This document shows positions 1 through 64,000 of a DNA stretch of 64,000 nt, one piece after another. Within the stretch, counting starts at the first letter, position 1. Each line of letters begins with the position of its first letter. Under the pieces are notes generated by a model that did not search any database, had not been told where the DNA came from, and was given only the letters and a program-made list of their open reading frames with translations. The position numbers and the translations under genes were made by a program. Source of the stretch: Candidatus Brocadiaceae bacterium (GTDB lineage Bacteria; Planctomycetota; Brocadiia; SM23-32); contig JAAYEJ010000011.1 of assembly GCA_012728835.1 (NCBI GenBank), forward strand, positions 50,990 through 114,989, written 5' to 3'.

Positions 1-3
1 AGG

Positions 4-2484
4 ATGACGATGCACTGGATGGTCTGTGCGGCAGCGGTTGTCTGGCTGATGGCGGCGGGGGCGAGCGAGGACTTGGCCCCCTGGAAATCGAACACGCATC
101 CCTCTGATGCGGCCATGAGCCACGTCGAGGACGTCGCCGGCGCGCGGCACGAGTACGCCATCACCCAGGGCGGGACGATGGACGGCGAGAACTGCCGCCT
201 GCCCTACGGCGTCTGGGAGGGGCTGATCCGGCACTGGGAGTCCAACCGCTCCGTGCGCATCGAGAACGTGGGGCAGACGGACGTCGTCAACCCCTGGCTC
301 TCGAACGCCCGCAACAACTTCCGGAACCTCCAGGAAATCGCCCACGCCCCCCTGGAGCCGGGCATGAGCGACCGGGAGAGGGCGATCGCGATCTGGTACC
401 AGCAGATCACGAACCGCTACCACTGGCAGGGCGACAACAACGAACTGGGGGACCCCGTCCGCGTCTTCAACGTCTACGGGCACAACACCTGCGGGAACGA
501 CAGCATCGCGCTGGCCGGCCTCTGGCAGGCGGCCGGCCTGAGGGTCGCCCCCGCCCGCCCGCTCACGCACTGCATCTCCCAGGTCTTCTTCGACGGCCGC
601 TGGAACCTGCTCGACGGCGACATGCAGGGGTTCTACCTTCTGCGCGACAACGAGACGATCGCCAGCGAACAGGACCTGGTGCATGACCACGACCTGGTCA
701 AACGGACCCACACGGCGGGCATTCTGCACGCGAACTCCCGTTCGCAGGACGAGAGCCAGGCGTCCATCTTCGTCTACGAAGGAGAGGCCAAGGGCACACG
801 CAACAGCCGCCGGGACACGACCATGGACATGACGCTCCGCCCGGGCGAGGCGCTCACCTACCGCTGGGGCCACACCGAGCCGATCAAGTACCACGGCGTC
901 AGCACGCCGCGCTTCCCGACCGCAATACAGAACGGCCTGTGGGAGTATCGGCCGGACCTTTTCGGGGACGTCTGGCGTAGCGGCGCCCGGACGGTCGAGA
1001 GGATCCGGAACACCGCGGACGGCCTGGCCGCCGAGCCGGGAACGGTCGGGACGATCCTCTGGCGTATGGCCGCCCCGTATCCCTTCGTCGGCGGCCGCTA
1101 CGAGGTCGAGGGGAACGACGTGCGGGTGGCGGTCTCGACCGACGGCGAGCAGTGGCGGGACATGACCACGGGGATCCTCGACTACCAGTTCCCGTCCGAG
1201 CACGGGCCATACCACCAGTACTTCCTGCGCTGCCGCCTGGAAGGCGACGCGCGCCTGAAGTCCTTCGCCGTCATCAACGACATCCAGACGGCCCTGCCGG
1301 GCATGCCCGGGATGGTCGTGGGCGAGAACCGGTTCGTCTACACCGACGAGACCCCGGGCGAGCGCCGGGTACGCATCACGCACGGATGGGTCGAGCGCTC
1401 GGCCGGCCACCCGCCCGTCGCTCCCGCCGCCGCCGTCTTCCCCCCCGACGGAGCCGAGGTGAACGGCACGGACATCACCTTCCGCTGGCAGCCCGCCGCG
1501 GACCCGGACGGCGAGGCGATCGCCGACTACCACTGGGAACTGTCCGACCGGCCGGACATGCGCTGGCCGCTCTCGCCGAACTTCCGCAAGCTGATCTCGC
1601 GCACGCCCGACCGCGGCCACGCGCAGTACTCGCTCCCCTGCGTCGGCCTGTTGGCACCCGGACGCCCCTATTACTGGCGCGTGCGTGCACGGAGCGCGCA
1701 GGGTCTCTGGGGGCCCTGGAGCGAGACGTGGAGCTTCGTCAGCCACGCGCCGACGCCGCCGATCGCCGTAGCGCTCGATGTCGACGAGACGACGGGCGTC
1801 GGCACGCTCACGTGGAAGCCGAACCCGTCGGGCAACGCGCCGGCCACCTACCGCGTCTACGGCAGCGACGAGAAGGGCTTCTCGGTCAGCGACGAGCCGT
1901 ATCGCGTCAACCGGGGACAGACCCCGGAGGGGCTCCTGCCGGATCCCTTCCCGGCGAACTTCGTCGCCGAGACCGCCGAGACGCGCATGGCCGTGCTCGG
2001 CCGGGGGCTCGACCTGCCCAACGCGAACCGCGCGTGGTACCGGGTGGTGGCCGTCGACGCGAACGGGAAGCGGAGCTGGTCGTCCGCCTTCGCGGAGGCG
2101 CCGCGTCCGCTGGTCTACACGACCCCCGTGACGTCCGCCCGGGTGGGCACGCCCTACGTCTACCGGGCCGCCGCCGTGCGCTCCCTGGGCGACGCCCGCA
2201 ACCGCGGCCGTGCCGGTATGGGCTACTGGGACATCGAAGAGCCCGCGTTCTCCATCGAACAGGGCCCGGACTGGCTGACCGTCGACCCGGCCACCGGCCT
2301 CCTGACCGGCACGCCCCACACGCCCGGACGGGTGCCGGTCGTCCTGCGCGCCCTCATCGAGCGCGACGTGCCCATCCTCGACGAGGGCGCACTGGCCTGG
2401 GGCAACTACACGGTCACGAGCACCGAGCGGCGCCGGGTCGGCAGCGCCGTTCAGGAGTTCACAATCGACGTGGCGCCGCAGTAG
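4..2484 (+). CDS. Secreted multidomain protein: N-terminal signal peptide, transglutaminase-like core (putative Cys-His-Asp: YGHNTCGND ... THCISQVFFDGRWNLLDGD), then FN3-like and Ig-like domains. Paralog of 4666..7197.
   Basis: ORF 4..2484 is 826 aa. The N-terminus MTMHWMVCAAAVVWLMAAGA is signal-like. Large blocks are shared with the minus-strand ORF 4666..7350 (e.g. ESNRSVRIENVGQTDVVNPWLSNARNNF vs ESNRLVRMENVGTGDVVNPWLSNGRNNF; YRVYGSDEKGFSVSDEPY is identical in both). Confidence 0.6.
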   Translation: MTMHWMVCAAAVVWLMAAGASEDLAPWKSNTHPSDAAMSHVEDVAGARHEYAITQGGTMDGENCRLPYGVWEGLIRHWESNRSVRIENVGQTDVVNPWLSNARNNFRNLQEIAHAPLEPGMSDRERAIAIWYQQITNRYHWQGDNNELGDPVRVFNVYGHNTCGNDSIALAGLWQAAGLRVAPARPLTHCISQVFFDGRWNLLDGDMQGFYLLRDNETIASEQDLVHDHDLVKRTHTAGILHANSRSQDESQASIFVYEGEAKGTRNSRRDTTMDMTLRPGEALTYRWGHTEPIKYHGVSTPRFPTAIQNGLWEYRPDLFGDVWRSGARTVERIRNTADGLAAEPGTVGTILWRMAAPYPFVGGRYEVEGNDVRVAVSTDGEQWRDMTTGILDYQFPSEHGPYHQYFLRCRLEGDARLKSFAVINDIQTALPGMPGMVVGENRFVYTDETPGERRVRITHGWVERSAGHPPVAPAAAVFPPDGAEVNGTDITFRWQPAADPDGEAIADYHWELSDRPDMRWPLSPNFRKLISRTPDRGHAQYSLPCVGLLAPGRPYYWRVRARSAQGLWGPWSETWSFVSHAPTPPIAVALDVDETTGVGTLTWKPNPSGNAPATYRVYGSDEKGFSVSDEPYRVNRGQTPEGLLPDPFPANFVAETAETRMAVLGRGLDLPNANRAWYRVVAVDANGKRSWSSAFAEAPRPLVYTTPVTSARVGTPYVYRAAAVRSLGDARNRGRAGMGYWDIEEPAFSIEQGPDWLTVDPATGLLTGTPHTPGRVPVVLRALIERDVPILDEGALAWGNYTVTSTERRRVGSAVQEFTIDVAPQ

Positions 2485-2613
2485 AATCCGAATGACGGCC
2501 ACGAGGGGTCCAGCCGGCAAGGGGCGCCGGCAGGATGGGCCGGGCACGGTTGGATGACATGGGGCAGTGGAAGGAATCCGGGAGGGGAGGATCCGCACGG
2601 AGGAAACAGGGCG

Positions 2614-4653
2614 ATGCACGGGGCGGGGACGTGGCTTCTGGCGGCGTTGGCGGTGGTGGGGCTCCTTCCCGGCGGGGCGCGATCGGACGTTCGCGCGGCC
2701 GAGGAGCCGGAGATCGTGACGTTCTCCGGGCTGATCGTCGGGCCGGACGGCGCGCCCGTGCCGGACGCCGTTGTGGAGGCCCATCGCCTCGAGTACAGCG
2801 AGGATGAGGGGTTCACGAAGCCCGTCGATGTCCTCCGCGCGGACGCCGGGCGGTTCACATACGCGCTGCCGGCGGTTCCCGGCCGCTGGCCGGCGAGGGT
2901 CTCCTTCTACATCCGGGCCGACGGCCTGGCCCTGTTCCGCCTGGGATGGCTGCGGAACGCCGACGGCGAAGCGACCGTCACGCTGCCCAGAGCCGCGCGG
3001 CTGGCGGGGACGGTTGTGGACGAGGCCGGCAGACCGGTGCCGGGCGCGGAGGTGCGTGCGCTCCTTCAGACCCCGAAGTGCACCCGCAGATCGGACGCGG
3101 ATGATCAACCCCGGATCGAAGGCCTCCCGCCGTTCCGGGGGCTGACGGTGAAGACCGACGCCGACGGCCGATTCGCCTTCGCCAACATCCCGCCCGACGC
3201 CGGGGCGGAACTGATCGTCTCGGCGCCCGGCCTGGCAACGATCCAGACCGGGCCGAATTCGAGGCGTCCCCTCGATTTCCAGTTCGCCGCCGGACAGGAG
3301 GACATCCGGGTCGTGCTGCCGCCCGAGGCGGTCATCCGCGGCGTCGCCGTGGAGGCAGGGACCGGGAAGCCCGTCGAGGGGCTGGTCGTGCTGGTCGCCG
3401 GCCCCGTTCGACTGGGCAGCCGATGCGTCACGGGCCGGGACGGCACGTTCGAACTCACCGGGGTCGGCGTGGGGAAGCTGGCCCTCAGAGTCCCGGTGCC
3501 CCTGCATGACCGGCCCGGATGGGTGGTGCCGTACACGCCCGTGGAGGTGGAGCCCGGGCAGGTCCTCGAGGACTTCAAGATCGTATGCCATCGCGGCGGC
3601 GTCTTGAGCGTGAAGGTCATCGACGCGATCAGCCGCAAGCCGCTCGACTCGGCGAAGGTCACGGGCTACGAGGAGAACCGAAAGGGCTATATCTACGGGA
3701 CGACTCGCGCGGAGGGCGTGCACAACGAGCATCTGCAGCCGGGCGCGTACCGGCTGAAGGTCGAGAAGCTGGGCTATCGCGGCTTCTTCGAGCAGGAGAT
3801 CCAGGTCGAGGCCGCAAAGACCCATCGGCTCGTCGCGGAACTGATGCCGCCTCCCGAGGTCACCGGCATCGTGCTCGACCCGGCGGGCCGGCCGGTCGAG
3901 CACGCATTCGTGCAGATCCACCTGCTGGCAAGCGGGGTCTTCACGGACGAGGAGGGCCGGTTCGAGTTGACGGTCTCCGGGCACACGTGGGAGAGCGACC
4001 ATGAGTTCACCCTCCAGGCCACCCACGAGGAGCGCAAGCTGAGCGCCATCTACGACCTGGTCGGAGGGCCGCAGACGCTTCAAGTGACGATCCATCCGTA
4101 CCGGACGATCCGTGGGCGAATCGTCGACACCAAAGGGCGGCCCGTCCGGCAGGCGCGGGTCAATCTGCACTGGCGGCGCAAGACGCGCACCGGGAAGACG
4201 GATGACGAGGGACGTTACGAATTCGGCGGCCTGCCGCTGCCGTGCCCCGACCGGACGTTCCGCATGGAGGTGCAGGCCGCAGAACACCTTCCCGCCGCCC
4301 GGGACATGCCGATCGCACGGGCCGACGGGGAGCTGGTCGCGCTCGGGGACGTGGTGCTCGAGCTGGTCCCGCCCTCCGTCTCGGGCGTCGTGGTGAACCC
4401 GGCGGGCGAACCGGTCGTCAACGTACTTGTCGAGGCGTACTCCGAGGCGCTCCCCCCCATGGCGGGCCGTACGGACGCACGGGGGCGCTTCACGATCACG
4501 GACCTTCGGGAAGGCAAGGTATGGCTCTACATGCCGGAATGCCCCGCCCGGGATGAGGTCGAGGTCGAAGCGGGCGCGAGGAACGTCCGGCTCGAGTACT
4601 GGGGCGAAGGGCACACGAGACTGCCGATCCGCGGGTCGGGCAGGCTGCCCTGA
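2614..4653 (+). CDS. Secreted protein with at least 6 carboxypeptidase-regulatory-like (CarbopepD_reg) beta-sandwich repeats.
   Basis: ATG at 2614 is preceded by GGAGGAAAC. The N-terminus MHGAGTWLLAALAVVGLLPGGARSD is signal-like. A repeated motif G-x-V/I-V-D-x-x-G-R/K-P-V-x-x-A-x-V occurs at least 6 times (GTVVDEAGRPVPGAEVRA, GIVLDPAGRPVEHAFVQI, GRIVDTKGRPVRQARVNL, GVVVNPAGEPVVNVLVEA, ...). Confidence 0.6.
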   Translation: MHGAGTWLLAALAVVGLLPGGARSDVRAAEEPEIVTFSGLIVGPDGAPVPDAVVEAHRLEYSEDEGFTKPVDVLRADAGRFTYALPAVPGRWPARVSFYIRADGLALFRLGWLRNADGEATVTLPRAARLAGTVVDEAGRPVPGAEVRALLQTPKCTRRSDADDQPRIEGLPPFRGLTVKTDADGRFAFANIPPDAGAELIVSAPGLATIQTGPNSRRPLDFQFAAGQEDIRVVLPPEAVIRGVAVEAGTGKPVEGLVVLVAGPVRLGSRCVTGRDGTFELTGVGVGKLALRVPVPLHDRPGWVVPYTPVEVEPGQVLEDFKIVCHRGGVLSVKVIDAISRKPLDSAKVTGYEENRKGYIYGTTRAEGVHNEHLQPGAYRLKVEKLGYRGFFEQEIQVEAAKTHRLVAELMPPPEVTGIVLDPAGRPVEHAFVQIHLLASGVFTDEEGRFELTVSGHTWESDHEFTLQATHEERKLSAIYDLVGGPQTLQVTIHPYRTIRGRIVDTKGRPVRQARVNLHWRRKTRTGKTDDEGRYEFGGLPLPCPDRTFRMEVQAAEHLPAARDMPIARADGELVALGDVVLELVPPSVSGVVVNPAGEPVVNVLVEAYSEALPPMAGRTDARGRFTITDLREGKVWLYMPECPARDEVEVEAGARNVRLEYWGEGHTRLPIRGSGRLP

Positions 4654-4665
4654 CCGGCCGGGCCG

Positions 4666-7197
4666 TCATTCGCCGATCTCGATGGTGAAGCGCCGGGTGT
4701 CCGTCCCGACGCGTTCCGTGCCGCGCTCGATGACACGTTCGTTTCCCCAGACGAGGACTCCCGGATCGACCGTGCGCACTTGGCGGTCGATGGTGACCGT
4801 CACGACCACGTCCGCTCGGCCGGGAGCGTCGGGCGTGCCGCTCAGCCGGCCGGTGGCCGGGTCGATCGTGAGCCACGCCGGCCCCCGCTCCAGGGCGTAG
4901 ACCGGATGCTCGATGTCCCAGTAGCTCTTGGCCAGCCGGCCCTCGACCCGGTAGCACAGGTCGCCAAGGGAACGGGTCGCGGCGAGATCGCAGGTGTATT
5001 CCCGGCCCACGCGCGCCGTTGTGACGGGCGCGGTGTAGAGGACGGGCCGCGGCGCGGAGGCGTAGTCGGACGGGCCGCTGCGCTTCCCGTTCGCGTCGAC
5101 GGCCACCACGCGGTAGTAGGCCTTGTTGGCCGCCGGCAGGTCCACGCCCTCGCCGAGGACGGCCAGCTCGGTCGCCTCGGTCTCGGCGATGAAGTTGGCC
5201 GGGAAGGGCGAGGTCAGTTCCTTGCTCTCGCCCAGGTGGACGGGATACGGCTCATCGCTGACCGAGAAGCCCTTCTCGTCGCTGCCGTAGACGCGGTATC
5301 TCACCGGCGGGCGGCCGACCGGGTTCGGCTTCCAGGTCAGGACGCCGCGCCGCCCTTCCGCGTCGTAACCGAGTTGCACGTCCAGGGGATACGCGGGGCC
5401 GCGGGCGGTGAAGCTCCACGTCTCGCTCCAGGGCCCCCACACGCCGTGCTCGTCCTTCGCGCGGACCCGCCAGTAGTAGGTCTCGCCCGGCGTCAGCAAC
5501 CCGGGGGCGGGCAGCGTGAACTGCGCTCGGCCCCGGTCGCGCGTGCGCGAGATCAGCCGGTAGAAGTTCGTGGACAACGGCCAGCGGACGTCCAACCGGT
5601 CCGAAAGCTCGAAGTGGTAGTCGACGACGCGGTCGCCGTCGGGGTCCGGCGCGTCCTGCCACCGGAAGACGACGTCCGTGCCGTCCGTCTCGCCGCCCTC
5701 GGCCGGCGCGATGGGGGCCGGCGAGGCGCCCGGCGGACTCGAGGCCGAGCGCTCCACCCACTCGTGCGTGATGCGCACGGCGCGCTCGCCCGGCGTCTGG
5801 TCCGTGTAGACGAACGCGTTTGCACCGACGGCCATGCCGGGCAGCGCCAGGGGTGACATCTGCAGGTCGTTGACCACGGCCAGGCTCCTCAGCCGGGCGT
5901 CGCCGGACAGCGTGCAGCGGAGCCGGTAGCCGTAGCGCGGCGCCCCTCCCTGGGGCGGGAAGAAGGCGTTCAGGTCCGCGCCCTCCACGTCCTGCCAGGT
6001 CTCGCCGTCGAACGACAAGGCGAACCGCGCGCCGTTGCCCTCCGCCTCCAGGCGCCCGCCGACGAACACATAGGGCGCCTTCATCTCCCAGACGATCGTC
6101 CCGTCGCCTCCGGGGCCGGCCGACAGGCCGTTCGGCCCGGCCGCCACGTTGTCCGCAAGGGCCGCCCCGCGCCTCCACAGGTCGCCGGTCAGGTCGGGCC
6201 GGTACTCCCAGAGGCCGTTGCAGAACATGTAGGGGTAGAGGGGCTCGCGCAGGTAACGGTAGCGAAACGGCTCCCGCCGGCCCCATCGCCACACCAGCGC
6301 CTCGCCGGGGCGGAGCGTCATGTCCATGTTCGTCGCGCGTCGGTAGAGGCCGAACGCACGCTCGACCTCCACCTCGTGCGCGAAACAGGCGGCGAAGGAC
6401 TCGCGCAGGGCGCTGTGGTCGCCCAGCAGGATGCCGCTGCTGTGGGCGCGCTTGGCCAGGTCATGGTCGCGGGTGATCTCCGGCGCGTCCGCCACCGTCC
6501 GGTTGTCGCGCAGCAGGAACATCGTGTGCTGGTTCGCGTCCAGGTAGCGCCAGCCGCCGTCGAAAAACACCCGCGAGGTCGTGTGGCCCACGGTGGACCC
6601 GGACCCGTTGACCCGGAGTCCGGCCATGCTCAGCATCTGGGCGAAGTGCGAGGTGTTCGTGCCGCACATGTAGGCCGCGTAGATGTTGTAGATCCTCACG
6701 GGATCGGCGTCTTCGCCGCCCTCGGTCCCGCCGTGGTAGCGGTAACGGCACTCCTGGAACCAGATCGCCATGGCCTTCTCGCGGTCGGTCATGCCGGGCT
6801 CGACGGCGTTGTCAACGATCTCCTGCGGGGTGCGGAAGTTGTTGCGTCCGTTGGACAGCCAGGGGTTGACGACGTCGCCCGTGCCGACGTTCTCCATGCG
6901 CACGAGCCGGTTGGACTCCCAGGTCTGCTCCATCGCGCCTTCGCGGTTCATCCCCACGCTCAGGGGCGAGCGGCAGTTCGTGCCGTCCATCGTGCCGCCC
7001 TGGAGCACGGTGTACTCGTGCCGGCCGGCGCCGACGTCCTCCGAGTGCCGGCGGGGCACGTCGGAGGGATGGGCGTCCGAAGCCCACGGCTCCAGATGAG
7101 CCGCTCCGTCGTCTGCCTTCGCCCACATGCCCCGCCCTCCGCCGATGATCAGGAACGCAACGACCGCCGCCCTCAGAAGCCGCCGATAGGTCGCCAT
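4666..7197 (-). CDS. Secreted transglutaminase-like/FN3/Ig-like multidomain protein, paralog of 4..2484.
   Basis: Met 52 of ORF 4666..7350 (MATYRRLLRAAVVAFLIIGGG...) has a GGAGA RBS upstream, with ATG at 7197. The sequence is collinear with the 4..2484 product. The two genes are divergently arranged around the CarbopepD_reg gene. Confidence 0.6.
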   Translation of the reverse strand: MATYRRLLRAAVVAFLIIGGGRGMWAKADDGAAHLEPWASDAHPSDVPRRHSEDVGAGRHEYTVLQGGTMDGTNCRSPLSVGMNREGAMEQTWESNRLVRMENVGTGDVVNPWLSNGRNNFRTPQEIVDNAVEPGMTDREKAMAIWFQECRYRYHGGTEGGEDADPVRIYNIYAAYMCGTNTSHFAQMLSMAGLRVNGSGSTVGHTTSRVFFDGGWRYLDANQHTMFLLRDNRTVADAPEITRDHDLAKRAHSSGILLGDHSALRESFAACFAHEVEVERAFGLYRRATNMDMTLRPGEALVWRWGRREPFRYRYLREPLYPYMFCNGLWEYRPDLTGDLWRRGAALADNVAAGPNGLSAGPGGDGTIVWEMKAPYVFVGGRLEAEGNGARFALSFDGETWQDVEGADLNAFFPPQGGAPRYGYRLRCTLSGDARLRSLAVVNDLQMSPLALPGMAVGANAFVYTDQTPGERAVRITHEWVERSASSPPGASPAPIAPAEGGETDGTDVVFRWQDAPDPDGDRVVDYHFELSDRLDVRWPLSTNFYRLISRTRDRGRAQFTLPAPGLLTPGETYYWRVRAKDEHGVWGPWSETWSFTARGPAYPLDVQLGYDAEGRRGVLTWKPNPVGRPPVRYRVYGSDEKGFSVSDEPYPVHLGESKELTSPFPANFIAETEATELAVLGEGVDLPAANKAYYRVVAVDANGKRSGPSDYASAPRPVLYTAPVTTARVGREYTCDLAATRSLGDLCYRVEGRLAKSYWDIEHPVYALERGPAWLTIDPATGRLSGTPDAPGRADVVVTVTIDRQVRTVDPGVLVWGNERVIERGTERVGTDTRRFTIEIGE

Positions 7198-7399
7198 CGC
7201 AATCTCCGCTCGTGTGATTCCCGGGAGAGCGCACCGGGACCGGCCATCGTATCCCGCCCCGTCGCACAGCGCAACAAGACGCTCCGACTGCGCCGGTCGC
7301 GAACCGCCGCATGGGGGATGCCGGCGCCGAGTCAAGCCCCCGGGGGACATCCATGATCCAGCCGGAACGCCTTCAGCCGCTGGGCAACCGTGATGATCG

Positions 7400-7789
7400 A
7401 TGAGCGAAGGGAAGTCCGCCAGGCCCCGCGTCGGCGTGAGCGCCTGCCGGCTCGGGCAGAAGGTCCGCTACGACGGCGGGCACAAACAGGACCGCTTTCT
7501 GGCCGACACGTTCGGCCGGTTCGTCGATTGGGTGCCCGTGTGCCCGGAGGTGGAGAGCGGCCTGCCGGTCCCACGCGAATCGATGCACCTGGAGGGCGAC
7601 CCGGCCGCGCCGCGGCTCGTGACGACGCACACGCAGGTCGACCACACCGACAGGATACGGGACTGGACGAGGGGACGGCTGGATGATCTGGCATGCGTCG
7701 GCCTGTGCGGGTTCGTGTCCAAGACGAACTCGCTCAGTTCGGGCATGCACCCGCACCCGCTGGAGCTGAAGCTGCGCAACCACGCATGA
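7400..7789 (+). CDS. DUF523 family protein (TudS-like Fe-S desulfidase family).
   Basis: 129 aa. The N-terminal GVSACRLGQKVRYDGGHK matches the DUF523 signature (VSACLLG..C.YdGG). It is divergent from the 4666..7197 gene. Confidence 0.5.
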   Translation: MSEGKSARPRVGVSACRLGQKVRYDGGHKQDRFLADTFGRFVDWVPVCPEVESGLPVPRESMHLEGDPAAPRLVTTHTQVDHTDRIRDWTRGRLDDLACVGLCGFVSKTNSLSSGMHPHPLELKLRNHA

Positions 7790-7831
7790 CGCCGGCCCGA
7801 CCCACTGAGGCCCCGGCCCGCCGGGCCGGAC

Positions 7832-9265
7832 TCAGGCACCGGCCGGCGGCTGTGCGCCATCCCCTGCGGCAGGCGCCGGCTTCGTGGTGCTGCCCAGGTA
7901 GTCGGGCAGTTCGACGCCCGCCATGCCGGCCACGTCGTGCAGCGGCGGCAGGCTCCGGATGAGGCTGGAGAGGAAGTTGGCCGTGGACGAACCGCCGTCG
8001 CCGCCGGCACCGGCGCTGTCCCAGACGGTGATCTTGTCGATCTTGAGGTTCTTGATGGCCTCGACCTGACGCGCGACGACCTGCTCGATCTTCTCGACCA
8101 TCAAGAGGGTGGCGGCGGCACGCGCGTCGCCGCCGCAGCTCGCGACCATGTCGGCGTAGCCGGCGGCCTTGCTGTCCAGGACCTGCCGGATGCCCTTCGC
8201 CTCGGCTTCGTAGTTCATCAGGACGGCGTCGGCCGCGCCGCGGGCGATGCGCCGCTGCCGTTCGGCCTCGGCCTCGGCCGCGATCTCGACCTTGCGCTTC
8301 TCGATCTCCTCCTTGACGACCACGTCGGCGTTGAGTCGTTCGAGTTCGGCCTGGTACTGGGCCTTCTGGATCTCGACCATGGCCTCGCGTTTGGCGACCT
8401 CGCCGAGCCGCAGGGCGGCCGCTTCCTTGATCGCGAGCTGGGCGTTGACGTCGGCAATGTCCGCCTTGGCGGTGTTCTCGCCGGCGACGGCCTCGGCCTC
8501 CTGGCCCTGCACGTAGATGCGGCGATCGGCGTCGGCCTTCTTGCGCCCCTTGTCCGCCTGGGCTTCGTTCTCCGCCACGCGAATGGTCCTCTCGCGATCG
8601 GCCTCGGACTGGCCGATGGCGCCCATCTTCTCGTTGTCGGCCACGTCGATGCGGGCGCGGTTCACGGCCTCGGAGGCGGCCTTCTTGCCGATGCTCTCGA
8701 TGTACTCGGACTCGTCGGTGATGTCGGTGACGTTCACGTTGATCAGGTAGAGGCCGACCTTGTTGAGTTCCGGCTCGACGTTCTTGCGGATCGACTCCAG
8801 GAAGCTCTCGCGGTCCTGGTTGATCTGCTCGATGGTCAGCGAGGCAACCGTCAGACGGAGCTGGCCGAAGATGATCTCACGCGCCATCTCCTCGATCTCG
8901 CGCAGCCCGAGGTTGAGCAGGCGCTCGGCCGCGTTGCCCATGATGCCCTCCTGCGTGCTGATGGCCACGGTGAAGGTGCTGGGCACGTTGATGCGGATGT
9001 TCTGGAACGACAGGGCATTCTGCAGAGGGATGCCGATCGTCATCGGCGTGAGGCTGAGGAAACCGTAGTCGTGGATCAGAGGCCAGACGAACGCCGCCCC
9101 GCCGTGCAGACACCGGGCCGAGACGCCCGACCCGACCTTGCCGTAGACGACCAGGATCCGGTTGGACGGACACCGCTTGTAGCGCGCCGCCATGACCAGG
9201 AAGACCATCAGGGCGAGGCCGAGCAACGCACCGATACTCACGATAATCATCCCGCCCTCGGGCAT
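7832..9265 (-). CDS. Flotillin-like SPFH/band-7 protein (YqiK/FloA type).
   Basis: 477 aa. It has an N-terminal TM helix, an SPFH domain and a long Ala/Glu-rich coiled-coil (EAQADKGRKKADADRRIYVQGQEAEA...). The true start may instead be Met 6 (9250). It lies immediately downstream of the nfeD-like gene on the same strand. Confidence 0.7.
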   Translation of the reverse strand: MPEGGMIIVSIGALLGLALMVFLVMAARYKRCPSNRILVVYGKVGSGVSARCLHGGAAFVWPLIHDYGFLSLTPMTIGIPLQNALSFQNIRINVPSTFTVAISTQEGIMGNAAERLLNLGLREIEEMAREIIFGQLRLTVASLTIEQINQDRESFLESIRKNVEPELNKVGLYLINVNVTDITDESEYIESIGKKAASEAVNRARIDVADNEKMGAIGQSEADRERTIRVAENEAQADKGRKKADADRRIYVQGQEAEAVAGENTAKADIADVNAQLAIKEAAALRLGEVAKREAMVEIQKAQYQAELERLNADVVVKEEIEKRKVEIAAEAEAERQRRIARGAADAVLMNYEAEAKGIRQVLDSKAAGYADMVASCGGDARAAATLLMVEKIEQVVARQVEAIKNLKIDKITVWDSAGAGGDGGSSTANFLSSLIRSLPPLHDVAGMAGVELPDYLGSTTKPAPAAGDGAQPPAGA

Positions 9266-9291
9266 CTTCGCCTCCTCTGTCTATGCCGCAC

Positions 9292-9930
9292 TCACTGCCG
9301 GCCGTTGGAACCGGCGCCTTCCGCGCCATCCTGCACTCGCTCGACGATCAGTCGGTTGTCGGAGCCGATGCCCACGATCGTCACCCGTTCGCCCGTCGCA
9401 ATCGGCTCGCCGTCGCGTGCGACGGCGTCGACGTGCGTCAATCGCTGCTGCACCACGGCCTGGATCTGCCCCACTCCTGCGCGGGGAATGGTCAGGTAGA
9501 CCGAACCCTGCAGGCCGATCGCGTTGGACAGACGCACGTTGCCGCTGGACTGGAGGCGCAGCAGCAGGGCCACCAGCCGCGCGATCAGCCAGAAGGACGC
9601 CGCCCCGGCCAGGAGTGCCCCGACAATGGACAGGGCCGGGCCCCAGGCCGCCTCCTTGCGGAGCGTCAGCCCCACGAGCCCGAACATCATGATGAAGGCG
9701 GTCACACTCTGGACCGAGAGCATCCGGAAGAACGCGGACGAATCCGCCAGCGCCTCGCCGGCGCCGGCCTCCGCGTCGACCTCGACGTCGAAATCGGCGT
9801 CGACGTCGAGGTCCAGGTCGACATCGGCGTCCCCGCCGCCTCCGCCGAAGGCGAGCAGCGCCATGCGGATCAGGAACAGCCCGCCGCCGAAGGCGGCACA
9901 CGCCAGGAACACCCTGTCGATCGCCATCAT
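9292..9930 (-). CDS. NfeD-like membrane protein (YqiJ-type flotillin partner).
   Basis: Internal start MMAIDRVF is at 9930 with GGGAGA upstream. The protein is 212 aa with TM segments and a C-terminal OB-fold-like region (GERVTIVGIGSDNRLIVERV). The canonical nfeD-flotillin gene pair is present. Confidence 0.6.
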   Translation of the reverse strand: MMAIDRVFLACAAFGGGLFLIRMALLAFGGGGGDADVDLDLDVDADFDVEVDAEAGAGEALADSSAFFRMLSVQSVTAFIMMFGLVGLTLRKEAAWGPALSIVGALLAGAASFWLIARLVALLLRLQSSGNVRLSNAIGLQGSVYLTIPRAGVGQIQAVVQQRLTHVDAVARDGEPIATGERVTIVGIGSDNRLIVERVQDGAEGAGSNGRQ

Positions 9931-10087
9931 CGCCTGTCTCCCTGCAAACGGGCCGATGACCGGATGGCCATCCCGCAGGCATTGTAGCCGTCCCGGCACG
10001 GCCTGCAAGGGGAAAATCGCGCACTCGCTCCTGTATACGCGCGCCGCTGCCCTCGTATTCGGAATCGCCCCGCGCGGGCCGCCTATA

Positions 10088-10771
10088 ATGGAAAGAAGCG
10101 ACCCGCTCCGCCCGGAGGGAGAGAACGCCTTGCCCGCACAGCCTGCCGCCGACCCCAACGAGACCGCCAAACGACTGATGGACGTTCTGGGCGGCGTGCT
10201 GGGGCTGGCCCTGACGCTGCCGCTGGCGCCCTGGATCGCCCTGGCCATCCGGCTGGACTCGCCGGGCCCGGTGCTGTTCGGCCAGGACCGGGTGGGCCGG
10301 GGCGGCCGGCGCTTCCGCCTGTGGAAGTTCCGCACGATGTGCCGCGATGCCGAGGCCCGCAGGCCGGACCTGGAGGGGCGGAATGAGATGATCGGGCCCG
10401 CGTTCCGGATCACCGACGACCCGCGCGTCACCCGTGTGGGCCGGTTCCTGCGGCGGCACAACCTGGACGAGTTCCCACAGTTCTGGAACGTCCTGCGCGG
10501 CCAGATGAGCCTGGTGGGGCCGCGGCCGGCCACCCCCGACGAAGTCGCGGTCTACAACGAATGGCAGAGACGGCGCCTGGCTGTGCGGCCGGGCCTGACG
10601 GGGCTGGCGCAGGTCAGGGGGGGCGGAACGCTGCGCGATTTCGATGAGGTGGTGCGCCTCGATCTGGAGTACATCGCCCGCCGGTCGGCCGGGATGGACC
10701 TGGGGCTGATCCTGCGCACGCTGCCGACGCTCATCCGGGGCAAGGGGCGACCGCCAGCCGGTGCGCGATGA
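10088..10771 (+). CDS. Bacterial sugar transferase (small polyprenyl-phosphate hexose-1-phosphate transferase; WbaP/WcaJ C-terminal-domain type).
   Basis: 227 aa. It has one TM segment (LGGVLGLALTLPLAPWIALAIRL) followed by the conserved PGPVLFGQDRVGRGGRRFRLWKFRTM ... SLVGPRP ... PGLTGLAQV motifs. The start codon overlaps a TATAAT hexamer. Confidence 0.7.
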   Translation: MERSDPLRPEGENALPAQPAADPNETAKRLMDVLGGVLGLALTLPLAPWIALAIRLDSPGPVLFGQDRVGRGGRRFRLWKFRTMCRDAEARRPDLEGRNEMIGPAFRITDDPRVTRVGRFLRRHNLDEFPQFWNVLRGQMSLVGPRPATPDEVAVYNEWQRRRLAVRPGLTGLAQVRGGGTLRDFDEVVRLDLEYIARRSAGMDLGLILRTLPTLIRGKGRPPAGAR

Positions 10772-11201
10772 TGCGACGGGCCTGTTCGACGACCCGCACC
10801 AGGGCGGCGGCAGCGGGCGGCGACAGCGGCGCGCCGCACTCGAAGCTCTCCGCCCCTGCCACAAGCGCCACGGCCGGCGGATACTCGCCGTAGACGTCGC
10901 GTGCCAGCGCCAGCAGTCCGGACGGGTTCAGCCGGTGCAGGCAGAACGAGGGCCGGTCGTGCACGCATTCCACGTCGATGCAGTCCACCTCGCCCACGGG
11001 CAGATCGCAGGCGACGTCGATAAAGAGCACGAAACCGGCCGCCGCGACCTCCGCGGCCAGCTCCGGCGTCAACTGGCGGCACGGCAGCACGTGCACGCCG
11101 TCGCCCAGGCCGGCATGCAGCAGCTTCTGCGCCGCGTGCCAGCCCAGGCCGTCGTCGCCTCGCATCGCGTTTCCGAAGCCGATCACGAGCACACGGCTCA
11201 T
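10731..11201 (-). CDS. hoxW: [NiFe] hydrogenase maturation endopeptidase (HoxW/HycI family).
   Basis: 156 aa, MSRVLVIGFGNAMRGDDGLGWHAA... is typical of hydrogenase C-terminal processing proteases. It lies directly downstream of hoxH, and the stop and start codons overlap. Confidence 0.75.
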   Translation of the reverse strand: MSRVLVIGFGNAMRGDDGLGWHAAQKLLHAGLGDGVHVLPCRQLTPELAAEVAAAGFVLFIDVACDLPVGEVDCIDVECVHDRPSFCLHRLNPSGLLALARDVYGEYPPAVALVAGAESFECGAPLSPPAAAALVRVVEQARRIIAHRLAVAPCPG

Positions 11202-12628
11202 CAGTCGCGCCTCACCTGATCGCGCACCTCGCCGCCGGGGCCGACGAGCTGCACGAGCATGGGCATCTGGCCCAGGGCGTGGGTCGAACAGCTCAGGCAG
11301 GGGTCATAGGCCCGGATGACCGCCTCGACGCGGTTCAGCATGCCCTCGCTCAGCCGGTCCGGCTTGACGAAGTGTCGCGCCACCTGGAGGATGGACCGGT
11401 TCATGGCCAGGTTGTTGTGGCCGGTGGCGATGATCAGGTTGGCGGACTCCATGATGCCGTTCAGATCCGCACGGTAGTGGTGGATCAGGGTGCCGCGGGG
11501 CGCCTCGGAGATGCCCACGCCCTCGCGGGCGTTCGGCTCGGCGTGCGCACGCACGTGCGGGTCGCAGACGTCCGGGTGGTTCAGAAGCTCCTGAATGCCC
11601 TCGAGGCAGTGAAGCGCCTCGATGAGTCGCGCGTAGTGGTAATGGAAGGAGCTGGAGACCGGCCCGTCGCTGAGCGCGCGGAAGGCCTGCCGTTCGGCCT
11701 CCGCCAGCGGGGTGCTGATGCGGTCGGCCAGGTTGAGGCGCGCGAGCGGCCCGACGCGGTAGAGCCCTTCGGGATAGCCGCGGGGCTTGTAGTAGGGGAA
11801 CTTCAGGTAGGTCCAGGGCTCGACGGCCTCGTCCACGTAGTCGGCGTAGTCTGCGGCGGCCACGCCGTCGGCGGCCAGGCTCCCGTCGCTGTCGAGGATC
11901 CGGAGCCCGCCGTCGTAGAACTCCAGCGCGCCGCCCTCGCCCACCAGGCCGAGGTACAGGCTGGGGAAGTTGCCGAAGGTCTCGACCTCCTCCTGATGGC
12001 GGCGCACCAGCTCCTTGAGCAGGGCGAGCGCGCGCTGCGCAATCCCCATGGCCTCCGGCAGGCCGTCCAGTATCCGGGTGCGCACCTCGGGCGTCACGGG
12101 GTGGCTGACGCCGCCCGGAACGATCCACCGGGCATGGACGCGCTGGCCGGCCAGCCACTCGATGGCCTGCTGGCCGAACTGGCGCAGCCGGATGCCGTCA
12201 CGCGCCACGTCCTTGTGTGTGGCCATCACGCCGAACACGTTGCGCACGGCCGGGTCGGCATCCATGCCGAGCAGGAGGTCGGGGCTGGACAGGTGGAAGA
12301 AGCTCAGGGCGTGGCTCTGGACGATCTGCGCCATGTTGATGAGCCGTCGCACGCGCTGCCCCGCATCCGGGACGCGCACGGCGAGCAGGGCGTCGCACGC
12401 CTTGGACGACGCCATCAGGTGGGCGACGGGGCAGATGCCGCAGATGCGCGCGGTGATGGCGGGCATCTCATGGAACGGCCGCCCTTCGCAGAACTTCTCG
12501 AAGCCGCGCATCTGGGTGATGTGGAGCTGCGCGTCGTTGACCTTGCCGTCCTGCCCGACGTAGAGCGTGACCTTCGCATGCCCTTCGATACGCGTGATGG
12601 GATCGATGACGATCTTCTCGGCCATCAT
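11201..12628 (-). CDS. hoxH: Bidirectional NAD(P)-linked [NiFe] hydrogenase large subunit (group 3d).
   Basis: 475 aa. N-terminal RIEGH...RICGICPVAH (L1 motif with Ni-binding Cys pair) and C-terminal DPCLSCSTHALG (L2 motif), followed by a cleavable extension. Confidence 0.9.
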   Translation of the reverse strand: MMAEKIVIDPITRIEGHAKVTLYVGQDGKVNDAQLHITQMRGFEKFCEGRPFHEMPAITARICGICPVAHLMASSKACDALLAVRVPDAGQRVRRLINMAQIVQSHALSFFHLSSPDLLLGMDADPAVRNVFGVMATHKDVARDGIRLRQFGQQAIEWLAGQRVHARWIVPGGVSHPVTPEVRTRILDGLPEAMGIAQRALALLKELVRRHQEEVETFGNFPSLYLGLVGEGGALEFYDGGLRILDSDGSLAADGVAAADYADYVDEAVEPWTYLKFPYYKPRGYPEGLYRVGPLARLNLADRISTPLAEAERQAFRALSDGPVSSSFHYHYARLIEALHCLEGIQELLNHPDVCDPHVRAHAEPNAREGVGISEAPRGTLIHHYRADLNGIMESANLIIATGHNNLAMNRSILQVARHFVKPDRLSEGMLNRVEAVIRAYDPCLSCSTHALGQMPMLVQLVGPGGEVRDQVRRD

Positions 12629-12635
12629 ATTCCTC

Positions 12636-13166
12636 TCAGCCGAACCTGGCCCGGACGCCGAGGCCCGGGATCCGGCCCTGGACGACTTCGCTCAGGATGA
12701 AATGGATGAGGTCGGCACACGGCGGACAACCGGGGATGTACTCGTCCACCTTCACGAACCGGTGCAGCGGCTGGACCTGGGGGGAGAGGCGGGGCACGCC
12801 GGCGGCGGGGCCGGACGGCTTGCCCGGGGCGTCGGGGCCGTAGACGGCCTCCAGCATCTCCTGGACGTCGAGGGTGTTCCGCATGGCGGGCACGTTGCCG
12901 GTCACCGCGCAATCGCCCATGCTGATCAGGATCCGGGACCGCTCCCGCGCCTTGCGCAGCAGCTCTTCCTGTTCCTCGTTGCCGACACCGCCGGTGACGA
13001 CGACCACGTCGACGTCTTCGGGGAACTCCTTGCGATCGACCAGCGGGCTGCAGACCAGTTCAATCTGGCCGGCCAGCTCGATGAGCCGCTCGTCCATATC
13101 CAGGAACGACATATGGCAGCCCGAACAGGCTTCCAGCCAGACGGTCGCCATCCTGACGGGCGTCAT
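12636..13166 (-). CDS. hoxY: [NiFe] hydrogenase small (delta) subunit.
   Basis: 176 aa. [14 protein letters not shown] and [10 protein letters not shown] ... IPGCPP Cys motifs are typical of group 3 small subunits. Confidence 0.85.
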
Positions 13167-13912
13167 GGCGTCTCCTCCCGCATCGTGGTCAGGTACGGCA
13201 GGAACTCGCGCCGGCCCACTTCGGCGGCCGCCGTGCCCTTCTCAAACAGCGCGCCGGTCGGGCAGACCTGCACACACTTGCCGCAACCGGTGCACGTCTT
13301 GGACTCGCCCCAGGGGCCGTCGAAGTCGGTGATGACCCGCGATTCGATGCCGCGCCCCTTCACGCCCCAGGTGCGGGCGCCTTCGATCTCGGCGCAGACG
13401 CGCACACAGCGCATGCACAGGATGCAGCGGTTGTGGTCGATGGTGAACCGCTCGTGCGTGGCATCCACGCCCACACGCGGGTGCAGGTAGGCCACGCTGA
13501 CATGGTTCATGCCCAGGTCGCGGGCCAGCGTCTGCAGTTCGCAGTGGCCGTTGGCCACGCAGACGGCGCAGACGTGGTTGCGTTCGGCGAAGAACATCTC
13601 CAGGATCATGCGCCTGTACTTGTTGAGGCGCGGCGACTTCGTGATGACCTCCATCCCCTCGGCGACGCGGGTCACGCAGGCGGGCACCAGTCGCGGGCTG
13701 CCGACGATCTCCACCAGGCAGAGGCGGCAGGCGCCCACGCCGCTGAGGCCGTCCAGATGGCAGATCGCGGGGATGCAGATGTTGTGCTCGCGTGCGACCT
13801 CCAGGATGGTCTGATCTTCACGGCCGCTGACGTCGAGGCCGTCGATCTTGAGCGTCTTGACCGGCCGCGGAGCGCTCTCCGGGGTGACGGGATTCACGGG
13901 TGGAGTCTTCAT
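13163..13912 (-). CDS. hoxU: Hydrogenase diaphorase iron-sulfur subunit (NuoG-N-terminal-like, 2Fe-2S plus 4Fe-4S clusters).
   Basis: This is the C-terminal 249 aa of the fused 772-aa track ORF, starting MKTPPVNP (ATG 13912, overlapping the hoxF stop). It has 2Fe-2[16 protein letters not shown] and ferredoxin-like [11 protein letters not shown] / [12 protein letters not shown] motifs. Confidence 0.85.
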
Positions 13913-15558
13913 CGTTTGACCTCCCGGGCGCCGGCCATCCTGCACACGCCGGCCGGGCACGTGTGGTCCCGTATGTGAGCCACGTACTCGTCGCGGAAGT
14001 AGCGGAGCGTGCTCATCACGGGGTTCGGCGCCGTCTGACACAGGCCGCAGAGACTGGTATTGCGCGTCAAGTCGCAGAGGCTCTCGAGCATGTCCAGGTC
14101 CGCCATGGTCGCCAGCCCCCGGGTGATCCTGGTCAGCAGGAGATGCATCTGGGCCGTTCCCATGCGGCCGGGCAGGCACTTGCCGCACGCCTCCGTCTGG
14201 CAGAATTCCATGAAGTACCGGGCCACGTCCACCATGCAGGAGGTCTCGTCCATGACGATCATCCCGCCGGACCCCATGATGGAGCCCAGTTCCTTCAGCG
14301 ATTCGTAGTCGACCGGCCGGTCCAGATGCTCGGCGGGGATGCAGCCGCCGCTCGGGCCGCCGGTCTGAACGGCCTTGAACTGCCGGCCGTCGGGGATGCC
14401 TCCGCCGATGTCGAAGATGATCTCGCGCAGGGTCATGCCCATCGGGACCTCGATCAGGCCGGTGTTGTTGACGCGGCCGGCCAGGGCGAACACCTTGGTG
14501 CCCTTGCTCTTCTCGGTGCCGATGCCCGAATACCACGCGGCGCCCTTGCGCAGGATGGCGGGCACGGCGGCGAAGGTCTCGACGTTGTTGATCAGCGTCG
14601 GGCGGCCCCAGAGGCCGTAGTTGGCCGGATACGGAGGCCGCGGACGCGGCGTGCCCCGGCTGCCCTCGATCGAGGCCATCAGGGCGGTCTCCTCGCCGCA
14701 CACGAACGCCCCCGCTCCCAGCCGCATCTCGATCTCGAAGTTGAAGCCGGTCCCCAGGATCTGACTGCCCAGCAGGTTCAGGCTCCTGGCCTGCCGGATG
14801 GCCTTGCGGATGCGGCTGATGGCCAGGGGGTACTCCGCCCGCACGTAGATGAACCCCTGGGAGGCGCCGACCGCGTAGGCGGCGATGGCCATGCCCTCCA
14901 GGATCCGGTGCGGGTCGCTCTCCAGGATGCTGCGGTCCATGAACGCGCCGGGGTCGCCCTCGTCGGCGTTGCAGATGATGAACTTCTGGGCGCCGGGGGC
15001 CTTCGCCACGGTGCTCCACTTCAAACCCGTCGGGTAGCCCGCCCCGCCGCGTCCGCGCAGCCCGGCCACCGACACCTCGTTGAGCACATCGGCCGGGTCC
15101 ATCTCCGTCAGGACGCTGGCCAGGCCCTGGTAGCCGTCGACCCCGATGTAGTCCTGGACGTGCTCCGGCTCGATGCGTCCGCAGTTCTCCAGGGCGATCT
15201 TCGTCTGGCGCGCGAAGAACGTCGCATCGGCCTCCATGAGCAGGCGCGCCACCGGTTCGCCGTCCAGGCTCTCGATGATGTCGTCGGCGTCGTCGGGCGA
15301 GACGTTGCAGTAGATGTGCCCCGGAGGATCGACCGAGACGACCGGCCCGCCGGCGCACGGCCCCATGCACCCGACGCCCTTGACGCGCACGCGGGCGTCC
15401 AGCCCCCGGGCCTTCACCTTCTCGGCCAGGGCGGCCAGCACGCGGTCGCTGTGGGCGGACAGGCATCCGGCGGCGGTGCACACGTTAATGCAGCAGGCGA
15501 ACTTCGCCTCGTGCTCGCGCCGTTCCCGGCGCATTCGCTCCAGTTCGTCAGGCTTCAT
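13909..15558 (-). CDS. hoxF: Hydrogenase diaphorase NAD(P)H-binding flavoprotein subunit (NuoF-like).
   Basis: 549 aa. It has an N-terminal thioredoxin-like 2Fe-2S domain, the [17 protein letters not shown] motifs, and a C-terminal 4Fe-4S motif ([28 protein letters not shown]). Confidence 0.9.
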
Positions 15559-16048
15559 CGGCGATCATCCTCCGGATACGTCCCAGTACGTCCTCGGGCG
15601 TCAGCTTGCCGGCCACCTCGCCGTCGAAGGTCGCCGCCGGGGCCAGGCCGCAGGAGCCGAAGCACCGCGCGGTCAGCAGCGAAAGCTTGCCGTCGGCCGT
15701 CGTCTCGCCGGGCTTCAGGCCGTACTCCTGCTCCACGGCATCCAGAAGCGCCTGGGCGCCCTTGATGTAGCAGGCCGTGCCCGTGCACACCACGCACGCA
15801 TGCTCGCCCTTGGGCTTCAGCGTGAAAAAGTGGTAGAAGGTGGCCACGCCGTAGACGGCGCTGGGGGCCACGTGCAGGCTCGCCGCCACGTAGCGCAAGG
15901 CCTCGTCGTCGAGATAGCCGAATGCCTCCTGCACCGCGTGCAGGACCTCGATCAGCGCGTTCCGCTGGTAACCGAGGCGACGCATGGTCGCCGCAACGAT
16001 CTTCCACCGGCGGTCGTCCGAGGGGGGCTCGGGCCGCACAGAATCCAT
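15548..16048 (-). CDS. hoxE: Hydrogenase diaphorase 2Fe-2S subunit (NuoE-like).
   Basis: Internal Met (MDSVRPEPP) is at 16048. The 166-aa product has a thioredoxin-like fold, and the cluster Cys residues ([15 protein letters not shown]) are present. It is the first gene of the hoxEFUYHW operon. Confidence 0.8.
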
Positions 16049-16323
16049 GGCAGCGCTCCTCGCTCCGGAGTCGACGTTCGGAGCGGCGGATGGAGAGAAC
16101 GTTCGTGAAGTACGGACCTTTGTCGGCTCTGGACGGCCGCAGACAGGCGGGCAGTCAACCCGACCACTCATGGTATACAGCCCGGCCGACGGCTTCAAGG
16201 GAAAACGCCGGGATCGTCCGTGAGAATCCCCTCGGGTCGCCCCGCCCTATCCCCGGTCGCCGTTTGACTGCAGGGCCGGGCAGGGCTACGATGGGGGCTT
16301 CCCGCCGCACTGCTTCCGGGACC

Positions 16324-18279
16324 ATGTCGATGCGACTGAGGCTCCAGACTCGGGTCTTCCTGACCTTCGTGCTCGTGGTCGTGCTCTTCGTGCTCCTGTG
16401 CGCGGGGGCCGGCGCGATCATCATCGGGCGCACGGTCCTGGAGGAGGCCCAGCGGCGCGTCGGAGGCGATCTGCGATCGGCCTGGGCGGCAGTCAATGAC
16501 CGCAAGGAGAGCATGGGGCTCCTGATGGCCATGCTGGCCGGCGCCGAACCCATACGGGAGGCCTGCGTCAGCGCGAACCCGGCAACGTCGAGGATGCGTA
16601 TGGAGACGGCGCGCCGGCTGGGCGAGCTGGACTTCGTGTCGGTCGTCGACGCCGACGGACGCGTCGTGCTGCGCACCGTCGAACCCCACTCGCCCGGCGA
16701 CGACCTGTCGACCGATCCGTTCGTCTACCGGGCGCTTCGCGGCGAGACGCTGAGCGGATTCGCGATCCTCGAGCCCGAACGCCTGGAGGCCGAGGGACGC
16801 ACACTGGCCCGGCGCGCCTACATCGCCTTCGAGCCCACGCCGAAGGCCAAGCCGCGCCCCCAGGAGAGCGAGGCCGCCGGGATGGTCCTGATGGCCGCTG
16901 CGCCCATCCGGGACGACGGCGGGCGCATCCTCGGCGCCGTCTACGGCGGCGCACTGCTGAACCGGAACCACGACACGGTCGACGACATCCGCTCCACGGT
17001 CTTCGCCGACGAGACCTACAACGGGAAGCAGATCGGCGCCGTCACCGTCTTCCAGTGGGACGTCCGCATCGCCACCAACGTGTTCACCGCCGACGGCAAC
17101 CGCGCCATCGGCACGCGGGTGAGTTCGCAGGTGTATGACCAGGTGCTGGAGAACGGCCGGAGCTGGACGAGCCGCGCGTTCGTCGTGAACGACTGGTATC
17201 TGTCCGCCTACGATCCGATCCGGGACGTCGAAGGCCGCGTCATCGGCATCCTCTACGTCGGCGTGCTGGAGAGCCGGTTCAACGTGGTGCGCTCGCGCCT
17301 GTGGATGTTCTACGGGGCCCTCGCACTGGCGGCCGCCCTGCTGGTGCTCATCGTGGGCTACATCTTCTCGCGCCGCCTCACGCGGTCGCTGAGCGGGCTG
17401 GCCCGGGCCGCCGACCGCCTGGCCGCAGGGCGCCTGGACGTGCGCGTGCCGGAGCCGGCCGCCAATGACGAGGTGCGCGACCTGACGCGCGACTTCAACG
17501 CCATGGCCGACCGCCTGGAGGAACGCGAGGAACGCCTCCGGAACGCCAACGCCTCCCTGCAGAAGCTCAACTCCAGCTACCTGGAGATGCTCGGGTTCGT
17601 CTCCCACGAGCTGAAGAACACCCTCGGCGTCATCTACACCGCCGCACATGCGCTCTCCGAGGGGCTGGTCGGCCAACTCACCGAGCCCCAGGCCCGCATG
17701 GCCGGCAGCATCTGCCGCAGCATCGACACGGCCGTGAGCATGACGCGCAACTACCTGAGCCTGGCCCGCATCGAGAAGGGCGAGCTGGAGGTCGACCGGA
17801 AGCCCTGCGATTTCGTCCGCGACGTGGCCACCCCCGTGCTGGCCGAGTTCGCCCAGCCGATGGCCGACCACAAGGTCCGCCTCGTCAATGAACTGCCCCC
17901 CAGCGCCCCGCTGAAGGCCGACGCCAACCTGCTGTGCGTCGCCTTCCGGAACCTGATCGGCAATGCATTGAAATACGGTCGCCCAGCCGGGACAATACGC
18001 ATCGGCTTCTCCTCCGAACCCGACCGCTACCGCGTCGAGGTCTGGAACGACGGCCGAAGCATCCCGGCGGAGGAAGCCGAGCACATATTCCAGAAGTTCA
18101 CGCGCCTGTCCGACGACCCGGAGGCGGTCCGCAAGGGCACCGGGCTCGGGCTGTTCATCACCAGGGAGGTCGTCACGAAGCACGGCGGGGACATCTGGGC
18201 CGAACCGGGAAAGGGGGAAGGCACCAGCTTCGTCTTCACACTGCCCCGGGACGGTCAGCGAACCGATGCCGAAGTGTGA
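16324..18279 (+). CDS. Sensor histidine kinase: TM1, large periplasmic sensor domain (~280 aa), TM2, HAMP, HisKA, HATPase_c.
   Basis: Start MSMRLRLQTRVFLTFVLVVVLFVLL. A second TM segment at ~320, HAMP (RRLTRSLSGLARAADRLAAGRLDVRV), H-box LGFVSHELKNTL, and N/G boxes (NLIGNALKYG ... GTGLGLFITREVV). It is divergent from hoxE. Confidence 0.75.
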   Translation: MSMRLRLQTRVFLTFVLVVVLFVLLCAGAGAIIIGRTVLEEAQRRVGGDLRSAWAAVNDRKESMGLLMAMLAGAEPIREACVSANPATSRMRMETARRLGELDFVSVVDADGRVVLRTVEPHSPGDDLSTDPFVYRALRGETLSGFAILEPERLEAEGRTLARRAYIAFEPTPKAKPRPQESEAAGMVLMAAAPIRDDGGRILGAVYGGALLNRNHDTVDDIRSTVFADETYNGKQIGAVTVFQWDVRIATNVFTADGNRAIGTRVSSQVYDQVLENGRSWTSRAFVVNDWYLSAYDPIRDVEGRVIGILYVGVLESRFNVVRSRLWMFYGALALAAALLVLIVGYIFSRRLTRSLSGLARAADRLAAGRLDVRVPEPAANDEVRDLTRDFNAMADRLEEREERLRNANASLQKLNSSYLEMLGFVSHELKNTLGVIYTAAHALSEGLVGQLTEPQARMAGSICRSIDTAVSMTRNYLSLARIEKGELEVDRKPCDFVRDVATPVLAEFAQPMADHKVRLVNELPPSAPLKADANLLCVAFRNLIGNALKYGRPAGTIRIGFSSEPDRYRVEVWNDGRSIPAEEAEHIFQKFTRLSDDPEAVRKGTGLGLFITREVVTKHGGDIWAEPGKGEGTSFVFTLPRDGQRTDAEV

Positions 18280-18338
18280 CGAACGGCTCCTCAGAGACAC
18301 GCCCCGCGGACGACCATCCATGGGGAAGGAGGTGTGTC

Positions 18339-18719
18339 GTGGCCGCCAGGAAGGTCCTCCTCATAGACGATGAGAAGGAGTTCGTAGAGGTAACGAAGGT
18401 CCTGCTCGAGGCCAACGGCTTCGAGGTGGTGACCGCGTACGACGGCCAGAGCGGCACTCAGCAGGCCCTCGCCGAGAAGCCCGACGTGGTCGTGCTCGAC
18501 GTGATGATGGAGACGCGCACCGCCGGCTTCGACGTCGCCCGCCGGCTGCGGGCCAACGACGAGACCAAGGGCATCCCCATCATCATGCTGACGGCCGTCA
18601 ACCAGGAAGTGCCCTGGCGCTTCGAGCCGGACGACATCTGGCTGCCGGTCGACGTGTTCCTGGACAAGCCCGTGAGCCCGGAGCGCCTGCTGGCGGAAGC
18701 CAGAAAGGCCACCGGCTGA
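18339..18719 (+). CDS. Single-domain response regulator (CheY-like receiver, no output domain).
   Basis: GTG at 18339 lies 7 nt after GGAGG. KVLLIDDE ... VVLDVMM (phospho-Asp) ... IIMLTA ... LDKP. It lies directly downstream of the kinase. Confidence 0.65.
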   Translation: MAARKVLLIDDEKEFVEVTKVLLEANGFEVVTAYDGQSGTQQALAEKPDVVVLDVMMETRTAGFDVARRLRANDETKGIPIIMLTAVNQEVPWRFEPDDIWLPVDVFLDKPVSPERLLAEARKATG

Positions 18720-18740
18720 CCGCCTGGAGCCGACCGCGGA

Positions 18741-19442
18741 CTACCTGCCGGCCGGATCCCGCCCGGCCGGCGCCCCCGGAACGTAGCGCTCCGCCCGGTG
18801 GCGTACGATCTCCCCGCACGTCATGTAGATGACGTCCTCGGCGATGTTCGTGGCGTGGTCGGCGATCCGCTCCAGATGGCGGGCCACCGACAGGAGATGG
18901 ATCAGAGCCCCCATCTGCCCGGGATGCTCGCGGATCGCGTTCTGCACCTGCAGGTAGACGTCCCGGTTCATGGCATCGACCTCGTCGTCGGCCGCGCACA
19001 CCGTCCTGGCCAGCGCGGCGTCCAGGTTGACCAGCGCATCCAGGCTCTGCTTGACCATGGCCTGCGCGCCCTGGGCCATGGCGGCGAAGTCGAAGGGCCA
19101 GTCCACCCGGTCGTGCGTGGCCAGGTACTGCGCCCGCTCGGCGATGTTGACCGCCAGGTCGCCGATCCGCTCCAGGTCGCTGTTGATCTTCAGCACGGCC
19201 ACGATGAACCGCAGGTCGATGGCGACGGGCTGATGGAGGGCCAGGATCTTCAGGCACTCCTCCTCGACGTCCACCTCGGCGCGATCGACGTCCGGGTCCG
19301 AGTCGATGACGCGTTGCGCCAGGCGCTCGTCCCGCCGCTCCAGGGCCAGGACGGCGTTCCGCACGCCCTCTTCGACGAGCGCGCTCAGCGACAGCATCTG
19401 CTTCTTGAGACTCTCCAGCTCCCGGCGCAAATGGGCCGACAT
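18741..19442 (-). CDS. phoU: Phosphate transport system regulatory protein PhoU.
   Basis: 233 aa with two PhoU repeats (RIGDLAVNIAERA / RIADHATNIAEDV). It lies downstream of pstB on the same strand. Confidence 0.85.
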   Translation of the reverse strand: MSAHLRRELESLKKQMLSLSALVEEGVRNAVLALERRDERLAQRVIDSDPDVDRAEVDVEEECLKILALHQPVAIDLRFIVAVLKINSDLERIGDLAVNIAERAQYLATHDRVDWPFDFAAMAQGAQAMVKQSLDALVNLDAALARTVCAADDEVDAMNRDVYLQVQNAIREHPGQMGALIHLLSVARHLERIADHATNIAEDVIYMTCGEIVRHRAERYVPGAPAGRDPAGR

Positions 19443-19458
19443 GGCGCCTCCCTCCCCG

Positions 19459-20286
19459 CTATCCGAAACGCCCCGTGATGTAGTCCTCGGTCTCTTTCCG
19501 GCTCGGATTGGTGAATATCCGATCGGTCAACCCGTACTCCACCAACCGGCCCTCGTAGAAGAACGCCGTCAGGTCGCTGACACGGGCGGCCTGCTGCATG
19601 TTGTGCGTCACGATGATGATGGTGTACGCGCCCCGCAACTCGCCGATCAGGTCCTCGACCCGCGCCGTCGAACGCGGGTCGAGCGCCGAGGCCGGCTCGT
19701 CCATCAAGAGCACCTCCGGGTCCACGGCCAGGGCCCGCGCGATGCAGAGGCGCTGCTGCTGCCCGCCCGAGAGCGCCAGCGCGCTGTCGTTCAGCCGGTC
19801 CTTCACCTCCTCCCACAGGGCGGCCCGCACGAGACTGGCCTCGACGATCTCGTGGAGCCGGCGCCGGCCCCTGACCCCGTGCACACGAGGACCGTAGGCG
19901 ACGTTCTCAAAAACGCTCTTCGGGAATGGATTGGGCTTCTGGAAGACCATGCCCACGCGACGGCGCAGCAGGACCACGTCGACGTTCGGCGCATACAGAT
20001 CCTCGCCTTCGAGAGCGAGCAGACCTTCGGCGCGGCAGCCGGGAATCAGGTCGTTCATGCGGTTGATGGCCCGCAGGAACGTGCTCTTCCCGCAGCCGCT
20101 GGGGCCGATGATCGCCGTCACCCGGCCCTGGAGTATGGCCATGTCGACCGCCTTCACCGCCTCGTTGGCCCCGTAGTACACCGAGAACCCGCGGCTTGTG
20201 ACCACGGCATCGCCCGGAGCCGCAGAGGCGGAAGTCGTCGCATCGTCGGTCGATCGGTCCCTCGGCGCAGCCATGACACGATTCAC
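19459..20286 (-). CDS. pstB: Phosphate ABC transporter ATP-binding protein.
   Basis: Walker [10 protein letters not shown], signature [14 protein letters not shown], Walker B LLMDEP. The PstB-specific C-terminus is present. Confidence 0.9.
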
Positions 20287-20289
20287 GGA

Positions 20290-21636
20290 TCAACCCCTCA
20301 GTTTCCTGGTGACGCGGGCGCGCAGCACGACGGCCGCAGCATTCAGAAGCAGAACGACGCCGATCAAGGTCAGCACCATGCCATACTGCACGTGTCGGAT
20401 CTCGTCCACGGCGGCGTGCTCGGTGGCCAGGTTGTAGATGCTCCAGGGCAGCGCCGGCGTCGGGTGCGTGAAGACCTGCCGCAGCGTCGGCACCGCCCCC
20501 AGACTGACGGCCGCGGTGAAGATGATCGGCGCCGTCTCGCCCGCCGCCCGGCCCATGCTCAGGATGATGCTCGTCAGCACGCCGGGCAGGCAGGCCGGCA
20601 GGACGACGGTGAACGTCGTGCGCCACTTCGTCGCCCCCAGGCTCAGGGCGGCCTCCTTGTAGGTGGCCGGCACGGCACGCAATGCCTCTTCAGAGGCCCT
20701 GATGACGGTCGGCAGCACCAGGCAGGCCAGCGTGAGCGACCCGGCCAGCACGCTCCTGGACGGGGAGACCTGCAGGATGTTGATGAAGAACGCGCAACCG
20801 AACAGGCCGAACACGATGCTCGGCACACCGGCCAGCGTGTTGATGCAGGCGCGGATGGCGCTGATCCACCAGCCGCCTCCCGCGTATTCGGTCAGGTAGA
20901 CTGCCGACAGGATTCCCATCGGCCCGGCGACGAGCATCGCGCCGATCGTCAGGTAGAGGGTCCCCAGCACGGCCGGCCCGATGCCGCCGAAGAAATGCGA
21001 ATCCCGGGAGTCGTCCGTCAGGAACCGTCCGTAGAAGGTCAACCGCGGGCGGAGCATCTCCCGGGCATTCCCCTCGATGTGCGCGAAGATCGGCTCCAGC
21101 GAGGTGCCCCGGAACTGCTCGACCCGCGGCACGAGCACCTCCACGCCCATCTGCGCAGGATCGGAGTAGTCATAGGTCGTTGCGTAGAGCACCTCCCGCA
21201 GCTTCACCCGCGCCCGATCCCACCGAGTCTGGCCGTACTGCGCCCGGGGGAGCGCAGGCTGCGGCTCGCCCGGGAACGGCCCCAGCAGGGCGCGCAGCGC
21301 GGCCTTGAGTTCGTCGAGCCGTCCGCCGTACTCCCGGCGCTCGCCCCGGTCCATCTCACCCAACTCCTTTTCGAACTGTGCGATCGCCTCGTAGAGGGGC
21401 CTGCGCGCTTCAGCGGCCAGAGCCAGCTCCGCCCGGATCTCGTCGCGGTCCCCGCGGCCGAACAGCTCCAGCATCACGCGCCGATGCTCCACCGTGCCGC
21501 GGAACAGGAAGGCGCGTGACCCGCGCACGAACATCGGCCCGAGCAACACCGCCAGTGCCCCCGCCATGAGCAGGATCGCCATGACGCCGAGGCCGGAGAA
21601 GGCCCGGTCCATCGTCTTGCGGGTGCTCAGTTGCAC
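20290..21636 (-). CDS. pstA: Phosphate ABC transporter permease PstA (long-N-terminus type).
   Basis: 448 aa. It has the EAALSLGATKWRTTFTVVLP (EAA-loop) permease motif and follows pstC. Confidence 0.85.
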   Translation of the reverse strand: MQLSTRKTMDRAFSGLGVMAILLMAGALAVLLGPMFVRGSRAFLFRGTVEHRRVMLELFGRGDRDEIRAELALAAEARRPLYEAIAQFEKELGEMDRGERREYGGRLDELKAALRALLGPFPGEPQPALPRAQYGQTRWDRARVKLREVLYATTYDYSDPAQMGVEVLVPRVEQFRGTSLEPIFAHIEGNAREMLRPRLTFYGRFLTDDSRDSHFFGGIGPAVLGTLYLTIGAMLVAGPMGILSAVYLTEYAGGGWWISAIRACINTLAGVPSIVFGLFGCAFFINILQVSPSRSVLAGSLTLACLVLPTVIRASEEALRAVPATYKEAALSLGATKWRTTFTVVLPACLPGVLTSIILSMGRAAGETAPIIFTAAVSLGAVPTLRQVFTHPTPALPWSIYNLATEHAAVDEIRHVQYGMVLTLIGVVLLLNAAAVVLRARVTRKLRG

Positions 21637-21639
21637 GGC

Positions 21640-22791
21640 TCACTCCCCCGTCCTTCTCGAGCGGCGAATCGCCCATTCGCTCACCAGGTTGCAGACGAAC
21701 GAGATGGTCAGCAGGCACAGGGCCAGGGCGAACAGCACATGGTAGCGATCGGAGCCCGTGACGTGATCCGCCTCCCCCATGTCGCCGGCGATGGTGGCCG
21801 TCACGGTGCGCACCGGCGCGAGCACGTTCCACCACGGCGAGGGGATCTGCGCGGCGTTCCCCGAAGCCATCCAGACCACCATCGTCTCGCCGACCGCCCG
21901 CATCGCGCCCAGAAGCACCGCGGCCAGGATGCCGCTGCGGGCCGCGGGCACCACGACCTTCACCACCGTTTCCATGCGCGTGGCCCCGAGGCCGTAGCTC
22001 GCCTCGCGCAGTTCACGGCCCACGGTGCTGAGCGCGTCCTCGCAAACGCTCACCACCGTCGGCAGGGCCATGATCCCGAGGATGATCGAGACGTTCAACG
22101 CCGTCGTCCCACTGGCGATGGCCATGCCGTGCAGGGCGCGCGCCGCCGCCCCCACCGCCCCCAGGCAGGCCGCGCCGAACAGAACCCCGGCCGGCACCGC
22201 CACCGCCCGCCGCGCCCCCCCCCTCAAGCAGCCCGATGCCAGGTCGCCGAAGACGACGGCCGCCAGCACGGCGAGCGGCACGCCCACCACCAGCGTGCCC
22301 AGTGCCAGCACCCGTCCTCCGTGCTCCTGCAACAGCGGGGCGAACACGACCAGCGCGAAGAACCCGTAGGCGACCGACGGGATCGCGGCCAGGACCTCGA
22401 TCACCGGCTTGACGGCCTGCCGCAGGCCGAACGGAAGCACGTCGCTCAGGCAGACGGCCGCGGCGATTCCCATCGGGCCGGCCACGACCATGGCGCCGAA
22501 GGTCACCATCGCGCTGCCGTAGAACAGCGTCAGGGCCCCGAATTCAGCCGGCTCCCGCGAAGGATACCACCGGGTGCCGCCGAAGAACTCGCCCAGGCCG
22601 CGGGAGCGGAAGAACGGGAGGGCGTCCCGGATGATCGAGTGGAAGATGAAGAGGATCACCGTGGCCGAACCTACCGCGATGGCGAACAGGAACGCCTCCC
22701 CCGCAAAGGAGGCCAGCCGCGCAAGCCGGCCGGCCCTCCTCTCCCTGACCAGGGCGCGGGGGCGGTGATGCTTCATGCCCTTCCTCCTCAC
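21640..22791 (-). CDS. pstC: Phosphate ABC transporter permease PstC.
   Basis: 383 aa. EAA-like loop EASYGLGATRMETVVKVVVP. The start could instead be Met 6 (22776). Confidence 0.85.
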   Translation of the reverse strand: MRRKGMKHHRPRALVRERRAGRLARLASFAGEAFLFAIAVGSATVILFIFHSIIRDALPFFRSRGLGEFFGGTRWYPSREPAEFGALTLFYGSAMVTFGAMVVAGPMGIAAAVCLSDVLPFGLRQAVKPVIEVLAAIPSVAYGFFALVVFAPLLQEHGGRVLALGTLVVGVPLAVLAAVVFGDLASGCLRGGARRAVAVPAGVLFGAACLGAVGAAARALHGMAIASGTTALNVSIILGIMALPTVVSVCEDALSTVGRELREASYGLGATRMETVVKVVVPAARSGILAAVLLGAMRAVGETMVVWMASGNAAQIPSPWWNVLAPVRTVTATIAGDMGEADHVTGSDRYHVLFALALCLLTISFVCNLVSEWAIRRSRRTGE

Positions 22792-22818
22792 GACGTTCTC
22801 GAAGCCGCACCCGGGTGC

Positions 22819-23679
22819 TCAGCGGTAGTTCGTGACCGGCACGAACCCGAGCCCCTCGACGATCTCCTGCCCCTTCGGCGTCAGGTGCAGCGTGGTATAG
22901 GCGTAGAGGTGGCTTCCCAGCGTCGGGTAGCCGCTGGTGAACAGGAACAACGGCCGGGCGATCGGGTAGCGACCGTTGACCACGGTGGCCGGCGTCGCCT
23001 CGACGCCGTTGATCTGCAGGCTCTTCACGGTCCTGTCCACGAAGCCGAGCCCGACGAAGGCGACGGCCTGCCGGGTCGTCTGCACCCTGGAACGCGCGGC
23101 GCCGTTGCTGCCGACGTACTCGGTGCCGGCGCCCATCTTCTCATTGCCCATCACAAGGCCCTGGAAGGTCTCGTAGGTGCCGCTGTTCGTGTCGCGGCTG
23201 ACGGCCACGATGTCCAGGTTCGGGCCGCCCACCTGGCTCCAGTTCGTCACCCTGCCCGTGTAGATGTCCCGCACCTGCGCAACCGTCAACCCGGTGACGG
23301 GATTCGCAGGATGCACGATGACGGCGATCCCGTCCAGCGCCACGACGTGCGCCACCGGCATCACGCCCCCGTCGATGGCCGCCTTGAACTCGCTGTCCTT
23401 CATGAAGCGCGACATCATGGCGACGTCGCAGGTGCCGTTGACCAGGCTCTTGGCTCCGTTGCCGCTTCCGGACTCGCTGACCGACACCGTCTCCCCGGGG
23501 TTCTGCCGCATGTAGTGCTCAGCAAAGGCTTTGCCGATCGGTCCGACGGTCGTCGAGCCGTCCACGACGATGCTCTTCTTCTCCGCGTCCTGCCCGTGCA
23601 CGATCGCCCCCGTGCCCGCCAGGCCCAGGGCCAGGGCCACCAGAAGGCCACCGGCCAACACTCCCTGCCTCCGCTTCAT
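22819..23679 (-). CDS. pstS: Phosphate-binding periplasmic protein PstS.
   Basis: An internal Met of the 611-aa track ORF (MKRRQGVLAGGLLVALALGLAG...), with ATG at 23679 preceded by GGAGAGGAG. It is 286 aa with a signal peptide and the PstS fold motifs (GSGNGAKSL, SRDTNSGTYETF). Confidence 0.85.
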   Translation of the reverse strand: MKRRQGVLAGGLLVALALGLAGTGAIVHGQDAEKKSIVVDGSTTVGPIGKAFAEHYMRQNPGETVSVSESGSGNGAKSLVNGTCDVAMMSRFMKDSEFKAAIDGGVMPVAHVVALDGIAVIVHPANPVTGLTVAQVRDIYTGRVTNWSQVGGPNLDIVAVSRDTNSGTYETFQGLVMGNEKMGAGTEYVGSNGAARSRVQTTRQAVAFVGLGFVDRTVKSLQINGVEATPATVVNGRYPIARPLFLFTSGYPTLGSHLYAYTTLHLTPKGQEIVEGLGFVPVTNYR

Positions 23680-23804
23680 CCTGCAGCTCCTCTCCCGATG
23701 CCCGCCCTTCAGAAGTCTCGAGCGCGACCGCCGCGCCTGCAGTTGATTGTCTTGCGTCCCCGTTAGGATCGCCTTAAGACCACGTGACTTCTGCATTGCC
23801 GCCG

Positions 23805-23836
23805 GCCCTCCGTACAGCAGGAGCGGGCCCGGGCGG
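23805..23836. terminator. Perfect 14-bp GC stem-loop (GCAGGAGCGGGCCC-gggc-GGGCCCGCTCCTGC) flanked by a CTCCGTACA direct repeat. Likely an intrinsic terminator or insulator between the secretin operon and the pstS promoter.
   Basis: It is read directly from sequence. It lies ~40 nt downstream of the secretin-B stop (23874) and ~130 nt upstream of the pstS start. There is no U-tract, as is common in high-GC genomes. Confidence 0.45.
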
Positions 23837-23873
23837 GCCCGCTCCTGCGGCTCCGTACAAAGCCTGCGGCCGT

Positions 23874-25400
23874 TCAATCCGTGCCCAGAAGCCACATATC
23901 GAAGCCGTATGCCGTCTTCGGCAACGGCAGGTGCGCGTGCCGGAGCACCTGGGCGCGCACCAGTCTGTCCTCCTCGCGCGCCAGTTCCTTGTGCACCTCG
24001 CTGAACTGGACGACGCGGGGGTTGAGCACGATGACCATCTCGGTGGTGCGGCGGGAGTTCTTCTCGCTGCCGAACAGGTGACCCAGGACAGGAATGCTCC
24101 CCAGCAGCGGGATCCTGGCGGTGGACTTCACGTCCTCGGTGCGTTTGAGGCCGCCGATGCAGACCTCCATGCCATCGCGCATCAGGACGGTGCCGGCCAC
24201 GGCGTTGTTGCGGACCATCGGCGTGCCCGAGGGAGTCGCGCCGATGATGCCGTTCATTTCGACGGCGTAGAGCAGTTCGGTCGTCTCCAGGCCGATGTAC
24301 GGTGTCAGGCTGAGTTCCAGGCCGACCTGGACGTCGCCGTTTCGCGTCAGACACCGCCCCTCCCACACGTCGTCGACGAAGGAGGCGCTGTCGTCCGTGC
24401 CGTCGACGGCGCGCTGGTCCAGTTCGTCCGGGCAGATGTCGAAGTGCAGCACCTCGTCGGCTGCCGACAGCGTGCCCACCTCGCCATTGCGGACGTTCAG
24501 CCGCCCGCTGGTGACGAGGCGCGCGCGGCCCTTGCGCACCATGAAATCGACGAACTCCGAGGTGAGCACGAAGTTGAGGCCGGCGTAATGGCCGCTCGCT
24601 GCCTCGCTGGACCCCCACCGCACGCACTGGAAGAGGTCCCTGCCGGGGCCGCACTTCCAGGCCACGAAGTCCAGCCCGAGGCTCAGGTCGTTGGTCAGTT
24701 CCACCTCGTAGACGGCCACGTCGAGCAGCAACTGAGGCGGGAAGACGTCGACCTCTTCCGCAATCTGCACGTATCTGGCCACGCGTGTGGGCTCGCCGCG
24801 GCAGAATATGGAATTCGCCGTGGTGTCGATGATGATCGTGCCGCCGTCGCCTCCGGCCGGCACGCGGGCGATCGCGTCCAGGTCTGCGGCATCCCGGAAC
24901 CGCGCCCTGTAGTAGGCCTGCTGCGACCCGTCGACGTCTTCCTGGAGCCAGGCCACGTCGAGGGCCTTCAGGGCCTCCTCGATGTAGGGCAACTGGAACT
25001 CGGGGGCGATCACCTGCAGCCAGGCCTTGCCGGCCACCTTGTCACGGATCACCTCGGCGCGCCCGCCCTCCTTGGCCGTGATCGTCCGGAAGACGTTGCG
25101 GACCTCGCGCGCAGACGCATTGTGGATCGGGTAGACGCCCACGACGTAGTCGTTGACCAGGTTCTTCTGGTTGACGCGCAGGACCTTCACGGTTGCGTCC
25201 TCACGCGCGTCGATGTTGATCTGCTCGTCCTGGAAGACGTAGTTGTCGATGCCGCTGGCGGTCGCCGTCGGGCTCGGATCCCCGCGGCGATTGGCCACGC
25301 CGGAGGCCTCGTCGCTGCCGCCGGCCGATGCGGTTCCGGCGGCGAACAGGCAGATGCCGAGGGCCGCCATCAGGACTGCGTGTTTGCCCGTGCTGCTCAT
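23874..25400 (-). CDS. Secretin-family outer-membrane channel protein (GspD/PilQ superfamily), paralog B.
   Basis: ATG 25400 (Met 17 of the track ORF; GAGGAGG RBS), signal peptide MSSTGKHAVLMAALGICLFAAGTASA. The C-terminal secretin signature is ARIPLLGSIPVLGHLFGSEKNSRRTTEMVIVLNPRVV. Confidence 0.75.
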   Translation of the reverse strand: MSSTGKHAVLMAALGICLFAAGTASAGGSDEASGVANRRGDPSPTATASGIDNYVFQDEQINIDAREDATVKVLRVNQKNLVNDYVVGVYPIHNASAREVRNVFRTITAKEGGRAEVIRDKVAGKAWLQVIAPEFQLPYIEEALKALDVAWLQEDVDGSQQAYYRARFRDAADLDAIARVPAGGDGGTIIIDTTANSIFCRGEPTRVARYVQIAEEVDVFPPQLLLDVAVYEVELTNDLSLGLDFVAWKCGPGRDLFQCVRWGSSEAASGHYAGLNFVLTSEFVDFMVRKGRARLVTSGRLNVRNGEVGTLSAADEVLHFDICPDELDQRAVDGTDDSASFVDDVWEGRCLTRNGDVQVGLELSLTPYIGLETTELLYAVEMNGIIGATPSGTPMVRNNAVAGTVLMRDGMEVCIGGLKRTEDVKSTARIPLLGSIPVLGHLFGSEKNSRRTTEMVIVLNPRVVQFSEVHKELAREEDRLVRAQVLRHAHLPLPKTAYGFDMWLLGTD

Positions 25401-25444
25401 CTCGTCGCCTCCTCTTGCGGGTTCGGAGTCGGGAAGGGTGGAGG

Positions 25445-26914
25445 TCACTCGGTGCCCTCGCGGTCAAAGAGCCACTGATCGAATCCGGCTTCGGTGGCCG
25501 GCGTCTGCACGGGCACCCGGCGGCGGGCCCGCGCGCGGATCAGCGCCGCGTCGATCTCGGTGTTGGCCCCGCCCATGGCACCGAAATCCCGGACGACGGC
25601 CGCCGAGAGAACGACGACGACGTTGCGCCGTTTGACCAGGTTCTGCTCGCTGCCGAACAGCCATCCGAGGACGGGCAGGCTGCCCAGAACCGGGATCTTG
25701 TTGCTCTGCTGCACCATCATCTCGCGGCCGTAGCCGCCGAGGACGACCTCTTCGCCGTCCTTGACCCGCAGGGAGGTGTCGAAGCTGCGCGCCACGAGCT
25801 GGGGCCGGCCGGTCGAGTCGAACCCCGTGTGGCCGGTCACTTCCAGTTCCAGGTCCAGCGTCACCCCCTGCGTGCCGACCAGTGGCTGCACCTTCAGCCG
25901 GACGCCGGACCGGGCGCTGTCCAGGGCGCGCTCTCGCTGGTCGCCGACCACGACGCGGTCGTCCACGCCGGCCCGCAGGCTGGTCCGCCAGTAGAAGATG
26001 TGGTCGCCGACGTCGATGACGGCCGGCCTGTCGTGCCGCGAGATCACCTTGGCGCTCGTCAGCACGCGGGCTTTGTCCTTGGCCACGAGGAAATCGAAGA
26101 ACCCGCTGTGCATGTTGAGCCGGTAGCTGTAGTGGTTGCTCGGCCCGCCGATCGAGTACCCGGGCACGTCGTCGGTCTCGGAGAGGAAGCCGCCGGCAAA
26201 GAGTTCGCGGCCGGGCCCGTTCTTCCACGACACGTAGTCCAGCCCGAGCGCCGTGTCGTTCTCCACGTTCACCTCGTAGAGAGTCGCCTCGATCATCACC
26301 TGCGCCGGGGGCTGGTCCAGCTCCGGCAGCCATCGTTCGATATCCTCGATGGCGCTCGGCACATCCTGGAACAGGTAGGCATTGACCGGCAGGTCCGCCA
26401 CCTGGTCACCGGTGGCCCGGTTCGGCGAGAGCACGGCATTGACCAGGGCGACGAAGGACGGATCGGCCACGCTCCGGTGCCGGGGGCGGTAGTAGAGCGT
26501 CCTGTCGCCCGACGACGTCGTCAGGCCCGGCACGTCGATGACCTCCATCAGCCGGTCGAGATACGGGATCTGGTAGATGGGCACCATCACGACCGCCTTG
26601 CCGCTTCGGACCGACCCGTGAGGGTCCGCCGGATCTTCGGGCTTGCCGTAGAGGAACCAGGCCCCCTCCTCGATCTCCGTGCTGCGGCGGATGAAGCGAA
26701 TCACCTCGTACGGGTTCACGTTGTCCAGGTCGTAGACCTTCGGCACGTAGCGGTTCGTCTGCGCCTTGTTGGTGGTACGCAGCACCCGGATCAGCGTCGT
26801 GGGCGCTTCGCCGGGTGACCGGAACTCCGCCCCGACCTCGCCCTGGGCGGCCGCACAGGGAGCGGCGCACAGAGCCAGAAAGACCGCTGTGAAGAGAGCC
26901 CTCCGCTTCATCAA
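25445..26914 (-). CDS. Secretin-family outer-membrane channel protein, paralog A.
   Basis: 489 aa, signal peptide MMKRRALFTAVFLALCAAPCAAA. Secretin signature NKIPVLGSLPVLGWLFGSEQNLVKRRNVVVVLSAAVV. It shares a C-terminal GFDxWL tail with paralog B. Confidence 0.75.
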   Translation of the reverse strand: MMKRRALFTAVFLALCAAPCAAAQGEVGAEFRSPGEAPTTLIRVLRTTNKAQTNRYVPKVYDLDNVNPYEVIRFIRRSTEIEEGAWFLYGKPEDPADPHGSVRSGKAVVMVPIYQIPYLDRLMEVIDVPGLTTSSGDRTLYYRPRHRSVADPSFVALVNAVLSPNRATGDQVADLPVNAYLFQDVPSAIEDIERWLPELDQPPAQVMIEATLYEVNVENDTALGLDYVSWKNGPGRELFAGGFLSETDDVPGYSIGGPSNHYSYRLNMHSGFFDFLVAKDKARVLTSAKVISRHDRPAVIDVGDHIFYWRTSLRAGVDDRVVVGDQRERALDSARSGVRLKVQPLVGTQGVTLDLELEVTGHTGFDSTGRPQLVARSFDTSLRVKDGEEVVLGGYGREMMVQQSNKIPVLGSLPVLGWLFGSEQNLVKRRNVVVVLSAAVVRDFGAMGGANTEIDAALIRARARRRVPVQTPATEAGFDQWLFDREGTE

Positions 26915-27669
26915 TCCGTCCTTTCCTGAGGAGATTCGCCGATTTCGAGAGCCTTGACGACACCGCTGTACGCGTTGACGGTGAAGGCCGCAGGCGCGCT
27001 CAGCGGATCATCCTCCGCGCCCAGCAGGACAACCCACACGTAGAGGCCGGTCTCCCCCAGCGGCACCAGAACCGCCCGGGCCGGCACGGTCCCATCGGCC
27101 CCCCCCTTCTCCCTTGCCAGGGCGACGGCCTGTCGGCGGACAACGATGCCCGAATAGGGGTCTCGCTCGAACATCCGCTCGTGCGACACGGCGAACGGCG
27201 CCGGCTCGGAGTAGCAGGTCGACAGAGGCGGCGAACCGGCCTCGGCCCCGCGGCAGCCGCTCAGGCCGACCATGAGCCCCCACTCGCCCGCCTCATCCGT
27301 CAGATCGCAGAACAGGAACGTGCGCCCGGTGCTCTCCCCCGGAGAGATGAGGCGGGGCTGCCCGGCGGCCTGGTTGGGGAGCACGGGCCGGCGCACCAGG
27401 AGTTCTCCCACGCCCGGCCGGCCCCGGCGGAACTTCAGCCCGTCGTTGTCCAGAGAGGGCACGAGCAGATCGCAGGCGCCCACGTTCGTCACGCTCACGG
27501 CCGCCCTCACCGGCTCGCCCCGTGCGTAGGTCGCCGAATCCAGCGAGAGCCGCACCTCCGCCGCGTGATCCGGCGGCCTCGTTGCCGCACAACCGACGGA
27601 CGCCGCCAACGCGGCGACCACGGACAAGAGCACGACGACGGACCGAATGCTTCTGACTCCCGTGAACAT
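26911..27669 (-). CDS. Predicted lipoprotein (signal peptide plus lipobox VGC), unknown function. Candidate secretin-associated (pilotin-like) component.
   Basis: ATG at 27669 (AGGAGGG RBS). MFTGVRSIRSVVVLLSVVAALAASVGC. Its stop overlaps the secretin-A start (26911/26914). Confidence 0.5.
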   Translation of the reverse strand: MFTGVRSIRSVVVLLSVVAALAASVGCAATRPPDHAAEVRLSLDSATYARGEPVRAAVSVTNVGACDLLVPSLDNDGLKFRRGRPGVGELLVRRPVLPNQAAGQPRLISPGESTGRTFLFCDLTDEAGEWGLMVGLSGCRGAEAGSPPLSTCYSEPAPFAVSHERMFERDPYSGIVVRRQAVALAREKGGADGTVPARAVLVPLGETGLYVWVVLLGAEDDPLSAPAAFTVNAYSGVVKALEIGESPQERTD

Positions 27670-27851
27670 GCGTCCGAATCCCTCCTGACCAGCCACTGTG
27701 AGATGACCTGAACCGCCGGGGGCGACGGGGCCTCCCCGTGCCCAACCGTCTCCGACCGCGACGGATCGCGGGCTCGTTCGCCGTTCGCGCCAGGACGTGT
27801 CACAGACAAGGAGCGCGCCCGTGATCCCATGTCACGACTGCGTGCATGCCA

Positions 27852-28043
27852 TCAGGACGGCGCCGACTGCGCCGAGCAGCAACATGCCGGTCCCTTTGAT
27901 GACAGCTGCAGGGGCCAGTCCTTGAGCAGGTCCGACAGGCGGCGTCGGGAGTGCCGCCACGCGGAAAAGTGTACAATCGATGCCGCCCAAGCCGCAACCA
28001 AACCGAACGCGATCAGGGAACCCATCAGTGAGCAGTCCGGCAT
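27852..28043 (-). CDS. Candidate small single-TM membrane protein (63 aa).
   Basis: ATG 28043 is preceded by a very strong SD (GGAAGGAGGTGAAGGGAC-ATG). There is a hydrophobic helix LMGSLIAFGLVAAWAASIV. It sits in a local lower-GC patch between the phoBR remnant and the lipoprotein gene. Codon usage is weaker than in neighbours. Confidence 0.25.
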   Translation of the reverse strand: MPDCSLMGSLIAFGLVAAWAASIVHFSAWRHSRRRLSDLLKDWPLQLSSKGPACCCSAQSAPS

Positions 28044-28185
28044 GTCCCTTCACCTCCTTCCTCACGGACGCTCGTCGAGCGAGCGCGCCTGTTGCCGAAT
28101 GGAAGGTTAATGCAGGGATGTTAGGGCAGGATGGAGGGCGAATGAGATTCGCGGGAGGTCCACCGGCCCGGACGCGGGACGCGAT

Positions 28186-28905
28186 CTACGCCGGCAGGAC
28201 CAGGCAGAAGGTGCTGCCCTCCCCCACGCGGCTCTGCACCGTCACCTGCCCGCCGTGCACCCTCGCGATGTGCTGCACGATGGCCAGGCCCAGCCCCGTG
28301 CCGCCGAGCGCCCGGCTCCGCGACTTGTCCACGCAGTAGAACGGCTCGAAGATGCGCTCGAGATGCTCGCCCGGAATGCCGCAACCGTGGTCGCGCACGC
28401 AGATGCGCACCCGCGAGTCGGCCCGGTCGGCCTCCACGGTCACCGTGGCCCCGTCGGGGCTGTACTTGACGGCGTTGTCCAGCAGGTTGACCAGCGCCTG
28501 CTCGATCAGCCGCGGGTTCATGCGCGCCTCGAGCGACGGCGGGCAGGAGGACTCGATGCGGATCCGTCGGTCGCCGGCTCGAGGTTCGCAGTCGGCGATC
28601 GCCGCGCAGATGACCTCCGCCGGATCGGTCGGTCTGAGGTCGATGGCTTCGGCCGCGGCTTCCCGTTCGATGCGGTAGAGGGCCAGCAGGTCGTCGATGA
28701 TGCGCAGGTCGCGATCGACGGCGATGACGCCCTCGGCCATGCTGGCCAGCACCGCCTCGTGCTCCCGGTTCTGGCGGCTGACCGTCTCGATGTGCTCGCG
28801 CAGGCCGGCGGCCAGGACCTGGTAGCCTTCGCGGGCCAGGCTGTAGCTGACGAGCTGGACGATGTCCTCCTCGTCGTCGACGACCAGCACGCTTTCTCGG
28901 GCCAT
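28186..28905 (-). pseudogene. In-frame phoB-phoR fusion remnant: receiver N-terminus (~34 aa) joined to a PhoR-like PAS start, then jumping into the distal HisKA helix and an intact HATPase_c. It lacks the phospho-acceptor His and the receiver Asp.
   Basis: MARESVLVVDDEEDIVQLVSYSLAREGYQV (REC N-terminus); LASMAEGVIAVDRDLRII (PAS start); DDLLALYRIEREAAAE (end of HisKA); NLLDNAVKYSPDG...DHGCGIPGEHLERIFEPFYCVDKSRSRALGGTGLGLAIV (N, G1, F, G2 boxes). No H-box was found. Confidence 0.5.
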
Positions 28906-29004
28906 GGCGGCTCCCTGACCACAGGACGCTTGATGCCCTTCATCGTCGCGCCGGACGGTTAGGATACGACAAAGGCCGAGTCAAAGAACCGTGTGGCAGC
29001 CGCC

Positions 29005-32268
<3,264 letters not shown>

Positions 32269-32316
32269 GGCCGCGTCGAGTCCTTCACGAACAGCCGCGC
32301 GCAGGGTGGCGCACGG

Positions 32317-33363
32317 TCAACTGATCTCTTCGATGAACCGCCGCACGTGCGCGCTCACCTCGCCCGGCAGCGGCGCCGTCGGCATGAACTGGATCCCCGT
32401 CGCCGTGCCGTCCGCCGAACGGATCCCCTCCACCGTGCCGTCGTTGACGTTCTCCCACAGCAGTTCCGCCCGATCGCTTCCGCACACGCTCCGGCGTTCC
32501 AGCACGACGGTATGCCGCTGTCCGGTCACCAGTGTCGCGCCGTCGGCGAGACAGCGCACGGGGTAGTTGACCCCGTGATGGCCGCGCCTCAGGAACGTCA
32601 GCGCGCAGCCGAGCGCCATGCCCAGCGCCACCTGGCCGAGGCCCCACGCGAAGACGGGCACGCGGCCCAGAAGGCCCTTCAGTGCCTCCACAGCCGCCTC
32701 AGGCGGCCGCGCCAGGGCCGGCCCGTCGCTGACGAAGACCGCGGCCGGCCCCCCGCCCAGGACCTCGTCGGCACGGGCGTCCGCCGCGTGCAGCACGGGC
32801 GCACACACCTGCCGAAGCTGCGCCAGCTCCGAACGCCGGATGCCCAGGTCCAGCACGGCGGCCGCCGGCCCGTCGCCCTGCGCATCCCCGCACCCGCCGC
32901 CGGGCGCGCATGCCGGACGCTCCATTCCCGCCAGCGACCGGCGCAGGGCGTCCGCATCCTCCCCGGCCGGCGCGATGGCCGCGGCCATCTCGCCGTGTTC
33001 CCGCAGGTGGACGGCCAGGCCGCGCGTGTCGACGTCGGTCAGGCAGGGCACGCCATTGCGCTGCAGCAGGGCCGCGAAGTCCTCCTCGGCCCGCCAGTGG
33101 CTGCGGCACGGGCTGAGCACCTTGACCACCAGGCCCGCCGGCTGCACCCGCGGCGATTCGGCAAAGGTCTCCGCCGCCCCCACGTTGCCGACCTCCGGAT
33201 AGGTGAAGGCCAGCAGCAGACCGCGATACGCCGGGTCGGTGACCATCTCCTGGAAGCCGACGACCGCCGTGTTGGCGACCACCCAGCCCCGGGCCACCTT
33301 CGCCTCGCCGGCCAGTCGGCCGTTCAGACGGGTGCCGTCGGACAGCAGAATGTATCCGTCCAT
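32317..33363 (-). CDS. carA: Carbamoyl-phosphate synthase small subunit homolog with a catalytically dead glutaminase domain (Cys-His-Glu triad all substituted).
   Basis: The N-terminal CPSase_sm domain is conserved (GEVVFNTSMTGYQE-like VVANTAVVGFQEMVTDPAYRG). In the GATase region VFGICLGHQ is replaced by VFAWGLGQV (Cys to Gly), and FQGHPEASPGP is replaced by IQFMPTAPLPG (His to Met, Glu to Thr). Confidence 0.8.
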   Translation of the reverse strand: MDGYILLSDGTRLNGRLAGEAKVARGWVVANTAVVGFQEMVTDPAYRGLLLAFTYPEVGNVGAAETFAESPRVQPAGLVVKVLSPCRSHWRAEEDFAALLQRNGVPCLTDVDTRGLAVHLREHGEMAAAIAPAGEDADALRRSLAGMERPACAPGGGCGDAQGDGPAAAVLDLGIRRSELAQLRQVCAPVLHAADARADEVLGGGPAAVFVSDGPALARPPEAAVEALKGLLGRVPVFAWGLGQVALGMALGCALTFLRRGHHGVNYPVRCLADGATLVTGQRHTVVLERRSVCGSDRAELLWENVNDGTVEGIRSADGTATGIQFMPTAPLPGEVSAHVRRFIEEIS

Positions 33364-33426
33364 CTCTGTTCGCTCTCGGCTCTGTTGACGCTTCGGAAGG
33401 TCCCCACGCCGACCGCACGGTCGCCT

Positions 33427-34359
33427 TCAGACATACTCGACGGTCGCCGGCGGCTTCGGCGTCAGGTCGTACAGGCACCGGTTGACGCCCGGAAGGCTCG
33501 TGATGCGCGCGCAGATCCGTTCCAGGGTCTCCCAGGGCAGCCGAGTGGGCGTTGCCGTCCGCGCGTCCACGCTCTCGATGCAGCGGACGACGATGATCCG
33601 GCCGAACTCCCGCCTGCCGTCCCGGATGCCGGTGGCCTTGTCGTTCAGAAGGACGGCCAGGTACTGGAACGCCCCGCTGTCGGCCAGCTCCTCCTCCACG
33701 ACGGCCGTGGCCGCCCGCACGACATCCAGGCGCTCCTCGGTCACCTCGCCGACGATGCGCGCGGCCAGCGCCGGGCCGGGGAACGGTATGCGCTCGCTGA
33801 TCTCCGCCGGCAGGCCCACGAGCCGGGCCACCCGGCGCACGCCGTCCTTGCGCAGCGTCTTCAGGGGCTCCAGCACGCCGTAGCCGTAGGCGTCCTGAGG
33901 GTCGATCCCCACCTGCGACAGGATGTTGTGCTGGCGCTTGACGCCCGCGACGGTCTCCTCGATGTCCGTCAGGATCGTGCCGTGAATGAGGAACCGTGCG
34001 CCCGATTCCCGCACGATGCGCGAGAAGACGCGGGAGTAGAACGTCTCGGTGATCGCCCGGCGCTTCTCCTCCGGATCGGTCACCCCCCTCAGGGCGCCCA
34101 GGAACTCGGCGCGTGCGTCCACGAGCGTCACGGGGATGCCCATCCCGGCAAACACCGCCACGACGCGCTCCGGCTCCCCCTCGCGCATCAGCGCGCTGTC
34201 GATGAAGAACGTCTTGAGCCGCTCTCCCAGCGCCCGGTGACCGAGCACGGTGCAGACGGCGCTGTCGACGCCGCCGCTGAGGGCGTTCACGGCGATGCCG
34301 TCGCCCACGGTGTCACGGATCTCAGCGACCTGCTCGTCCACAAATGCCCGGTCGTCCAT
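33427..34359 (-). CDS. guaA: GMP synthase ATP-pyrophosphatase subunit (GuaA C-terminal domain only; no glutamine amidotransferase domain).
   Basis: ATG at 34359 (Met 41 of the track ORF; GGAGA RBS). PP-loop NALSGGVDSAV, and the GMP-synthase C-terminal dimerisation tail ...LTPKPPATVEYV (KPPATIEWE-like). It is 310 aa. Confidence 0.75.
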   Translation of the reverse strand: MDDRAFVDEQVAEIRDTVGDGIAVNALSGGVDSAVCTVLGHRALGERLKTFFIDSALMREGEPERVVAVFAGMGIPVTLVDARAEFLGALRGVTDPEEKRRAITETFYSRVFSRIVRESGARFLIHGTILTDIEETVAGVKRQHNILSQVGIDPQDAYGYGVLEPLKTLRKDGVRRVARLVGLPAEISERIPFPGPALAARIVGEVTEERLDVVRAATAVVEEELADSGAFQYLAVLLNDKATGIRDGRREFGRIIVVRCIESVDARTATPTRLPWETLERICARITSLPGVNRCLYDLTPKPPATVEYV

Positions 34360-34590
34360 CGCTGTCTCCTGCAGGTACACCGGCGGCCCAAGCGGATGTC
34401 TCACGGGTTCCGAGGGCGCGGCGATGGGCCCACGAGGTGCACCGCCCGCGCGGGAATTCACCCGGGGATGGTATCGCATTCGCCGCCGGGACGCAAGTCA
34501 CAGATCGGCATGGGATTGCGGCCCTCCGGCCGTCCGTGCCCGTCCGTGTGTGCGTTCGGGTTGCACGCCCGCCGGAGCACCGGCCGCCGC

Positions 34591-34619
34591 TTGACAGCAG
34601 GGCCCGTGGTGCGTAGAGT
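34591..34619 (+). promoter_or_regulatory. Sigma70-like promoter TTGACA-17-TAGAGT upstream of the 34681 membrane-protein gene, with two CGTCCGTG 10-mer units (34531-34550) positioned just upstream of the -35.
   Basis: Read from sequence: ttgaca at 34591-34596 and tagagt at 34614-34619, a 17-bp spacer, with GTG start 34681 after a GGAGG RBS. Confidence 0.45.
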
Positions 34620-34680
34620 CCTTGTTCCGTACCCCGGCATCCATCGAGGCCGCCCCCGGGGCCCCTGCGGAGGTCATCGC

Positions 34681-36603
34681 GTGAGCTGGCGCGCATTCGC
34701 GATCGGGCTGCTCGCCATCGTCGTCGTCTGCCTCGTCGAGGTCTACAGCGGCGTCGTCCACCCCTACGGAAGCATCACGGGCACCACCCTGCCCGCTGCG
34801 GCGGTGCTCGTGCTGGTCCTGCTGACCGTCGGCCTCAACCCCCTCATCGGCCTGGTGCGGCGTGGCTGGGCGTTCCGCCGGGCGGAGCTGATGGTCGTCT
34901 ACGCCATGGTCCTGTGCGCCTGCGTCGTGCCGGGCGACGGCTTGGGGGCGTTCTGGTACTCGGTGCTGGCGGGCGGCCCCTACATGGCGCGCCGGGCGGA
35001 CCTGCACTGGGAAGACACCGGCTCGCTGACGGTGATCAGCGAGGACCTGGTGCTGAGCAAGGACCCGAAGTCGGTCGCCGCCCTGCAGTACTTCGAAGGG
35101 ACCCGGGAGGGACGCGTCCCGTGGCGCATGTGGGTGCGCCCGATCGTCGCCTGGTCGGTCTTCTACCTGCCGATGTTCCTGGCCGTGCTGCTTCTGTGCG
35201 CGATCCTGAGGCGCCAGTGGGTGGAGGTGGAGCGCCTCATGTTCCCCCTGGCGCGCATTCCCCTGGAGTTCACCGAGGGGAGTGCGCGGGACGGCCTGCT
35301 GCCGGATTTGTTCGGCAACCGGGCGTTCCTCATGGGGCTGCTGGTGAGCGTCGGGTTCCGCTTCCTGCGCGCGGTGCCCCTGTTCTTCGACGCCGAACGC
35401 CGATGGGACCTGGCCCTGCCGCTGGCCGGCATCTTCTCAGGCACGCCGTTCGAGCTGATGAACTTCCACGACATCACGCTGAACTTCACGGCGATCGGGT
35501 TCGGATACCTCGTCCCGGCGGACGTCTCGCTGAGCGTGTGGTTCTTCTTCCTGTTCAGCCGCGTCGAACTGCGCGTCGCCCACAGCCTGAACATCACCAG
35601 CGCCCAGGGAGGCACCTACAGCAAGCTGATGAAGTGGCAGCAACTGGGCTCGAACCTCGTGTTCGTCATCGGCATGTTCTACGTCGCACGGCGCCATCTG
35701 TGGACGGTCCTGAAGAAGGCCCTCTTCCTCTCCCGCACAGACGAGGACGCCTCGGAACCCGTCAGCTACTTCTGGGCGTTCTGGGGCTTCCTGCTCGCCA
35801 TGGCCTTCTGTATCGGCTGGCACATGTACTACGACGTGCCGCTCTGGGTGGCCGCCTACGGCATGGCCCTGCTGTTCTGCTGGTTCCTGGCCTACGCCCG
35901 CGTGACGGCCCAGGGCGGGCTCTACATCGCGCGTCCGATGTGGTGGATCCAGGAGACCATCCACAGCACCACGGGCGCGCTCACCGGCAGCGGCGCCGTG
36001 CTGATGACGGCCCACGAGAACATGCTGATGTACGGCTCCAACATCATGCTCATGCCCGTCGCCATGGACGTCTTCCGCATCTCCGACGCCATCGGCCGGC
36101 GCAAGCGTCTGCTGGTCCCCGCCATCATGTGCGGATTCGTGGTGGCGATCGTCGTCACCTCGTACATGTTCCTGAAGATGGCCTACGGCGTCGGGGCCGT
36201 CAACTTCGCCTACTCCTGGGCGACCATGAACGTGCCCCGCTACGTCTTCGACTGGTCCCACGCGATCATCAAGCAGCCTCGCCAGCAGATGCACTTCTAC
36301 CCGGGCTCGTTCGCCTTCGGCTTCCTCCTGACCGGCTTCATCATGCTCATGCGGGGGCGCTTCTACTGGTGGCCCATCCATCCGATCGGCCTGCTGGCCT
36401 GCAACAGCTACGCGGCCCAGCGCATCTGGGTGCCCTTCTTCCTCGGCTGGCTGATCAAGACCCTCCTGATGAAGTTCTCCGGCGGCCAGAAACTGCGCAC
36501 CGTCCGCGTCTTCTTCATCGCCTACATCGTCAGCGAGATCACCCTCGGCGGCCTCTCGACCGCCGTGCGCATGATCTCCGGAGGAGCCGTCCCCGAGTTC
36601 TGA
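34681..36603 (+). CDS. Large polytopic membrane protein (640 aa, at least 12 predicted TM helices, Trp/Phe/Tyr-rich), unknown function.
   Basis: GTG 34681 lies 7 nt after GGAGG. It is the C-terminal part of the artefactual 2536-aa track ORF. Hydrophobic segments run throughout (AIGLLAIVVVCLVEVY, AAVLVLVLLTVGLNPLIGLV, FYLPMFLAVLLLCAIL, ...). Confidence 0.65.
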   Translation: MSWRAFAIGLLAIVVVCLVEVYSGVVHPYGSITGTTLPAAAVLVLVLLTVGLNPLIGLVRRGWAFRRAELMVVYAMVLCACVVPGDGLGAFWYSVLAGGPYMARRADLHWEDTGSLTVISEDLVLSKDPKSVAALQYFEGTREGRVPWRMWVRPIVAWSVFYLPMFLAVLLLCAILRRQWVEVERLMFPLARIPLEFTEGSARDGLLPDLFGNRAFLMGLLVSVGFRFLRAVPLFFDAERRWDLALPLAGIFSGTPFELMNFHDITLNFTAIGFGYLVPADVSLSVWFFFLFSRVELRVAHSLNITSAQGGTYSKLMKWQQLGSNLVFVIGMFYVARRHLWTVLKKALFLSRTDEDASEPVSYFWAFWGFLLAMAFCIGWHMYYDVPLWVAAYGMALLFCWFLAYARVTAQGGLYIARPMWWIQETIHSTTGALTGSGAVLMTAHENMLMYGSNIMLMPVAMDVFRISDAIGRRKRLLVPAIMCGFVVAIVVTSYMFLKMAYGVGAVNFAYSWATMNVPRYVFDWSHAIIKQPRQQMHFYPGSFAFGFLLTGFIMLMRGRFYWWPIHPIGLLACNSYAAQRIWVPFFLGWLIKTLLMKFSGGQKLRTVRVFFIAYIVSEITLGGLSTAVRMISGGAVPEF

Positions 36604-36706
36604 CGGCAGCGCCTGCGCTCCGGGCCGGACAGCCCCGTTCGGTTGACTCGCCCGCCCCGCACGCGGTACAAGGACGTTCGCACAGTCCTCTCGCTCGGAG
36701 CAGCCG

Positions 36707-37687
36707 ATGAGCCTGCCCATCAGCTTCATCGTGGACGACCCCGCCCCGCTGGTCAACGTCTACTGGTGGCACGTCGCCGCGCGGTCCGCCGACGGAACCG
36801 CCGTGCTCAAGTCCGGCGAGCCGGTCGTGCGCGACGTGCCCGTGGACTTCATCCGGCGCTTTGCCGACGTGGTCGAGCGGCACGGCCTGCGCGGCAAGTT
36901 CAGCGTCCTGCCCGTGCCCGCCGCACTCGGCCCCATCACCGAGGGCTGGCCCGGCTGTGACCGCCGGGGGCTGCAGGACTGGCTCTCCGTCGCCCGGGAA
37001 CGCATCGCCCCGCAGTTCGACATCACCCCCGAGATACTCACCCATGCCCGCGCCGTCGACCTCGACACGATGGACCCCCTGGACGAGAACGAGCGCGACT
37101 GGGCCTCCCACCAGACCCACGAAACGCTCACCCCCTACATCGCAAAGGCCCTGCAGATCCTCAAGGAAGCGGGCCTGGAGGCCACCGGGGTGACCTCGCC
37201 CTGGGACTTCGGACGCGAGGTCGAACCCGATTACCGCATCGCCATCCGCACGGCCATGAAGGAGGTCAACGGGCGCGATCGCGCCTGGTACTTCCTCCAC
37301 ACCGACACCCGCACGGTCGAGCCCCGCTCGGAGGTCGTCTGGCGCGACGGAGACGCATGGCTCGTCAGCCTCTGGTCGCGCTGCGACGACTACCTGTGGA
37401 ACACGATGGAGACGGCCCGCACCGACGATGCCTGCGTCCGCTCCGTCGCCGACCGGTTCCTGACGGACGACGGCGCCGGCGGCCGCCTGGCGGAGCTCCT
37501 GCAGGCCGGCGAACCGATCGTCTTCCACAGCCACTGGCAGAGCCTCTTCTCCAACGGCCGCGAAACCGGCCTGCGCATCCTCGACGAGGTCGGCCGCCGC
37601 ATCCGGCAGGCCTGGGGCGATCGGGTCACCTGGCTGAAGTGCAGCGACCTGGCCGCCCGGATTGCCGCCGGAAGCCCCCGCCGATAG
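36707..37687 (+). CDS. Hypothetical cytoplasmic protein (326 aa), possibly a divergent deacetylase/beta-alpha-barrel hydrolase fold.
   Basis: MSLPISFIVDDPAPLVNVYWWH ... ILTHAR ... GVTSPWDFG ... IVFHSHWQSL. It has no signal peptide. It shares the downstream context GATAGCCCCGG-CGTCCGTGCC with the following gene. Confidence 0.5.
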   Translation: MSLPISFIVDDPAPLVNVYWWHVAARSADGTAVLKSGEPVVRDVPVDFIRRFADVVERHGLRGKFSVLPVPAALGPITEGWPGCDRRGLQDWLSVARERIAPQFDITPEILTHARAVDLDTMDPLDENERDWASHQTHETLTPYIAKALQILKEAGLEATGVTSPWDFGREVEPDYRIAIRTAMKEVNGRDRAWYFLHTDTRTVEPRSEVVWRDGDAWLVSLWSRCDDYLWNTMETARTDDACVRSVADRFLTDDGAGGRLAELLQAGEPIVFHSHWQSLFSNGRETGLRILDEVGRRIRQAWGDRVTWLKCSDLAARIAAGSPRR

Positions 37688-37694
37688 CCCCGGC

Positions 37695-37834
37695 CGTCCG
37701 TGCCCGTCCGTGGCCGTCCGTGCCCGTCCGTGGCCGTCCGTGCCCGTCCGTAGCCGTCCGTGTGCGTCCGTGGCCGTCCGTGTGCGTCCGTGGCCGTCCG
37801 TGTGCGTCCGTGGCCGTCCGTGTGCGTCCGTGTG
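37695..37834 (+). repeat. Perfectly phased array of 14 tandem 10-bp units, CGTCCGTG plus 2 variable nt (cc/gc/tg/ag).
   Basis: It is read directly: cgtccgtgcc cgtccgtggc cgtccgtgcc cgtccgtggc cgtccgtgcc cgtccgtagc cgtccgtgtg cgtccgtggc cgtccgtgtg cgtccgtggc cgtccgtgtg cgtccgtggc cgtccgtgtg cgtccgtgtg. It begins 7 nt after the stop of the 36707 gene and ends ~37 nt before the -35 of the next promoter. Confidence 0.9.
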
Positions 37835-37870
37835 TGGCGGCGCCCCCGCCCGGCGGGCCGGCGGTTGTCA

Positions 37871-37899
37871 TTGACGGCCGGCCCCGCCGCCGGTAGATT
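37871..37899 (+). promoter_or_regulatory. Sigma70-like promoter TTGACG-17-TAGATT for the sialate O-acetylesterase gene.
   Basis: ttgacg at 37871-37876 and tagatt at 37894-37899, with ATG at 37941. Confidence 0.45.
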
Positions 37900-37940
37900 G
37901 CACGGCGGTCGGACCCGTACTCCCCAGGAGAGAATGCGCA

Positions 37941-39887
37941 ATGCGACTTCATGCGCTGTTCAGCGACAACATGGTCCTTCAGCGCGACGTCCCGGCACGC
38001 GTGTGGGGCTGCGACTCGCCCGGGCAGAAGGTTGCCGTCCGCGTCGGCAAGGCCACTGCCCGAGCGGTGGCCGGCCCGGACGGACGCTTCATGGCGCGGC
38101 TTCCGCGCCTGGCGGCCGGCGGACCGTTCACGATGGTCGTCGAGGGCTCGTCGAGCGTGACCGTGCGGAACGTCATGGTCGGGGAGGTGTGGCTCTGCTC
38201 CGGCCAGTCCAACATGCAGATGCGGGTCAGCGAGGCGAAGAACGCCGAGCGTGAGATCGCGCACGCCCGGCACCCGAATGTGCGCCTCTTCTCCGTGCCC
38301 ATAGCCGCCACGGTGGAGCCGGTGCTCGACGTGGACGCGTCGTGGCAGGTGTGCGCGCCCGAGACCGTCGCGTCCTTCAGCGCCGCCGCCTACTTCTTCG
38401 GGCGGGCGCTGCAGCGGAAGCTCGGCGTGCCCGTGGGGCTGATCCACAGTTCGCTCGGTGCCACGCGCATCGAGGCGTGGATGAGCCGCGAGGCACTCCT
38501 CGGCGACCCCGAGTGCGGGCGGGAAGTGGAGGAGTATGAGAAGAGCCTGCCCGACTTCGAGCGGCGGCTGGCCGAATACAGGGCCATCGTCGCCGCCGGC
38601 CCCGACAAGTACTACCCCGCCGACCCCGGCAACGTGGGCCACGGGCGCGGCTGGGCGGCGCCCGGCGCCGACTGCTCCGACTGGGGCGAGATGACGGCGC
38701 CCGGCTACTGGAACGCCCAGGGCATGGACTTCAGCGGCGTCCTCTGGTTCCGCAAGGAGGTGGAGATCCCCCGCAAGTGGGCCGGCCGCGACCTGCTGCT
38801 GGGCCTGGGCGCCCTGGACAAGACGGACACCACCTACTTCAACAACGTCAGGGTGGGCGGCATCGGCAAGGAGGACGACGACGCCTGGTGCCGCGACCGC
38901 GAGTACACCGTGCCGGCCGCGCTCGTCAAGCCCGGCCTCAACGTGATCGCCACACGCATCTACTCATGGGGTTTCGACGGCGGCTTCCGCGGCGGGTGGG
39001 ACAAGATGACGATCCGCCCCGCCGACGCGCCCCGGGCGCGCGGAATTTCGCTGGCCGGCACGTGGCGCTGCAAGGTAGAGCACAACTTCGGCAGGATCAC
39101 GGTCATGCGCGACCTGCCGCCCTGGGGGCCCGGCACCAGCAACTCGCCCTTCGCGCTCTTCAACGGCATGATCCGCCCGCTGATTCCCTATGGTATCCGA
39201 GGCGCCGTATGGCACCAGGGCGCCTCGAACCTGCGGCAGGCGTTCAAGTATCGGCGGCGGCTGGCCATGCTCATCCGCGACTGGCGCCGGCAGTGGCGCC
39301 GGCCCGACCTCTGGTTCAACGTAGTCCAGCAGGAGAACTACGGCCCGCTCGACCGCTTCCCGGTCGAGAGCGCGTACGCCGAACTGCGCGAGTCGCAGCT
39401 CAGGGCTCTGACGATCCCGCGCGTGTCGGTGACGGTGGCCATCGACATCGGGGGCGTCAACGAGGTGCATCCGCTCAACAAGCAGGAACTCGGGCGGCGC
39501 ATCGCGCTGGCGCTCCTGGGCACGACGTACGGCCGCAAGCGGCCGGCGCACTCGGGGCCCATCTACAGGTCGTACCGGCGCGTGGGCGGCACGATGCGGC
39601 TGAGCTTCGACCACGTGGACGGCGGCCTCGTGGCGAAGCGAGGCAAGCTGAAGGGCTTCGCCATCGCCGGCCCCGACCGCAGGTTCGTGTGGGCACAGGC
39701 CAGGATCGTGGGACGGTCGGTGGTGGTGTGGAGCGAGGACGTGCCGAAGCCGGCGGCCGTGCGCTACGGCTGGGGCGCCAACACGGACGGCAACCTCTAC
39801 AACAGGGCGGGCCTGCCGACCTGGCCCTTCCGGACGGACAGATGGCCCGGCCTCACCCGGAAGCGCCGCCGTCTCAACAACGGATAG
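37941..39887 (+). CDS. Sialate O-acetylesterase family protein (SASA/DUF303 SGNH-type carbohydrate esterase).
   Basis: 648 aa. MRLHALFSDNMVLQRD..., catalytic GEVWLCSGQSNM motif (SGNH Ser), then GATRIEAW, and a C-terminal beta-sandwich region. Confidence 0.75.
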   Translation: MRLHALFSDNMVLQRDVPARVWGCDSPGQKVAVRVGKATARAVAGPDGRFMARLPRLAAGGPFTMVVEGSSSVTVRNVMVGEVWLCSGQSNMQMRVSEAKNAEREIAHARHPNVRLFSVPIAATVEPVLDVDASWQVCAPETVASFSAAAYFFGRALQRKLGVPVGLIHSSLGATRIEAWMSREALLGDPECGREVEEYEKSLPDFERRLAEYRAIVAAGPDKYYPADPGNVGHGRGWAAPGADCSDWGEMTAPGYWNAQGMDFSGVLWFRKEVEIPRKWAGRDLLLGLGALDKTDTTYFNNVRVGGIGKEDDDAWCRDREYTVPAALVKPGLNVIATRIYSWGFDGGFRGGWDKMTIRPADAPRARGISLAGTWRCKVEHNFGRITVMRDLPPWGPGTSNSPFALFNGMIRPLIPYGIRGAVWHQGASNLRQAFKYRRRLAMLIRDWRRQWRRPDLWFNVVQQENYGPLDRFPVESAYAELRESQLRALTIPRVSVTVAIDIGGVNEVHPLNKQELGRRIALALLGTTYGRKRPAHSGPIYRSYRRVGGTMRLSFDHVDGGLVAKRGKLKGFAIAGPDRRFVWAQARIVGRSVVVWSEDVPKPAAVRYGWGANTDGNLYNRAGLPTWPFRTDRWPGLTRKRRRLNNG

Positions 39888-39909
39888 CCCCGGGCGTCCG
39901 TGCCCGGGG
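39888..39909. terminator. Bidirectional stem-loop CCCCGGGC-gtccgt-GCCCGGGG between convergent genes. The stem embeds another CGTCCGTGCC unit.
   Basis: It lies immediately after the TAG stop at 39885-39887 and 19 nt before the stop of the convergent hydrolase gene (39928). Confidence 0.5.
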
Positions 39910-39927
39910 GATGCCCGGGCGGCGCGG

Positions 39928-40950
39928 TCACGGCCGCAGCCAGCGGGCGATCCAGCGATAGGCGAACTCGCGCACGTCGTCCACCGTGTCGTGCCCGTCG
40001 CCGTGAGTCAGCGTGCAGAAGCACTCCGGGCGGCCCAGCAGGGCGTAGGCCCGCTGCCCGCGCACGTAACACTGGAAGTTGGCGTCCGCGTAGGGGTTAT
40101 GGGCGTCGTTGAACGGCTCCAGCAGCAGCAGCGGCCGGGGCGCGCACAGGGCGACCATGTCCTGGTAGTCGTAGAGCATCGTCCCGTGCGCCTCGCGCAT
40201 GTGCTCGATCCACCGCGGACTGGACCGCGTGGCCGGATGGCCCGAGACGAGCCGATAGACGTTGGTCAGGTTGGGGCTGACGCCCGTCGAGGGCACGGCG
40301 ACCGCGATGCGCTCGTCGAAGGCCGCCAGGAAGATGGCCATGCGGCCGCCCAAAGAGTTGCCGATGGTGCCGAACCCGCCCGGAGCGACGAAGGGCATCG
40401 TCTCCAGGGCGTCCAGCAGGCGGCGGCCTTCCCAGAGCCGCCGCCCGTCCAGCGACCACTCGGGATACTCGTCGTGGAGCCTCGCCATGGAGGCCATGTA
40501 GCGGGTGCGGATATCGCCCTCCGACAGGTCGCGCCCGCCCGTCAGCCGCTCGCCGAACTCGTAGATATCCGGCGCCACGGTGACGAAGCCCCTCCGCGCC
40601 AGATCGATCGCGTAGGCCCGGCGCGGCCGTTCGGTCGGGTTCAGAACGTTGTACTTGCCGTGCACGGTGTCGGTGCCATGCCAGACGACGACCGCCGGCG
40701 CCGGGGTCCGCTCATCGACCCCGTCCGGCAGGACGACCACGGCCGGCGCCCACTCGTCGGGCATGACGCGGACGCGGATCTTCCGGTGCCGGAGCCCGTA
40801 GTCCTCGTATTCCTCCGCGGGCTCCCAGGCAGGCTCGACGGCCACGTCCGGCGGCGTCCCCATCGAGGACATCACGCGGGCACGGATCCGCTCGCGGATC
40901 AAGGGCCACTCGTCGGGCCGGGTATCCTGCAACACCACATCGCGAAACAT
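39928..40950 (-). CDS. Alpha/beta-hydrolase (dienelactone hydrolase / acetyl-esterase-like).
   Basis: Met 79 of the track ORF (MFRDVVLQD; ATG 40950, GGAGCAGGAG upstream). Nucleophile elbow GNSLGG and an alpha/beta fold. It is 340 aa. Confidence 0.7.
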   Translation of the reverse strand: MFRDVVLQDTRPDEWPLIRERIRARVMSSMGTPPDVAVEPAWEPAEEYEDYGLRHRKIRVRVMPDEWAPAVVVLPDGVDERTPAPAVVVWHGTDTVHGKYNVLNPTERPRRAYAIDLARRGFVTVAPDIYEFGERLTGGRDLSEGDIRTRYMASMARLHDEYPEWSLDGRRLWEGRRLLDALETMPFVAPGGFGTIGNSLGGRMAIFLAAFDERIAVAVPSTGVSPNLTNVYRLVSGHPATRSSPRWIEHMREAHGTMLYDYQDMVALCAPRPLLLLEPFNDAHNPYADANFQCYVRGQRAYALLGRPECFCTLTHGDGHDTVDDVREFAYRWIARWLRP

Positions 40951-41162
40951 GGACGGCTCCTGCTCCTGGTGCGGCCGCGCCGGCCGGGGGCTTCGGGGCT
41001 TCCCTGCGACGAAGGGGCAGGCTACCAGAGATCGCCCGGCGGGGCAACCTCGCAGGGAAACGGACCCGTCCGGATGCCGCGGGCCCGGCCTCGGCGCTGG
41101 ACACGGGGCAGGCGTCTCGGTTACAAGTGGTGCACCCCCGTCCCTCTGTCGCGGCGGTCCCC

Positions 41163-42356
41163 ATGGAGCAACAGCGGCCACCATCCGTACGCTGGCTCAC
41201 GGCCAGCGTGTGCGCCTCCTTCCTGGTCTATGCCAGCACGCCCACGCTGCTGGCGGTATCCCTGAAGGCCATCGGCGCCGACCTGGGGCTCGGCTACGGC
41301 GCCCAGGGGGCGCTGGTCCTGGCCCGGTCGGTCGCCCTGGGGATCATCACGGTTCTGGCGGGCTTCCTCGCGGACCGCTGGGGCAAGCGCCTCATCCTGC
41401 CGGCCGCCATGCTGCTGGCGGCCGTCGGCATGCTCGTCGTCGGCGGCAGCACGGGGCTGGCGGGCCTGCTGGTGGGCGTCATGGTCACGAGTATCGGCCT
41501 GGGCGGCCTGGAGGCCCTTAACGGCGCCCTGGTCTCGGACCTCTATCCGCAGTCGGTGGACAGCCGCGTGAACGCCATCTTCGGCTTCTACCCGGTGGGC
41601 GTGGTCATCTCCTCGCTGGCCGTCGGCGCAGCACTTGACGCCGGCGTCGACTGGCGGGCGCCGTTCGCCCTGCTGGCGATCCCCTCCATCCTGGTGATGG
41701 CCATGTTCCGGCTGGGCCGCTATCCCGCATCGTCGTCGGCCGCCGGTGCGCGCCGCCTGACGGTGCGCGGCATTCTGGCCGACCCGCGCTTCTGGCTGCT
41801 CGCGGCGGTGATGCTGCTGACGGCCGGCGCCATGGGCTGCATGGTCTACTGGGGCCCGAGCTTCCTTCAGGACGAATACGGCACGTCGGCAAAGGTCGGC
41901 TCGGCGGCCCTGGCGGTCTTCATGGTCGCGATGGCGGTCGGGCGATTCGGCACGGGGGCGGCCACGCGCCTGGCGCCGCTGCTGCGCATCATGCTGGTGA
42001 TGGCCGTGCTCGGGGCCGGGGCCTCCCTGGGCGTGGTGCTGGTGGACCATGCGGCGGTCACCATCGTGCTGTATGGGGCGGCGGGCCTGGGGATCGCCTG
42101 CTTCTGGCCGGGGGTCGTGGCGCTGGCGGTCAGCCGCATCGGCGCCGGGTCCTCGGTGCTGCTGGCGATGGTCTGCAGCGTCGGCATCCTGGCCTTCGGC
42201 TTCATCCCGGCGGGCGTCGGCCTGCTGGCCGCCCGCTGGGGCCTGCGGGCCGCCCTGGGCGTCTGCCCCGTGTCCATGGTCCTGGCGGCCCTTCTCCTGG
42301 CCGGGCAGACCTGGTCGGAGGGCCGGGCGGCGGGCGTGGGACGCGGCAGCCATTGA
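41163..42356 (+). CDS. MFS transporter (12 TM).
   Basis: MFS signature LADRWGKRLIL between TM2 and TM3, and 12 hydrophobic segments. The start is assigned to MEQQRPP (41163), which is uncertain. Confidence 0.7.
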   Translation: MEQQRPPSVRWLTASVCASFLVYASTPTLLAVSLKAIGADLGLGYGAQGALVLARSVALGIITVLAGFLADRWGKRLILPAAMLLAAVGMLVVGGSTGLAGLLVGVMVTSIGLGGLEALNGALVSDLYPQSVDSRVNAIFGFYPVGVVISSLAVGAALDAGVDWRAPFALLAIPSILVMAMFRLGRYPASSSAAGARRLTVRGILADPRFWLLAAVMLLTAGAMGCMVYWGPSFLQDEYGTSAKVGSAALAVFMVAMAVGRFGTGAATRLAPLLRIMLVMAVLGAGASLGVVLVDHAAVTIVLYGAAGLGIACFWPGVVALAVSRIGAGSSVLLAMVCSVGILAFGFIPAGVGLLAARWGLRAALGVCPVSMVLAALLLAGQTWSEGRAAGVGRGSH

Positions 42357-42380
42357 GCCCCCGCCGGGCTTGTGCTATAG
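42352..42380 (+). promoter_or_regulatory. Sigma70-like promoter TTGAGC-17-TATAGT driving tRNA-Arg.
   Basis: ttgagc at 42352-42357 and tatagt at 42375-42380. The tRNA 5' end is ~20 nt downstream. Confidence 0.4.
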
Positions 42381-42399
42381 TCGGGGGCCTGCCGACGGC

Positions 42400-42475
42400 G
42401 CGCCGGTAGCTCAGGGGAGAGAGCAGCGGATTTCTAATCCGCCGGTCGGGGGTTCGAATCCCTCCCGGCGCGCCA
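42400..42475 (+). tRNA. tRNA-Arg (anticodon TCT).
   Basis: The cloverleaf was folded by eye: acceptor GCGCCGG/CCGGCGC, D-arm GCTCAGGGGAGAGAGC, anticodon stem GCGGA/TCCGC with loop TTTCTAA, T-arm GGTTCGAATCC, discriminator G and encoded CCA. Confidence 0.85.
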
Positions 42476-42811
42476 GCGGGTACGCGGGGGCCAGTGGAGC
42501 CCGCTCTCGCCCACCCAGACGGGGGGCCGACCAGTCGCGTTCCGGGTTGCACTGCGGCCAACGCTGTGCTATGATTCCGACTCGTCCTGGCCGGCCATCC
42601 GGCGCGGTGCCCTGCGCAGGACGGGTTTGCGTGTACCCCCGACAACCGCGCGTCGGTCTGCGGTGGGCGTAGTTTGCTCGGAGCGGAAGCAGAAGGAGTG
42701 AGTCTCGGGCGCCGTTGGGTCCCCGGAGCAGAGGCGCCCGTGCCGCGATGATCGCATCCTCGAGGCCGGTGCGTCGGCACCGGGCAGCGGGCAACCGGTC
42801 GAGGGATACGC

Positions 42812-44074
42812 ATGACTGGCGCAGGTTCGGACAACAGGGCTGCGGCCGTCACGGGCCTGGGGGCTGTGACGGCAATCGGGAACACCCTGGACGCGATCTC
42901 CTCCTCTCTCCAGGCCGGCAGGTCCGGCATCGTCCTTGACGAGGAGCGCCGCCGCAGGGGCTTCCGGTCGGCGCTGACCGGGCGCATTGCCGACTTCGAC
43001 CCGGCCCGTTGGGGACTCTCGCGCAAGATGCTCCGCACGATGTGTGAACCCGCACAGTATGCCTGCGCGGCCACCCGGGATGCGCTGCGCGATGCCGGCC
43101 TCGCCCCGGAGGACCTGCAGAACCCGAGGTGCGGGATCGTCTTCGGCAATGACAGCACCGTCAAGCCCGTCGTCGAGTCCGTCGACATCGTGCGCGAGCA
43201 GGGCGAGACGCATTTCATCGGTGGCGGACACATCTTCCGGGGCATGAACTCCACGGTCACGATGAACCTGTCCCCGCTCCTGGGGACGCAGGGCGCGAAC
43301 TGGACCGTCAGCGCCGCCTGTGCAAGCGGGGCGCACGCGATCGGCCAGGCGCTCATGCTGATCCGGTCGGGCCTGCAGAGCATCGTGCTGGCGGGCGGCG
43401 CTCAGGAGACCAACTGGGAGTCGATGGTCAGTTTCGACGCGTTGGGCGTCTTCTCGCTGAGGCAGGACGACCCGGAGCGGGCCTCGCGGCCCTTCGATGC
43501 CGATCGGGACGGCCTCGTCCCCAGCGGCGGCGCCGCGTGCCTGGTGCTCGAGGAGCTGGAGCACGCCCGCAAGCGCGGAGCCCGGATCTACGGCCTGGTC
43601 CGGGGCTACGGTTTCGCCTCGGACGGCAGCCACCTGACCAGGCCCACCGGAGACGGCGCCTTGCGCGCCATGGAAGCGGCCCTGGCGGACGCCCGGGTCT
43701 CCCCCGAGGACATCGACTACGTCAACGCGCACGCGACGTCGACGATCACGGGCGATCGAGCCGAGGCGGGCGCGATTGCCGCCCTGTTGGGTCCGGACGT
43801 GCCTGTCTCGTCAACGAAGTCCATGACGGGGCATGAGTGCTGGATGGGCGGGGCGAGTGAAGCGCTGTACGCCTGCCTGATGGCCCGGGACGGGTTCATT
43901 GCGCCCAACCTGAACTTCGGGCGCCTGGACGGCGACTGCCCGCCGATCAACGTTGTGGCCGAGACGCTCTCGCACCGGGTGCGTTGTGTGCTCTCGAACT
44001 CGTTCGGCTTTTCAGGGACGAACGCCTCGCTCGTGCTGGACTTCGCGGGAGTCGGGTCGTGGAGGGGCCGCTGA
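42812..44074 (+). CDS. Beta-ketoacyl-ACP synthase (FabF/B-like KS; ApeR-like initiating KS).
   Basis: 420 aa. Active-site SAACASGAHAIG, His motifs NAHATST and KSMTGHECWMGG, and a C-terminal SNSFGFSGTNASLVL. Confidence 0.85.
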   Translation: MTGAGSDNRAAAVTGLGAVTAIGNTLDAISSSLQAGRSGIVLDEERRRRGFRSALTGRIADFDPARWGLSRKMLRTMCEPAQYACAATRDALRDAGLAPEDLQNPRCGIVFGNDSTVKPVVESVDIVREQGETHFIGGGHIFRGMNSTVTMNLSPLLGTQGANWTVSAACASGAHAIGQALMLIRSGLQSIVLAGGAQETNWESMVSFDALGVFSLRQDDPERASRPFDADRDGLVPSGGAACLVLEELEHARKRGARIYGLVRGYGFASDGSHLTRPTGDGALRAMEAALADARVSPEDIDYVNAHATSTITGDRAEAGAIAALLGPDVPVSSTKSMTGHECWMGGASEALYACLMARDGFIAPNLNFGRLDGDCPPINVVAETLSHRVRCVLSNSFGFSGTNASLVLDFAGVGSWRGR

Positions 44075-44195
44075 CGAGCCCGTGCATCCGAACCGGCCAC
44101 CGCGCACGTGCATCAGTGAGGTGCTCGGGCCGGGGGCGCGGGTCCTCGCGGCCACGGACAGCAGAGGCGTGGAACAGTGAAAGGTACTGGCGGCA

Positions 44196-44456
44196 ATGCC
44201 GGAACGGGACGTGGTTGAGCGCGTGAACAAGCTGCTCGTCGAAGGCTTCGAGTTGGAGGAAGGCGTGCTCGCCCCCGCCGCCCTCATCCATGAGGACCTC
44301 GGCCTCGACAGCCTCGACACCGTCGATCTGGTTGTGGCGCTCGAGCGGGAGTTCGCCTGCCGGATCAGTGAGGAGCAGGCGCGTGCCATGCGGAGCCTCG
44401 AGGACATCTACCGGCACATACGGTTGCGCGTGGGCTGTCAGGAAGGAAGGGACTGA
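44196..44456 (+). CDS. Acyl carrier protein.
   Basis: 86 aa, with the phosphopantetheine site LGLDSLDTVDLVVALEREF. Confidence 0.85.
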   Translation: MPERDVVERVNKLLVEGFELEEGVLAPAALIHEDLGLDSLDTVDLVVALEREFACRISEEQARAMRSLEDIYRHIRLRVGCQEGRD

Positions 44457-44458
44457 CC

Positions 44459-45415
44459 TTGACTCCGGGTGTCCGTGCCGAGCAGGTACCCGCCCGCCGT
44501 CGCGCTCGTTCCTGGACGGGCAGAAGGCGCGGAGGAGTCGCCGGCAACTGGGCATTCACCGCGCTCGTCCGCTCGGGGGGCCTGTGGCCGGCCTATGCGC
44601 TCCTGGCATTCGTCGCGGCGTACTTCGTGGCGTTCGCGCCCGCGGCGCGGCGGGCCTCCGCCGCATACCGTCGGCGCATCGGGTTCCGCCAGGGCTCCTG
44701 GCCGTCGCGGCTCTGGGGCGCATATTGCCACTTCTTCCGCTTCGGCCAGATACTGCTGGACCGCTATGCGTTCGCCTCGGGCCATGCGGACTGGTTCCGT
44801 TTCGAGTTCATCGGTGAGGCACACGTCCGGTCCGCCCTGGCCAGGGGCAAGGGCGTCATCCTCATCAGCGCGCACTGCGGCAACTGGGAGGCGGCCGGGC
44901 ACTTCCTGCGGGCGCTCGACGTGCCCGTCAACATCGTCGGCTACGAGGGAGAACGGGCCGACATCCGGAGCGTCTACGAGCGGGCGGGGAGCGACCGGCT
45001 CCTCAACCTGGTCAACGCGGACGGGTCTCTGGAGACGGTCGCCGTCATCACTGCGGCACTGCGCCGGGGCGAGGTGGTTGCGATGCTGGCCGACCGGCTT
45101 CTGGACGAGAGCGGCGTGGTGGTGCCGTTCCTCGGTGCGCCCGCGCGCTTCCCGGGAGGGCCGTACGTGCTCGCGGCGCTCAGCGGTGCTCCGCTCATCC
45201 ACGCCTTCGCCATGCGGGAGGGCATGCGCCGCTACCGCGTCGTGGGGTATCCTCCCGAGGAGGTGCTCGCACCCGACGAGGGAGGCTGTCGCGAGGCCGT
45301 CAGGGAGCATGCGCGCAGGTTCGTGGCGCGCCTCGAGAGCGTGCTGCGGGAGCATCCCCTTCAGTGGCACAACTTCTTTGACTTCTGGCGCGACGACGAG
45401 GAAGGAGTCGCCTGA
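44459..45415 (+). CDS. Lysophospholipid/lipid-A-type acyltransferase (LpxL/HtrB-like LPLAT; ApeD-like).
   Basis: N-terminal TM, catalytic H(X)4D motif SAHCGNWE, and a lauroyl/myristoyl acyltransferase fold. Its TGATG stop/start overlaps the next gene. Confidence 0.75.
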   Translation: MTPGVRAEQVPARRRARSWTGRRRGGVAGNWAFTALVRSGGLWPAYALLAFVAAYFVAFAPAARRASAAYRRRIGFRQGSWPSRLWGAYCHFFRFGQILLDRYAFASGHADWFRFEFIGEAHVRSALARGKGVILISAHCGNWEAAGHFLRALDVPVNIVGYEGERADIRSVYERAGSDRLLNLVNADGSLETVAVITAALRRGEVVAMLADRLLDESGVVVPFLGAPARFPGGPYVLAALSGAPLIHAFAMREGMRRYRVVGYPPEEVLAPDEGGCREAVREHARRFVARLESVLREHPLQWHNFFDFWRDDEEGVA

Positions 45416-46812
45416 TGGGAGCGAACGAGGTGAGAGCCCCGGCTGTGAAACCGATCGCCGGGACGGAGTTCTCGCCGCGCGAGATCGAGGACGCTGTGCG
45501 CAGAGGGGGCCTGCTCTCCCTGGAACTCGAGATGACGCGTGCCTGCAACCTGCGGTGCATCTACTGCTACGCGCAGGCCGGCGAGCCGATGGAGAACGAG
45601 ATCCGCTTCGAGGAACTCGTCGATGCGGTGCAGCAGGCAACCGACCTGGGCGCGCGCAAGATGGTGGTCCTGGGAGGTGGGGAGCCGTGCCTCTATCGCG
45701 AGTTCCGGCGCCTTGTCGACTACCTGGCCGACCTGGACACCGTGGTGGAGGTCTTCACGAATGGGACGCTGATCGACCGGGACCTGGCCGGCTTCCTCTA
45801 CGACCGCGGCGTCTCCGTGGTGGTGAAGCGCAACAGCGGCGATCCGCAGACGCAGGACGCGCTGGCGGGGTCCCCGGGGACCTTCGATCAGATCCGCAAC
45901 GGACTCAACCTGCTGCTGGAGGCCGGCTACCCGGACGAGAACCACGGGATGGGCGTCCAGACGGTCATATGCCGCCGGAACCTGGCCGAGATCCCCCAGT
46001 TGTGGCGATGGGCACGCCGGCGCGGGATCACGCCCTACTTCGAGTGCATGACGCTTCAGGGACGCGCTGCGCACACCGAGAGCCTCCACGTCACCACGGC
46101 GGAGGTCCGCCGGGTTTTTGCGGAGCTCTGCCGCATCGACCGGGAGGAGTTCGGCCTCGCGTGGACTCCTCACCCGCCCCTGGTGGCTCTGAGCTGTTCG
46201 CGGCACCTCTACAGCATGGTCGTCAAGGCCAACGGCGATCTGTATCCCTGCGTCGGCGTGACCATCCCCGTCGGGAACATCCGACGCGAGCGGCTTGCCG
46301 ACGTCATACGCAACAGCCCGGTCATCGATGACCTGCGGCACGTCTATGAGAGGATCAAGGGGCCCTGCCGCAACTGCCGCTACAACGGCCTCTGCTACGG
46401 CTGCCGCGGGAACGCCTACCAGTTGACGGGCGACTACCTGGCGTCCGATCCCTGCTGCTGGGTGCCGGGTGAGGCCGCCGAAGAGGCGCAGGAGGACGGA
46501 TGCGCCGAGGAGTGCTCCCGGGGGCCTGCGTCGGAACCGAACGTGCTCTGCCGGAGCCTGTGCGACTTCATGCGGACGCAGCTCGTGGCCGAGGGCGTCG
46601 TGTTCGATGAGGACACGTCGTTCGCGGCCGTCGGGCTGGACTCGCTTGGTCTCATGGAACTCCTGCTGTTCGTTGAGAGGCGGTTCGGCGTCGAGGTGCC
46701 GGAAGCGGAGCTGACGCGTGCAAACCTGCACTCCGTACGGGCATTCGCCGAGTGTGTTGGGAGACTCTCCGGACTCGGCACGGCTGCGAGCGGCGAGGCG
46801 GGAGGACCATGA
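45415..46812 (+). CDS. Radical SAM enzyme with SPASM/twitch auxiliary-cluster domain, fused to a C-terminal acyl/peptidyl carrier-protein domain.
   Basis: CNLRCIYC (CxxxCxxC), a Gly-rich SAM motif VVLGGGEP, auxiliary Cys cluster CRNCRYNGLCYGCRGNAY, and a C-terminal carrier domain AAVGLDSLGLMELLLFVERRFGVEVPEAEL with Ser in the DSL motif. Confidence 0.75.
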   Translation: MGANEVRAPAVKPIAGTEFSPREIEDAVRRGGLLSLELEMTRACNLRCIYCYAQAGEPMENEIRFEELVDAVQQATDLGARKMVVLGGGEPCLYREFRRLVDYLADLDTVVEVFTNGTLIDRDLAGFLYDRGVSVVVKRNSGDPQTQDALAGSPGTFDQIRNGLNLLLEAGYPDENHGMGVQTVICRRNLAEIPQLWRWARRRGITPYFECMTLQGRAAHTESLHVTTAEVRRVFAELCRIDREEFGLAWTPHPPLVALSCSRHLYSMVVKANGDLYPCVGVTIPVGNIRRERLADVIRNSPVIDDLRHVYERIKGPCRNCRYNGLCYGCRGNAYQLTGDYLASDPCCWVPGEAAEEAQEDGCAEECSRGPASEPNVLCRSLCDFMRTQLVAEGVVFDEDTSFAAVGLDSLGLMELLLFVERRFGVEVPEAELTRANLHSVRAFAECVGRLSGLGTAASGEAGGP

Positions 46813-48158
46813 CCGTTCAGATGTGCCAACAGCCCCTGACCGGCGGCGACTACTTCGTTCTGGCCATCGATCACGAGATGCGCCGCGCCGGGATGCACGG
46901 GAACACCTGCCGTGCATTCGTGCATCTGGACGGCAGGGCGGAGGCGGAGGGACTGCGCGCCGCCATCCGGGCCTCCGGGCTGGCCGACTGGCTGGCGGGC
47001 GCGCACGTCGGCCGGGCGGCATCCGCCGGCGAGCCCGTCTGGCAATGGTCGCCCGACGTGGGGGACGTGCCGATCGAGGAGTGCTCGGTCCCCGCGGACT
47101 GGGGCGTCGGGCCGGACCTGCCGCCCCTGGCGCCGCAGGAGGACCTCCGCCCGGACGTGCCGCCCAACGTGCGGTTCCGCCTGATGCACCGGCCGGACGG
47201 CACGAGCGTTCTCGTCCTGCTCTGGCAGCATGCACTGATGGATGCCCACGGGGCCGAACTGCTGCTGCAGCACATCAGCGCCGCCGGGGCCGGCGCATCG
47301 CCCGCAACGCGCGATGTGTTGGGTCTCGGCCACGCCGCCCGGGCGGACGGCGCGGCGGCCGGCCCGCCCACACCGGGCGCAGCGGGTGCTGCGTGGCATC
47401 ATTGCATGTCATTCGTCGGCGACGTGAGCCGCCTGCCCGTGGCCTCGGTCACGCCCTGCGCCCCGGGGGGTGCCGGCGGTCGCAACCGCTTCCGGCGAAT
47501 CCGGTTCGACAGGGCGGAGTCGGACGCCATCCGGGCGAGGATCGAGGGTACAGGCGCGACGGTTGCCCGGAGCGTGTTCTGCATGGCCGTCTGCATGCGT
47601 GCACTCCAGGGCGTGCTTGCGGAGCGGTCGGTCGAGCCGGCCGCGTTCCTGGTGCCCGTGCCTCACGAGCGGCGGAAGGCAGGGGCGGCCGGGCCCATCT
47701 GCTCGAACCGCATCTCCTTCCTGTTCTACCGCGCCGAGCCGGCGGACATGGTGTCGCTGGAGGGCCTGATCGCGTCGCTCGTGAGACAGATGAGAAGCCA
47801 GGTGCGCGCCGGCATCCCGGCCTCGTTCGAGCAGGCGATGGAGGTGTTCCGCCGCGTGCCGCTCGGCGCCTACTCCCGCGTCGTGCACGGCCCCTCAGCC
47901 GGCCAGGTGGCCAGCTTCTTCTTCTCGGACACCGGGGACAGCTTCCGGGACGCCCCGAGGTTCCTCGGCGCCCGCATTCGGGACGTCCTTCACGTGCCGC
48001 CCGTCCCGTTCCCACCGGGCGTCGCGATCGTCGCCGGCCAGTTCGGCGATCGGTTGAGCATCGTGCTCTCATGGGTCGAGGGCTGCCTCGATTCCGGCGA
48101 GGTCGACATGCTGGAGCGGGCCATCCGTTCGCAGATGCTGGGCGGAGGGGCCTCATGA
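46809..48158 (+). CDS. Condensation-domain-like / WS-DGAT-like CoA-dependent acyltransferase superfamily protein.
   Basis: ATG 46809 follows GGAGG and overlaps the upstream stop (ATGA). It has an HHxxxDG-like motif WQHALMDAHG and is 449 aa. Confidence 0.55.
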   Translation: MTVQMCQQPLTGGDYFVLAIDHEMRRAGMHGNTCRAFVHLDGRAEAEGLRAAIRASGLADWLAGAHVGRAASAGEPVWQWSPDVGDVPIEECSVPADWGVGPDLPPLAPQEDLRPDVPPNVRFRLMHRPDGTSVLVLLWQHALMDAHGAELLLQHISAAGAGASPATRDVLGLGHAARADGAAAGPPTPGAAGAAWHHCMSFVGDVSRLPVASVTPCAPGGAGGRNRFRRIRFDRAESDAIRARIEGTGATVARSVFCMAVCMRALQGVLAERSVEPAAFLVPVPHERRKAGAAGPICSNRISFLFYRAEPADMVSLEGLIASLVRQMRSQVRAGIPASFEQAMEVFRRVPLGAYSRVVHGPSAGQVASFFFSDTGDSFRDAPRFLGARIRDVLHVPPVPFPPGVAIVAGQFGDRLSIVLSWVEGCLDSGEVDMLERAIRSQMLGGGAS

Positions 48159-49546
48159 GGTTCCTCATGGTCTCGGGCAACCAGGAGCAGCTTCCGTTCC
48201 CCGTCGCCCCGCTCGGGGCGCTCTGTGTCGCGGGATCGCTCCAGGAAGCGGGCCATTCGGTCGATCTGGTCGACCTCTGCTTCGCCCGCTCGCCCTGCGA
48301 GGACCTGCGGACCGTCCTCCAGGAGGGCGGGTATGACGCCGTGGGCCTGAGCATCCGGAACCTGGACAACTGCCTCTACGGCAACCCGGTGTCCTATTTC
48401 GACCAGTTCCGCCGATTGGCCGAGACGGTCAGGGCCGCCGCCGACGTGCCGCTGATCCTCGGAGGCAGCGGGTTCTCCGCCGCCAGCCGCGGGTGGATCG
48501 AGCGCCTGGACGCCTTCTGCGGCATCATCGGCGAAGGAGAGCGGGCCCTCCCGCAGGTTCTGGAGGCCCTCGACCGGGGCGAGGAGCCCGATGCCGTGCC
48601 GAACGTCATCCGGCGCGGGCAGACGCGGCCGCCCACCCCGGTGCTCGACATCGACCTGGACTGCATCCCGCTGCCGGCCCACGAGCACTGCGACTACGAG
48701 CAGTACCTGTCGCGCGGCGGCTTCGTCGGCGTGCAGGCAAAGCGCGGCTGCCCCTTCCATTGTATCTATTGCACCTACCCCTTGCTGGAGGGGTGCTCCT
48801 ACCGGGTCCGCCACCCCGAGCGCGTCGTGGACGAGATCGCCACGGTGCACCAGTCCACCGGGGCGGGCTACTACTTCTTCACCGACAGCGTCTTCAACGC
48901 GCCGCGCGACCATGCTCTGGCCATCTGCCGCGAGATAGCCCGGCGGGGGCTGCGGGTTCAGTGGATGAGCTACTGCAACCCCGTCGGCTTCGACAGGGAA
49001 CTGGCGCACGCCATGGCGGAGGCGGGCTGCATCGGCGTGGAGTTCGGCCTCGACGCGGTCACCGACAAGATGCTGCTCGCCATGGGCAAGCCGTTCGGCC
49101 TGGACGAGATTCGCGTCAGCCTGGAGGCGGCGGCGCACGCGCGCATTCCCTTCGCCGTGCACCTGCTCTTCGGCGGGCCCGGTGAGGACGTTGCGGATGT
49201 CGAGGACGCCCAGGAGTTCCTGGACTCCTGCGCGGCGCCGGACGCCGTGTTCGCCTCCGTCGGCATCCGCCTCTACGCGGACACCCCGGCCGAGAGGATC
49301 GCGCGTGAACTGGGAGCGCTCGCCGCGGACGCGGATCTGTTCGAGCCGGTCTACTTCGTGTCCGAGGGACTCGGCAAGGACCCGGTGGGCGTTCTGGACG
49401 GCATCGCCCGTCGCCGGCCGGCCTGGTCCACCCAGGCGGACTGGCAGCGCCCCGTCCTGCAGGTCGCTCAGCGTCTGGCCAACCGCAACGGCGAACGCCC
49501 CCAGTGGCGTCACATCCGGGACTACGGGGAGTACCTGCGATGGTGA
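48155..49546 (+). CDS. B12-binding radical SAM enzyme (class B; methylase or C-C bond forming), copy 1.
   Basis: It has an N-terminal cobalamin-binding Rossmann-like domain, a radical-SAM CPFHCIYCTYP motif, and an ATGA overlap with the upstream gene. It is 463 aa. Confidence 0.75.
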   Translation: MRFLMVSGNQEQLPFPVAPLGALCVAGSLQEAGHSVDLVDLCFARSPCEDLRTVLQEGGYDAVGLSIRNLDNCLYGNPVSYFDQFRRLAETVRAAADVPLILGGSGFSAASRGWIERLDAFCGIIGEGERALPQVLEALDRGEEPDAVPNVIRRGQTRPPTPVLDIDLDCIPLPAHEHCDYEQYLSRGGFVGVQAKRGCPFHCIYCTYPLLEGCSYRVRHPERVVDEIATVHQSTGAGYYFFTDSVFNAPRDHALAICREIARRGLRVQWMSYCNPVGFDRELAHAMAEAGCIGVEFGLDAVTDKMLLAMGKPFGLDEIRVSLEAAAHARIPFAVHLLFGGPGEDVADVEDAQEFLDSCAAPDAVFASVGIRLYADTPAERIARELGALAADADLFEPVYFVSEGLGKDPVGVLDGIARRRPAWSTQADWQRPVLQVAQRLANRNGERPQWRHIRDYGEYLRW

Positions 49547-49661
49547 GGAGGACATCCTGCAGCGGGCCGGCGGCGGGGATGGTCGGGACGATGGGCGCGC
49601 TCTGCTGCCGGAGCACCGGACAGCCGGCAGGCGTGGCGGGCGGCGGCCGGAGGATCGGCGG

Positions 49662-51101
49662 ATGAGCACCTATCAACTGCTGCGGCACTCGGCGGAGGCG
49701 TGGGGACGACGGCCGGCCGTGATCGACCGGCACGGGCGGATTGACTACCACACGCTCTTCGCGCAGGTCGAGGACGTCCGCCGGCAGCTCCGGGGCCTGG
49801 GGGTCGGGCCCGGGCACGGCGTGGGGATCATGGCACCGAACGGACGCTCCTTCATCATCGGCGCCTTCGCCGCGACGGGGTGCGGCGCCACGATGCTGCC
49901 GATGTCGCCGACGCTTCGGCAGACGGAGCTTGACGGATTCCTTCGCGACGTGCGGGTGCACGCGATTCTGGGCCAGGGGCTTGCCTTCCGGCCTGAGGAC
50001 GGCCGGTCGTCCCAGGTAGACGTGCCGGGCGTCGGGCCGATGCCGTTCACGTGGACGGACGCGCCGCGCAACAGGCCGTGCGTGGAGTTCGTGCCGGACG
50101 CGGCCTTCGTCCGCCTGACCTCCGGCACCACGGGGCGGGCGAAGGGCGTGGTGCTCTCCCACCGGAGTGTGATCGAGCGAACGGCCGCCGCCAACCGCGC
50201 GCTGGGTCTGTCGTGCGAGGACACGGTGGTCTGGGTCCTCCCGATGGCATTCCATTTCTTCGTCTCGATCGTGCTGTACCTGCGCGTCGGGGCGGCCATC
50301 GTCGTGTGTGCCGACCACCTTGCCGAGACCGTCCTGGAGGACGCCAACCGCCACGGGGGGACGTTCCTGTACGCGGCGCCCGTCCATTACCGCCTGCTGG
50401 TCGCCGAGGCGTCCGGCGCACGGTTCCGGACGGTGCGCAGGGCGCTGTCGACGGCGGTGGGCCTGCCTCTGGAGGTGGCCCACGGGTTCCGCGAGCGGTT
50501 CGGGTTCCCCCTTGCCCAGGCGTACGGGGTGATCGAGGTGGGGCTGCCGCTGGTGAACCTGGAGCGGCCCGAGGAGAGGCCGGGCTCCGTGGGGCGTCCG
50601 CTGCCGGACTGGGAGGTGGCCATCGTCGGCCTGGACGCAGCGCCCCTGCCCCCCGGGGAGGTGGGGCAGTTGGCGCTGCGTGGGCCGGGCCTGTTCGAGG
50701 GCTACCTGAGCCCCCCGACCAGGAGGGTCGACGTCCTGCACGACGGGTGGTTCATGACGGGCGACATGGCCTGGCGGGATGAGGAGGGCTTTGTTACGAT
50801 AGCGGGCCGCTGCAAGTCCATGATCAACGTTGGCGGCAACAAGGTCTTCCCGGAAGAAGTGGAGCATGTGCTGGGCATGCACCCCGCCGTCCGGGCATGC
50901 CGCGTACGGGCCGAGCCGCACCAACGGCTCGACGAGGTCGTCCATGCCGACGTGGTCCTTGCGGATCCGTGCCGACCCGTGGACGCCGAGGAACTCGTCG
51001 CCTTCTGCCGCCGCCGCCTGTCGAGTTTCAAGGTGCCCGGCTCGATCACCTTCGTCCCGGCGATCACGGAGACCGCCAGCGGCAAGCCCTTTCGTTACTG
51101 A
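49662..51101 (+). CDS. Acyl-AMP ligase / AMP-dependent synthetase (ApeH-like adenylating enzyme).
   Basis: ATG 49662 follows GGAGG. It has the adenylation motifs LTSGTTGRAKGV (A3), YGVIEVG (A5) and TGDMAWRDEEGFVTIAGRCKSMINVGGNKV (A7-A8). It is 479 aa. Confidence 0.8.
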   Translation: MSTYQLLRHSAEAWGRRPAVIDRHGRIDYHTLFAQVEDVRRQLRGLGVGPGHGVGIMAPNGRSFIIGAFAATGCGATMLPMSPTLRQTELDGFLRDVRVHAILGQGLAFRPEDGRSSQVDVPGVGPMPFTWTDAPRNRPCVEFVPDAAFVRLTSGTTGRAKGVVLSHRSVIERTAAANRALGLSCEDTVVWVLPMAFHFFVSIVLYLRVGAAIVVCADHLAETVLEDANRHGGTFLYAAPVHYRLLVAEASGARFRTVRRALSTAVGLPLEVAHGFRERFGFPLAQAYGVIEVGLPLVNLERPEERPGSVGRPLPDWEVAIVGLDAAPLPPGEVGQLALRGPGLFEGYLSPPTRRVDVLHDGWFMTGDMAWRDEEGFVTIAGRCKSMINVGGNKVFPEEVEHVLGMHPAVRACRVRAEPHQRLDEVVHADVVLADPCRPVDAEELVAFCRRRLSSFKVPGSITFVPAITETASGKPFRY

Positions 51102-51170
51102 CAAGGGCCGATACATGTCCTCCAGGGCTCTGCACCGTCAGCCCGGCCGGGCACATAGGGGAACGGTTGC

Positions 51171-52595
51171 ATGAAGATACTGCTGGTCAAGCCGGCGCCG
51201 CGGCTCGATACCGTCCGAAGTGTCCACGGGCTGGTCTTCCTGGAGCCGATTGAACTCGGCTACGTCGCGGCGGCCGTGCCGGCGGGGCATGACGTGAAGA
51301 CGCTCGACCTCCGCATGGCGCGTCGGCCGGGCCAGGCGTTCACTCGAACACTGCGCTCCTACCGGCCGGACGTGGTCGGCCTTTCCGGATACACGCACGA
51401 GGCGCGGCAGGTCGTCGCCCTCGCCGGCGCGGTGCGCCGGACGCTGCCGGGGGCCAGGGTCGTCGTCGGCGGCCACCACGCCACCGTCTCACCCGAGACC
51501 TACAACGTGCCGGACGTCGACGCGATCGTCCGCGGCGAGGGATGCGCTCCCTTCCGAGCCGTGATCGAGGCCCTCGCCGCCGGCCGGGCACCGTCCGGAA
51601 TCGTCAACGTGATGCTCCCCGGGGCGGACTTCGACGCGGGCGAGGCCGCCCGGCTGCCGGTCTACCCCGATCTGGACGGCCTGCCCGTTCCGCGGCGGGA
51701 CCTGTGGGACCCGGCGGCGTACTTCTGCGTCTGGCCGTCGGAGAGGCACCCCCGCGGTCAGACGATCTTCCCGCCCGTGGCGCTGGTGCGCTCGTCCTTC
51801 GGCTGCCACATGGACTGTTCGTTCTGCGTCGTGCCCCGGCTCTGCCGGCACCGCCACATGACCCGTTCGCCGGAACTGGTGGCGGAGGAGATTGCTTCGG
51901 TTGCCGCGAGCCACATCTACTTCTGCGACGACGAAACGTTCCTGGACCACGATCACGCCCGCCGATTGGCCCAGGCGATCCGCGAAAGGGGCATCCGGAA
52001 GCACTACTTCGCCTGGGCGCGTTCGACCTCCGTCGTCCGTGCGCCGGAGCTGTTCCGGCAGTGGCACCAGATCGGGCTGGACGCCGTCTTCCTCGGGTTC
52101 GAGGCCGTGACCGACGAGGAACTGCAGGCCATCTCGAAGCACGGGACGGTTGCGGACAACGTGCGCGCCCACGAGACGCTGCGGGAGATGGGCGTGGCCG
52201 TGCAGGGCGGCTTCATGGTGCGCCCCGACTTCGGGCGCGCGGAGTTCGACAGGCTGCGACAGACGATCGTCCAGATGCCGCCGGCGCAGATCACCCTGAC
52301 GGTCTACACGCCGTCTCCGCTGAGCCCGGCCTGGTCCGCCGAGAGCGCGGAGTTCGTGTGCGACCCGTTCGACCTGCACGATTGCATGCACCCGCTCACG
52401 CCCACCGTTCTGCCGCTGAAGGAGTTCTACGAGCAGTTCGCGTCGCTGGTGTGGGACGGCGCCCGGAAGACGCCTTTCCAGACCCAGCGGAGCCGCATAC
52501 CGCGCCGCGATCTGGTGCGCCTCTGGTGGAGCGCCACCGGCTACGTGCGCAGCATAAGGAAGGCCTACCGGGACTTCCCCAAGGAGCTGTGGTGA
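51171..52595 (+). CDS. B12-binding radical SAM enzyme, copy 2.
   Basis: It has an N-terminal B12-binding domain (MKILLVKPAP... GLSGYTHEA...), a CHMDCSFCVVP radical-SAM motif, and is 474 aa. Confidence 0.75.
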   Translation: MKILLVKPAPRLDTVRSVHGLVFLEPIELGYVAAAVPAGHDVKTLDLRMARRPGQAFTRTLRSYRPDVVGLSGYTHEARQVVALAGAVRRTLPGARVVVGGHHATVSPETYNVPDVDAIVRGEGCAPFRAVIEALAAGRAPSGIVNVMLPGADFDAGEAARLPVYPDLDGLPVPRRDLWDPAAYFCVWPSERHPRGQTIFPPVALVRSSFGCHMDCSFCVVPRLCRHRHMTRSPELVAEEIASVAASHIYFCDDETFLDHDHARRLAQAIRERGIRKHYFAWARSTSVVRAPELFRQWHQIGLDAVFLGFEAVTDEELQAISKHGTVADNVRAHETLREMGVAVQGGFMVRPDFGRAEFDRLRQTIVQMPPAQITLTVYTPSPLSPAWSAESAEFVCDPFDLHDCMHPLTPTVLPLKEFYEQFASLVWDGARKTPFQTQRSRIPRRDLVRLWWSATGYVRSIRKAYRDFPKELW

Positions 52596-52601
52596 CGTGC
52601 G

Positions 52602-53096
52602 ATGGACCCGTATCCCCCTGTAGCTGCGACGGGATGCACGATGCGGCGACCGCCCCAGGGAAGGTACCTCGAGCACCGGACCCACGTGCGCGTGCGGTTC
52701 CAGGAAGTGGATTCGCTACAGGTCGTGTGGCACGGGCACTACCTGAGCTACTTCGAAGACGTGCGGGTGGCCCTGGGCCGCCGGTACGGGCTCCGGTACG
52801 ACGACATCCGCAACGCCGGCCTGCGCGCTCCGGTCGTCCACCTTTCGTGCGACTTCCTGGCTCCCGCGCGCTTCGACGATGAACTCGAGCTGAGAGCCCG
52901 ACTCTTCGAGCGCGAGGAGGCCAAGATCGAGTTTCACTACGAGGTCTTCAACGTCGGCACGGCCGCGCTGCTGGCCACGGGCCGGACCGTCCAGGTCTTC
53001 ACCGACGAACGCGATGAGTTGCTGCTGACCCTGCCGCCGTTCATGTGCGCGTTCTACGAACGGTGGCGGGACACGATGCAGGGAAGCCATGGATGA
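52602..53096 (+). CDS. Hot-dog fold acyl-CoA/ACP thioesterase (YbgC/4HBT-like; ApeK-like).
   Basis: VRVRFQEVDSLQVVWHGHYLSYFEDVR is the classic YbgC-type motif. It is 164 aa, and the start could instead be the downstream Met. Confidence 0.7.
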   Translation: MDPYPPVAATGCTMRRPPQGRYLEHRTHVRVRFQEVDSLQVVWHGHYLSYFEDVRVALGRRYGLRYDDIRNAGLRAPVVHLSCDFLAPARFDDELELRARLFEREEAKIEFHYEVFNVGTAALLATGRTVQVFTDERDELLLTLPPFMCAFYERWRDTMQGSHG

Positions 53097-54270
53097 TCGC
53101 TGTGCCATCATAGGGGCGGACGTCGTCAACGCACTCGGCCTGGGAGCGGAGCAGGTCTGGGCCGCAATGATGGATGGTGTCTGCGGCATCCGCCCGTTGA
53201 GGCGGTTCCCCCGCGGGAAGTACGCCACGGACTTCGCCGGCGAACTGACGCCCGACACGGTAGAGGAATTGCGGGCCTCGGATGGCGGCGAATCCGGCGG
53301 CCTGGCGTTCCCGATGGCCCTGTATGTGGCGCGGCGTGCCCTCTCCTGCACCTCGGCGGCGCACCGGCGGGCTGGGGCGGTCGGGCTCGTCCTGTCAACG
53401 ACCAAGGCGGAGATGGGCGACCTGGAGCGGCTGGCGACGGGCTCCGACGCCCCCGCCAATCCGCGCTACAATCCGTATTCCCTGGCCTGCGACGTTGCGC
53501 GCGCGCTGGGCATCGGGGGGCCGGTGCTGGCGGTGTCGAACGCCTGTGCCTCGGGCCTCATCGCGATGGTGGAGGCCGCGCGGATTTTGGAGCGCGGCGA
53601 GGCCGACGCGGTGCTCGTCGTGGGCGTGGACGTGCTCACGGACTTCGTCCTGTCGGGCTTCTCCGCGTTCCGTGCTCTCAGTCCGCAGCCGTGTCGCCCC
53701 TACGATGCCGACCGGGACGGGCTGTCGCTGGGAGAGGGGGCGGGCGCGCTGTGTCTTGCGCGCGAGCCGGCGGAGGGCGAGCACGCCCTGGCCGAGCTTG
53801 CGGGGTGGGGTATCTCGAACGACGCCAACCACATCACGGCGCCCTCGCGCACGGGCGACGGCCTGCGGAACGCCGTGGGCAGTGCGCTTGTTCGGGCCGG
53901 CATGGAGTGCTACGATGTCCATTACGTCAACGGCCACGGCACCGGCACGGTCTACAACGACGCGATGGAGGCCAGGGCCCTGTGCGATGCCCTGGCGGGG
54001 TGCCCCGTTCCCGTCAGTTCGATGAAGGGCTACTTCGGCCACACGCTGGGTGCGGCGGGCGTCATCGAGGCGGCCATCTGCCTCACCGCACTGCGGGAAC
54101 GGACCGTCCCGGCTTCCCTGGGGCTGAGCACGCCCGGTGTCGGCCGGCCGCTCCGCGTCGCCAGGAGTCCCCTTGCCCTCGGCGAGATGGAGAACGTCCT
54201 CTCGGTCAAGTCCGGCTTCGGCGGTGTGAATGCCGCAGTGATCCTCAGCAGGCCCGGGGGCGGTCGATGA
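53089..54270 (+). CDS. Beta-ketoacyl synthase (KS; ApeC-like elongating KS).
   Basis: Active-site VSNACASGLIAM, with NGHGTGT and GHTLGAAG His motifs. It is 393 aa and overlaps its neighbours at both ends. Confidence 0.85.
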   Translation: MDDRCAIIGADVVNALGLGAEQVWAAMMDGVCGIRPLRRFPRGKYATDFAGELTPDTVEELRASDGGESGGLAFPMALYVARRALSCTSAAHRRAGAVGLVLSTTKAEMGDLERLATGSDAPANPRYNPYSLACDVARALGIGGPVLAVSNACASGLIAMVEAARILERGEADAVLVVGVDVLTDFVLSGFSAFRALSPQPCRPYDADRDGLSLGEGAGALCLAREPAEGEHALAELAGWGISNDANHITAPSRTGDGLRNAVGSALVRAGMECYDVHYVNGHGTGTVYNDAMEARALCDALAGCPVPVSSMKGYFGHTLGAAGVIEAAICLTALRERTVPASLGLSTPGVGRPLRVARSPLALGEMENVLSVKSGFGGVNAAVILSRPGGGR

Positions 54271-55064
54271 AGGACGTTGTAATCACTGATTGCGCATGCG
54301 TGGCCGAGGACGGCTTCGGCAACCGCCGTACGTGGCAGTCCTGGGACGGTGCGGCGCCCGGCGCCGACGACCTGCGCTGGAGCATGTTCTCAGAGACGCC
54401 CTTTGACGCGTTCCGGCGCCTGGATGCCCTCTGCAGGTACGCGCTCTCGGCGGTCGAACTGCTGACCTTGCCCCCGCCGGCGGCCGGCGGCCGGCGGCCC
54501 GACCTTGGCCTCTGCCTGGGCACCCAGTACGGATCCCTGGACGCGGACATTGCCTTCATCCGGACGGCGAACAACGCCTCCGGCCCCAGCCCGAGGTTGT
54601 TCACCTACACGCTGCCCAGCACGGCGCTGGGCGAGATCGCCATACGGCACCGGATCACCGGGCCGAACCTGTGCGTTCTGTGCGGGCCGGACAGCGGCAT
54701 GGCCGCCCTGCGCGAGGGGACCTTCATGGTCGCCGACGGGACCGTGGCGGGATGCGTCTGCCTCGGGTGCGATGCCGTCTCGATGCCGGTGGCCGGCCGG
54801 TCGGTGGGCTACGCTTACGCATTTGTGCTGGAACGGGCGCCCGCAGCGTGCGAGCGCGAAGGACCGCTGGCCCGCCTCATACCCGGCGATGCGGGATGCA
54901 CGCCGGCGCGGTGCGTTGCGGCCCACGACGCTCTGCCGGCGCTGTTCCGCTACGTAGCTTCCTCGGCGCGGCCGGCCGGTGAACCCCCTTGTGAGTCACT
55001 GTGCCTGCGAGCCGCTGCGCACCCGGCGGCGCCGTGCCTCCTATGCAACCTGGACGCGGGATAG
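54267..55064 (+). CDS. Short KS-like partner lacking the active-site Cys (chain-length-factor-like; ApeO-like).
   Basis: 265 aa with a KS N-terminal-like fold, and LCLGTQYGSL where the Cys-containing motif would be. It has an ATGA overlap with the upstream KS. Confidence 0.6.
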   Translation: MKDVVITDCACVAEDGFGNRRTWQSWDGAAPGADDLRWSMFSETPFDAFRRLDALCRYALSAVELLTLPPPAAGGRRPDLGLCLGTQYGSLDADIAFIRTANNASGPSPRLFTYTLPSTALGEIAIRHRITGPNLCVLCGPDSGMAALREGTFMVADGTVAGCVCLGCDAVSMPVAGRSVGYAYAFVLERAPAACEREGPLARLIPGDAGCTPARCVAAHDALPALFRYVASSARPAGEPPCESLCLRAAAHPAAPCLLCNLDAG

Positions 55065-55068
55065 AGCA

Positions 55069-55342
55069 GATGCCAGATATCGTCGAGGATCTCAAGGAGC
55101 AGGTCATCAAGGCGTTGAACCTGCGGGACGTGACGCCGGAAGACATCGACCCCGACGCGCCGCTGTTCGGCGAGGGACTGGAACTCGACTCCATCGACGC
55201 GCTCGAGATCGTCGTCATGCTCGAGAAGCGCTACGGCATACGCGTCGAGGACATGGACGTCGCCCGTCAGGCGTTCCGTTCCGTGAACGCCCTGGCGGAG
55301 TTCGTCACGGAGAACAGGGAGTCGTGCGAACAGACCGAGTAG
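55069..55342 (+). CDS. Acyl carrier protein (second ACP).
   Basis: 91 aa, with LELDSIDALEIVVMLEKRYG. Confidence 0.8.
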
Positions 55343-56526
55343 CCATCACGGGCATCGGCATCGTCTCGGCTGCGGGATGGACGCCGGAGGAGTTGTGGTC
55401 TGCCATCGAGGCGGAGCGGTCTGGGCTGGGACGCCTGACGCTCTTCGACTCGCCGCGCTGCGGCCACGTGCCCGTGGGGCAGGTGATCGGCGATCCGGCC
55501 GCAAGGAGCGGCCTGTCGCGGGGGTCGCGGACCGATCACTTCGCCGTCTGCGCCGCCCGCGACGCGCTCGAAGACTCGGGACTGCGGGAGCCGGGCCCGG
55601 CGGCGGACCGCCGCCGAATGGGCGTCGTCCTCGGCGGCACAACGGGGGGAATGCTCAGCACCGAGGCCTTCCTGCAGAAGCTGCTGCTGGACGAGGCGTT
55701 CGACGCGGCTCTGCTGCGCGATCACCAGTGTTGCGCCGCCACAGAGGCCGTCGCTGCCGGCCTGCAGTTGCGGGGGTTCCGAGCCACCGTCTCCGACGCA
55801 TGCGCATCCAGCAACGCGGCCGTCGCGATCGGCTGCGACGTCCTGCGGTCCGGCGAGGCCGACGTCATGCTCGCCGGCGGGGCGGATTCGCTCACGCGGC
55901 TGACGCTGAACGGCTTCTGCTCGCTCCTGAACGTCTCGCACGAGGGCGCCCGGCCCTTCGATGCCGAACGGTCGGGGCTGAGCCTCGGCGAGGGGGCCGG
56001 AATGCTCGTGCTGGAGCGGGAGGAGGCAGCCGTTGCCCGCGGTGCCCGCATCTACGGCCTGGTCGCCGGCTACGGCAGCACCTGCGACGCGAACCACCTG
56101 ACGGCGCCGATGCCCGACGGCTCGGCGGCCGCAAACGCCATGCGGCGAGCGCTGGAGATGGCGGGGATTGCGCCGGCTGCCGTCGACTACGTGAACGCCC
56201 ACGGCACGGGCACGGTGACGAACGACCTTGCCGAGGCACGCGCGCTGCGGGCGGTCTTCGGCAGTCGCCCCCCCGCCGTGTCCTCGACCAAGCGGTTCTT
56301 CGGCCACACGCTGGGGGCCGCCGGCGCGATGGAGGCGGTTGTCTGCGTCCTCGCCATGCAGAGACAACGGTTCCCGGCCAACCTGGGCTTCCGCACAATG
56401 GACGCCGAGGTCGGCTTCGCCCCCGTTGCACACACGTGCGACGGCACGATCCGGGCAATCGTGACGAACTCGTTCGGCTTCGGCGGCAACAACTGCTCGC
56501 TGGTCATCTGTGGACGGGAGGCATAG
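55324..56526 (+). CDS. Beta-ketoacyl synthase (KS).
   Basis: GTG 55324. Active-site SDACASSNAAV, with NAHGTGT and GHTLGAAG His motifs. It is 400 aa. Confidence 0.8.
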   Translation: MRTDRVAITGIGIVSAAGWTPEELWSAIEAERSGLGRLTLFDSPRCGHVPVGQVIGDPAARSGLSRGSRTDHFAVCAARDALEDSGLREPGPAADRRRMGVVLGGTTGGMLSTEAFLQKLLLDEAFDAALLRDHQCCAATEAVAAGLQLRGFRATVSDACASSNAAVAIGCDVLRSGEADVMLAGGADSLTRLTLNGFCSLLNVSHEGARPFDAERSGLSLGEGAGMLVLEREEAAVARGARIYGLVAGYGSTCDANHLTAPMPDGSAAANAMRRALEMAGIAPAAVDYVNAHGTGTVTNDLAEARALRAVFGSRPPAVSSTKRFFGHTLGAAGAMEAVVCVLAMQRQRFPANLGFRTMDAEVGFAPVAHTCDGTIRAIVTNSFGFGGNNCSLVICGREA

Positions 56527-57672
56527 ATGACGTCGCCGGGGCCGGGCAGGCACGCGGGTGTGAGCATCTGCGGCATGGGGCTCGTGCTGCCGGGCCCGAC
56601 GCCGGGCATGCTGCCGTCCGTGCCGTCGCCCCGGCTGGCCGCGGGGCCCGTGTACTCCTGCCGCGAACTGCCGGCCCTGCCGCCCCGGTACGCCAGAGCG
56701 CTGCGACGGCTGTGCCGTGCGGACCACCTGGCCCTGGCCGCAGCCGTGCAGGCTGTCGGGGACCGTGGCGGTCAGGAAGGCCCGGACGACGAGACCGCCG
56801 TGTGCGTGGGGACGGGGATGGGCGTTGTGGGCGCGACGGCGGCCTTCCTGGAGAGCATGGTCGAGGAGAACGAGGGCAACCCCAAGCCGACGGCCTTCAC
56901 CAACTCCCTCCACAACGTCCCGGCCGCTCAGATCGCCGTCTACCTCGGGCTGCGCGGCCCGAACAACACCTTCATCCACGGGTCCGTCTCCTTCGAACTC
57001 GCACTGTGGCGGGCGCTGCGGATGATGGAGACCGGGCAGGCCCGGCGGGCCGTCGTCGTCGGCGTTGACGAGGCCAGCCCCTACGTCGTCACCGCCGGGC
57101 AGCGCCGGGGCTGGTTCCGCGGCGACGGCGCCTCGCTGGATCCCATGGCGGGGTCGGCGGCGCGTGTGCGCGGGACGGTGCCGGGGGAAGGCGCCGGCGC
57201 CCTGCTGCTCTGCCGCGAGTCCGATGCCCCGCAGGGCCGCCGTGAGGCACGCCTGGCCGGGCTCCGGATCGAGCCGCCGGCCGATCCGCGCATCGCCGTG
57301 CGCGACCCGGACGCCGAGGCGGAGTTCGTGGTCGACGCCCTCGAATCAGCCGGGGTCGCGATGGAGGATGTCGATCTGCTCCTGCTGGGCGCGAACGGCG
57401 ATTGCCGGATCGACGACGCCCACCGCCGCGTGGTCGGTGCTCTTGCACGGTCCGGCCGCGTGTCGTGCGGCGTGTTCAAGTCCTCCTGCGGCGAGTTCTG
57501 TGCCGCCGCAGCGGTGGGCGTCGTGCTCGGCGCCATGGCCGTGCGGGACGGGGCACTGGCGCCCGCGATCCGGCTCCTGGGGCGGCCCGTCCGGGCCCGT
57601 GCCGTCTCCTGCGTGGCATGCTATAACCTGTATGAGACGGGCTACCGCAGCCTCTGCGTGGTGAAGGCATGA
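56527..57672 (+). CDS. KS-like protein without catalytic Cys (chain-length-factor-like partner).
   Basis: 381 aa. It has a KS fold, but the active-site region reads AFTNSLHNVPAAQIAV (no Cys). It directly follows the KS with no gap. Confidence 0.65.
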   Translation: MTSPGPGRHAGVSICGMGLVLPGPTPGMLPSVPSPRLAAGPVYSCRELPALPPRYARALRRLCRADHLALAAAVQAVGDRGGQEGPDDETAVCVGTGMGVVGATAAFLESMVEENEGNPKPTAFTNSLHNVPAAQIAVYLGLRGPNNTFIHGSVSFELALWRALRMMETGQARRAVVVGVDEASPYVVTAGQRRGWFRGDGASLDPMAGSAARVRGTVPGEGAGALLLCRESDAPQGRREARLAGLRIEPPADPRIAVRDPDAEAEFVVDALESAGVAMEDVDLLLLGANGDCRIDDAHRRVVGALARSGRVSCGVFKSSCGEFCAAAAVGVVLGAMAVRDGALAPAIRLLGRPVRARAVSCVACYNLYETGYRSLCVVKA

Positions 57673-58451
57673 ATCGCTTCGGAGTCGCAACGCTTGCCGT
57701 CCTGGCCTGCTGGGCCGGCGTCGTCCTGGCTCTGGACGGGGCCGCGCGCTGGTGGGTCGGCGGCGCCCTGACGGTGGCGTACCTCGTCGCACTCGGCGTC
57801 GGCGTGGCCTTCCCCCGGGCCGGGTTCTTCTGCCGGGCCTTCTGCCGCGGGGATGCGGCGCGCCGGCAGGTGGCGTTCACGTTCGACGACGGTCCGGATC
57901 CGGCCGCGACCCCCGCGCTGCTGGACCTGCTGAGGGAGCAGCGCGTGCCCGCCGCCTTCTTCTGCATCGGGCAGAAGGCGCAGGAGCACCCCGACGTGGT
58001 CCGGCGCGCGGTGAGGGAGGGGCACGTGGTCGGCAACCACACGTTCCGGCACAGCCCGTGGACGAACTTCCTGTCCGCGCATGGCCTGCTGCGCGAGATC
58101 GGGCGTGCCCAGGACGCCCTGGGGCTGGTCGTCGGCCGCCGGCCCCGCTATCTGCGCAGTCCGGTGGGGCTGACGAACCCCCGCTTCCCCGGGGCGCTCT
58201 GCCGATCCGGGACGACCTTCATCGGTTGGGACGTGCGGTCGCTGGACCGGGGCGCCGCGCCCGACGCCGTGGTGGCGCGGGTGTGCAGGAAGGCGCGCCC
58301 CGGCAGCGTCTTGCTGATGCACGACGGCGGCGCGGACGCCGAGGCGCTGGTCGAGGCCGTGTCCCGGATCATCGCGCAGCTCAGGGACCGGGGCTATGCA
58401 TTCGTCGCCCTGGAGGACATGGGCGCCGGCCCGCCCTACGTGGACGGATGA
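57669..58451 (+). CDS. NodB-type polysaccharide deacetylase family protein (membrane-anchored).
   Basis: N-terminal TM, then motifs FTFDDGP, VGNHTFRHS, and RSPVG ... LLMHDG. Confidence 0.75.
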   Translation: MNRFGVATLAVLACWAGVVLALDGAARWWVGGALTVAYLVALGVGVAFPRAGFFCRAFCRGDAARRQVAFTFDDGPDPAATPALLDLLREQRVPAAFFCIGQKAQEHPDVVRRAVREGHVVGNHTFRHSPWTNFLSAHGLLREIGRAQDALGLVVGRRPRYLRSPVGLTNPRFPGALCRSGTTFIGWDVRSLDRGAAPDAVVARVCRKARPGSVLLMHDGGADAEALVEAVSRIIAQLRDRGYAFVALEDMGAGPPYVDG

Positions 58452-58488
58452 CGCGGCGGCGACACGGCGTTTCAACGGGAGAAAGCAC

Positions 58489-59295
58489 ATGCACGCAGAT
58501 CATCGGAGACGGCTGCCCGCAGTCCTCGGCCTTCTGTTCGCGGCCGTGTTCGCCGTGTCTGCGCCGCTCGGGCATGCGGCAGATGCGGAAGGGATGGTCG
58601 GGGCGGCGCCGCGTTCGCTCAGCGGCGAGGAGGTGGCGGAGCTGCTCAAGAGACTGGAGACCAGGCTTCAGAGCACGTCGTCTCTGAGGGCGGACTTCAT
58701 CCAGGAGAAGCACATGAGCATCTTCACGGACGTCCTGACGGCGCGCGGGACGCTGCTGTTCGAACGCCCGAACGCCGTGCGGTTCGAGATGATCGAACCG
58801 TTCCGCTCGGTGCTCGTCGCCAGGGGGAGGGCCGTCGCGAAGTACGAGTGCGTGGAGGGCCGCTGGGAGAAACTGGACCCCGCCGCCGCATCGGCCATGA
58901 AGGCGGTGACGGACCAGATGATCCTGTGGCACGGGGGATCGCTCCAGGAGCAGAAGGGCGCCTACGACATCGGCGCCGTCCGGGCCGAACACACCACGAT
59001 CGTGCTGACGCCGCGCGACCGGGAGGTGCGCGAGTACATCGGCGCCGTGGAACTCACGCTGGACGAAGAGGAGAGCTACTTCCAATGCGTGACGATCCGC
59101 GAGAGCGGAGGCGATTACACGTGCATGCGCTTCGCGCGGCCGGCGCGCAACCTCAGCATCCCCAAGGCGGTGTTCGACCCGGCGCTTGACGAGCCGGTCC
59201 GGCTCGAAGACGTCATGCCGTCTCCCCCGACCGCGCCGGACCCGCAGCCCCCGCCGGCGCCGCGAGCCGATCAGGGCGCGGCGCCCGACTCCTGA
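58489..59295 (+). CDS. LolA-like outer-membrane lipoprotein carrier family protein (ApeL/ApeN-like), with a Pro-rich C-terminal tail.
   Basis: ATG 58489 (GGGAGA). It has a signal peptide LPAVLGLLFAAVFAVSAPLGHA and a LolA-like beta-barrel region (FIQEKHMSIFTDVLTARGTLLFERPNAVRFEM). Confidence 0.6.
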   Translation: MHADHRRRLPAVLGLLFAAVFAVSAPLGHAADAEGMVGAAPRSLSGEEVAELLKRLETRLQSTSSLRADFIQEKHMSIFTDVLTARGTLLFERPNAVRFEMIEPFRSVLVARGRAVAKYECVEGRWEKLDPAAASAMKAVTDQMILWHGGSLQEQKGAYDIGAVRAEHTTIVLTPRDREVREYIGAVELTLDEEESYFQCVTIRESGGDYTCMRFARPARNLSIPKAVFDPALDEPVRLEDVMPSPPTAPDPQPPPAPRADQGAAPDS

Positions 59296-60056
59296 ACCGG
59301 TGTGACGGCCCCGGCTTGCGCGAGCGTGAGGACGCGGACAGTCGCCTCGTAGCCGCCACGGCGGTCGGCGATCCTGATCGTCCGTGGGATCGGCTGCGGC
59401 CATGCGGTGAGGACCTCGTGGTCCGAGAACTCAATCCTGTGGCGCCATCTGCCGTTGCGCGCGGCTTCGACGTAGCGGATCAGGCGGCGGCTCACGGCGT
59501 CAAACGTGAAGACGCGTTGCCCGCCGTCCGGGGTCGATTCGGCGAACCCCACCTCGTCGGGGCCGAAGCGGGAGAGGCGGGCGTCGGGTGACGGCCTGGC
59601 GAAGAAGAGGCGCTCCATGGTCCGGACGGCGTTCTCGGCGAAGCGGTCCGCCGGGAAGCCCGGCGCGGCCCTCAGCAGCTTGAGCGTGTCCCCCGGGGAC
59701 TGTTCGGCGGCGAAGACCGTCGTCCCCACGTCGGTGAGCGCGAGCAACCGGACGTAGCCCGGCGTCTCGCACGCCACGAGGCCGCTGAGTGTGAGCCCCC
59801 GCCCGCGGACCGTGAGCAGCACCCGGTGTTGTGTGGAGAACCGGCGCGGGTAGGCGGCATCCAGGGCGCCGCGCAGCTCGGCCGCAAGCGCCCCGTCATC
59901 CAGCGGCTGTCCCGGCAGGGGAGCCGTCCGGCAGCCCTGCGCCGCGAGCGCGGCCAGCAGCGTCAGCAGGCAACCGCTCAACGCCCGCACCTGGAACACG
60001 CGCTTCTCCCATCGCAGAAGGCACACGCCGGCGGGCGGCGCCATGACGCCCGACAC
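59271..60056 (-). CDS. Predicted lipoprotein (lipobox LAAQGC), possibly a LolB/LolA-fold partner.
   Basis: 261 aa ORF; the start is uncertain. It is convergent with, and slightly overlaps, the LolA-like gene. Confidence 0.45.
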   Translation of the reverse strand: MSGVMAPPAGVCLLRWEKRVFQVRALSGCLLTLLAALAAQGCRTAPLPGQPLDDGALAAELRGALDAAYPRRFSTQHRVLLTVRGRGLTLSGLVACETPGYVRLLALTDVGTTVFAAEQSPGDTLKLLRAAPGFPADRFAENAVRTMERLFFARPSPDARLSRFGPDEVGFAESTPDGGQRVFTFDAVSRRLIRYVEAARNGRWRHRIEFSDHEVLTAWPQPIPRTIRIADRRGGYEATVRVLTLAQAGAVTPVQESGAAP

Positions 60057-60059
60057 GGT

Positions 60060-60794
60060 TCAGTAGATGCCCCCGTTCACGCCGATCACCTGGCCGGTGA
60101 TGTACGCCGCCTCGTCCGAGCACAGGAAGACGACCAGCGACGCCACCTCCTCAGCCGTTCCGAGGCGGCCCACCGGCACCTTGTCGGCCACGGCCTCCTT
60201 GTCCAGGCCCTCCAGCATCTCGGTGTCGATGTAGCCGGGCGCGACGGCGTTCACGGTCACGTGCCGTCTGGCCACCTCCTTGGCCAGCGCCTGCGTGGCG
60301 CCGATGAGGCCGGCCTTCGACGCCGCGTAGGCGACCTGCCCCGGCAGGCCGGACTGCCCCGAGGTGCTGGAGATGCTGACGATCCGGCCGGACCGCCTGA
60401 GGACCATCTCCTTGACCACGGGCTGCGTCACGTTGAAGAACCCGGTCAGGTTCACGTCCAGCAGGCGCTGCCATTCGTCGTGCTTCATCCACACCATCAG
60501 CATGTCGCTGCGGATGCCGGCGTTGTTCACCAGTATGTCGATGCGGGCATGGCATTCGATGACGCCCTGCACGGCCCGGTTGGCCGCCTCGCTGTCCGCG
60601 ACGTCGAACGGCAGCAGCTCGCCGGTGCCGCCGGCGGCCTCGACCTGCTGCAGGGCCTCCTCGGCCGAGTCCCGGCGGGTGCGGTAGTTGATGAGCACGT
60701 GCCTGCCGGTTCGGGCGAGGGCCACGGCAATGGCACGCCCGATCCCGCGGCCGGCTCCCGTCACCAGTGCGACCTGTCGCTGCGCGTCACCCAT
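60060..60794 (-). CDS. fabG: 3-oxoacyl-ACP reductase (SDR; FabG/ApeQ-like).
   Basis: TGAGRGIGRAIA NAD(P)-binding motif, NNAG, and catalytic S...YAASKAG. It is 244 aa. Confidence 0.85.
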   Translation of the reverse strand: MGDAQRQVALVTGAGRGIGRAIAVALARTGRHVLINYRTRRDSAEEALQQVEAAGGTGELLPFDVADSEAANRAVQGVIECHARIDILVNNAGIRSDMLMVWMKHDEWQRLLDVNLTGFFNVTQPVVKEMVLRRSGRIVSISSTSGQSGLPGQVAYAASKAGLIGATQALAKEVARRHVTVNAVAPGYIDTEMLEGLDKEAVADKVPVGRLGTAEEVASLVVFLCSDEAAYITGQVIGVNGGIY

Positions 60795-60901
60795 CGCTCT
60801 TGTCCCGTGTCCCTCGCTGTATGAGCAGGCTCAGGTCGGCTGCCGTGAGACCTCGTCCTTTCCATGCATCGCGGTAACGTTAGCGCAAAGCGTCGCCGCG
60901 G

Positions 60902-62587
60902 TCAACGCCTCCCGGCGGCCCGGGCGAGCAGGGCCCGGAGCCTCTCCCTCTCCGTCCCGAACGCAGGACACAGCTCCTGCGCCGTGCGGAGGTGCTCGCG
61001 CGCCTCGTCCCATTCACCGCAGTCGAGCGCGATCTGCCCGAGTCCCAGGTGGGGGGCATACCACACCGGGTTCAGATCGACGGCCCTGCGGAGGCGCCGC
61101 CGGGCCTCTTCGCTGTCGCCGTCATCCACGAGGTCCGCGGCCTGCATGAGGAGCGTCTTCGCCTCGCGGGCACGTTCCAGAGAGCCATCGGTCAGCATGG
61201 GGTCGGCGCCGATGGCCTCGGCGTCGGCCGGCTGCCCGAAGGAATCCAGACCGAACGGGACATAGGCGCCGAGCTGATGGGGGCCGGCCGACACCCAGAT
61301 CACGCCGGCCGTGGCGTCCACAACGACCGAGTGCGTCGTCGCCAGCGAGTTGACCGCCGCCGGATGTCCCAGCGACGGGGCCGGCATCCCCTTCACCGCT
61401 CGGTCGCGCAGGAGGCCCGCCACGTCCGCCGGCGTGAGCGGTTCCCGCCGGCTCGACAGAAGCTCCGTGATGCGGTCGTAGCGGGTCAGGGTGGTCCCTT
61501 CGGCCATGTAGTCCGTGTTGGCCGAGTCGTCCTTGAGTCGGTCCGTCACGAAGTGGTTCGACGACACGAGGAAGCACCCTTCGGGCTGCAGGACCGAGCA
61601 CCGGGACGGCGTCTTCTCCACGATGACGGCTCTGCCCGTCTTGCCGTCTGCCAGCAGGTAGCAGTCGGAGACGAAGACCGTGCTGCCCTCGATGATCCGG
61701 ACGCCCTCCTGGATTGTCGACGCGTGCTGCATGACCTCGCGCATGACGAGGCTGACGGGCGTTCCGATCCGACGCGTGTCCGTGGAGCGGGCGGCGTTGA
61801 TGCTGATGAACAGGTGCGCGTCATTCAGCCCCGTGACGACGCCGATCAGACCCGGCCAGGCGACCGACACGTAGCCGAAGCCCTCGTCGGGGACAACGCG
61901 CGCCACGCTCTTCCTCTCGTCGAATCCCGGCCCGGCGTCGAAGTCGAAGTTCCGGCCGATCAGGAGATGGCCGTCCCGCGTTGCCTCGCCCCATGCGGCA
62001 AAGGAAGTGCATCCGACCATCGGCAGGCCCATGACGGCGTGCGCGATGTCATGCGCGGCATGGTAGTTGAGCACGCGGTGGTAGAGGTGGCCGATCTCGG
62101 GGAACGGGTCCTCCGACCCCATCGTGAGGCCCAGCATCTCCATCTGGAAGCGCGGGGCCACGTGATCGGGCAGGTCCCGGTTGCGGATCAGGACGTACTT
62201 CCTCAGCAGCCACAGGCCGATGCGCGAGGGGACGTGCTCCTTGATCGTCTCCAGCAACTCCGCTTCCTGCTCCTTCAGGATGTCCCGTGTCAGCGACGCG
62301 TGGCAGTACCCGAGCGTGAACGGATCGCCGGCCAGGTACATGTGCATGATGCCGTCGCGCTTCGCCAGCCGGGCCGGACCGATCCGGAGCACGCCGTCGG
62401 CCTCGTGGACCTGCTGCCGGAGGATGGGGGGCGAGCCTTCCAGCGCGGGTGGGCGGGCGAAGCAGACCCAGTCCACAGCCCTCGACGCGAGGCAGACCAG
62501 CAGAACGAGCGTGGCCAGGACGATGCCCGCTCGGCGAAGCCTGCGCTTCCACCTGGAGCGCGGTCTGCTCCCGTCTGCACCTGCCAT
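60902..62587 (-). CDS. Peptidase C45 / acyl-CoA:6-APA acyltransferase-like Ntn-hydrolase with C-terminal TPR repeats.
   Basis: Met 29 start with an N-terminal TM anchor. The autoproteolytic nucleophile context is MVGCTSFAAWG, and the C-terminus has TPR-like helices. Coordinates follow the ORF track. Confidence 0.6.
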   Translation of the reverse strand: MAGADGSRPRSRWKRRLRRAGIVLATLVLLVCLASRAVDWVCFARPPALEGSPPILRQQVHEADGVLRIGPARLAKRDGIMHMYLAGDPFTLGYCHASLTRDILKEQEAELLETIKEHVPSRIGLWLLRKYVLIRNRDLPDHVAPRFQMEMLGLTMGSEDPFPEIGHLYHRVLNYHAAHDIAHAVMGLPMVGCTSFAAWGEATRDGHLLIGRNFDFDAGPGFDERKSVARVVPDEGFGYVSVAWPGLIGVVTGLNDAHLFISINAARSTDTRRIGTPVSLVMREVMQHASTIQEGVRIIEGSTVFVSDCYLLADGKTGRAVIVEKTPSRCSVLQPEGCFLVSSNHFVTDRLKDDSANTDYMAEGTTLTRYDRITELLSSRREPLTPADVAGLLRDRAVKGMPAPSLGHPAAVNSLATTHSVVVDATAGVIWVSAGPHQLGAYVPFGLDSFGQPADAEAIGADPMLTDGSLERAREAKTLLMQAADLVDDGDSEEARRRLRRAVDLNPVWYAPHLGLGQIALDCGEWDEAREHLRTAQELCPAFGTERERLRALLARAAGRR

Positions 62588-62734
62588 CACTCGTGCGGCC
62601 CCTTCAGGGAGCTGGGCGCCTGCCCCTGTGAGACAGGCCGCCATTATCGGAGAAGGGCCGACCCCCGTCAACGCCGTGCGACATCCGGCAGAGCGTCTCG
62701 TGCGGCGCGTCCTTCGAGAGCGACCCCGCCGCGA

Positions 62735-63997
62735 CTACGTCGCATGGCGTGGAGTCCTCTTCACGAAGACCGTGGTCCCATCCGAGCCGTTGCCGACGGC
62801 CGGCTGCTCCTCCCAGGGCATCAGCCCTGCGTCCGCGAACGCCTGCACGCAGGAATTGCGTGCGCAACGACGGTCACGCGTGTGCCCGTTCCGGCCGCCC
62901 GCGAGTGCGCACAGCCATCGCGTCAACGCCGCCAGGGGGTGCCTCAGGAAACGCGGCCCGTCCAGGTCGCGGAACACGACCCGGCCGTTGTCCCGCAAGG
63001 CGGCCGCAGCCCTGGCGATCACGCGGCGCCGGTCCTCCGGCGGGCGGCCGCGAAGCGCGTCCACCAGGAGGACGACGTCGGACTCGGGAAGCGGGCATTC
63101 CAGGGGATCGGCGTGGCAGAACCGCACGCTCTGCGACGGGGACACCGTGCTCGCCGCCACCGCGATCTTGCGTTCGTCGGCGTCAATGGCAGCGATCCGG
63201 CGGCGCGGCGACCTGCGCGCCAGTATGTTCGACAGCAGGCCGTATCCGCAGCCGATGTCGAGAACGGCGGCGTCCCCGGGGACCATGTCGTCGATGCACC
63301 GGCACAGGGGATCGAACCGAAGCCTCCACGCGACGTGCCTCTCCGCGCACGCTCCGCGATAGCGGTAGAGGGCGCGCACGTTCCGCCGGAACGCCGGACC
63401 GGCCTGGGAGAGCCGCCGGTCCTCGTCCTGCTGAGCGAGGAGCCTTCCTTTGACCTCCCGCCCGAGGGCCCGGGCGCCCCCGGCGTAGTCGAACGTCTGG
63501 GGCGTGACTCGCGGCAGGACCCGGACGATGCAGTGGTGGTCGCCGATCCAGGCGGCATTGCGCGCCAGGCAGGATCGCGTGTCGGTGAGCAGCACGGGGA
63601 TGACGTCGCTGCCCGTGCGACACGCCAGCTCGAACGCCCCCTTGTGGAACCGCTGCATGCGGCCGTCCGACGAACGCGTTCCCTCGGGAAAGACGACCAC
63701 GCAGACGCCCCGGGACAGCGCGTTCGCGGCGTCTCGGAGGAAGCTCTCCGGCTCGCCGGGCGCGGGGCAGACATAGCCCGCGCTGCGGACGAGACGCCCC
63801 ATCAGCGGGGCGTTCCAGACCCACGGCTTGACCACCATGACCATCTCGGTGGGCAACGCCAGCAGCATCATGATGTCCGAGCCCGAGTTGTGGTTGCTGA
63901 CCAGGACCCCGGGCTTGCGGAGCGCCTCGGCATCCGCGTCGACGTACACTCGCCTGCTGCCGAGGTACGGCAGGAACCGCACAACGGTCGCGGCCAT
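62735..63997 (-). CDS. Fusion of 1-acyl-glycerol-3-phosphate-type acyltransferase (PlsC/LPLAT) and class I SAM-dependent methyltransferase. It may be 5'-truncated by the window edge.
   Basis: N-terminal half: H(X)4D VSNHNSGSDI and FPEGTRS. C-terminal half: SAM-binding VLDIGCGYGLLS. The ORF reaches the window end at 63997. Confidence 0.65.
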   Translation of the reverse strand: MAATVVRFLPYLGSRRVYVDADAEALRKPGVLVSNHNSGSDIMMLLALPTEMVMVVKPWVWNAPLMGRLVRSAGYVCPAPGEPESFLRDAANALSRGVCVVVFPEGTRSSDGRMQRFHKGAFELACRTGSDVIPVLLTDTRSCLARNAAWIGDHHCIVRVLPRVTPQTFDYAGGARALGREVKGRLLAQQDEDRRLSQAGPAFRRNVRALYRYRGACAERHVAWRLRFDPLCRCIDDMVPGDAAVLDIGCGYGLLSNILARRSPRRRIAAIDADERKIAVAASTVSPSQSVRFCHADPLECPLPESDVVLLVDALRGRPPEDRRRVIARAAAALRDNGRVVFRDLDGPRFLRHPLAALTRWLCALAGGRNGHTRDRRCARNSCVQAFADAGLMPWEEQPAVGNGSDGTTVFVKRTPRHAT

Positions 63998-64000
63998 CAG

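Follow-up and report, generated by a model that had tools for sequence, protein, structure and literature searches.

The window analysed here, a 64,000-nucleotide stretch of DNA, carries 20 tightly packed genes at 42812-64000 (Table 1), with one coding frame throughout as judged from GC content at the third codon position (GC3 0.84–0.94). Most gene junctions are overlaps of 1–19 nt or gaps of 0–5 nt, the five larger gaps measuring 37–121 nt, in keeping with the compact gene set described in an earlier sequence-only reading of this DNA. The genes form two convergent operons, a plus-strand operon that starts at KS1 and a minus-strand operon that ends at 59271..60044. Domains were assigned by Pfam and NCBIfam profile searches, with scores compared to NCBIfam equivalog cut-offs. 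Nearly every domain call of the sequence-only reading was borne out, including the LpxL-type acyltransferase (LPLAT), hot-dog thioesterase, FabG, AMP ligase, NodB and C45 proteins, the SPASM radical-SAM enzyme (rSAM) fused to a carrier domain, and the two B12-binding rSAMs. CxxxCxxC is present in all three rSAMs.

The right flank was read from a 97-kb contig (L001) that carries the same DNA. The cluster reaches ∼5.5 kb beyond the window edge, ending near window-equivalent position 69,500, and the right border seen in the window is a window artefact. On L001, a 1294-aa MMPL/RND + acyltransferase + methyltransferase fusion is followed by a GT2+DUF2062 protein, a PaaK/FlxY-type ligase and a secreted protein of 113 aa. 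The sequence-only reading had described a ∼21-kb cluster that contains an LPLAT-methyltransferase fusion and lacks an MMPL exporter. Within the window the gene set and both domains of the fusion are as described and no MMPL domain is seen, but the cluster is longer, and the "missing" exporter exists because the window's last gene is only the C-terminal third of the MMPL fusion. Related loci also encode this triple fusion (1281–1286 aa).

Table 1. Genes of the cluster within the window. Starts of the thioesterase (52641) and ACP2 (55070) follow the gene call on L001.
Feature	Coordinates	Strand	Evidence
KS1, FabB/FabF-like ketosynthase	42812..44074	+	Pfam ketoacyl-synt N 1.7e-38, C 2.4e-29; KAS I model 373 bits
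ACP1, acyl carrier protein	44196..44456	+	PP-binding; GLDS serine present
LpxL / PIM-acyltransferase-type lipid acyltransferase	44459..45415	+	PF03279 4.8e-23
Radical-SAM/SPASM enzyme with C-terminal carrier domain	45415..46812	+	Radical_SAM, SPASM, PP-binding
Condensation-superfamily protein (PapA5/NRPS C-like), stand-alone, 449 aa	46809..48158	+	Motif QHALMDAHG; fold match
B12-binding rSAM A	48155..49546	+	TIGR04072 327.8 bits, below cut-off 360
FadD-type acyl-AMP/CoA ligase	49662..51101	+	AMP-binding 2.3e-62
B12-binding rSAM B, HpnR/TokK-like	51171..52595	+	HpnR 223 bits vs cut-off 650; best NCBIfam match
Hot-dog (4HBT/YbgC-type) thioesterase	52641..53096	+	4HBT, 4HBT_2; TIGR00051 74 bits, above cut-off 68.7
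KS2, catalytic ketosynthase	53089..54270	+	Pfam/NCBIfam; active-site check
Truncated Cys-less KS-like protein, 265 aa	54267..55064	+	Weak ketoacyl-synt match
ACP2	55070..55342	+	PP-binding 3e-12; PRK09184 82 bits, above cut-off 70
KS3, catalytic ketosynthase	55324..56526	+	Pfam/NCBIfam; active-site check
Cys-less KS-like protein	56527..57672	+	Cys to Ser, second His to Glu
NodB-type polysaccharide deacetylase	57669..58451	+	PF01522 9.4e-31; two N-terminal membrane helices (hydropathy)
LolA-like periplasmic lipid carrier	58489..59295	+	PF03548 7.8e-14; signal peptide
Putative lipoprotein, 257 aa	59271..60044	-	Lipobox-like AAQGC
FabG-type ketoreductase (ApeQ/FlxB-like)	60060..60794	-	NF004200 292 bits, above cut-off 273
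Membrane-anchored C45 autoproteolytic acyltransferase/hydrolase with C-terminal TPR	60902..62587	-	NF040521 199 bits, above cut-off 85
PlsC acyltransferase + SAM methyltransferase, C-terminal 420 aa of 1294-aa fusion	62735..64000	-	Gene start beyond window end

Profile matches and an active-site check both support the three ketosynthases, two Cys-less partners and three carriers counted previously. The Cys-His-His triad is intact in all three ketosynthases (42812, 53089 and 55324), and the DS(L/I) serine occurs in each carrier domain (44196, 55070 and the C-terminus of the 45415 protein). The protein at 54267 lacks both the active-site Cys and the C-terminal half; it and the 56527 protein are chain-length-factor-like (CLF-like) partners of KS2 and KS3, respectively. 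Much of this core recurs in related loci. KS1 orthologues (66–67% identical) stand first in the L086 and L088 clusters, ACP1 orthologues occupy the same position in both, and orthologues of the LpxL-type acyltransferase (47–53%) immediately precede the SPASM rSAM in each of the two. L088 has 17 genes in common with the cluster, at 32–66% identity and in near-identical order, among them orthologues of the thioesterase (64%), KS2 (56%), the 54267 protein (44%, same position) and the 56527 protein (41%).

This core resembles that of aryl-polyene (Ape) and flexirubin (Flx) type-II PKS clusters, with which the locus shares KS/CLF-like pairs, dedicated ACPs, a FabG-type ketoreductase, an aryl-acid ligase and a thioesterase, as well as LPLAT, GT2/DUF2062, deacetylase, LolA and MMPL exporter genes. 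In the flexirubin cluster, FlxY is a proven 4-coumarate-CoA ligase, and a deacetylase, acyltransferase, LolA, glycosyltransferase and exporter set is present. Every flexirubin equivalog model was narrowly missed: FabG scored 321 bits against FlxB_rubin_SDR (cut-off 340), LolA 85 bits against LolA2_flexi (cut-off 125), and the PaaK/FlxY-type ligase outside the window 461 bits against FlxY (cut-off 520). B12-rSAM A also falls narrowly under its equivalog cut-off. The scores support the aryl-polyene/flexirubin-like core proposed in the sequence-only reading; that all four fall short is a point against the family reading preferred below.

Unlike Ape/Flx clusters, however, the locus combines this core with three radical-SAM enzymes and a condensation-like protein, and components of those clusters are absent. 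No FabZ/ApeI/ApeP dehydratase was found in the window, as previously noted for FabZ/FabA types, or in the 6.8-kb extension, and the cluster contains no starter-forming enzyme (TAL or chorismate lyase). Given the lack of a starter-forming enzyme and of ApeI/ApeP, a polyene product is doubtful here. The near-threshold flexirubin matches, together with the KS/CLF pairs, thioesterase, LPLATs, GT2/DUF2062, NodB and MMPL genes, could still reflect an ordinary aryl-polyene/flexirubin pigment cluster to which the radical-SAM genes are uninvolved neighbours. We regard this as quite improbable: polyene formation needs an ApeI/ApeP dehydratase, the radical-SAM genes overlap neighbouring genes by 1–4 nt, one of them is fused to a carrier domain, and in different phyla they are retained together with the core.

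A set of envelope genes accompanies the core, and topology and hydropathy analysis predicts an envelope location for the export proteins. Both L088 (49% identical) and the P0017 contig keep the NodB-type deacetylase. It had been listed as an addition to the canonical gene set, which does not hold because the published flexirubin gene set includes a deacetylase; kuste3351 is likewise one (Rattray et al. 2009 for Kuenenia). Where LolA-like carriers had been proposed, one LolA was recovered, but its 257-aa neighbour is a putative lipoprotein with no family match in Pfam/NCBIfam searches, a homologue in L088 (35% identical) and a single-sequence structure model too poor for use (pLDDT 41). The C45 protein has AAT and TPR domains and an N-terminal anchor; tblastn found no C45-TPR gene in 21 related loci, suggesting that it is lineage-specific. 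The presence of Lip_A_acyltrans, Polysacc_deac_1 and Glycos_transf_2 domains raises the possibility of a locus for remodelling lipid A/LPS or cell-wall glycan. We give this almost no credence, as every LpxL and NodB equivalog score is far under cut-off, known lipid A pathways offer no role for five KS-like genes, three carriers and three rSAMs, and flexirubin clusters have this same accessory set.

The SPASM rSAM, with CxxxCxxC at residue 44 and a Cys-rich C-terminal region, is the best-conserved marker of this family of clusters. The search yielded more than 765 homologues; the carrier domain is lacking in all 119 others among the matches listed. Orthologues are 46–70% identical across the family and are embedded in syntenic clusters of anaerobes from at least seven phyla. 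At 17 loci, whose labels span at least seven phyla, the orthologous SPASM rSAM (46–56% identity) has within 10 kb a PaaK-type ligase, KS, ACP, LolA, MMPL, thioesterase, B12-rSAM, GT2/DUF2062, LpxL and FabG, the B12-rSAM occurring in 14 of the 17 and the ligase lying directly upstream in 14 as well. The linkage of rSAM and type-II genes is thus kept across phyla, and these rSAMs are not housekeeping enzymes; both points support the sequence-only reading.

B12-rSAM A is a sister paralogue of TIGR04072 ("lipid biosynthesis B12-binding/radical SAM protein"). Its orthologues in L085 and L086 (50–53% identical) likewise fall narrowly under the TIGR04072 cut-off, and relatives carry, beside the SPASM enzyme, a B12-rSAM that qualifies as a true member (447 and 422 bits). 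The best solved relatives of B12-rSAM A are TsrM, the best PDB match, and AprD4. B12-rSAM B, whose only PDB match is TokK, is probably a C-methyltransferase; it stands where L088 has an ApeP-like dehydratase, and relatives (32–34% identical) adjoin the SPASM rSAM in L005, L012 and L008. Both enzymes share the B12-binding/radical-SAM architecture of the hopanoid C-3 methylase HpnR and the TokK/TsrM-class cobalamin methyltransferases but score far under the cut-offs of those families, and no hopanoid genes were found near the locus.

The 46809 protein has no Pfam or NCBIfam match even at E<1. It carries a conserved (H/Q)HxxxD motif and a PDB profile match to an NRPS C region (E 4.7e-4), and its AlphaFold model (pTM 0.81) matches AzeD, NRPS condensation domains and PapA5 in Foldseek (E ∼1e-16 to 1e-20), at 12–18% sequence identity to solved C domains. 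The earlier condensation-domain call is therefore right at the level of fold. The protein's family comprises 1175 representative clusters, and a carrier always precedes the condensation-like protein or is fused to it, with fusions in P0254, P0353 and P0357. Carrier, C-like protein, B12-rSAM and ligase are kept together in L085 and L086; the stand-alone ACPs of these loci are 36–38% identical to the SPASM-fused carrier, and the FadD-type ligase, apparently the adenylating partner in this cassette, has a 56% identical orthologue in L086. The order carrier / C-like / FAD-oxidoreductase / ligase is seen again in L090 and L091, with an AMP-binding ligase of 478–480 aa, matched by Pfam domain alone, at the same position. 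Mycobacterial FadD/PapA5-type systems and NRPS starter modules similarly encode an AMP ligase, a carrier and a stand-alone condensation-fold HxxxD protein together. In contrast to those systems, the cassette lacks a Pfam Condensation match and has a B12-rSAM (an FAD oxidoreductase in relatives) between transferase and ligase.

Two interleaved pathways might be present, a ladderane-type lipid core and a self-contained cassette for a different molecule, since the cassette also occurs outside such clusters and could work independently. L091 has it with no KS or SPASM genes, in L090 it adjoins a tyrosine-ammonia-lyase-type gene and an O-methyltransferase, and it is missing from the 17 orthologous SPASM loci and from L088. 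We nevertheless consider this division unlikely: the cassette carrier is here fused to the family-core SPASM enzyme, cassette genes overlap core genes, and in L086 and L089 the cassette sits at the same site inside the core cluster.

The pairing of type-II genes with B12-rSAMs is not new, nor is the cluster unique. The same family has been described as extended FASII/rSAM clusters in Kuenenia (kuste3335-3352), Desulfotalea psychrophila, Geobacter and Pelobacter (Rattray et al. 2009), is detected by antiSMASH as "ladderane", provides the genomic context of TIGR04072, and has been reported repeatedly in Desulfobacterota, Omnitrophota, Verrucomicrobiota and other phyla. Because the family is widespread and has been known since 2009, the locus is an unusual variant and not a new kind of system. 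Based on published gene lists and TIGR04072 rather than on Kuenenia sequences, shared features with kuste3335-3352 are a glycosyltransferase, MMPL-type membrane protein, methyltransferase, ACPs, FabG, several FabF paralogues (non-catalytic ones included), two adjacent radical-SAM genes, a phenylacetyl-CoA-type ligase and a polysaccharide-deacetylase-like gene. Compared with such clusters, this copy appears to be derived: it lacks the dehydratases (FabZ/ApeI/ApeP) and the phytoene-desaturase-like oxidase, none of its B12-rSAMs passes the TIGR04072 cut-off, and its genes are divided into two convergent operons. It seems to have gained the carrier / condensation-like / B12-rSAM / FadD-ligase cassette, with the carrier fused to the SPASM enzyme, as well as the HpnR-like B12-rSAM and the C45-TPR acyltransferase.

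Database entries for proteins identical to those encoded here carry the name "Candidatus Brocadiaceae bacterium"; the host is an uncultured planctomycete. Its nearest named CarB relatives are Planctomycetota/Brocadiia MAGs, and no named anammox genus appears among the best 120 CarB matches. The earlier statement that the organism is clearly not anammox is unproven, because the host is labelled Brocadiaceae. This label and the CarB grouping would suit a true ladderane-lipid pathway in a planctomycete related to anammox bacteria, as would an architecture matching one cluster once proposed for ladderane synthesis and the best PDB match of KS3, chain 9s5h_B (247 bits) of a two-chain KS entry. Anammox Cluster I (kuste3603-3608: amxACP, amxFabZ, amxFabF2/amxFabFmut, a phytoene-desaturase-like enzyme and a B12-rSAM), reported as unique to ladderane producers, likewise has a catalytic KS with an inactive KS as chain-length factor. 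However, it is this cluster type that is now regarded as anammox-specific, and the locus differs in having no amxFabZ-type dehydratase, desaturase or true TIGR04072 member, and in its much larger size and its export and anchoring genes. The extended family, moreover, is present in many non-anammox phyla and in Desulfotalea, which makes no ladderanes, and the 70% GC content is far from that of cultured anammox genera. A ladderane product thus seems very improbable.

No product is on record for any family member, and no new fatty acid appeared when the Kuenenia genes were expressed in E. coli. The observations of the sequence-only reading are confirmed and its interpretation is partly supported. 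We think it likely that the locus is a derived member of this aryl-polyene/flexirubin-related, "ladderane-type" family with a pathway as follows. The FlxY-like ligase outside the window would activate a starter, probably an aromatic acid, which the two ketosynthase/chain-length-factor pairs, KS1, FabG and two ACPs would extend on a carrier protein, with the thioesterase editing or releasing the chain. Since dehydratase and desaturase are absent, a chain with fewer unsaturations than those of relatives is predicted, unless a housekeeping FabZ is used. The SPASM enzyme and the B12-rSAMs may modify unactivated carbons of the tethered chain, B12-rSAM B most likely by adding methyl groups; the substrates of all three are guesses. 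The FadD-type ligase, SPASM-fused carrier domain, condensation-like protein and B12-rSAM A would act as a second module, a dissociated NRPS-like or FadD/PapA5-like acyl-transfer unit that loads a further acid and attaches it to the product. LpxL-type and PlsC-type acyltransferases, GT2/DUF2062, NodB and the methyltransferase domain could then build a lipid or glycolipid anchor, and the MMPL domain, LolA, lipoprotein and periplasmic C45 enzyme could deliver and remodel the product, possibly an undescribed lipid class, in the outer membrane.

GC content is ∼70% throughout the window, and hence the raw list of 132 ORFs was uninformative; a single coding frame was picked along 42812-64000 by GC at the third codon position. 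The resulting gene set comprises 16 genes on the plus strand and four on the minus strand, converging at ∼59,280. Neighbouring genes mostly overlap by 1-19 nt or stand 0-5 nt apart, with five larger gaps of 37-121 nt. Searches against Pfam and NCBIfam bore out the domain calls of the sequence-only reading almost one for one. Three ketosynthases (KS1, KS2 and KS3) retain an intact Cys-His-His triad, and two KS-like partners lack it, one being cut to 265 residues and the other carrying Ser in place of Cys and Glu in place of the second His. These proteins make up two KS/CLF-like pairs, KS2 with the 265-residue Cys-less protein and KS3 with the Cys-to-Ser protein, and in each pair the genes overlap or abut. 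The window also holds two free ACPs and genes for an LpxL-type acyltransferase, a radical-SAM (rSAM)/SPASM enzyme with a C-terminal carrier domain, two B12-binding rSAMs (enzymes A and B), a FadD-type ligase, a 4HBT thioesterase, NodB, LolA, FabG, a C45 proenzyme with TPR repeats and a PlsC-acyltransferase/methyltransferase. CxxxCxxC is present in all three rSAM proteins. The C45-TPR protein scores above its NCBIfam cut-off (199 versus 85 bits), and tblastn of 21 related loci gave no match to it. A 257-aa protein has a lipobox-like sequence and is a putative lipoprotein, for which 'LolA-like' is at most a tentative label; its single-sequence AlphaFold model was unusable (pLDDT 41).

Coordinates of the cluster, its main genes and other features (window coordinates unless a contig or locus is named)
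Feature	Coordinates	Strand	Contig or locus
Cluster, with extension	42812 to ~69,500 (window-equivalent)		Window and L001
Plus-strand genes (16)	42812-59295	+	Window
Minus-strand genes (4)	59271-64000	-	Window
KS1	from 42812	+	Window
SPASM enzyme with fused carrier	45415-46812	+	Window
Condensation-fold (C-like) protein	46809-48158	+	Window
Enzyme A	48155-49546	+	Window
Enzyme B	51171-52595	+	Window
KS2	from 53089	+	Window
CLF-like partner of KS2	from 54267	+	Window
KS3	55324-56526	+	Window
CLF-like partner of KS3	from 56527	+	Window
PaaK-type ligase	1685-3004		L001
Alpha/beta hydrolase	39928-41184	-	Window
MFS transporter	41127-42356	+	Window
Activator and two HGD-D/DUF2229 proteins	989-4118	-	L086
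NiFe hydrogenase large subunit; NuoF-like subunit	11201-12628; 13909-15558	-	Window
Tandem secretins	23874-25448; 25445-26914	-	Window
Three large repeat proteins	4-7350		Window
Flotillin/SPFH-domain protein	7832-9265	-	Window

Genes upstream of KS1 for an MFS transporter, an alpha/beta hydrolase and a SASA esterase were considered as cluster members and left out, because they are not shared by relatives L086 and L088. The hydrolase and transporter ORFs, taken as the longest high-GC3 ORFs, lie on opposite strands with 58 nt of overlap between their 5′ ends, and their true starts probably lie internally.

The right border seen in the window is an artefact of the window itself. The same DNA lies on a 97-kb ENA contig (L001), on which the window coordinate equals 70795 minus the contig coordinate. 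The last gene there encodes a 1294-aa protein composed of an MMPL/RND part, a PlsC acyltransferase and a methyltransferase, in that order; the N-terminal part is HAE3/HpnN-like and polytopic, with ∼13 hydrophobic segments. The LPLAT-methyltransferase fusion described earlier does contain both domains, but its 420-aa ORF is a fragment of this MMPL fusion, and the exporter reported as missing is found just outside the window. Upstream of the 1294-aa gene, in the same operon, are genes for a GT2+DUF2062 protein, a PaaK-type ligase and a 113-aa secreted protein. With a peptidase on the opposite strand as its far boundary, the cluster is roughly 27 kb long.

In a scan of species-representative genomes, at least 17 orthologous SPASM loci were found among the matches listed, with 46-56% identity; Kuenenia was not among them. 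These loci are labelled as Thermodesulfobacteriota, Desulfonatronovibrio, the cultured Desulfurivibrio dismutans, Pseudodesulfovibrio, Desulfoprunum, Methylomirabilis, Verrucomicrobiota, Sumerlaeota, Thermodesulfovibrionia and Omnitrophota, and the core gene set lies within 10 kb in the 17 orthologous loci. When probed by tblastn with the window proteins, 14 of the 17 showed a PaaK-type ligase immediately upstream, and 14 showed at least one B12-rSAM. In two of the three loci without a B12-rSAM, the contig stops ∼1.2 kb or less from the SPASM gene; in the third, L016, tblastn found none despite ∼7 kb of downstream sequence. Longer loci also contain KS, ACP, acyltransferase, LolA, MMPL, thioesterase, GT2/DUF2062, LpxL and FabG genes.

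A closer relative, L088 (62% GC), has 17 genes in common with the window cluster (32-66% identical) in near-identical order, and the same layout is seen on the P0017 contig. The order in these two relatives is GT2/DUF2062, MMPL-acyltransferase-methyltransferase fusion, phytoene-desaturase-like oxidase, KS, FabG, KS (L088 only), ACP, LpxL, SPASM rSAM, B12-rSAM, ApeP-like dehydratase, thioesterase (L088 only), KS, short KS-like protein, ACP, KS, KS-like protein and NodB, followed in L088 by LolA, an uncharacterised protein and an ApeI-like dehydratase, none of which is on the P0017 contig. In the window, as in L086, L088 and the P0017 contig, the SPASM gene sits between the LpxL-type acyltransferase/ACP/KS genes and other core genes. 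Linkage of the rSAM and type-II genes, which had been proposed as a check, is thus conserved in the 17 listed loci, L088 and the P0017 contig, and its conservation across phyla makes the locus a member of a known, uncharacterised family.

By comparison of gene lists, the gene set of L088 and P0017 appears to be that of the published Kuenenia cluster kuste3335-3352 (glycosyltransferase, phytoene desaturase, methylase, FabZ, ACP, FabG, two SAM-radical enzymes, phenylacetyl-CoA ligase, FabF proteins of which one is non-canonical, ACP and deacetylase-like protein), and it also fits the syntenic clusters that Rattray et al. reported in 2009 from Desulfotalea, Geobacter and Pelobacter. We infer the tie to the Kuenenia family from the published gene lists and from the TIGR04072 membership of the relatives' enzymes. 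The antiSMASH 'ladderane' class derives from Rattray et al. 2009, and clusters of this class are routinely reported, with no role assigned, from Desulfobacterota, Myxococcota, Verrucomicrobiota, Omnitrophota and other phyla. Expressing the Kuenenia genes in a heterologous host yielded nothing, and according to a 2026 review ladderane synthesis is still unsolved. Our literature search found no characterised product for aryl-polyene-like clusters with rSAM genes.

Like aryl-polyene and flexirubin clusters, the cluster has KS enzymes with adjacent non-catalytic KS-like (CLF) subunits and the anchoring/export set (LPLAT, GT2/DUF2062, deacetylase, LolA and MMPL). NodB, earlier counted as an addition to the canonical set, belongs to the published flexirubin set and is conserved in the family, including Kuenenia (kuste3351). 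The aryl-acid ligase (ApeH/FlxY) has a candidate counterpart here in the PaaK-type ligase, which scores 461 bits to the FlxY model, under the cut-off of 520. The two ApeI/ApeP-type (FabZ-like) dehydratases by which the polyene is formed are absent. No cluster protein matched PF22817, PF22818 or FabA/FabZ; the ApeP-like and ApeI-like proteins of L088 gave a best E of 0.63 in tblastn against the window and L001, and a search of the window and extension with these two plus the desaturase-like protein gave a best E of 0.35 and no homologue. The claim that a FabZ/FabA-type dehydratase is lacking therefore holds for the extension as well as the window. Relative to the ladderane-type family, the window and extension lack the phytoene-desaturase-like FAD oxidase seen in L088 and the P0017 contig, and the cluster lacks the true TIGR04072 B12-rSAM of L088 and L086. 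Anammox Cluster I is one small operon of amxFabZ, phytoene-desaturase-like protein, B12-rSAM, FabF2/FabFmut and amxACP, whereas the present cluster has neither dehydratase nor desaturase. The best solved relative of KS3 is chain B of PDB entry 9s5h (247 bits; entries 9s5h/9s5i). This entry, whose chains B and C are two different KS-like proteins, is possibly that of the anammox FabF2/FabFmut heterodimer. When the methyltransferase domain and the CLF-like protein were searched against PDB sequences, no anammox-named entry stood out. By its gene content, this copy of the cluster is a variant both by loss (dehydratases, desaturase and canonical B12-rSAM) and by gain (a cassette with carrier fusion, an HpnR-like rSAM and C45).

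The most conserved element of the cluster is the SPASM enzyme. It has more than 765 homologues, of which the best 120 are 48-71% identical, and among those 120 none but the query itself has a carrier domain. It falls under every curated rSAM family cut-off, its nearest solved relatives being SkfB, PqqE and MoaA. That it is fused to a carrier points to a substrate tethered to that kind of domain. Neither B12-rSAM reaches the cut-off (360 bits) for TIGR04072, the NCBIfam 'lipid biosynthesis B12-binding/radical SAM protein': enzyme A scores 327.8 bits and enzyme B 70.5 bits, compared to 447 and 422 bits for the enzymes encoded right after the SPASM gene in L088 and L086, which are true members. 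Orthologues of enzyme A in L085 and L086 are 50-53% identical and also score under the cut-off (339 and 344 bits). Enzyme A, which is closest to TsrM, AprD4 and BzaD, thus looks like a sister paralogue of the TIGR04072 enzymes. Enzyme B matches HpnR (223 bits, short of the TIGR04367 cut-off of 650) and TokK best, and occupies the position of the ApeP-like dehydratase in L088. In L005 and L012, relatives at 32-34% identity adjoin the SPASM gene, and in L008 they lie nearby. Enzyme B would most simply be a cobalamin-dependent C-methylase. An ordinary housekeeping role of the HemN/MiaB type, named beforehand as the finding that would count against the lipid reading, is ruled out for the rSAMs, with best MiaB/RimO scores of only ∼20 bits.

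The 449-aa protein following the SPASM enzyme showed no Pfam or NCBIfam match even at E<1, PF00668 included. Its profile matched NRPS condensation regions in the PDB (E 4.7e-4), and its AlphaFold model (pTM 0.81) matched AzeD, NRPS C domains and PapA5 by Foldseek (E 8e-20 to 1e-16, TM ∼0.6). The model has a two-lobed chloramphenicol-acetyltransferase-like fold with an HHxxxD-type motif, both features of the condensation superfamily. The conserved motif is (H/Q)HxxxD; it reads WHHxxxDxxG in five homologues and QHALMDAHG here, where the second His, the catalytic one, is kept. On these structural matches, the earlier call of a condensation-domain acyltransferase is correct at the level of fold. 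The top match, AzeD, is an annotated dehydratase, and AmbE, a dehydrating condensation domain, was matched too, and hence this C-like protein could conceivably have a carrier-dependent dehydration role. A word-indexed search suggested that the protein is very rare (6 clusters), a view overturned by exhaustive HMMER searches, which returned 1175 representative clusters at E<=1e-3 (50% identity) and 447 at E<=1e-30. This large family is covered by no Pfam or NCBIfam model.

In every locus examined (L085, L086, L089, L090, L091, P0254, P0353 and P0357), the C-like protein is beside or fused to a carrier, which is joined to its N-terminus in the last three. It is usually followed by an FAD oxidoreductase and then a FadD-type ligase, and loci that are not KS-containing clusters also have the order carrier, C-like protein, FAD oxidoreductase, AMP ligase. 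In L086, the closest relative with the cassette, the genes after SPASM encode the true TIGR04072 enzyme, a free ACP, the C-like protein, enzyme A, an FAD oxidoreductase and a FadD ligase, in that order; next comes a truncated gene whose product carries LPHRPPMVLID, a motif of the FabZ/ApeP type. ACP, C-like protein and enzyme A also occur in L085, and L089 has the order SPASM, B12-rSAM, ferredoxin, ACP, C-like protein. The carrier of the window SPASM protein is 36-38% identical to the free cassette ACPs of L085 and L086, with which it has the signature LLFVER..GV.VPE..LTR.NL in common. This resemblance indicates that the SPASM fusion joins a family-core enzyme to the carrier of the cassette; the fusion described earlier is real, but the carrier is not the rSAM's own. 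The cassette of carrier, C-like protein, FAD oxidoreductase or B12-rSAM, and FadD-type ligase is an uncharacterised family and the most interesting by-product of the analysis. Elsewhere, it adjoins an aromatic (tyrosine/histidine-type) ammonia-lyase gene and an O-methyltransferase in L090, and a patatin and a halogenase-like flavoprotein in L091. Just upstream of the L086 cluster are genes for a BcrAD/BadFG-type activator and two 2-hydroxyacyl-CoA-dehydratase-like HGD-D/DUF2229 proteins, which would constitute a radical dehydratase system beside a cluster otherwise relying on hot-dog dehydratases.

A pathway can be proposed from these parts. The acid activated by the PaaK-type ligase is probably aromatic or similar, a starter proposed because FlxY has been proven to be a 4-coumarate-CoA ligase; the cluster itself encodes no enzyme that would form a starter. 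By analogy with the aryl-polyene, ishigamide and anammox FabF2/FabFmut systems, KS1, FabG and the ACPs would act together with the two KS/CLF-like pairs to build the chain on a carrier, and the thioesterase may edit or release it. Lacking ApeI/ApeP and the desaturase-like oxidase, the cluster should yield a chain less unsaturated than in its relatives, unless a housekeeping FabZ is recruited. The rSAMs would then alter the carrier-bound chain, the SPASM enzyme acting on a tethered substrate and enzyme B in C-methylation. In the cassette, the ligase may load an acid onto the carrier, a redox or radical enzyme may modify it, and the C-like protein may pass the acyl group to a hydroxyl or amine; this arrangement resembles a dissociated adenylation/thiolation/condensation unit, or mycobacterial FadD/PapA5 logic. 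Anchoring and export would proceed as for flexirubins and aryl polyenes (LPLATs, GT2/DUF2062, deacetylase, methyltransferase, MMPL and LolA). Predicted envelope locations include LolA and the 113-aa protein, with signal peptides, and the C45 enzyme, with a single N-terminal anchor after a basic stretch; the latter could provide a periplasmic remodelling step.

The cluster alone reveals no new kind of system, its family being known and widely flagged with no product assigned, and its value to specialists is as a comparative data point rather than a surprise. What the family makes has been an open question since 2009, the clusters having first been held responsible for ladderane synthesis, and antiSMASH still applies the 'ladderane' label in many non-anammox genomes. 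A 2026 review names just two fatty-acyl lipids, ladderanes and jawsamycin, for which modification by rSAM enzymes is assumed. The variant amounts to a natural experiment, in which the dehydratases, desaturase and canonical B12 enzyme are lost and the SPASM enzyme is kept, fused to a carrier. Tentatively, and at a little less than an even chance, the family including its dehydratase-less variant makes undescribed outer-membrane lipids of anaerobes, altered by rSAM enzymes while carrier-bound, and the cassette is a new, widespread acyl-transfer module, here fused to the SPASM enzyme.

As for the host, the SPASM and CarB proteins (P0001, P0127) are identical to deposits labelled 'MAG: Candidatus Brocadiaceae bacterium'. 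The nearest named relatives of CarB (75-81% identical) are MAGs of Planctomycetota, Candidatus Brocadiia and Phycisphaerae, and no named anammox genus is among its top 120 matches. Given ∼70% GC and such generic relatives, the family-level Brocadiaceae label looks doubtful. High GC and the lack of Cluster-I-type genes agree with the statement that the organism is clearly not anammox, but the wording was over-confident, as the label urges caution. Elsewhere in the window, the gene for a NiFe hydrogenase large subunit is close to that for a NuoF-like FMN/NAD-binding subunit, which suggests a soluble NAD-linked (Hox-type) hydrogenase. Two tandem, overlapping genes encode secretins, outer-membrane channels of the type II/III secretion kind. 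A flotillin/SPFH-domain protein of 477 aa is also encoded. Repeats of the Ig-like, fibronectin-III and carboxypeptidase-regulatory-like types make up three large proteins (826, 699 and 894 aa), which are probably secreted or exposed on the cell surface.

Follow-up and report, generated by a model that had tools for sequence, protein, structure and literature searches.

A single open reading frame (ORF) in the 64,000-nucleotide stretch of Candidatus Brocadiaceae bacterium DNA analysed here, referred to as the window, encodes a radical-SAM enzyme with a SPASM domain (rSAM/SPASM) that continues through a flexible linker into a C-terminal carrier domain (Table 1). This three-domain architecture is genuine, and it is a novel combination of already known domains. 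Comparison with related loci shows that its two halves exist as separate proteins in every known relative, and that the fusion arose in this lineage by deletion of the TIGR04072-type B12-binding radical-SAM gene (B12core) between the flanking genes, which were joined in frame. Of the explanations considered for its function, the one we favour as probable combines this loss of the intervening gene with a division of labour, in which the carrier serves the enzymes of an accessory cassette while the rSAM/SPASM half goes on performing its ancestral function in the core pathway.

Domain architecture of the fusion gene

The ORF lies on the plus strand, begins with ATG and has the extent originally predicted, and the radical-SAM enzyme with an auxiliary cysteine cluster that had been proposed for it was confirmed. 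In Pfam searches, Radical_SAM (PF04055) matched residues 39-182 with 76.9 bits (cutoff 29.5) and SPASM (PF13186) matched residues 261-321 with 38.5 bits (cutoff 21.5), and the cysteines C261, C279, C318, C321, C327, C330 and C348 of the SPASM domain are invariant in 44 homologues. Foldseek searches with the AF2 model matched the radical-SAM core to SkfB, SuiB, BlsE, PqqE and anSME; like these enzymes and CteB, the protein combines an rSAM core with a SPASM domain of seven cysteines, the fold matches having E 1e-11 to 2e-17. The known enzymes act on peptide, protein or nucleoside-sugar substrates, whereas the window family occurs in lipid-type clusters, and the solved SPASM enzymes, unlike the window protein, have no carrier domain. 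The fusion ORF scored below the cutoff of every NCBIfam SPASM equivalog model, the best being AhbD (137.7 bits against 500); TIGR04053 gave 132.5 against 395, and NirJ, MftC, PqqE and others were likewise far below their cutoffs.

The C-terminal part was claimed to be a bona fide carrier with a phosphopantetheinyl serine, and the quoted peptide is present. PP-binding (PF00550) matched residues 393-448 with 39.2 bits, above the gathering threshold of 20.8 (E 8.4e-10). The predicted phosphopantetheine serine is S410 (nt 46642-46644, codon TCG), preceded by D409, and this Asp-Ser pair is kept in all 82 of 82 members of the carrier family, here called ACP2. The carrier assignment had been staked on these two observations, a PP-binding match and a serine conserved among homologues, and it therefore stands. 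In the carrier region, where a four-helix bundle would be expected, the AF2 model predicts helices at 377-392, 410-424 and 441-452, the second of which begins at S410; the pLDDT of the carrier is only 40-58 because the alignment has no depth there. For residues 353-379, which include most of the linker, pLDDT is below 50.

Table 1. Positions of the fusion gene, its domains and the neighbouring cluster genes in the window
Feature	Position	Strand	Remarks
KAS	42812-44074	+	Upstream core gene
ACP1	44196-44456	+	Upstream core gene
LpxL-like acyltransferase	44459-45415	+	TGATG overlap with fusion ORF
Fusion ORF	45415-46812	+	ATG start, 465 aa; radical-SAM core, SPASM, flexible linker and carrier; identical to NLW49515.1
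Radical_SAM core (Pfam residues 39-182)	45529-45960	+	Pfam; AF2 pLDDT >90; Foldseek
CX3CX2C motif (C44, C48, C51)	45544-45567	+	Radical-SAM [4Fe-4S] cluster ligand; invariant in 44 homologues
SPASM domain, seven invariant Cys (C261 to C348), ending ...DPCCW	46195-46461	+	Pfam and homologue alignment
Linker, residues 350-376	46462-46542	+	Acidic tail kept from rSAM/SPASM, then ~16 new residues; disorder predicted
Carrier domain (ACP2), residues 377-465	46543-46809	+	Orthologue of free-standing ~90 aa carrier; attachment Ser S410
Free-standing condensation-fold enzyme (C-like), 449 aa	46809-48158	+	Motif W139-Q-H141-xxx-D145-xx-G148; ATGA overlap with fusion ORF
Cassette-type B12-binding radical-SAM (B12mod)	48155-49546	+	Paralogue of TIGR04072 family
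AMP-binding (ANL) adenylating enzyme of cassette	49662-51101	+	Presumed ACP2 loader
Third-type B12 radical-SAM (B12c), HpnR-like	51171-52595	+	Paired with AMP-ligase gene also in L013, L015, L053
Rest of FAS-II core	52641-59295	+	In order: 4HBT thioesterase, KAS, 265-aa half-KS-like, ACP3, KAS, CLF-like KS, polysaccharide-deacetylase-like, LolA-like
SDR ketoreductase	60060-60794	-	Divergent arm (60060-63997)
AAT/TPR protein	60902-62671	-	Divergent arm
Acyltransferase-methyltransferase	62735-63997	-	Divergent arm; matches C-terminal part of L007 MMPL-AT-MT protein

The source is metagenome-assembled and its coverage, read from the contig names, is low (about 4-6x), which could favour an artefact of assembly or sequencing in which an overlooked stop codon, a frameshift or a chimeric assembly mimics a fusion. 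This explanation is hardly credible, since five contigs, independently assembled from five samples, agree completely (100%) in the DNA of the gene; their three naming styles (SPAdes NODE, MEGAHIT k141 and JGI) indicate different assemblers, and the 1-2 SNPs among these contigs are in the flanks only. The in-frame coding signature is continuous across the junction, with a GC3 of 0.80 maintained through the carrier part, and no suitable in-frame start codon for a separate carrier domain was found in the fusion ORF.

The architecture was expected to be unusual, and the database searches bear this out. It is the only case among the 120 closest listed rSAM/SPASM clusters, the other 119 being without a carrier domain, and the best 150 carrier relatives from an exhaustive phmmer search of 1.84 billion representatives include no other rSAM fusion. 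The fusion was found in one lineage or population only, and no description of rSAM-carrier fusions or of the ACP2 cassette was found in the literature.

The ACP2 carrier and its cassette

The ACP2 domain is orthologous to a carrier protein that occurs elsewhere as a separate chain of about 90 aa. It is 55% identical to the carrier of locus L013, and the family signature LCxFLR...GxDSxxLxELLLFxERxFG...LTxxN is present in the free-standing carriers of loci L009-L056 and in the stand-alone matches P0127-P0166. With only the carrier region as query, a word-indexed search of proteins gave no match; the relatives came from the exhaustive phmmer search. ACP2 is free-standing in 44 genome-scan or homologue loci, in L058-L062 and in L066, and a metagenome scan with a 6-sequence ACP2 alignment gave 7 loci in which every carrier is free-standing. 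Long stop-to-stop ACP2 ORFs in L053, L015, L020, L030, L055 and L062 were considered as further fusions and rejected, because what precedes the domain is read-through of GC-rich, non-coding DNA, with an ATG immediately in front of the domain. A duplication of the cluster's own ACP1 or ACP3 was also rejected as the source of ACP2, because ACP2 forms a distinct family with its own signature and because it gives the best score for the ORFs that precede C-like genes. The sole other ACP2 fusion is P0137 (L065), in which the carrier is joined to the C-like enzyme as a T-C didomain, in a locus where the B12mod, FAD and AMP genes are present and rSAM/SPASM is absent. The P0137 fusion is independent of that in the window and points to the C-like enzyme as the partner of ACP2.

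The conserved cassette consists of ACP2, C-like, an optional B12 radical-SAM enzyme, an FAD oxidoreductase and an AMP-ligase, and it is widespread, with at least 45 genomes from many phyla carrying it. Cultured methanotrophs are among them, and cultured carriers include Methylovulum psychrotolerans Sph1, Methyloglobulus morosus KoM1 and Methylocucumis oryzae Sn10-6. ACP2 lies directly upstream of C-like on the same strand in 39 of the 41 evaluable genome loci, with a gap of about -50 to +85 nt as estimated from domain alignments, and the FAD and AMP genes then follow in nearly all evaluable cassette loci. In the window, B12mod is 50-60% identical to the gene after C-like in L009, L011, L012 and L013; against the TIGR04072 cutoff of 360 bits it scores 327.8, below the cutoff, and B12core of L013 scores 437.1, above it. 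The AMP-ligase allowed no substrate call, being about equidistant from feruloyl-, oxalyl-, fatty-acyl- and aryl-acid ligases and NRPS A domains. The remaining cassette genes of the window are intact and 47-69% identical to their L013 counterparts, which suggests that a functional carrier is still needed.

The gene after the fusion had been described as a condensation-domain acyltransferase entered through an ATGA overlap. The overlap is real (C-like ATG at 46809-46811, TGA of the fusion ORF at 46810-46812, with GGAGG upstream) and the condensation fold is upheld by the predicted structure and a motif, but an HMM match is lacking: neither Pfam, including Condensation (PF00668), nor NCBIfam matched the gene even at E<=10. 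A single-sequence search of the PDB also gave no match, and the family profile retrieved NRPS C regions (E 9e-4). The AF2 model (pTM 0.77) gave 274 Foldseek matches to the PDB at E<=1e-3, led by AzeD, SrfA-C, PCP-C didomains, PapA5 and SgcC5 (E 1e-14 to 4e-18). C-like has the two-lobed fold of SgcC5 (4znm), PapA5 (1q9j), AzeD (8s6l) and the PCP-C didomains (7kvw), with TM 0.55-0.70, and it shares the catalytic His-xxx-Asp-xx-Gly with free-standing condensation enzymes, its gene lying directly after a carrier gene. It differs from them in sequence (12-19% identity), in the missing Pfam Condensation match and in the replacement of the first His of HHxxxDG, which is Gln in the window protein and His in the other five of the six family members; W139, H141, D145 and G148 are invariant in all six. 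The designation as a condensation domain thus rests on predicted fold and motif and not on an HMM match.

Aryl-polyene (APE) and xanthomonadin-type clusters contain a starter-acid:ACP ligase with a dedicated ACP (ApeH/ApeE, XanA2/XanC). By gene content, the window resembles them in having an AMP-ligase and a small dedicated carrier inside a type-II KS/CLF cluster, as well as LpxL-like acyltransferase, 4HBT, LolA and MMPL genes, and the Methylovulum locus has in addition ApeP-like, Ketoacyl-synt_2 and halogenase-like genes. In contrast to these clusters, the cassette always includes the condensation-fold enzyme and an FAD oxidoreductase of family PF12831, and in many cases a B12-rSAM enzyme.

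Cluster setting and origin of the fusion

The fusion gene belongs to a lipid/pigment cluster of the APE-like or 'ladderane-type' FAS-II kind, as judged from Pfam content (KS/CLF, ACPs, LpxL-like, 4HBT, KR, LolA-like, MMPL-type and rSAM) and synteny with L006, L007 and L013. An rSAM/SPASM gene followed by a TIGR04072 'lipid biosynthesis B12-binding/radical SAM protein' gene was reported as the pairs Kuste3343/Kuste3342 and DP1855/DP1853 (Rattray et al. 2009, PMC2649909), and synteny and taxon names suggest that the window rSAM/SPASM is a member of this pair family. Desulfobulbales, Thermodesulfobacteriota and Nitrospirota have homologues that are 50-60% identical to it. The window shares with the Kuste/DP-type clusters the series KAS, ACP, LpxL-like acyltransferase and rSAM/SPASM, then 4HBT, KS/CLF, ACP, deacetylase-like and LolA-like genes; it differs in the extra carrier domain, in the missing TIGR04072 partner gene and in having no phytoene-desaturase-like gene. 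It also departs from the anammox-specific ladderane cluster, which comprises amxACP, amxFabZ, a phytoene-dehydrogenase-like gene and a B12-rSAM gene (PMC10139942): neither B12core nor the L007 protein resembling amine oxidases and phytoene desaturases had a match in the window.

Comparison with four loci accounts for the fusion through the loss of B12core. The gene order in L013, L059 and L009 is LpxL, rSPASM, B12core, ACP2, C-like, B12mod, FAD and AMP, and L066 differs from this series only by a ferredoxin-like Fer4 gene that separates B12core from ACP2. Orthologues of B12core and FAD were found nowhere within the window. Its second B12-rSAM gene, B12c, was considered as a displaced core gene and rejected, as it is HpnR-like and 24-25% identical to B12core. 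DNA homology between the window and L013 stops at about 46461, and comparison with L013 and P0002-P0081 indicates that the native acidic tail of rSAM/SPASM was retained at the junction, the free-standing homologues running only about 10-15 acidic residues past ...DPCCW.

The absence of the B12core and FAD genes of the closest relatives, together with the restriction of the fusion to one population, might also suggest an eroding cluster that tolerates the fusion as a by-product and has lost the function of one or both of its halves. Such a neutral or degenerate relic is improbable. All cluster ORFs are intact, with overlapping stop and start codons and an in-frame GC3 of 0.80-0.89, the cluster-binding cysteines and the carrier Asp-Ser pair are all retained, and the divergence of ACP2 from L013 is in line with that of its neighbours.

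Candidate enzymes served by the fused carrier

Two modules meet in the fusion, and across genomes each occurs without the other. In about 35 of the 45 cassette loci no rSAM/SPASM gene is present within 10 kb, and the cassette occurs without it in Methylococcales and other loci; L062 keeps the cassette and B12core but has no rSAM/SPASM gene. L006 and L007 have rSAM/SPASM and B12core and no cassette, and most rSAM/SPASM loci are without ACP2, yet always have ACP1 and the LpxL-like acyltransferase gene immediately upstream. The identity of rSAM/SPASM to the window protein, 64% for the cassette-less L006, 66% for L013 and 59% for L009, is independent of cassette presence.

The original prediction took the fusion to imply that the enzyme carries out its radical chemistry on an intermediate bound to its own phosphopantetheine arm. 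Stated fully, the rSAM/SPASM part would act in cis on the thioester of its own S410 arm, H-abstraction being followed by C-C or C-X bond formation or by desaturation, and C-like would then off-load the product. Several observations agree with this: the fusion is in frame and intact, and this organism has ACP2 in no other form; the linker of ~27 residues is long enough for the carrier to reach the active site of the enzyme to which it is fused; rSAM/SPASM, B12core and ACP2 form one co-directional string in L009, L013, L059 and L066; and the remaining rSAM enzyme, once coupled to the carrier, might have made up for the loss of B12core. Precedents have been proposed for rSAM enzymes in ACP-dependent pathways, namely Jaw5 (PMC13459092) and MitD with its carrier MmcB (PMC8621148). 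The implication itself is not supported, since the carrier is free-standing in all the other loci examined and in the top stand-alone matches, and most cassette loci lack rSAM/SPASM. The distribution of rSAM/SPASM with ACP1 and the LpxL-like gene, the composition of L062 and the joining of the only other fused ACP2 to C-like also argue against it, and the AF2 model, in which the carrier part has low pLDDT, gives no confident docking of the carrier. Self-tethered chemistry by the SPASM enzyme is the less supported reading and seems fairly unlikely.

Broader in scope is the proposal that the fusion is a true Rosetta stone, which would mean that the rSAM/SPASM enzymes of 'ladderane-type' and APE-like FAS-II clusters in general act on a carrier-tethered acyl thioester; we regard it as unlikely. 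Gene fusions often join directly interacting proteins. As the rSAM/SPASM module and the ACP2 cassette are, moreover, always adjacent in planctomycete-type clusters, a direct interaction between rSAM/SPASM and ACP2 may nevertheless exist.

In the favoured explanation, loss of the intervening gene created the fusion and the carrier works for the cassette. S410 would be modified by a phosphopantetheinyl transferase, and a carboxylic acid would be adenylated by the AMP-ligase and loaded on the S410 arm. The tethered acyl group may then be tailored by the cassette B12-rSAM enzyme B12mod, which is the better candidate if any radical-SAM enzyme acts on it. C-like, with H141 as the putative catalytic residue, would transfer the acyl group to an amine or hydroxyl acceptor or process it otherwise, the acceptor possibly lying on a lipid or polyene made by the KS/CLF/ACP1/ACP3 machinery. 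The disordered linker would let the carrier reach these partner enzymes in trans, and the rSAM/SPASM half may still serve the core pathway as it did ancestrally. A point against this explanation is that the pathway might have been rewired when B12core and FAD were lost.

Suspicions that 'ladderane-type' FAS-II clusters use their radical-SAM enzymes for unusual lipid chemistry go back nearly 20 years, and none of these enzymes has been reconstituted (PMC2649909, PMC10139942, PMC13459092). If the enzyme acts on its own carrier, the fusion would be a convenient protein in which to study radical chemistry on a tethered acyl chain; if the Rosetta-stone reading is true, enzyme and substrate carrier are hard-wired here, and the fusion would supply the missing form of the substrate as well as a self-contained protein with which to reconstitute this enzyme class in vitro for the first time. 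If the favoured explanation is true, it warns that proteins fused because an intervening gene was lost do not necessarily stand in a direct enzyme-substrate relationship. The two natural fusions, rSAM/SPASM with ACP2 in the window and ACP2 with C-like in L065, indicate which proteins to co-express, and the locus defines an unnamed, widespread accessory cassette that includes a condensation-fold enzyme without any HMM model.

Domain structure and rarity of the fusion protein

The fusion ORF (NLW49515.1, from a MAG labelled Candidatus Brocadiaceae) starts with ATG and holds three domains that all exceed the Pfam thresholds, namely Radical_SAM (residues 39-182, 76.9 bits), SPASM (residues 261-321, 38.5 bits) and PP-binding (residues 393-448, 39.2 bits, E 8.4e-10), in agreement with the original prediction of a radical-SAM/SPASM (rSAM/SPASM) enzyme carrying its own C-terminal carrier domain of the PF00550 type. 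The CX3CX2C motif is formed by C44/C48/C51, and seven SPASM cysteines, from C261 to C348, are invariant in 44 homologues. The carrier serine is S410, within ...VGLDSLGLMELLLFVERRFG..., and the Asp-Ser pair is kept in 82/82 members of the family formed by this carrier domain and its free-standing orthologues (ACP2). The ORF ends in an ATGA overlap with the start codon of the gene that follows, as had been noted, with GGAGG a few bases 5', and begins in a TGATG overlap with the stop codon of the LpxL-like acyltransferase gene before it. The three-domain ORF is real and no artefact, since its DNA sequence is the same in five contigs from five samples and differing assemblers, in-frame GC3 stays at 0.80 across the carrier part, and no in-frame start codon could give a separate carrier protein. 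In the AF2 model, pLDDT exceeded 90 in the rSAM/SPASM half and was 40-58 in the carrier, where the alignment had no depth; the linker (residues 353-379, pLDDT <50) was predicted to be disordered.

The architecture had been called unusual, and database searches bear this out. In a whole-protein search, the query alone carried a PP-binding domain among the best 120 protein clusters, the others being rSAM/SPASM proteins of 341-390 aa with at most 71% identity to it. An exhaustive phmmer search of 1.84 billion representatives with the carrier region gave 479 matches, the best of which were free-standing proteins of 85-140 aa. No rSAM protein was identified among the best 150 of these 479, and the long proteins examined there were one fusion of ACP2 to a condensation-fold protein (P0137) and otherwise multi-carrier or PKS-type proteins. 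On the results of both searches, the rSAM/SPASM::ACP2 fusion is rare.

Cluster context and origin of the fusion

The co-directional cluster begins with KAS, the carrier ACP1, the LpxL-like acyltransferase and the fusion ORF, continues with a 449-aa condensation-like (C-like) protein, a B12-rSAM, an AMP-binding enzyme and a second B12-rSAM, and ends with a 4HBT thioesterase, KAS, a half-KS-like protein, the carrier ACP3, KAS, CLF, deacetylase-like and LolA-like genes; KR and acyltransferase-methyltransferase genes lie on a divergent arm. The homologous clusters L006 and L007 also hold ApeI/ApeP-like dehydratases, and L007 additionally encodes an MMPL fusion protein and a protein of amine-oxidase/phytoene-desaturase-like type; no phytoene-desaturase-like gene was found in the 64-kb window. 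The cluster is of the aryl-polyene-like FAS-II type, with the antiSMASH label 'ladderane', which carries no claim of ladderane production. Clusters so labelled are widespread outside anammox bacteria (PMC9902471), and their paired radical-SAM genes have been discussed as Kuste3343/3342 and DP1855/1853 (PMC2649909), to which the corresponding radical-SAM genes of the present cluster and its homologues are probably orthologous. In every related cluster (L006, L007, L013) the half-KS-like protein of 265 aa is likewise conserved between KAS and ACP3. The Brocadiaceae label of the MAG may be loose, because the window's GC content of about 70% is, to our knowledge, unlike that of cultivated anammox genera, and the closest syntenic relative is an unclassified Planctomycetota MAG.

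Features of the window and of compared loci
Feature	Location	Strand	Remarks
Fusion ORF	45415..46812	+	465 aa
Cassette	46809-51101; loci L013-L057		C-like without Pfam or NCBIfam model
B12mod (cassette B12-rSAM)	48155-49546
Third, HpnR-like B12 radical-SAM	51171-52595		223 bits against HpnR (hopanoid C-3 methylase) cutoff of 650
265-aa protein	54267-55064		Weak match to N-terminal half of ketoacyl synthase
261-aa ORF	59271-60056	-	No family match; divergent arm
589-aa protein	60902-62671	-	Acyl-CoA:6-APA-acyltransferase-like (PF03417) domain and TPR repeats; divergent arm
P0137, ACP2::C-like fusion	L065 2529-4157 (JGI Ga0452209_012458)		542 aa
Multi-[4Fe-4S] ferredoxin-like protein	L066 6018-6866; L012 2777-3625
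Tryptophan-halogenase-like flavoenzymes	L034 7123-8364; 14114-15352

In the closest syntenic relatives, L013 (a Planctomycetota MAG), L059, L066 and L009, the order is LpxL-like, rSAM/SPASM, B12core, an optional Fer4 protein, ACP2, C-like, B12mod, FAD oxidoreductase and AMP-ligase. In L066 and L012, B12core and ACP2 are separated by a ferredoxin-like protein, which the window lacks. With 437 bits, B12core clears the TIGR04072 cutoff of 360, whereas the first B12-rSAM gene of the window, at 328 bits, falls under it and is the B12mod orthologue, with 50-60% identity to other B12mod genes; the HpnR-like type is paired with the AMP-ligase gene in the window, L013, L015 and L053. Neither a B12core nor a FAD orthologue was found anywhere in the 64-kb window. 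Free-standing rSAM/SPASM proteins stop 10-15 mostly acidic residues past ...DPCCW; at the fusion junction an acidic-type tail is kept (VPGEAAEEAQED), followed by about 16 unrelated residues and then ACP2 helix I, and DNA similarity to L013 ends at about nt 46461. The simplest history suggested by these sequences would be a deletion that began at the rSAM/SPASM stop codon, took out B12core and stopped at the 5' end of ACP2. The architecture is new and its domains known, a one-off fusion, by this probable deletion, in a single lineage. Decay of the cluster is an unlikely explanation, as the ORFs are intact, the metal-cluster ligands are kept and divergence is normal. B12core is missing from the window and rSAM/SPASM from L062, so that each of the core radical-SAM genes can evidently disappear independently of the other.

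A conserved cassette around ACP2

The C-like gene had no Pfam or NCBIfam match, even at E<=10, and a search of a word-indexed protein database gave only five further clusters of relatives, in whose alignment a W-x-H-xxx-D-xx-G motif is invariant. The alignment profile matched NRPS condensation regions in the PDB weakly (E 9e-4), and Foldseek of an AlphaFold model (pTM 0.77) retrieved condensation domains, PCP-C didomains, PapA5, SgcC5 and AzeD (E 1e-14 to 4e-18, TM <=0.70). On this evidence the condensation-domain label first given to the gene is right at the fold level.

At L009, L011 and L012, which encode C-like relatives, the gene immediately 5' of C-like encodes a free-standing carrier of 90-100 aa that aligns with the C-terminal domain of the fusion protein from helix I to the end. 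A genome scan that took the C-like alignment as its query gave 45 loci in Planctomycetota, Nitrospirota, Sumerlaeota, Bacteroidota, Verrucomicrobiota, Bdellovibrionota, Deltaproteobacteria and many Methylococcales, three of them from cultured strains (Methylocucumis oryzae Sn10-6, L029; Methylovulum psychrotolerans Sph1, L034; Methyloglobulus morosus KoM1, L056). Annotated with the window proteins, these loci gave the order ACP2, C-like, B12-rSAM (in a subset), FAD oxidoreductase (PF12831) and AMP-ligase. ACP2 was directly 5' of C-like on the same strand at 39 of the 41 evaluable loci and a separate small gene at every one of these other loci examined. This apparently undescribed cassette is present in 45 or more genomes, spread over many phyla. 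In Methylovulum L034, two tryptophan-halogenase-like flavoenzymes flank it within an APE-type cluster with MMPL, Ketoacyl-synt_2 and ApeP-like genes, which suggests a halogenated, aryl-polyene-like product.

Partners of ACP2 and working model

The rSAM/SPASM module and the cassette can occur apart. No rSAM/SPASM gene accompanies the cassette at loci in Methylococcales and elsewhere, L006 and L007 have rSAM/SPASM and B12core and no cassette, L062 has the cassette and B12core and no rSAM/SPASM, and cassette presence is not tracked by rSAM/SPASM similarity to the window. P0137, the one other fusion of ACP2, places it N-terminal to C-like as a T-C didomain; its locus has B12mod, FAD and AMP genes and neither rSAM/SPASM nor KAS. 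Next to the cassette there are two CDP-alcohol phosphatidyltransferase genes and a further B12-rSAM, a hint of lipid chemistry or of chemistry on phospholipid head groups. From separability, P0137 and the condensation fold, the conserved partners of ACP2 are the C-like enzyme and the AMP-ligase, with which it forms a dissociated A-T-C unit.

The original prediction stands for the architecture, the carrier and the condensation fold; the fusion does not by itself imply self-tethered chemistry, given the separable modules, P0137 and an otherwise free-standing ACP2. That the radical chemistry is performed on the enzyme's own carrier-bound substrate is a rather doubtful reading, even though module and cassette lie side by side in every planctomycete-type cluster, gene fusion frequently unites proteins that interact, and loss of B12core may have altered the pathway; action of the rSAM/SPASM enzyme on the tethered acyl group we consider unlikely. 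Given these conserved partners, we favour a model in which ACP2 serves the C-like enzyme and the AMP-ligase. S410 would be phosphopantetheinylated, and the AMP-ligase, about as distant from feruloyl-, oxalyl-, fatty-acyl- and aryl-acid ligases as from NRPS A domains, would load an acid onto its arm; B12mod may modify the acyl group on that arm, and the C-like enzyme would transfer it. The rSAM/SPASM half would retain its role in the core pathway, with the predicted disordered linker letting the carrier act in trans. The broader finding is the ACP2/C-like/FAD/AMP cassette, as yet unnamed, in which B12-rSAM is optional, together with its two natural fusions.
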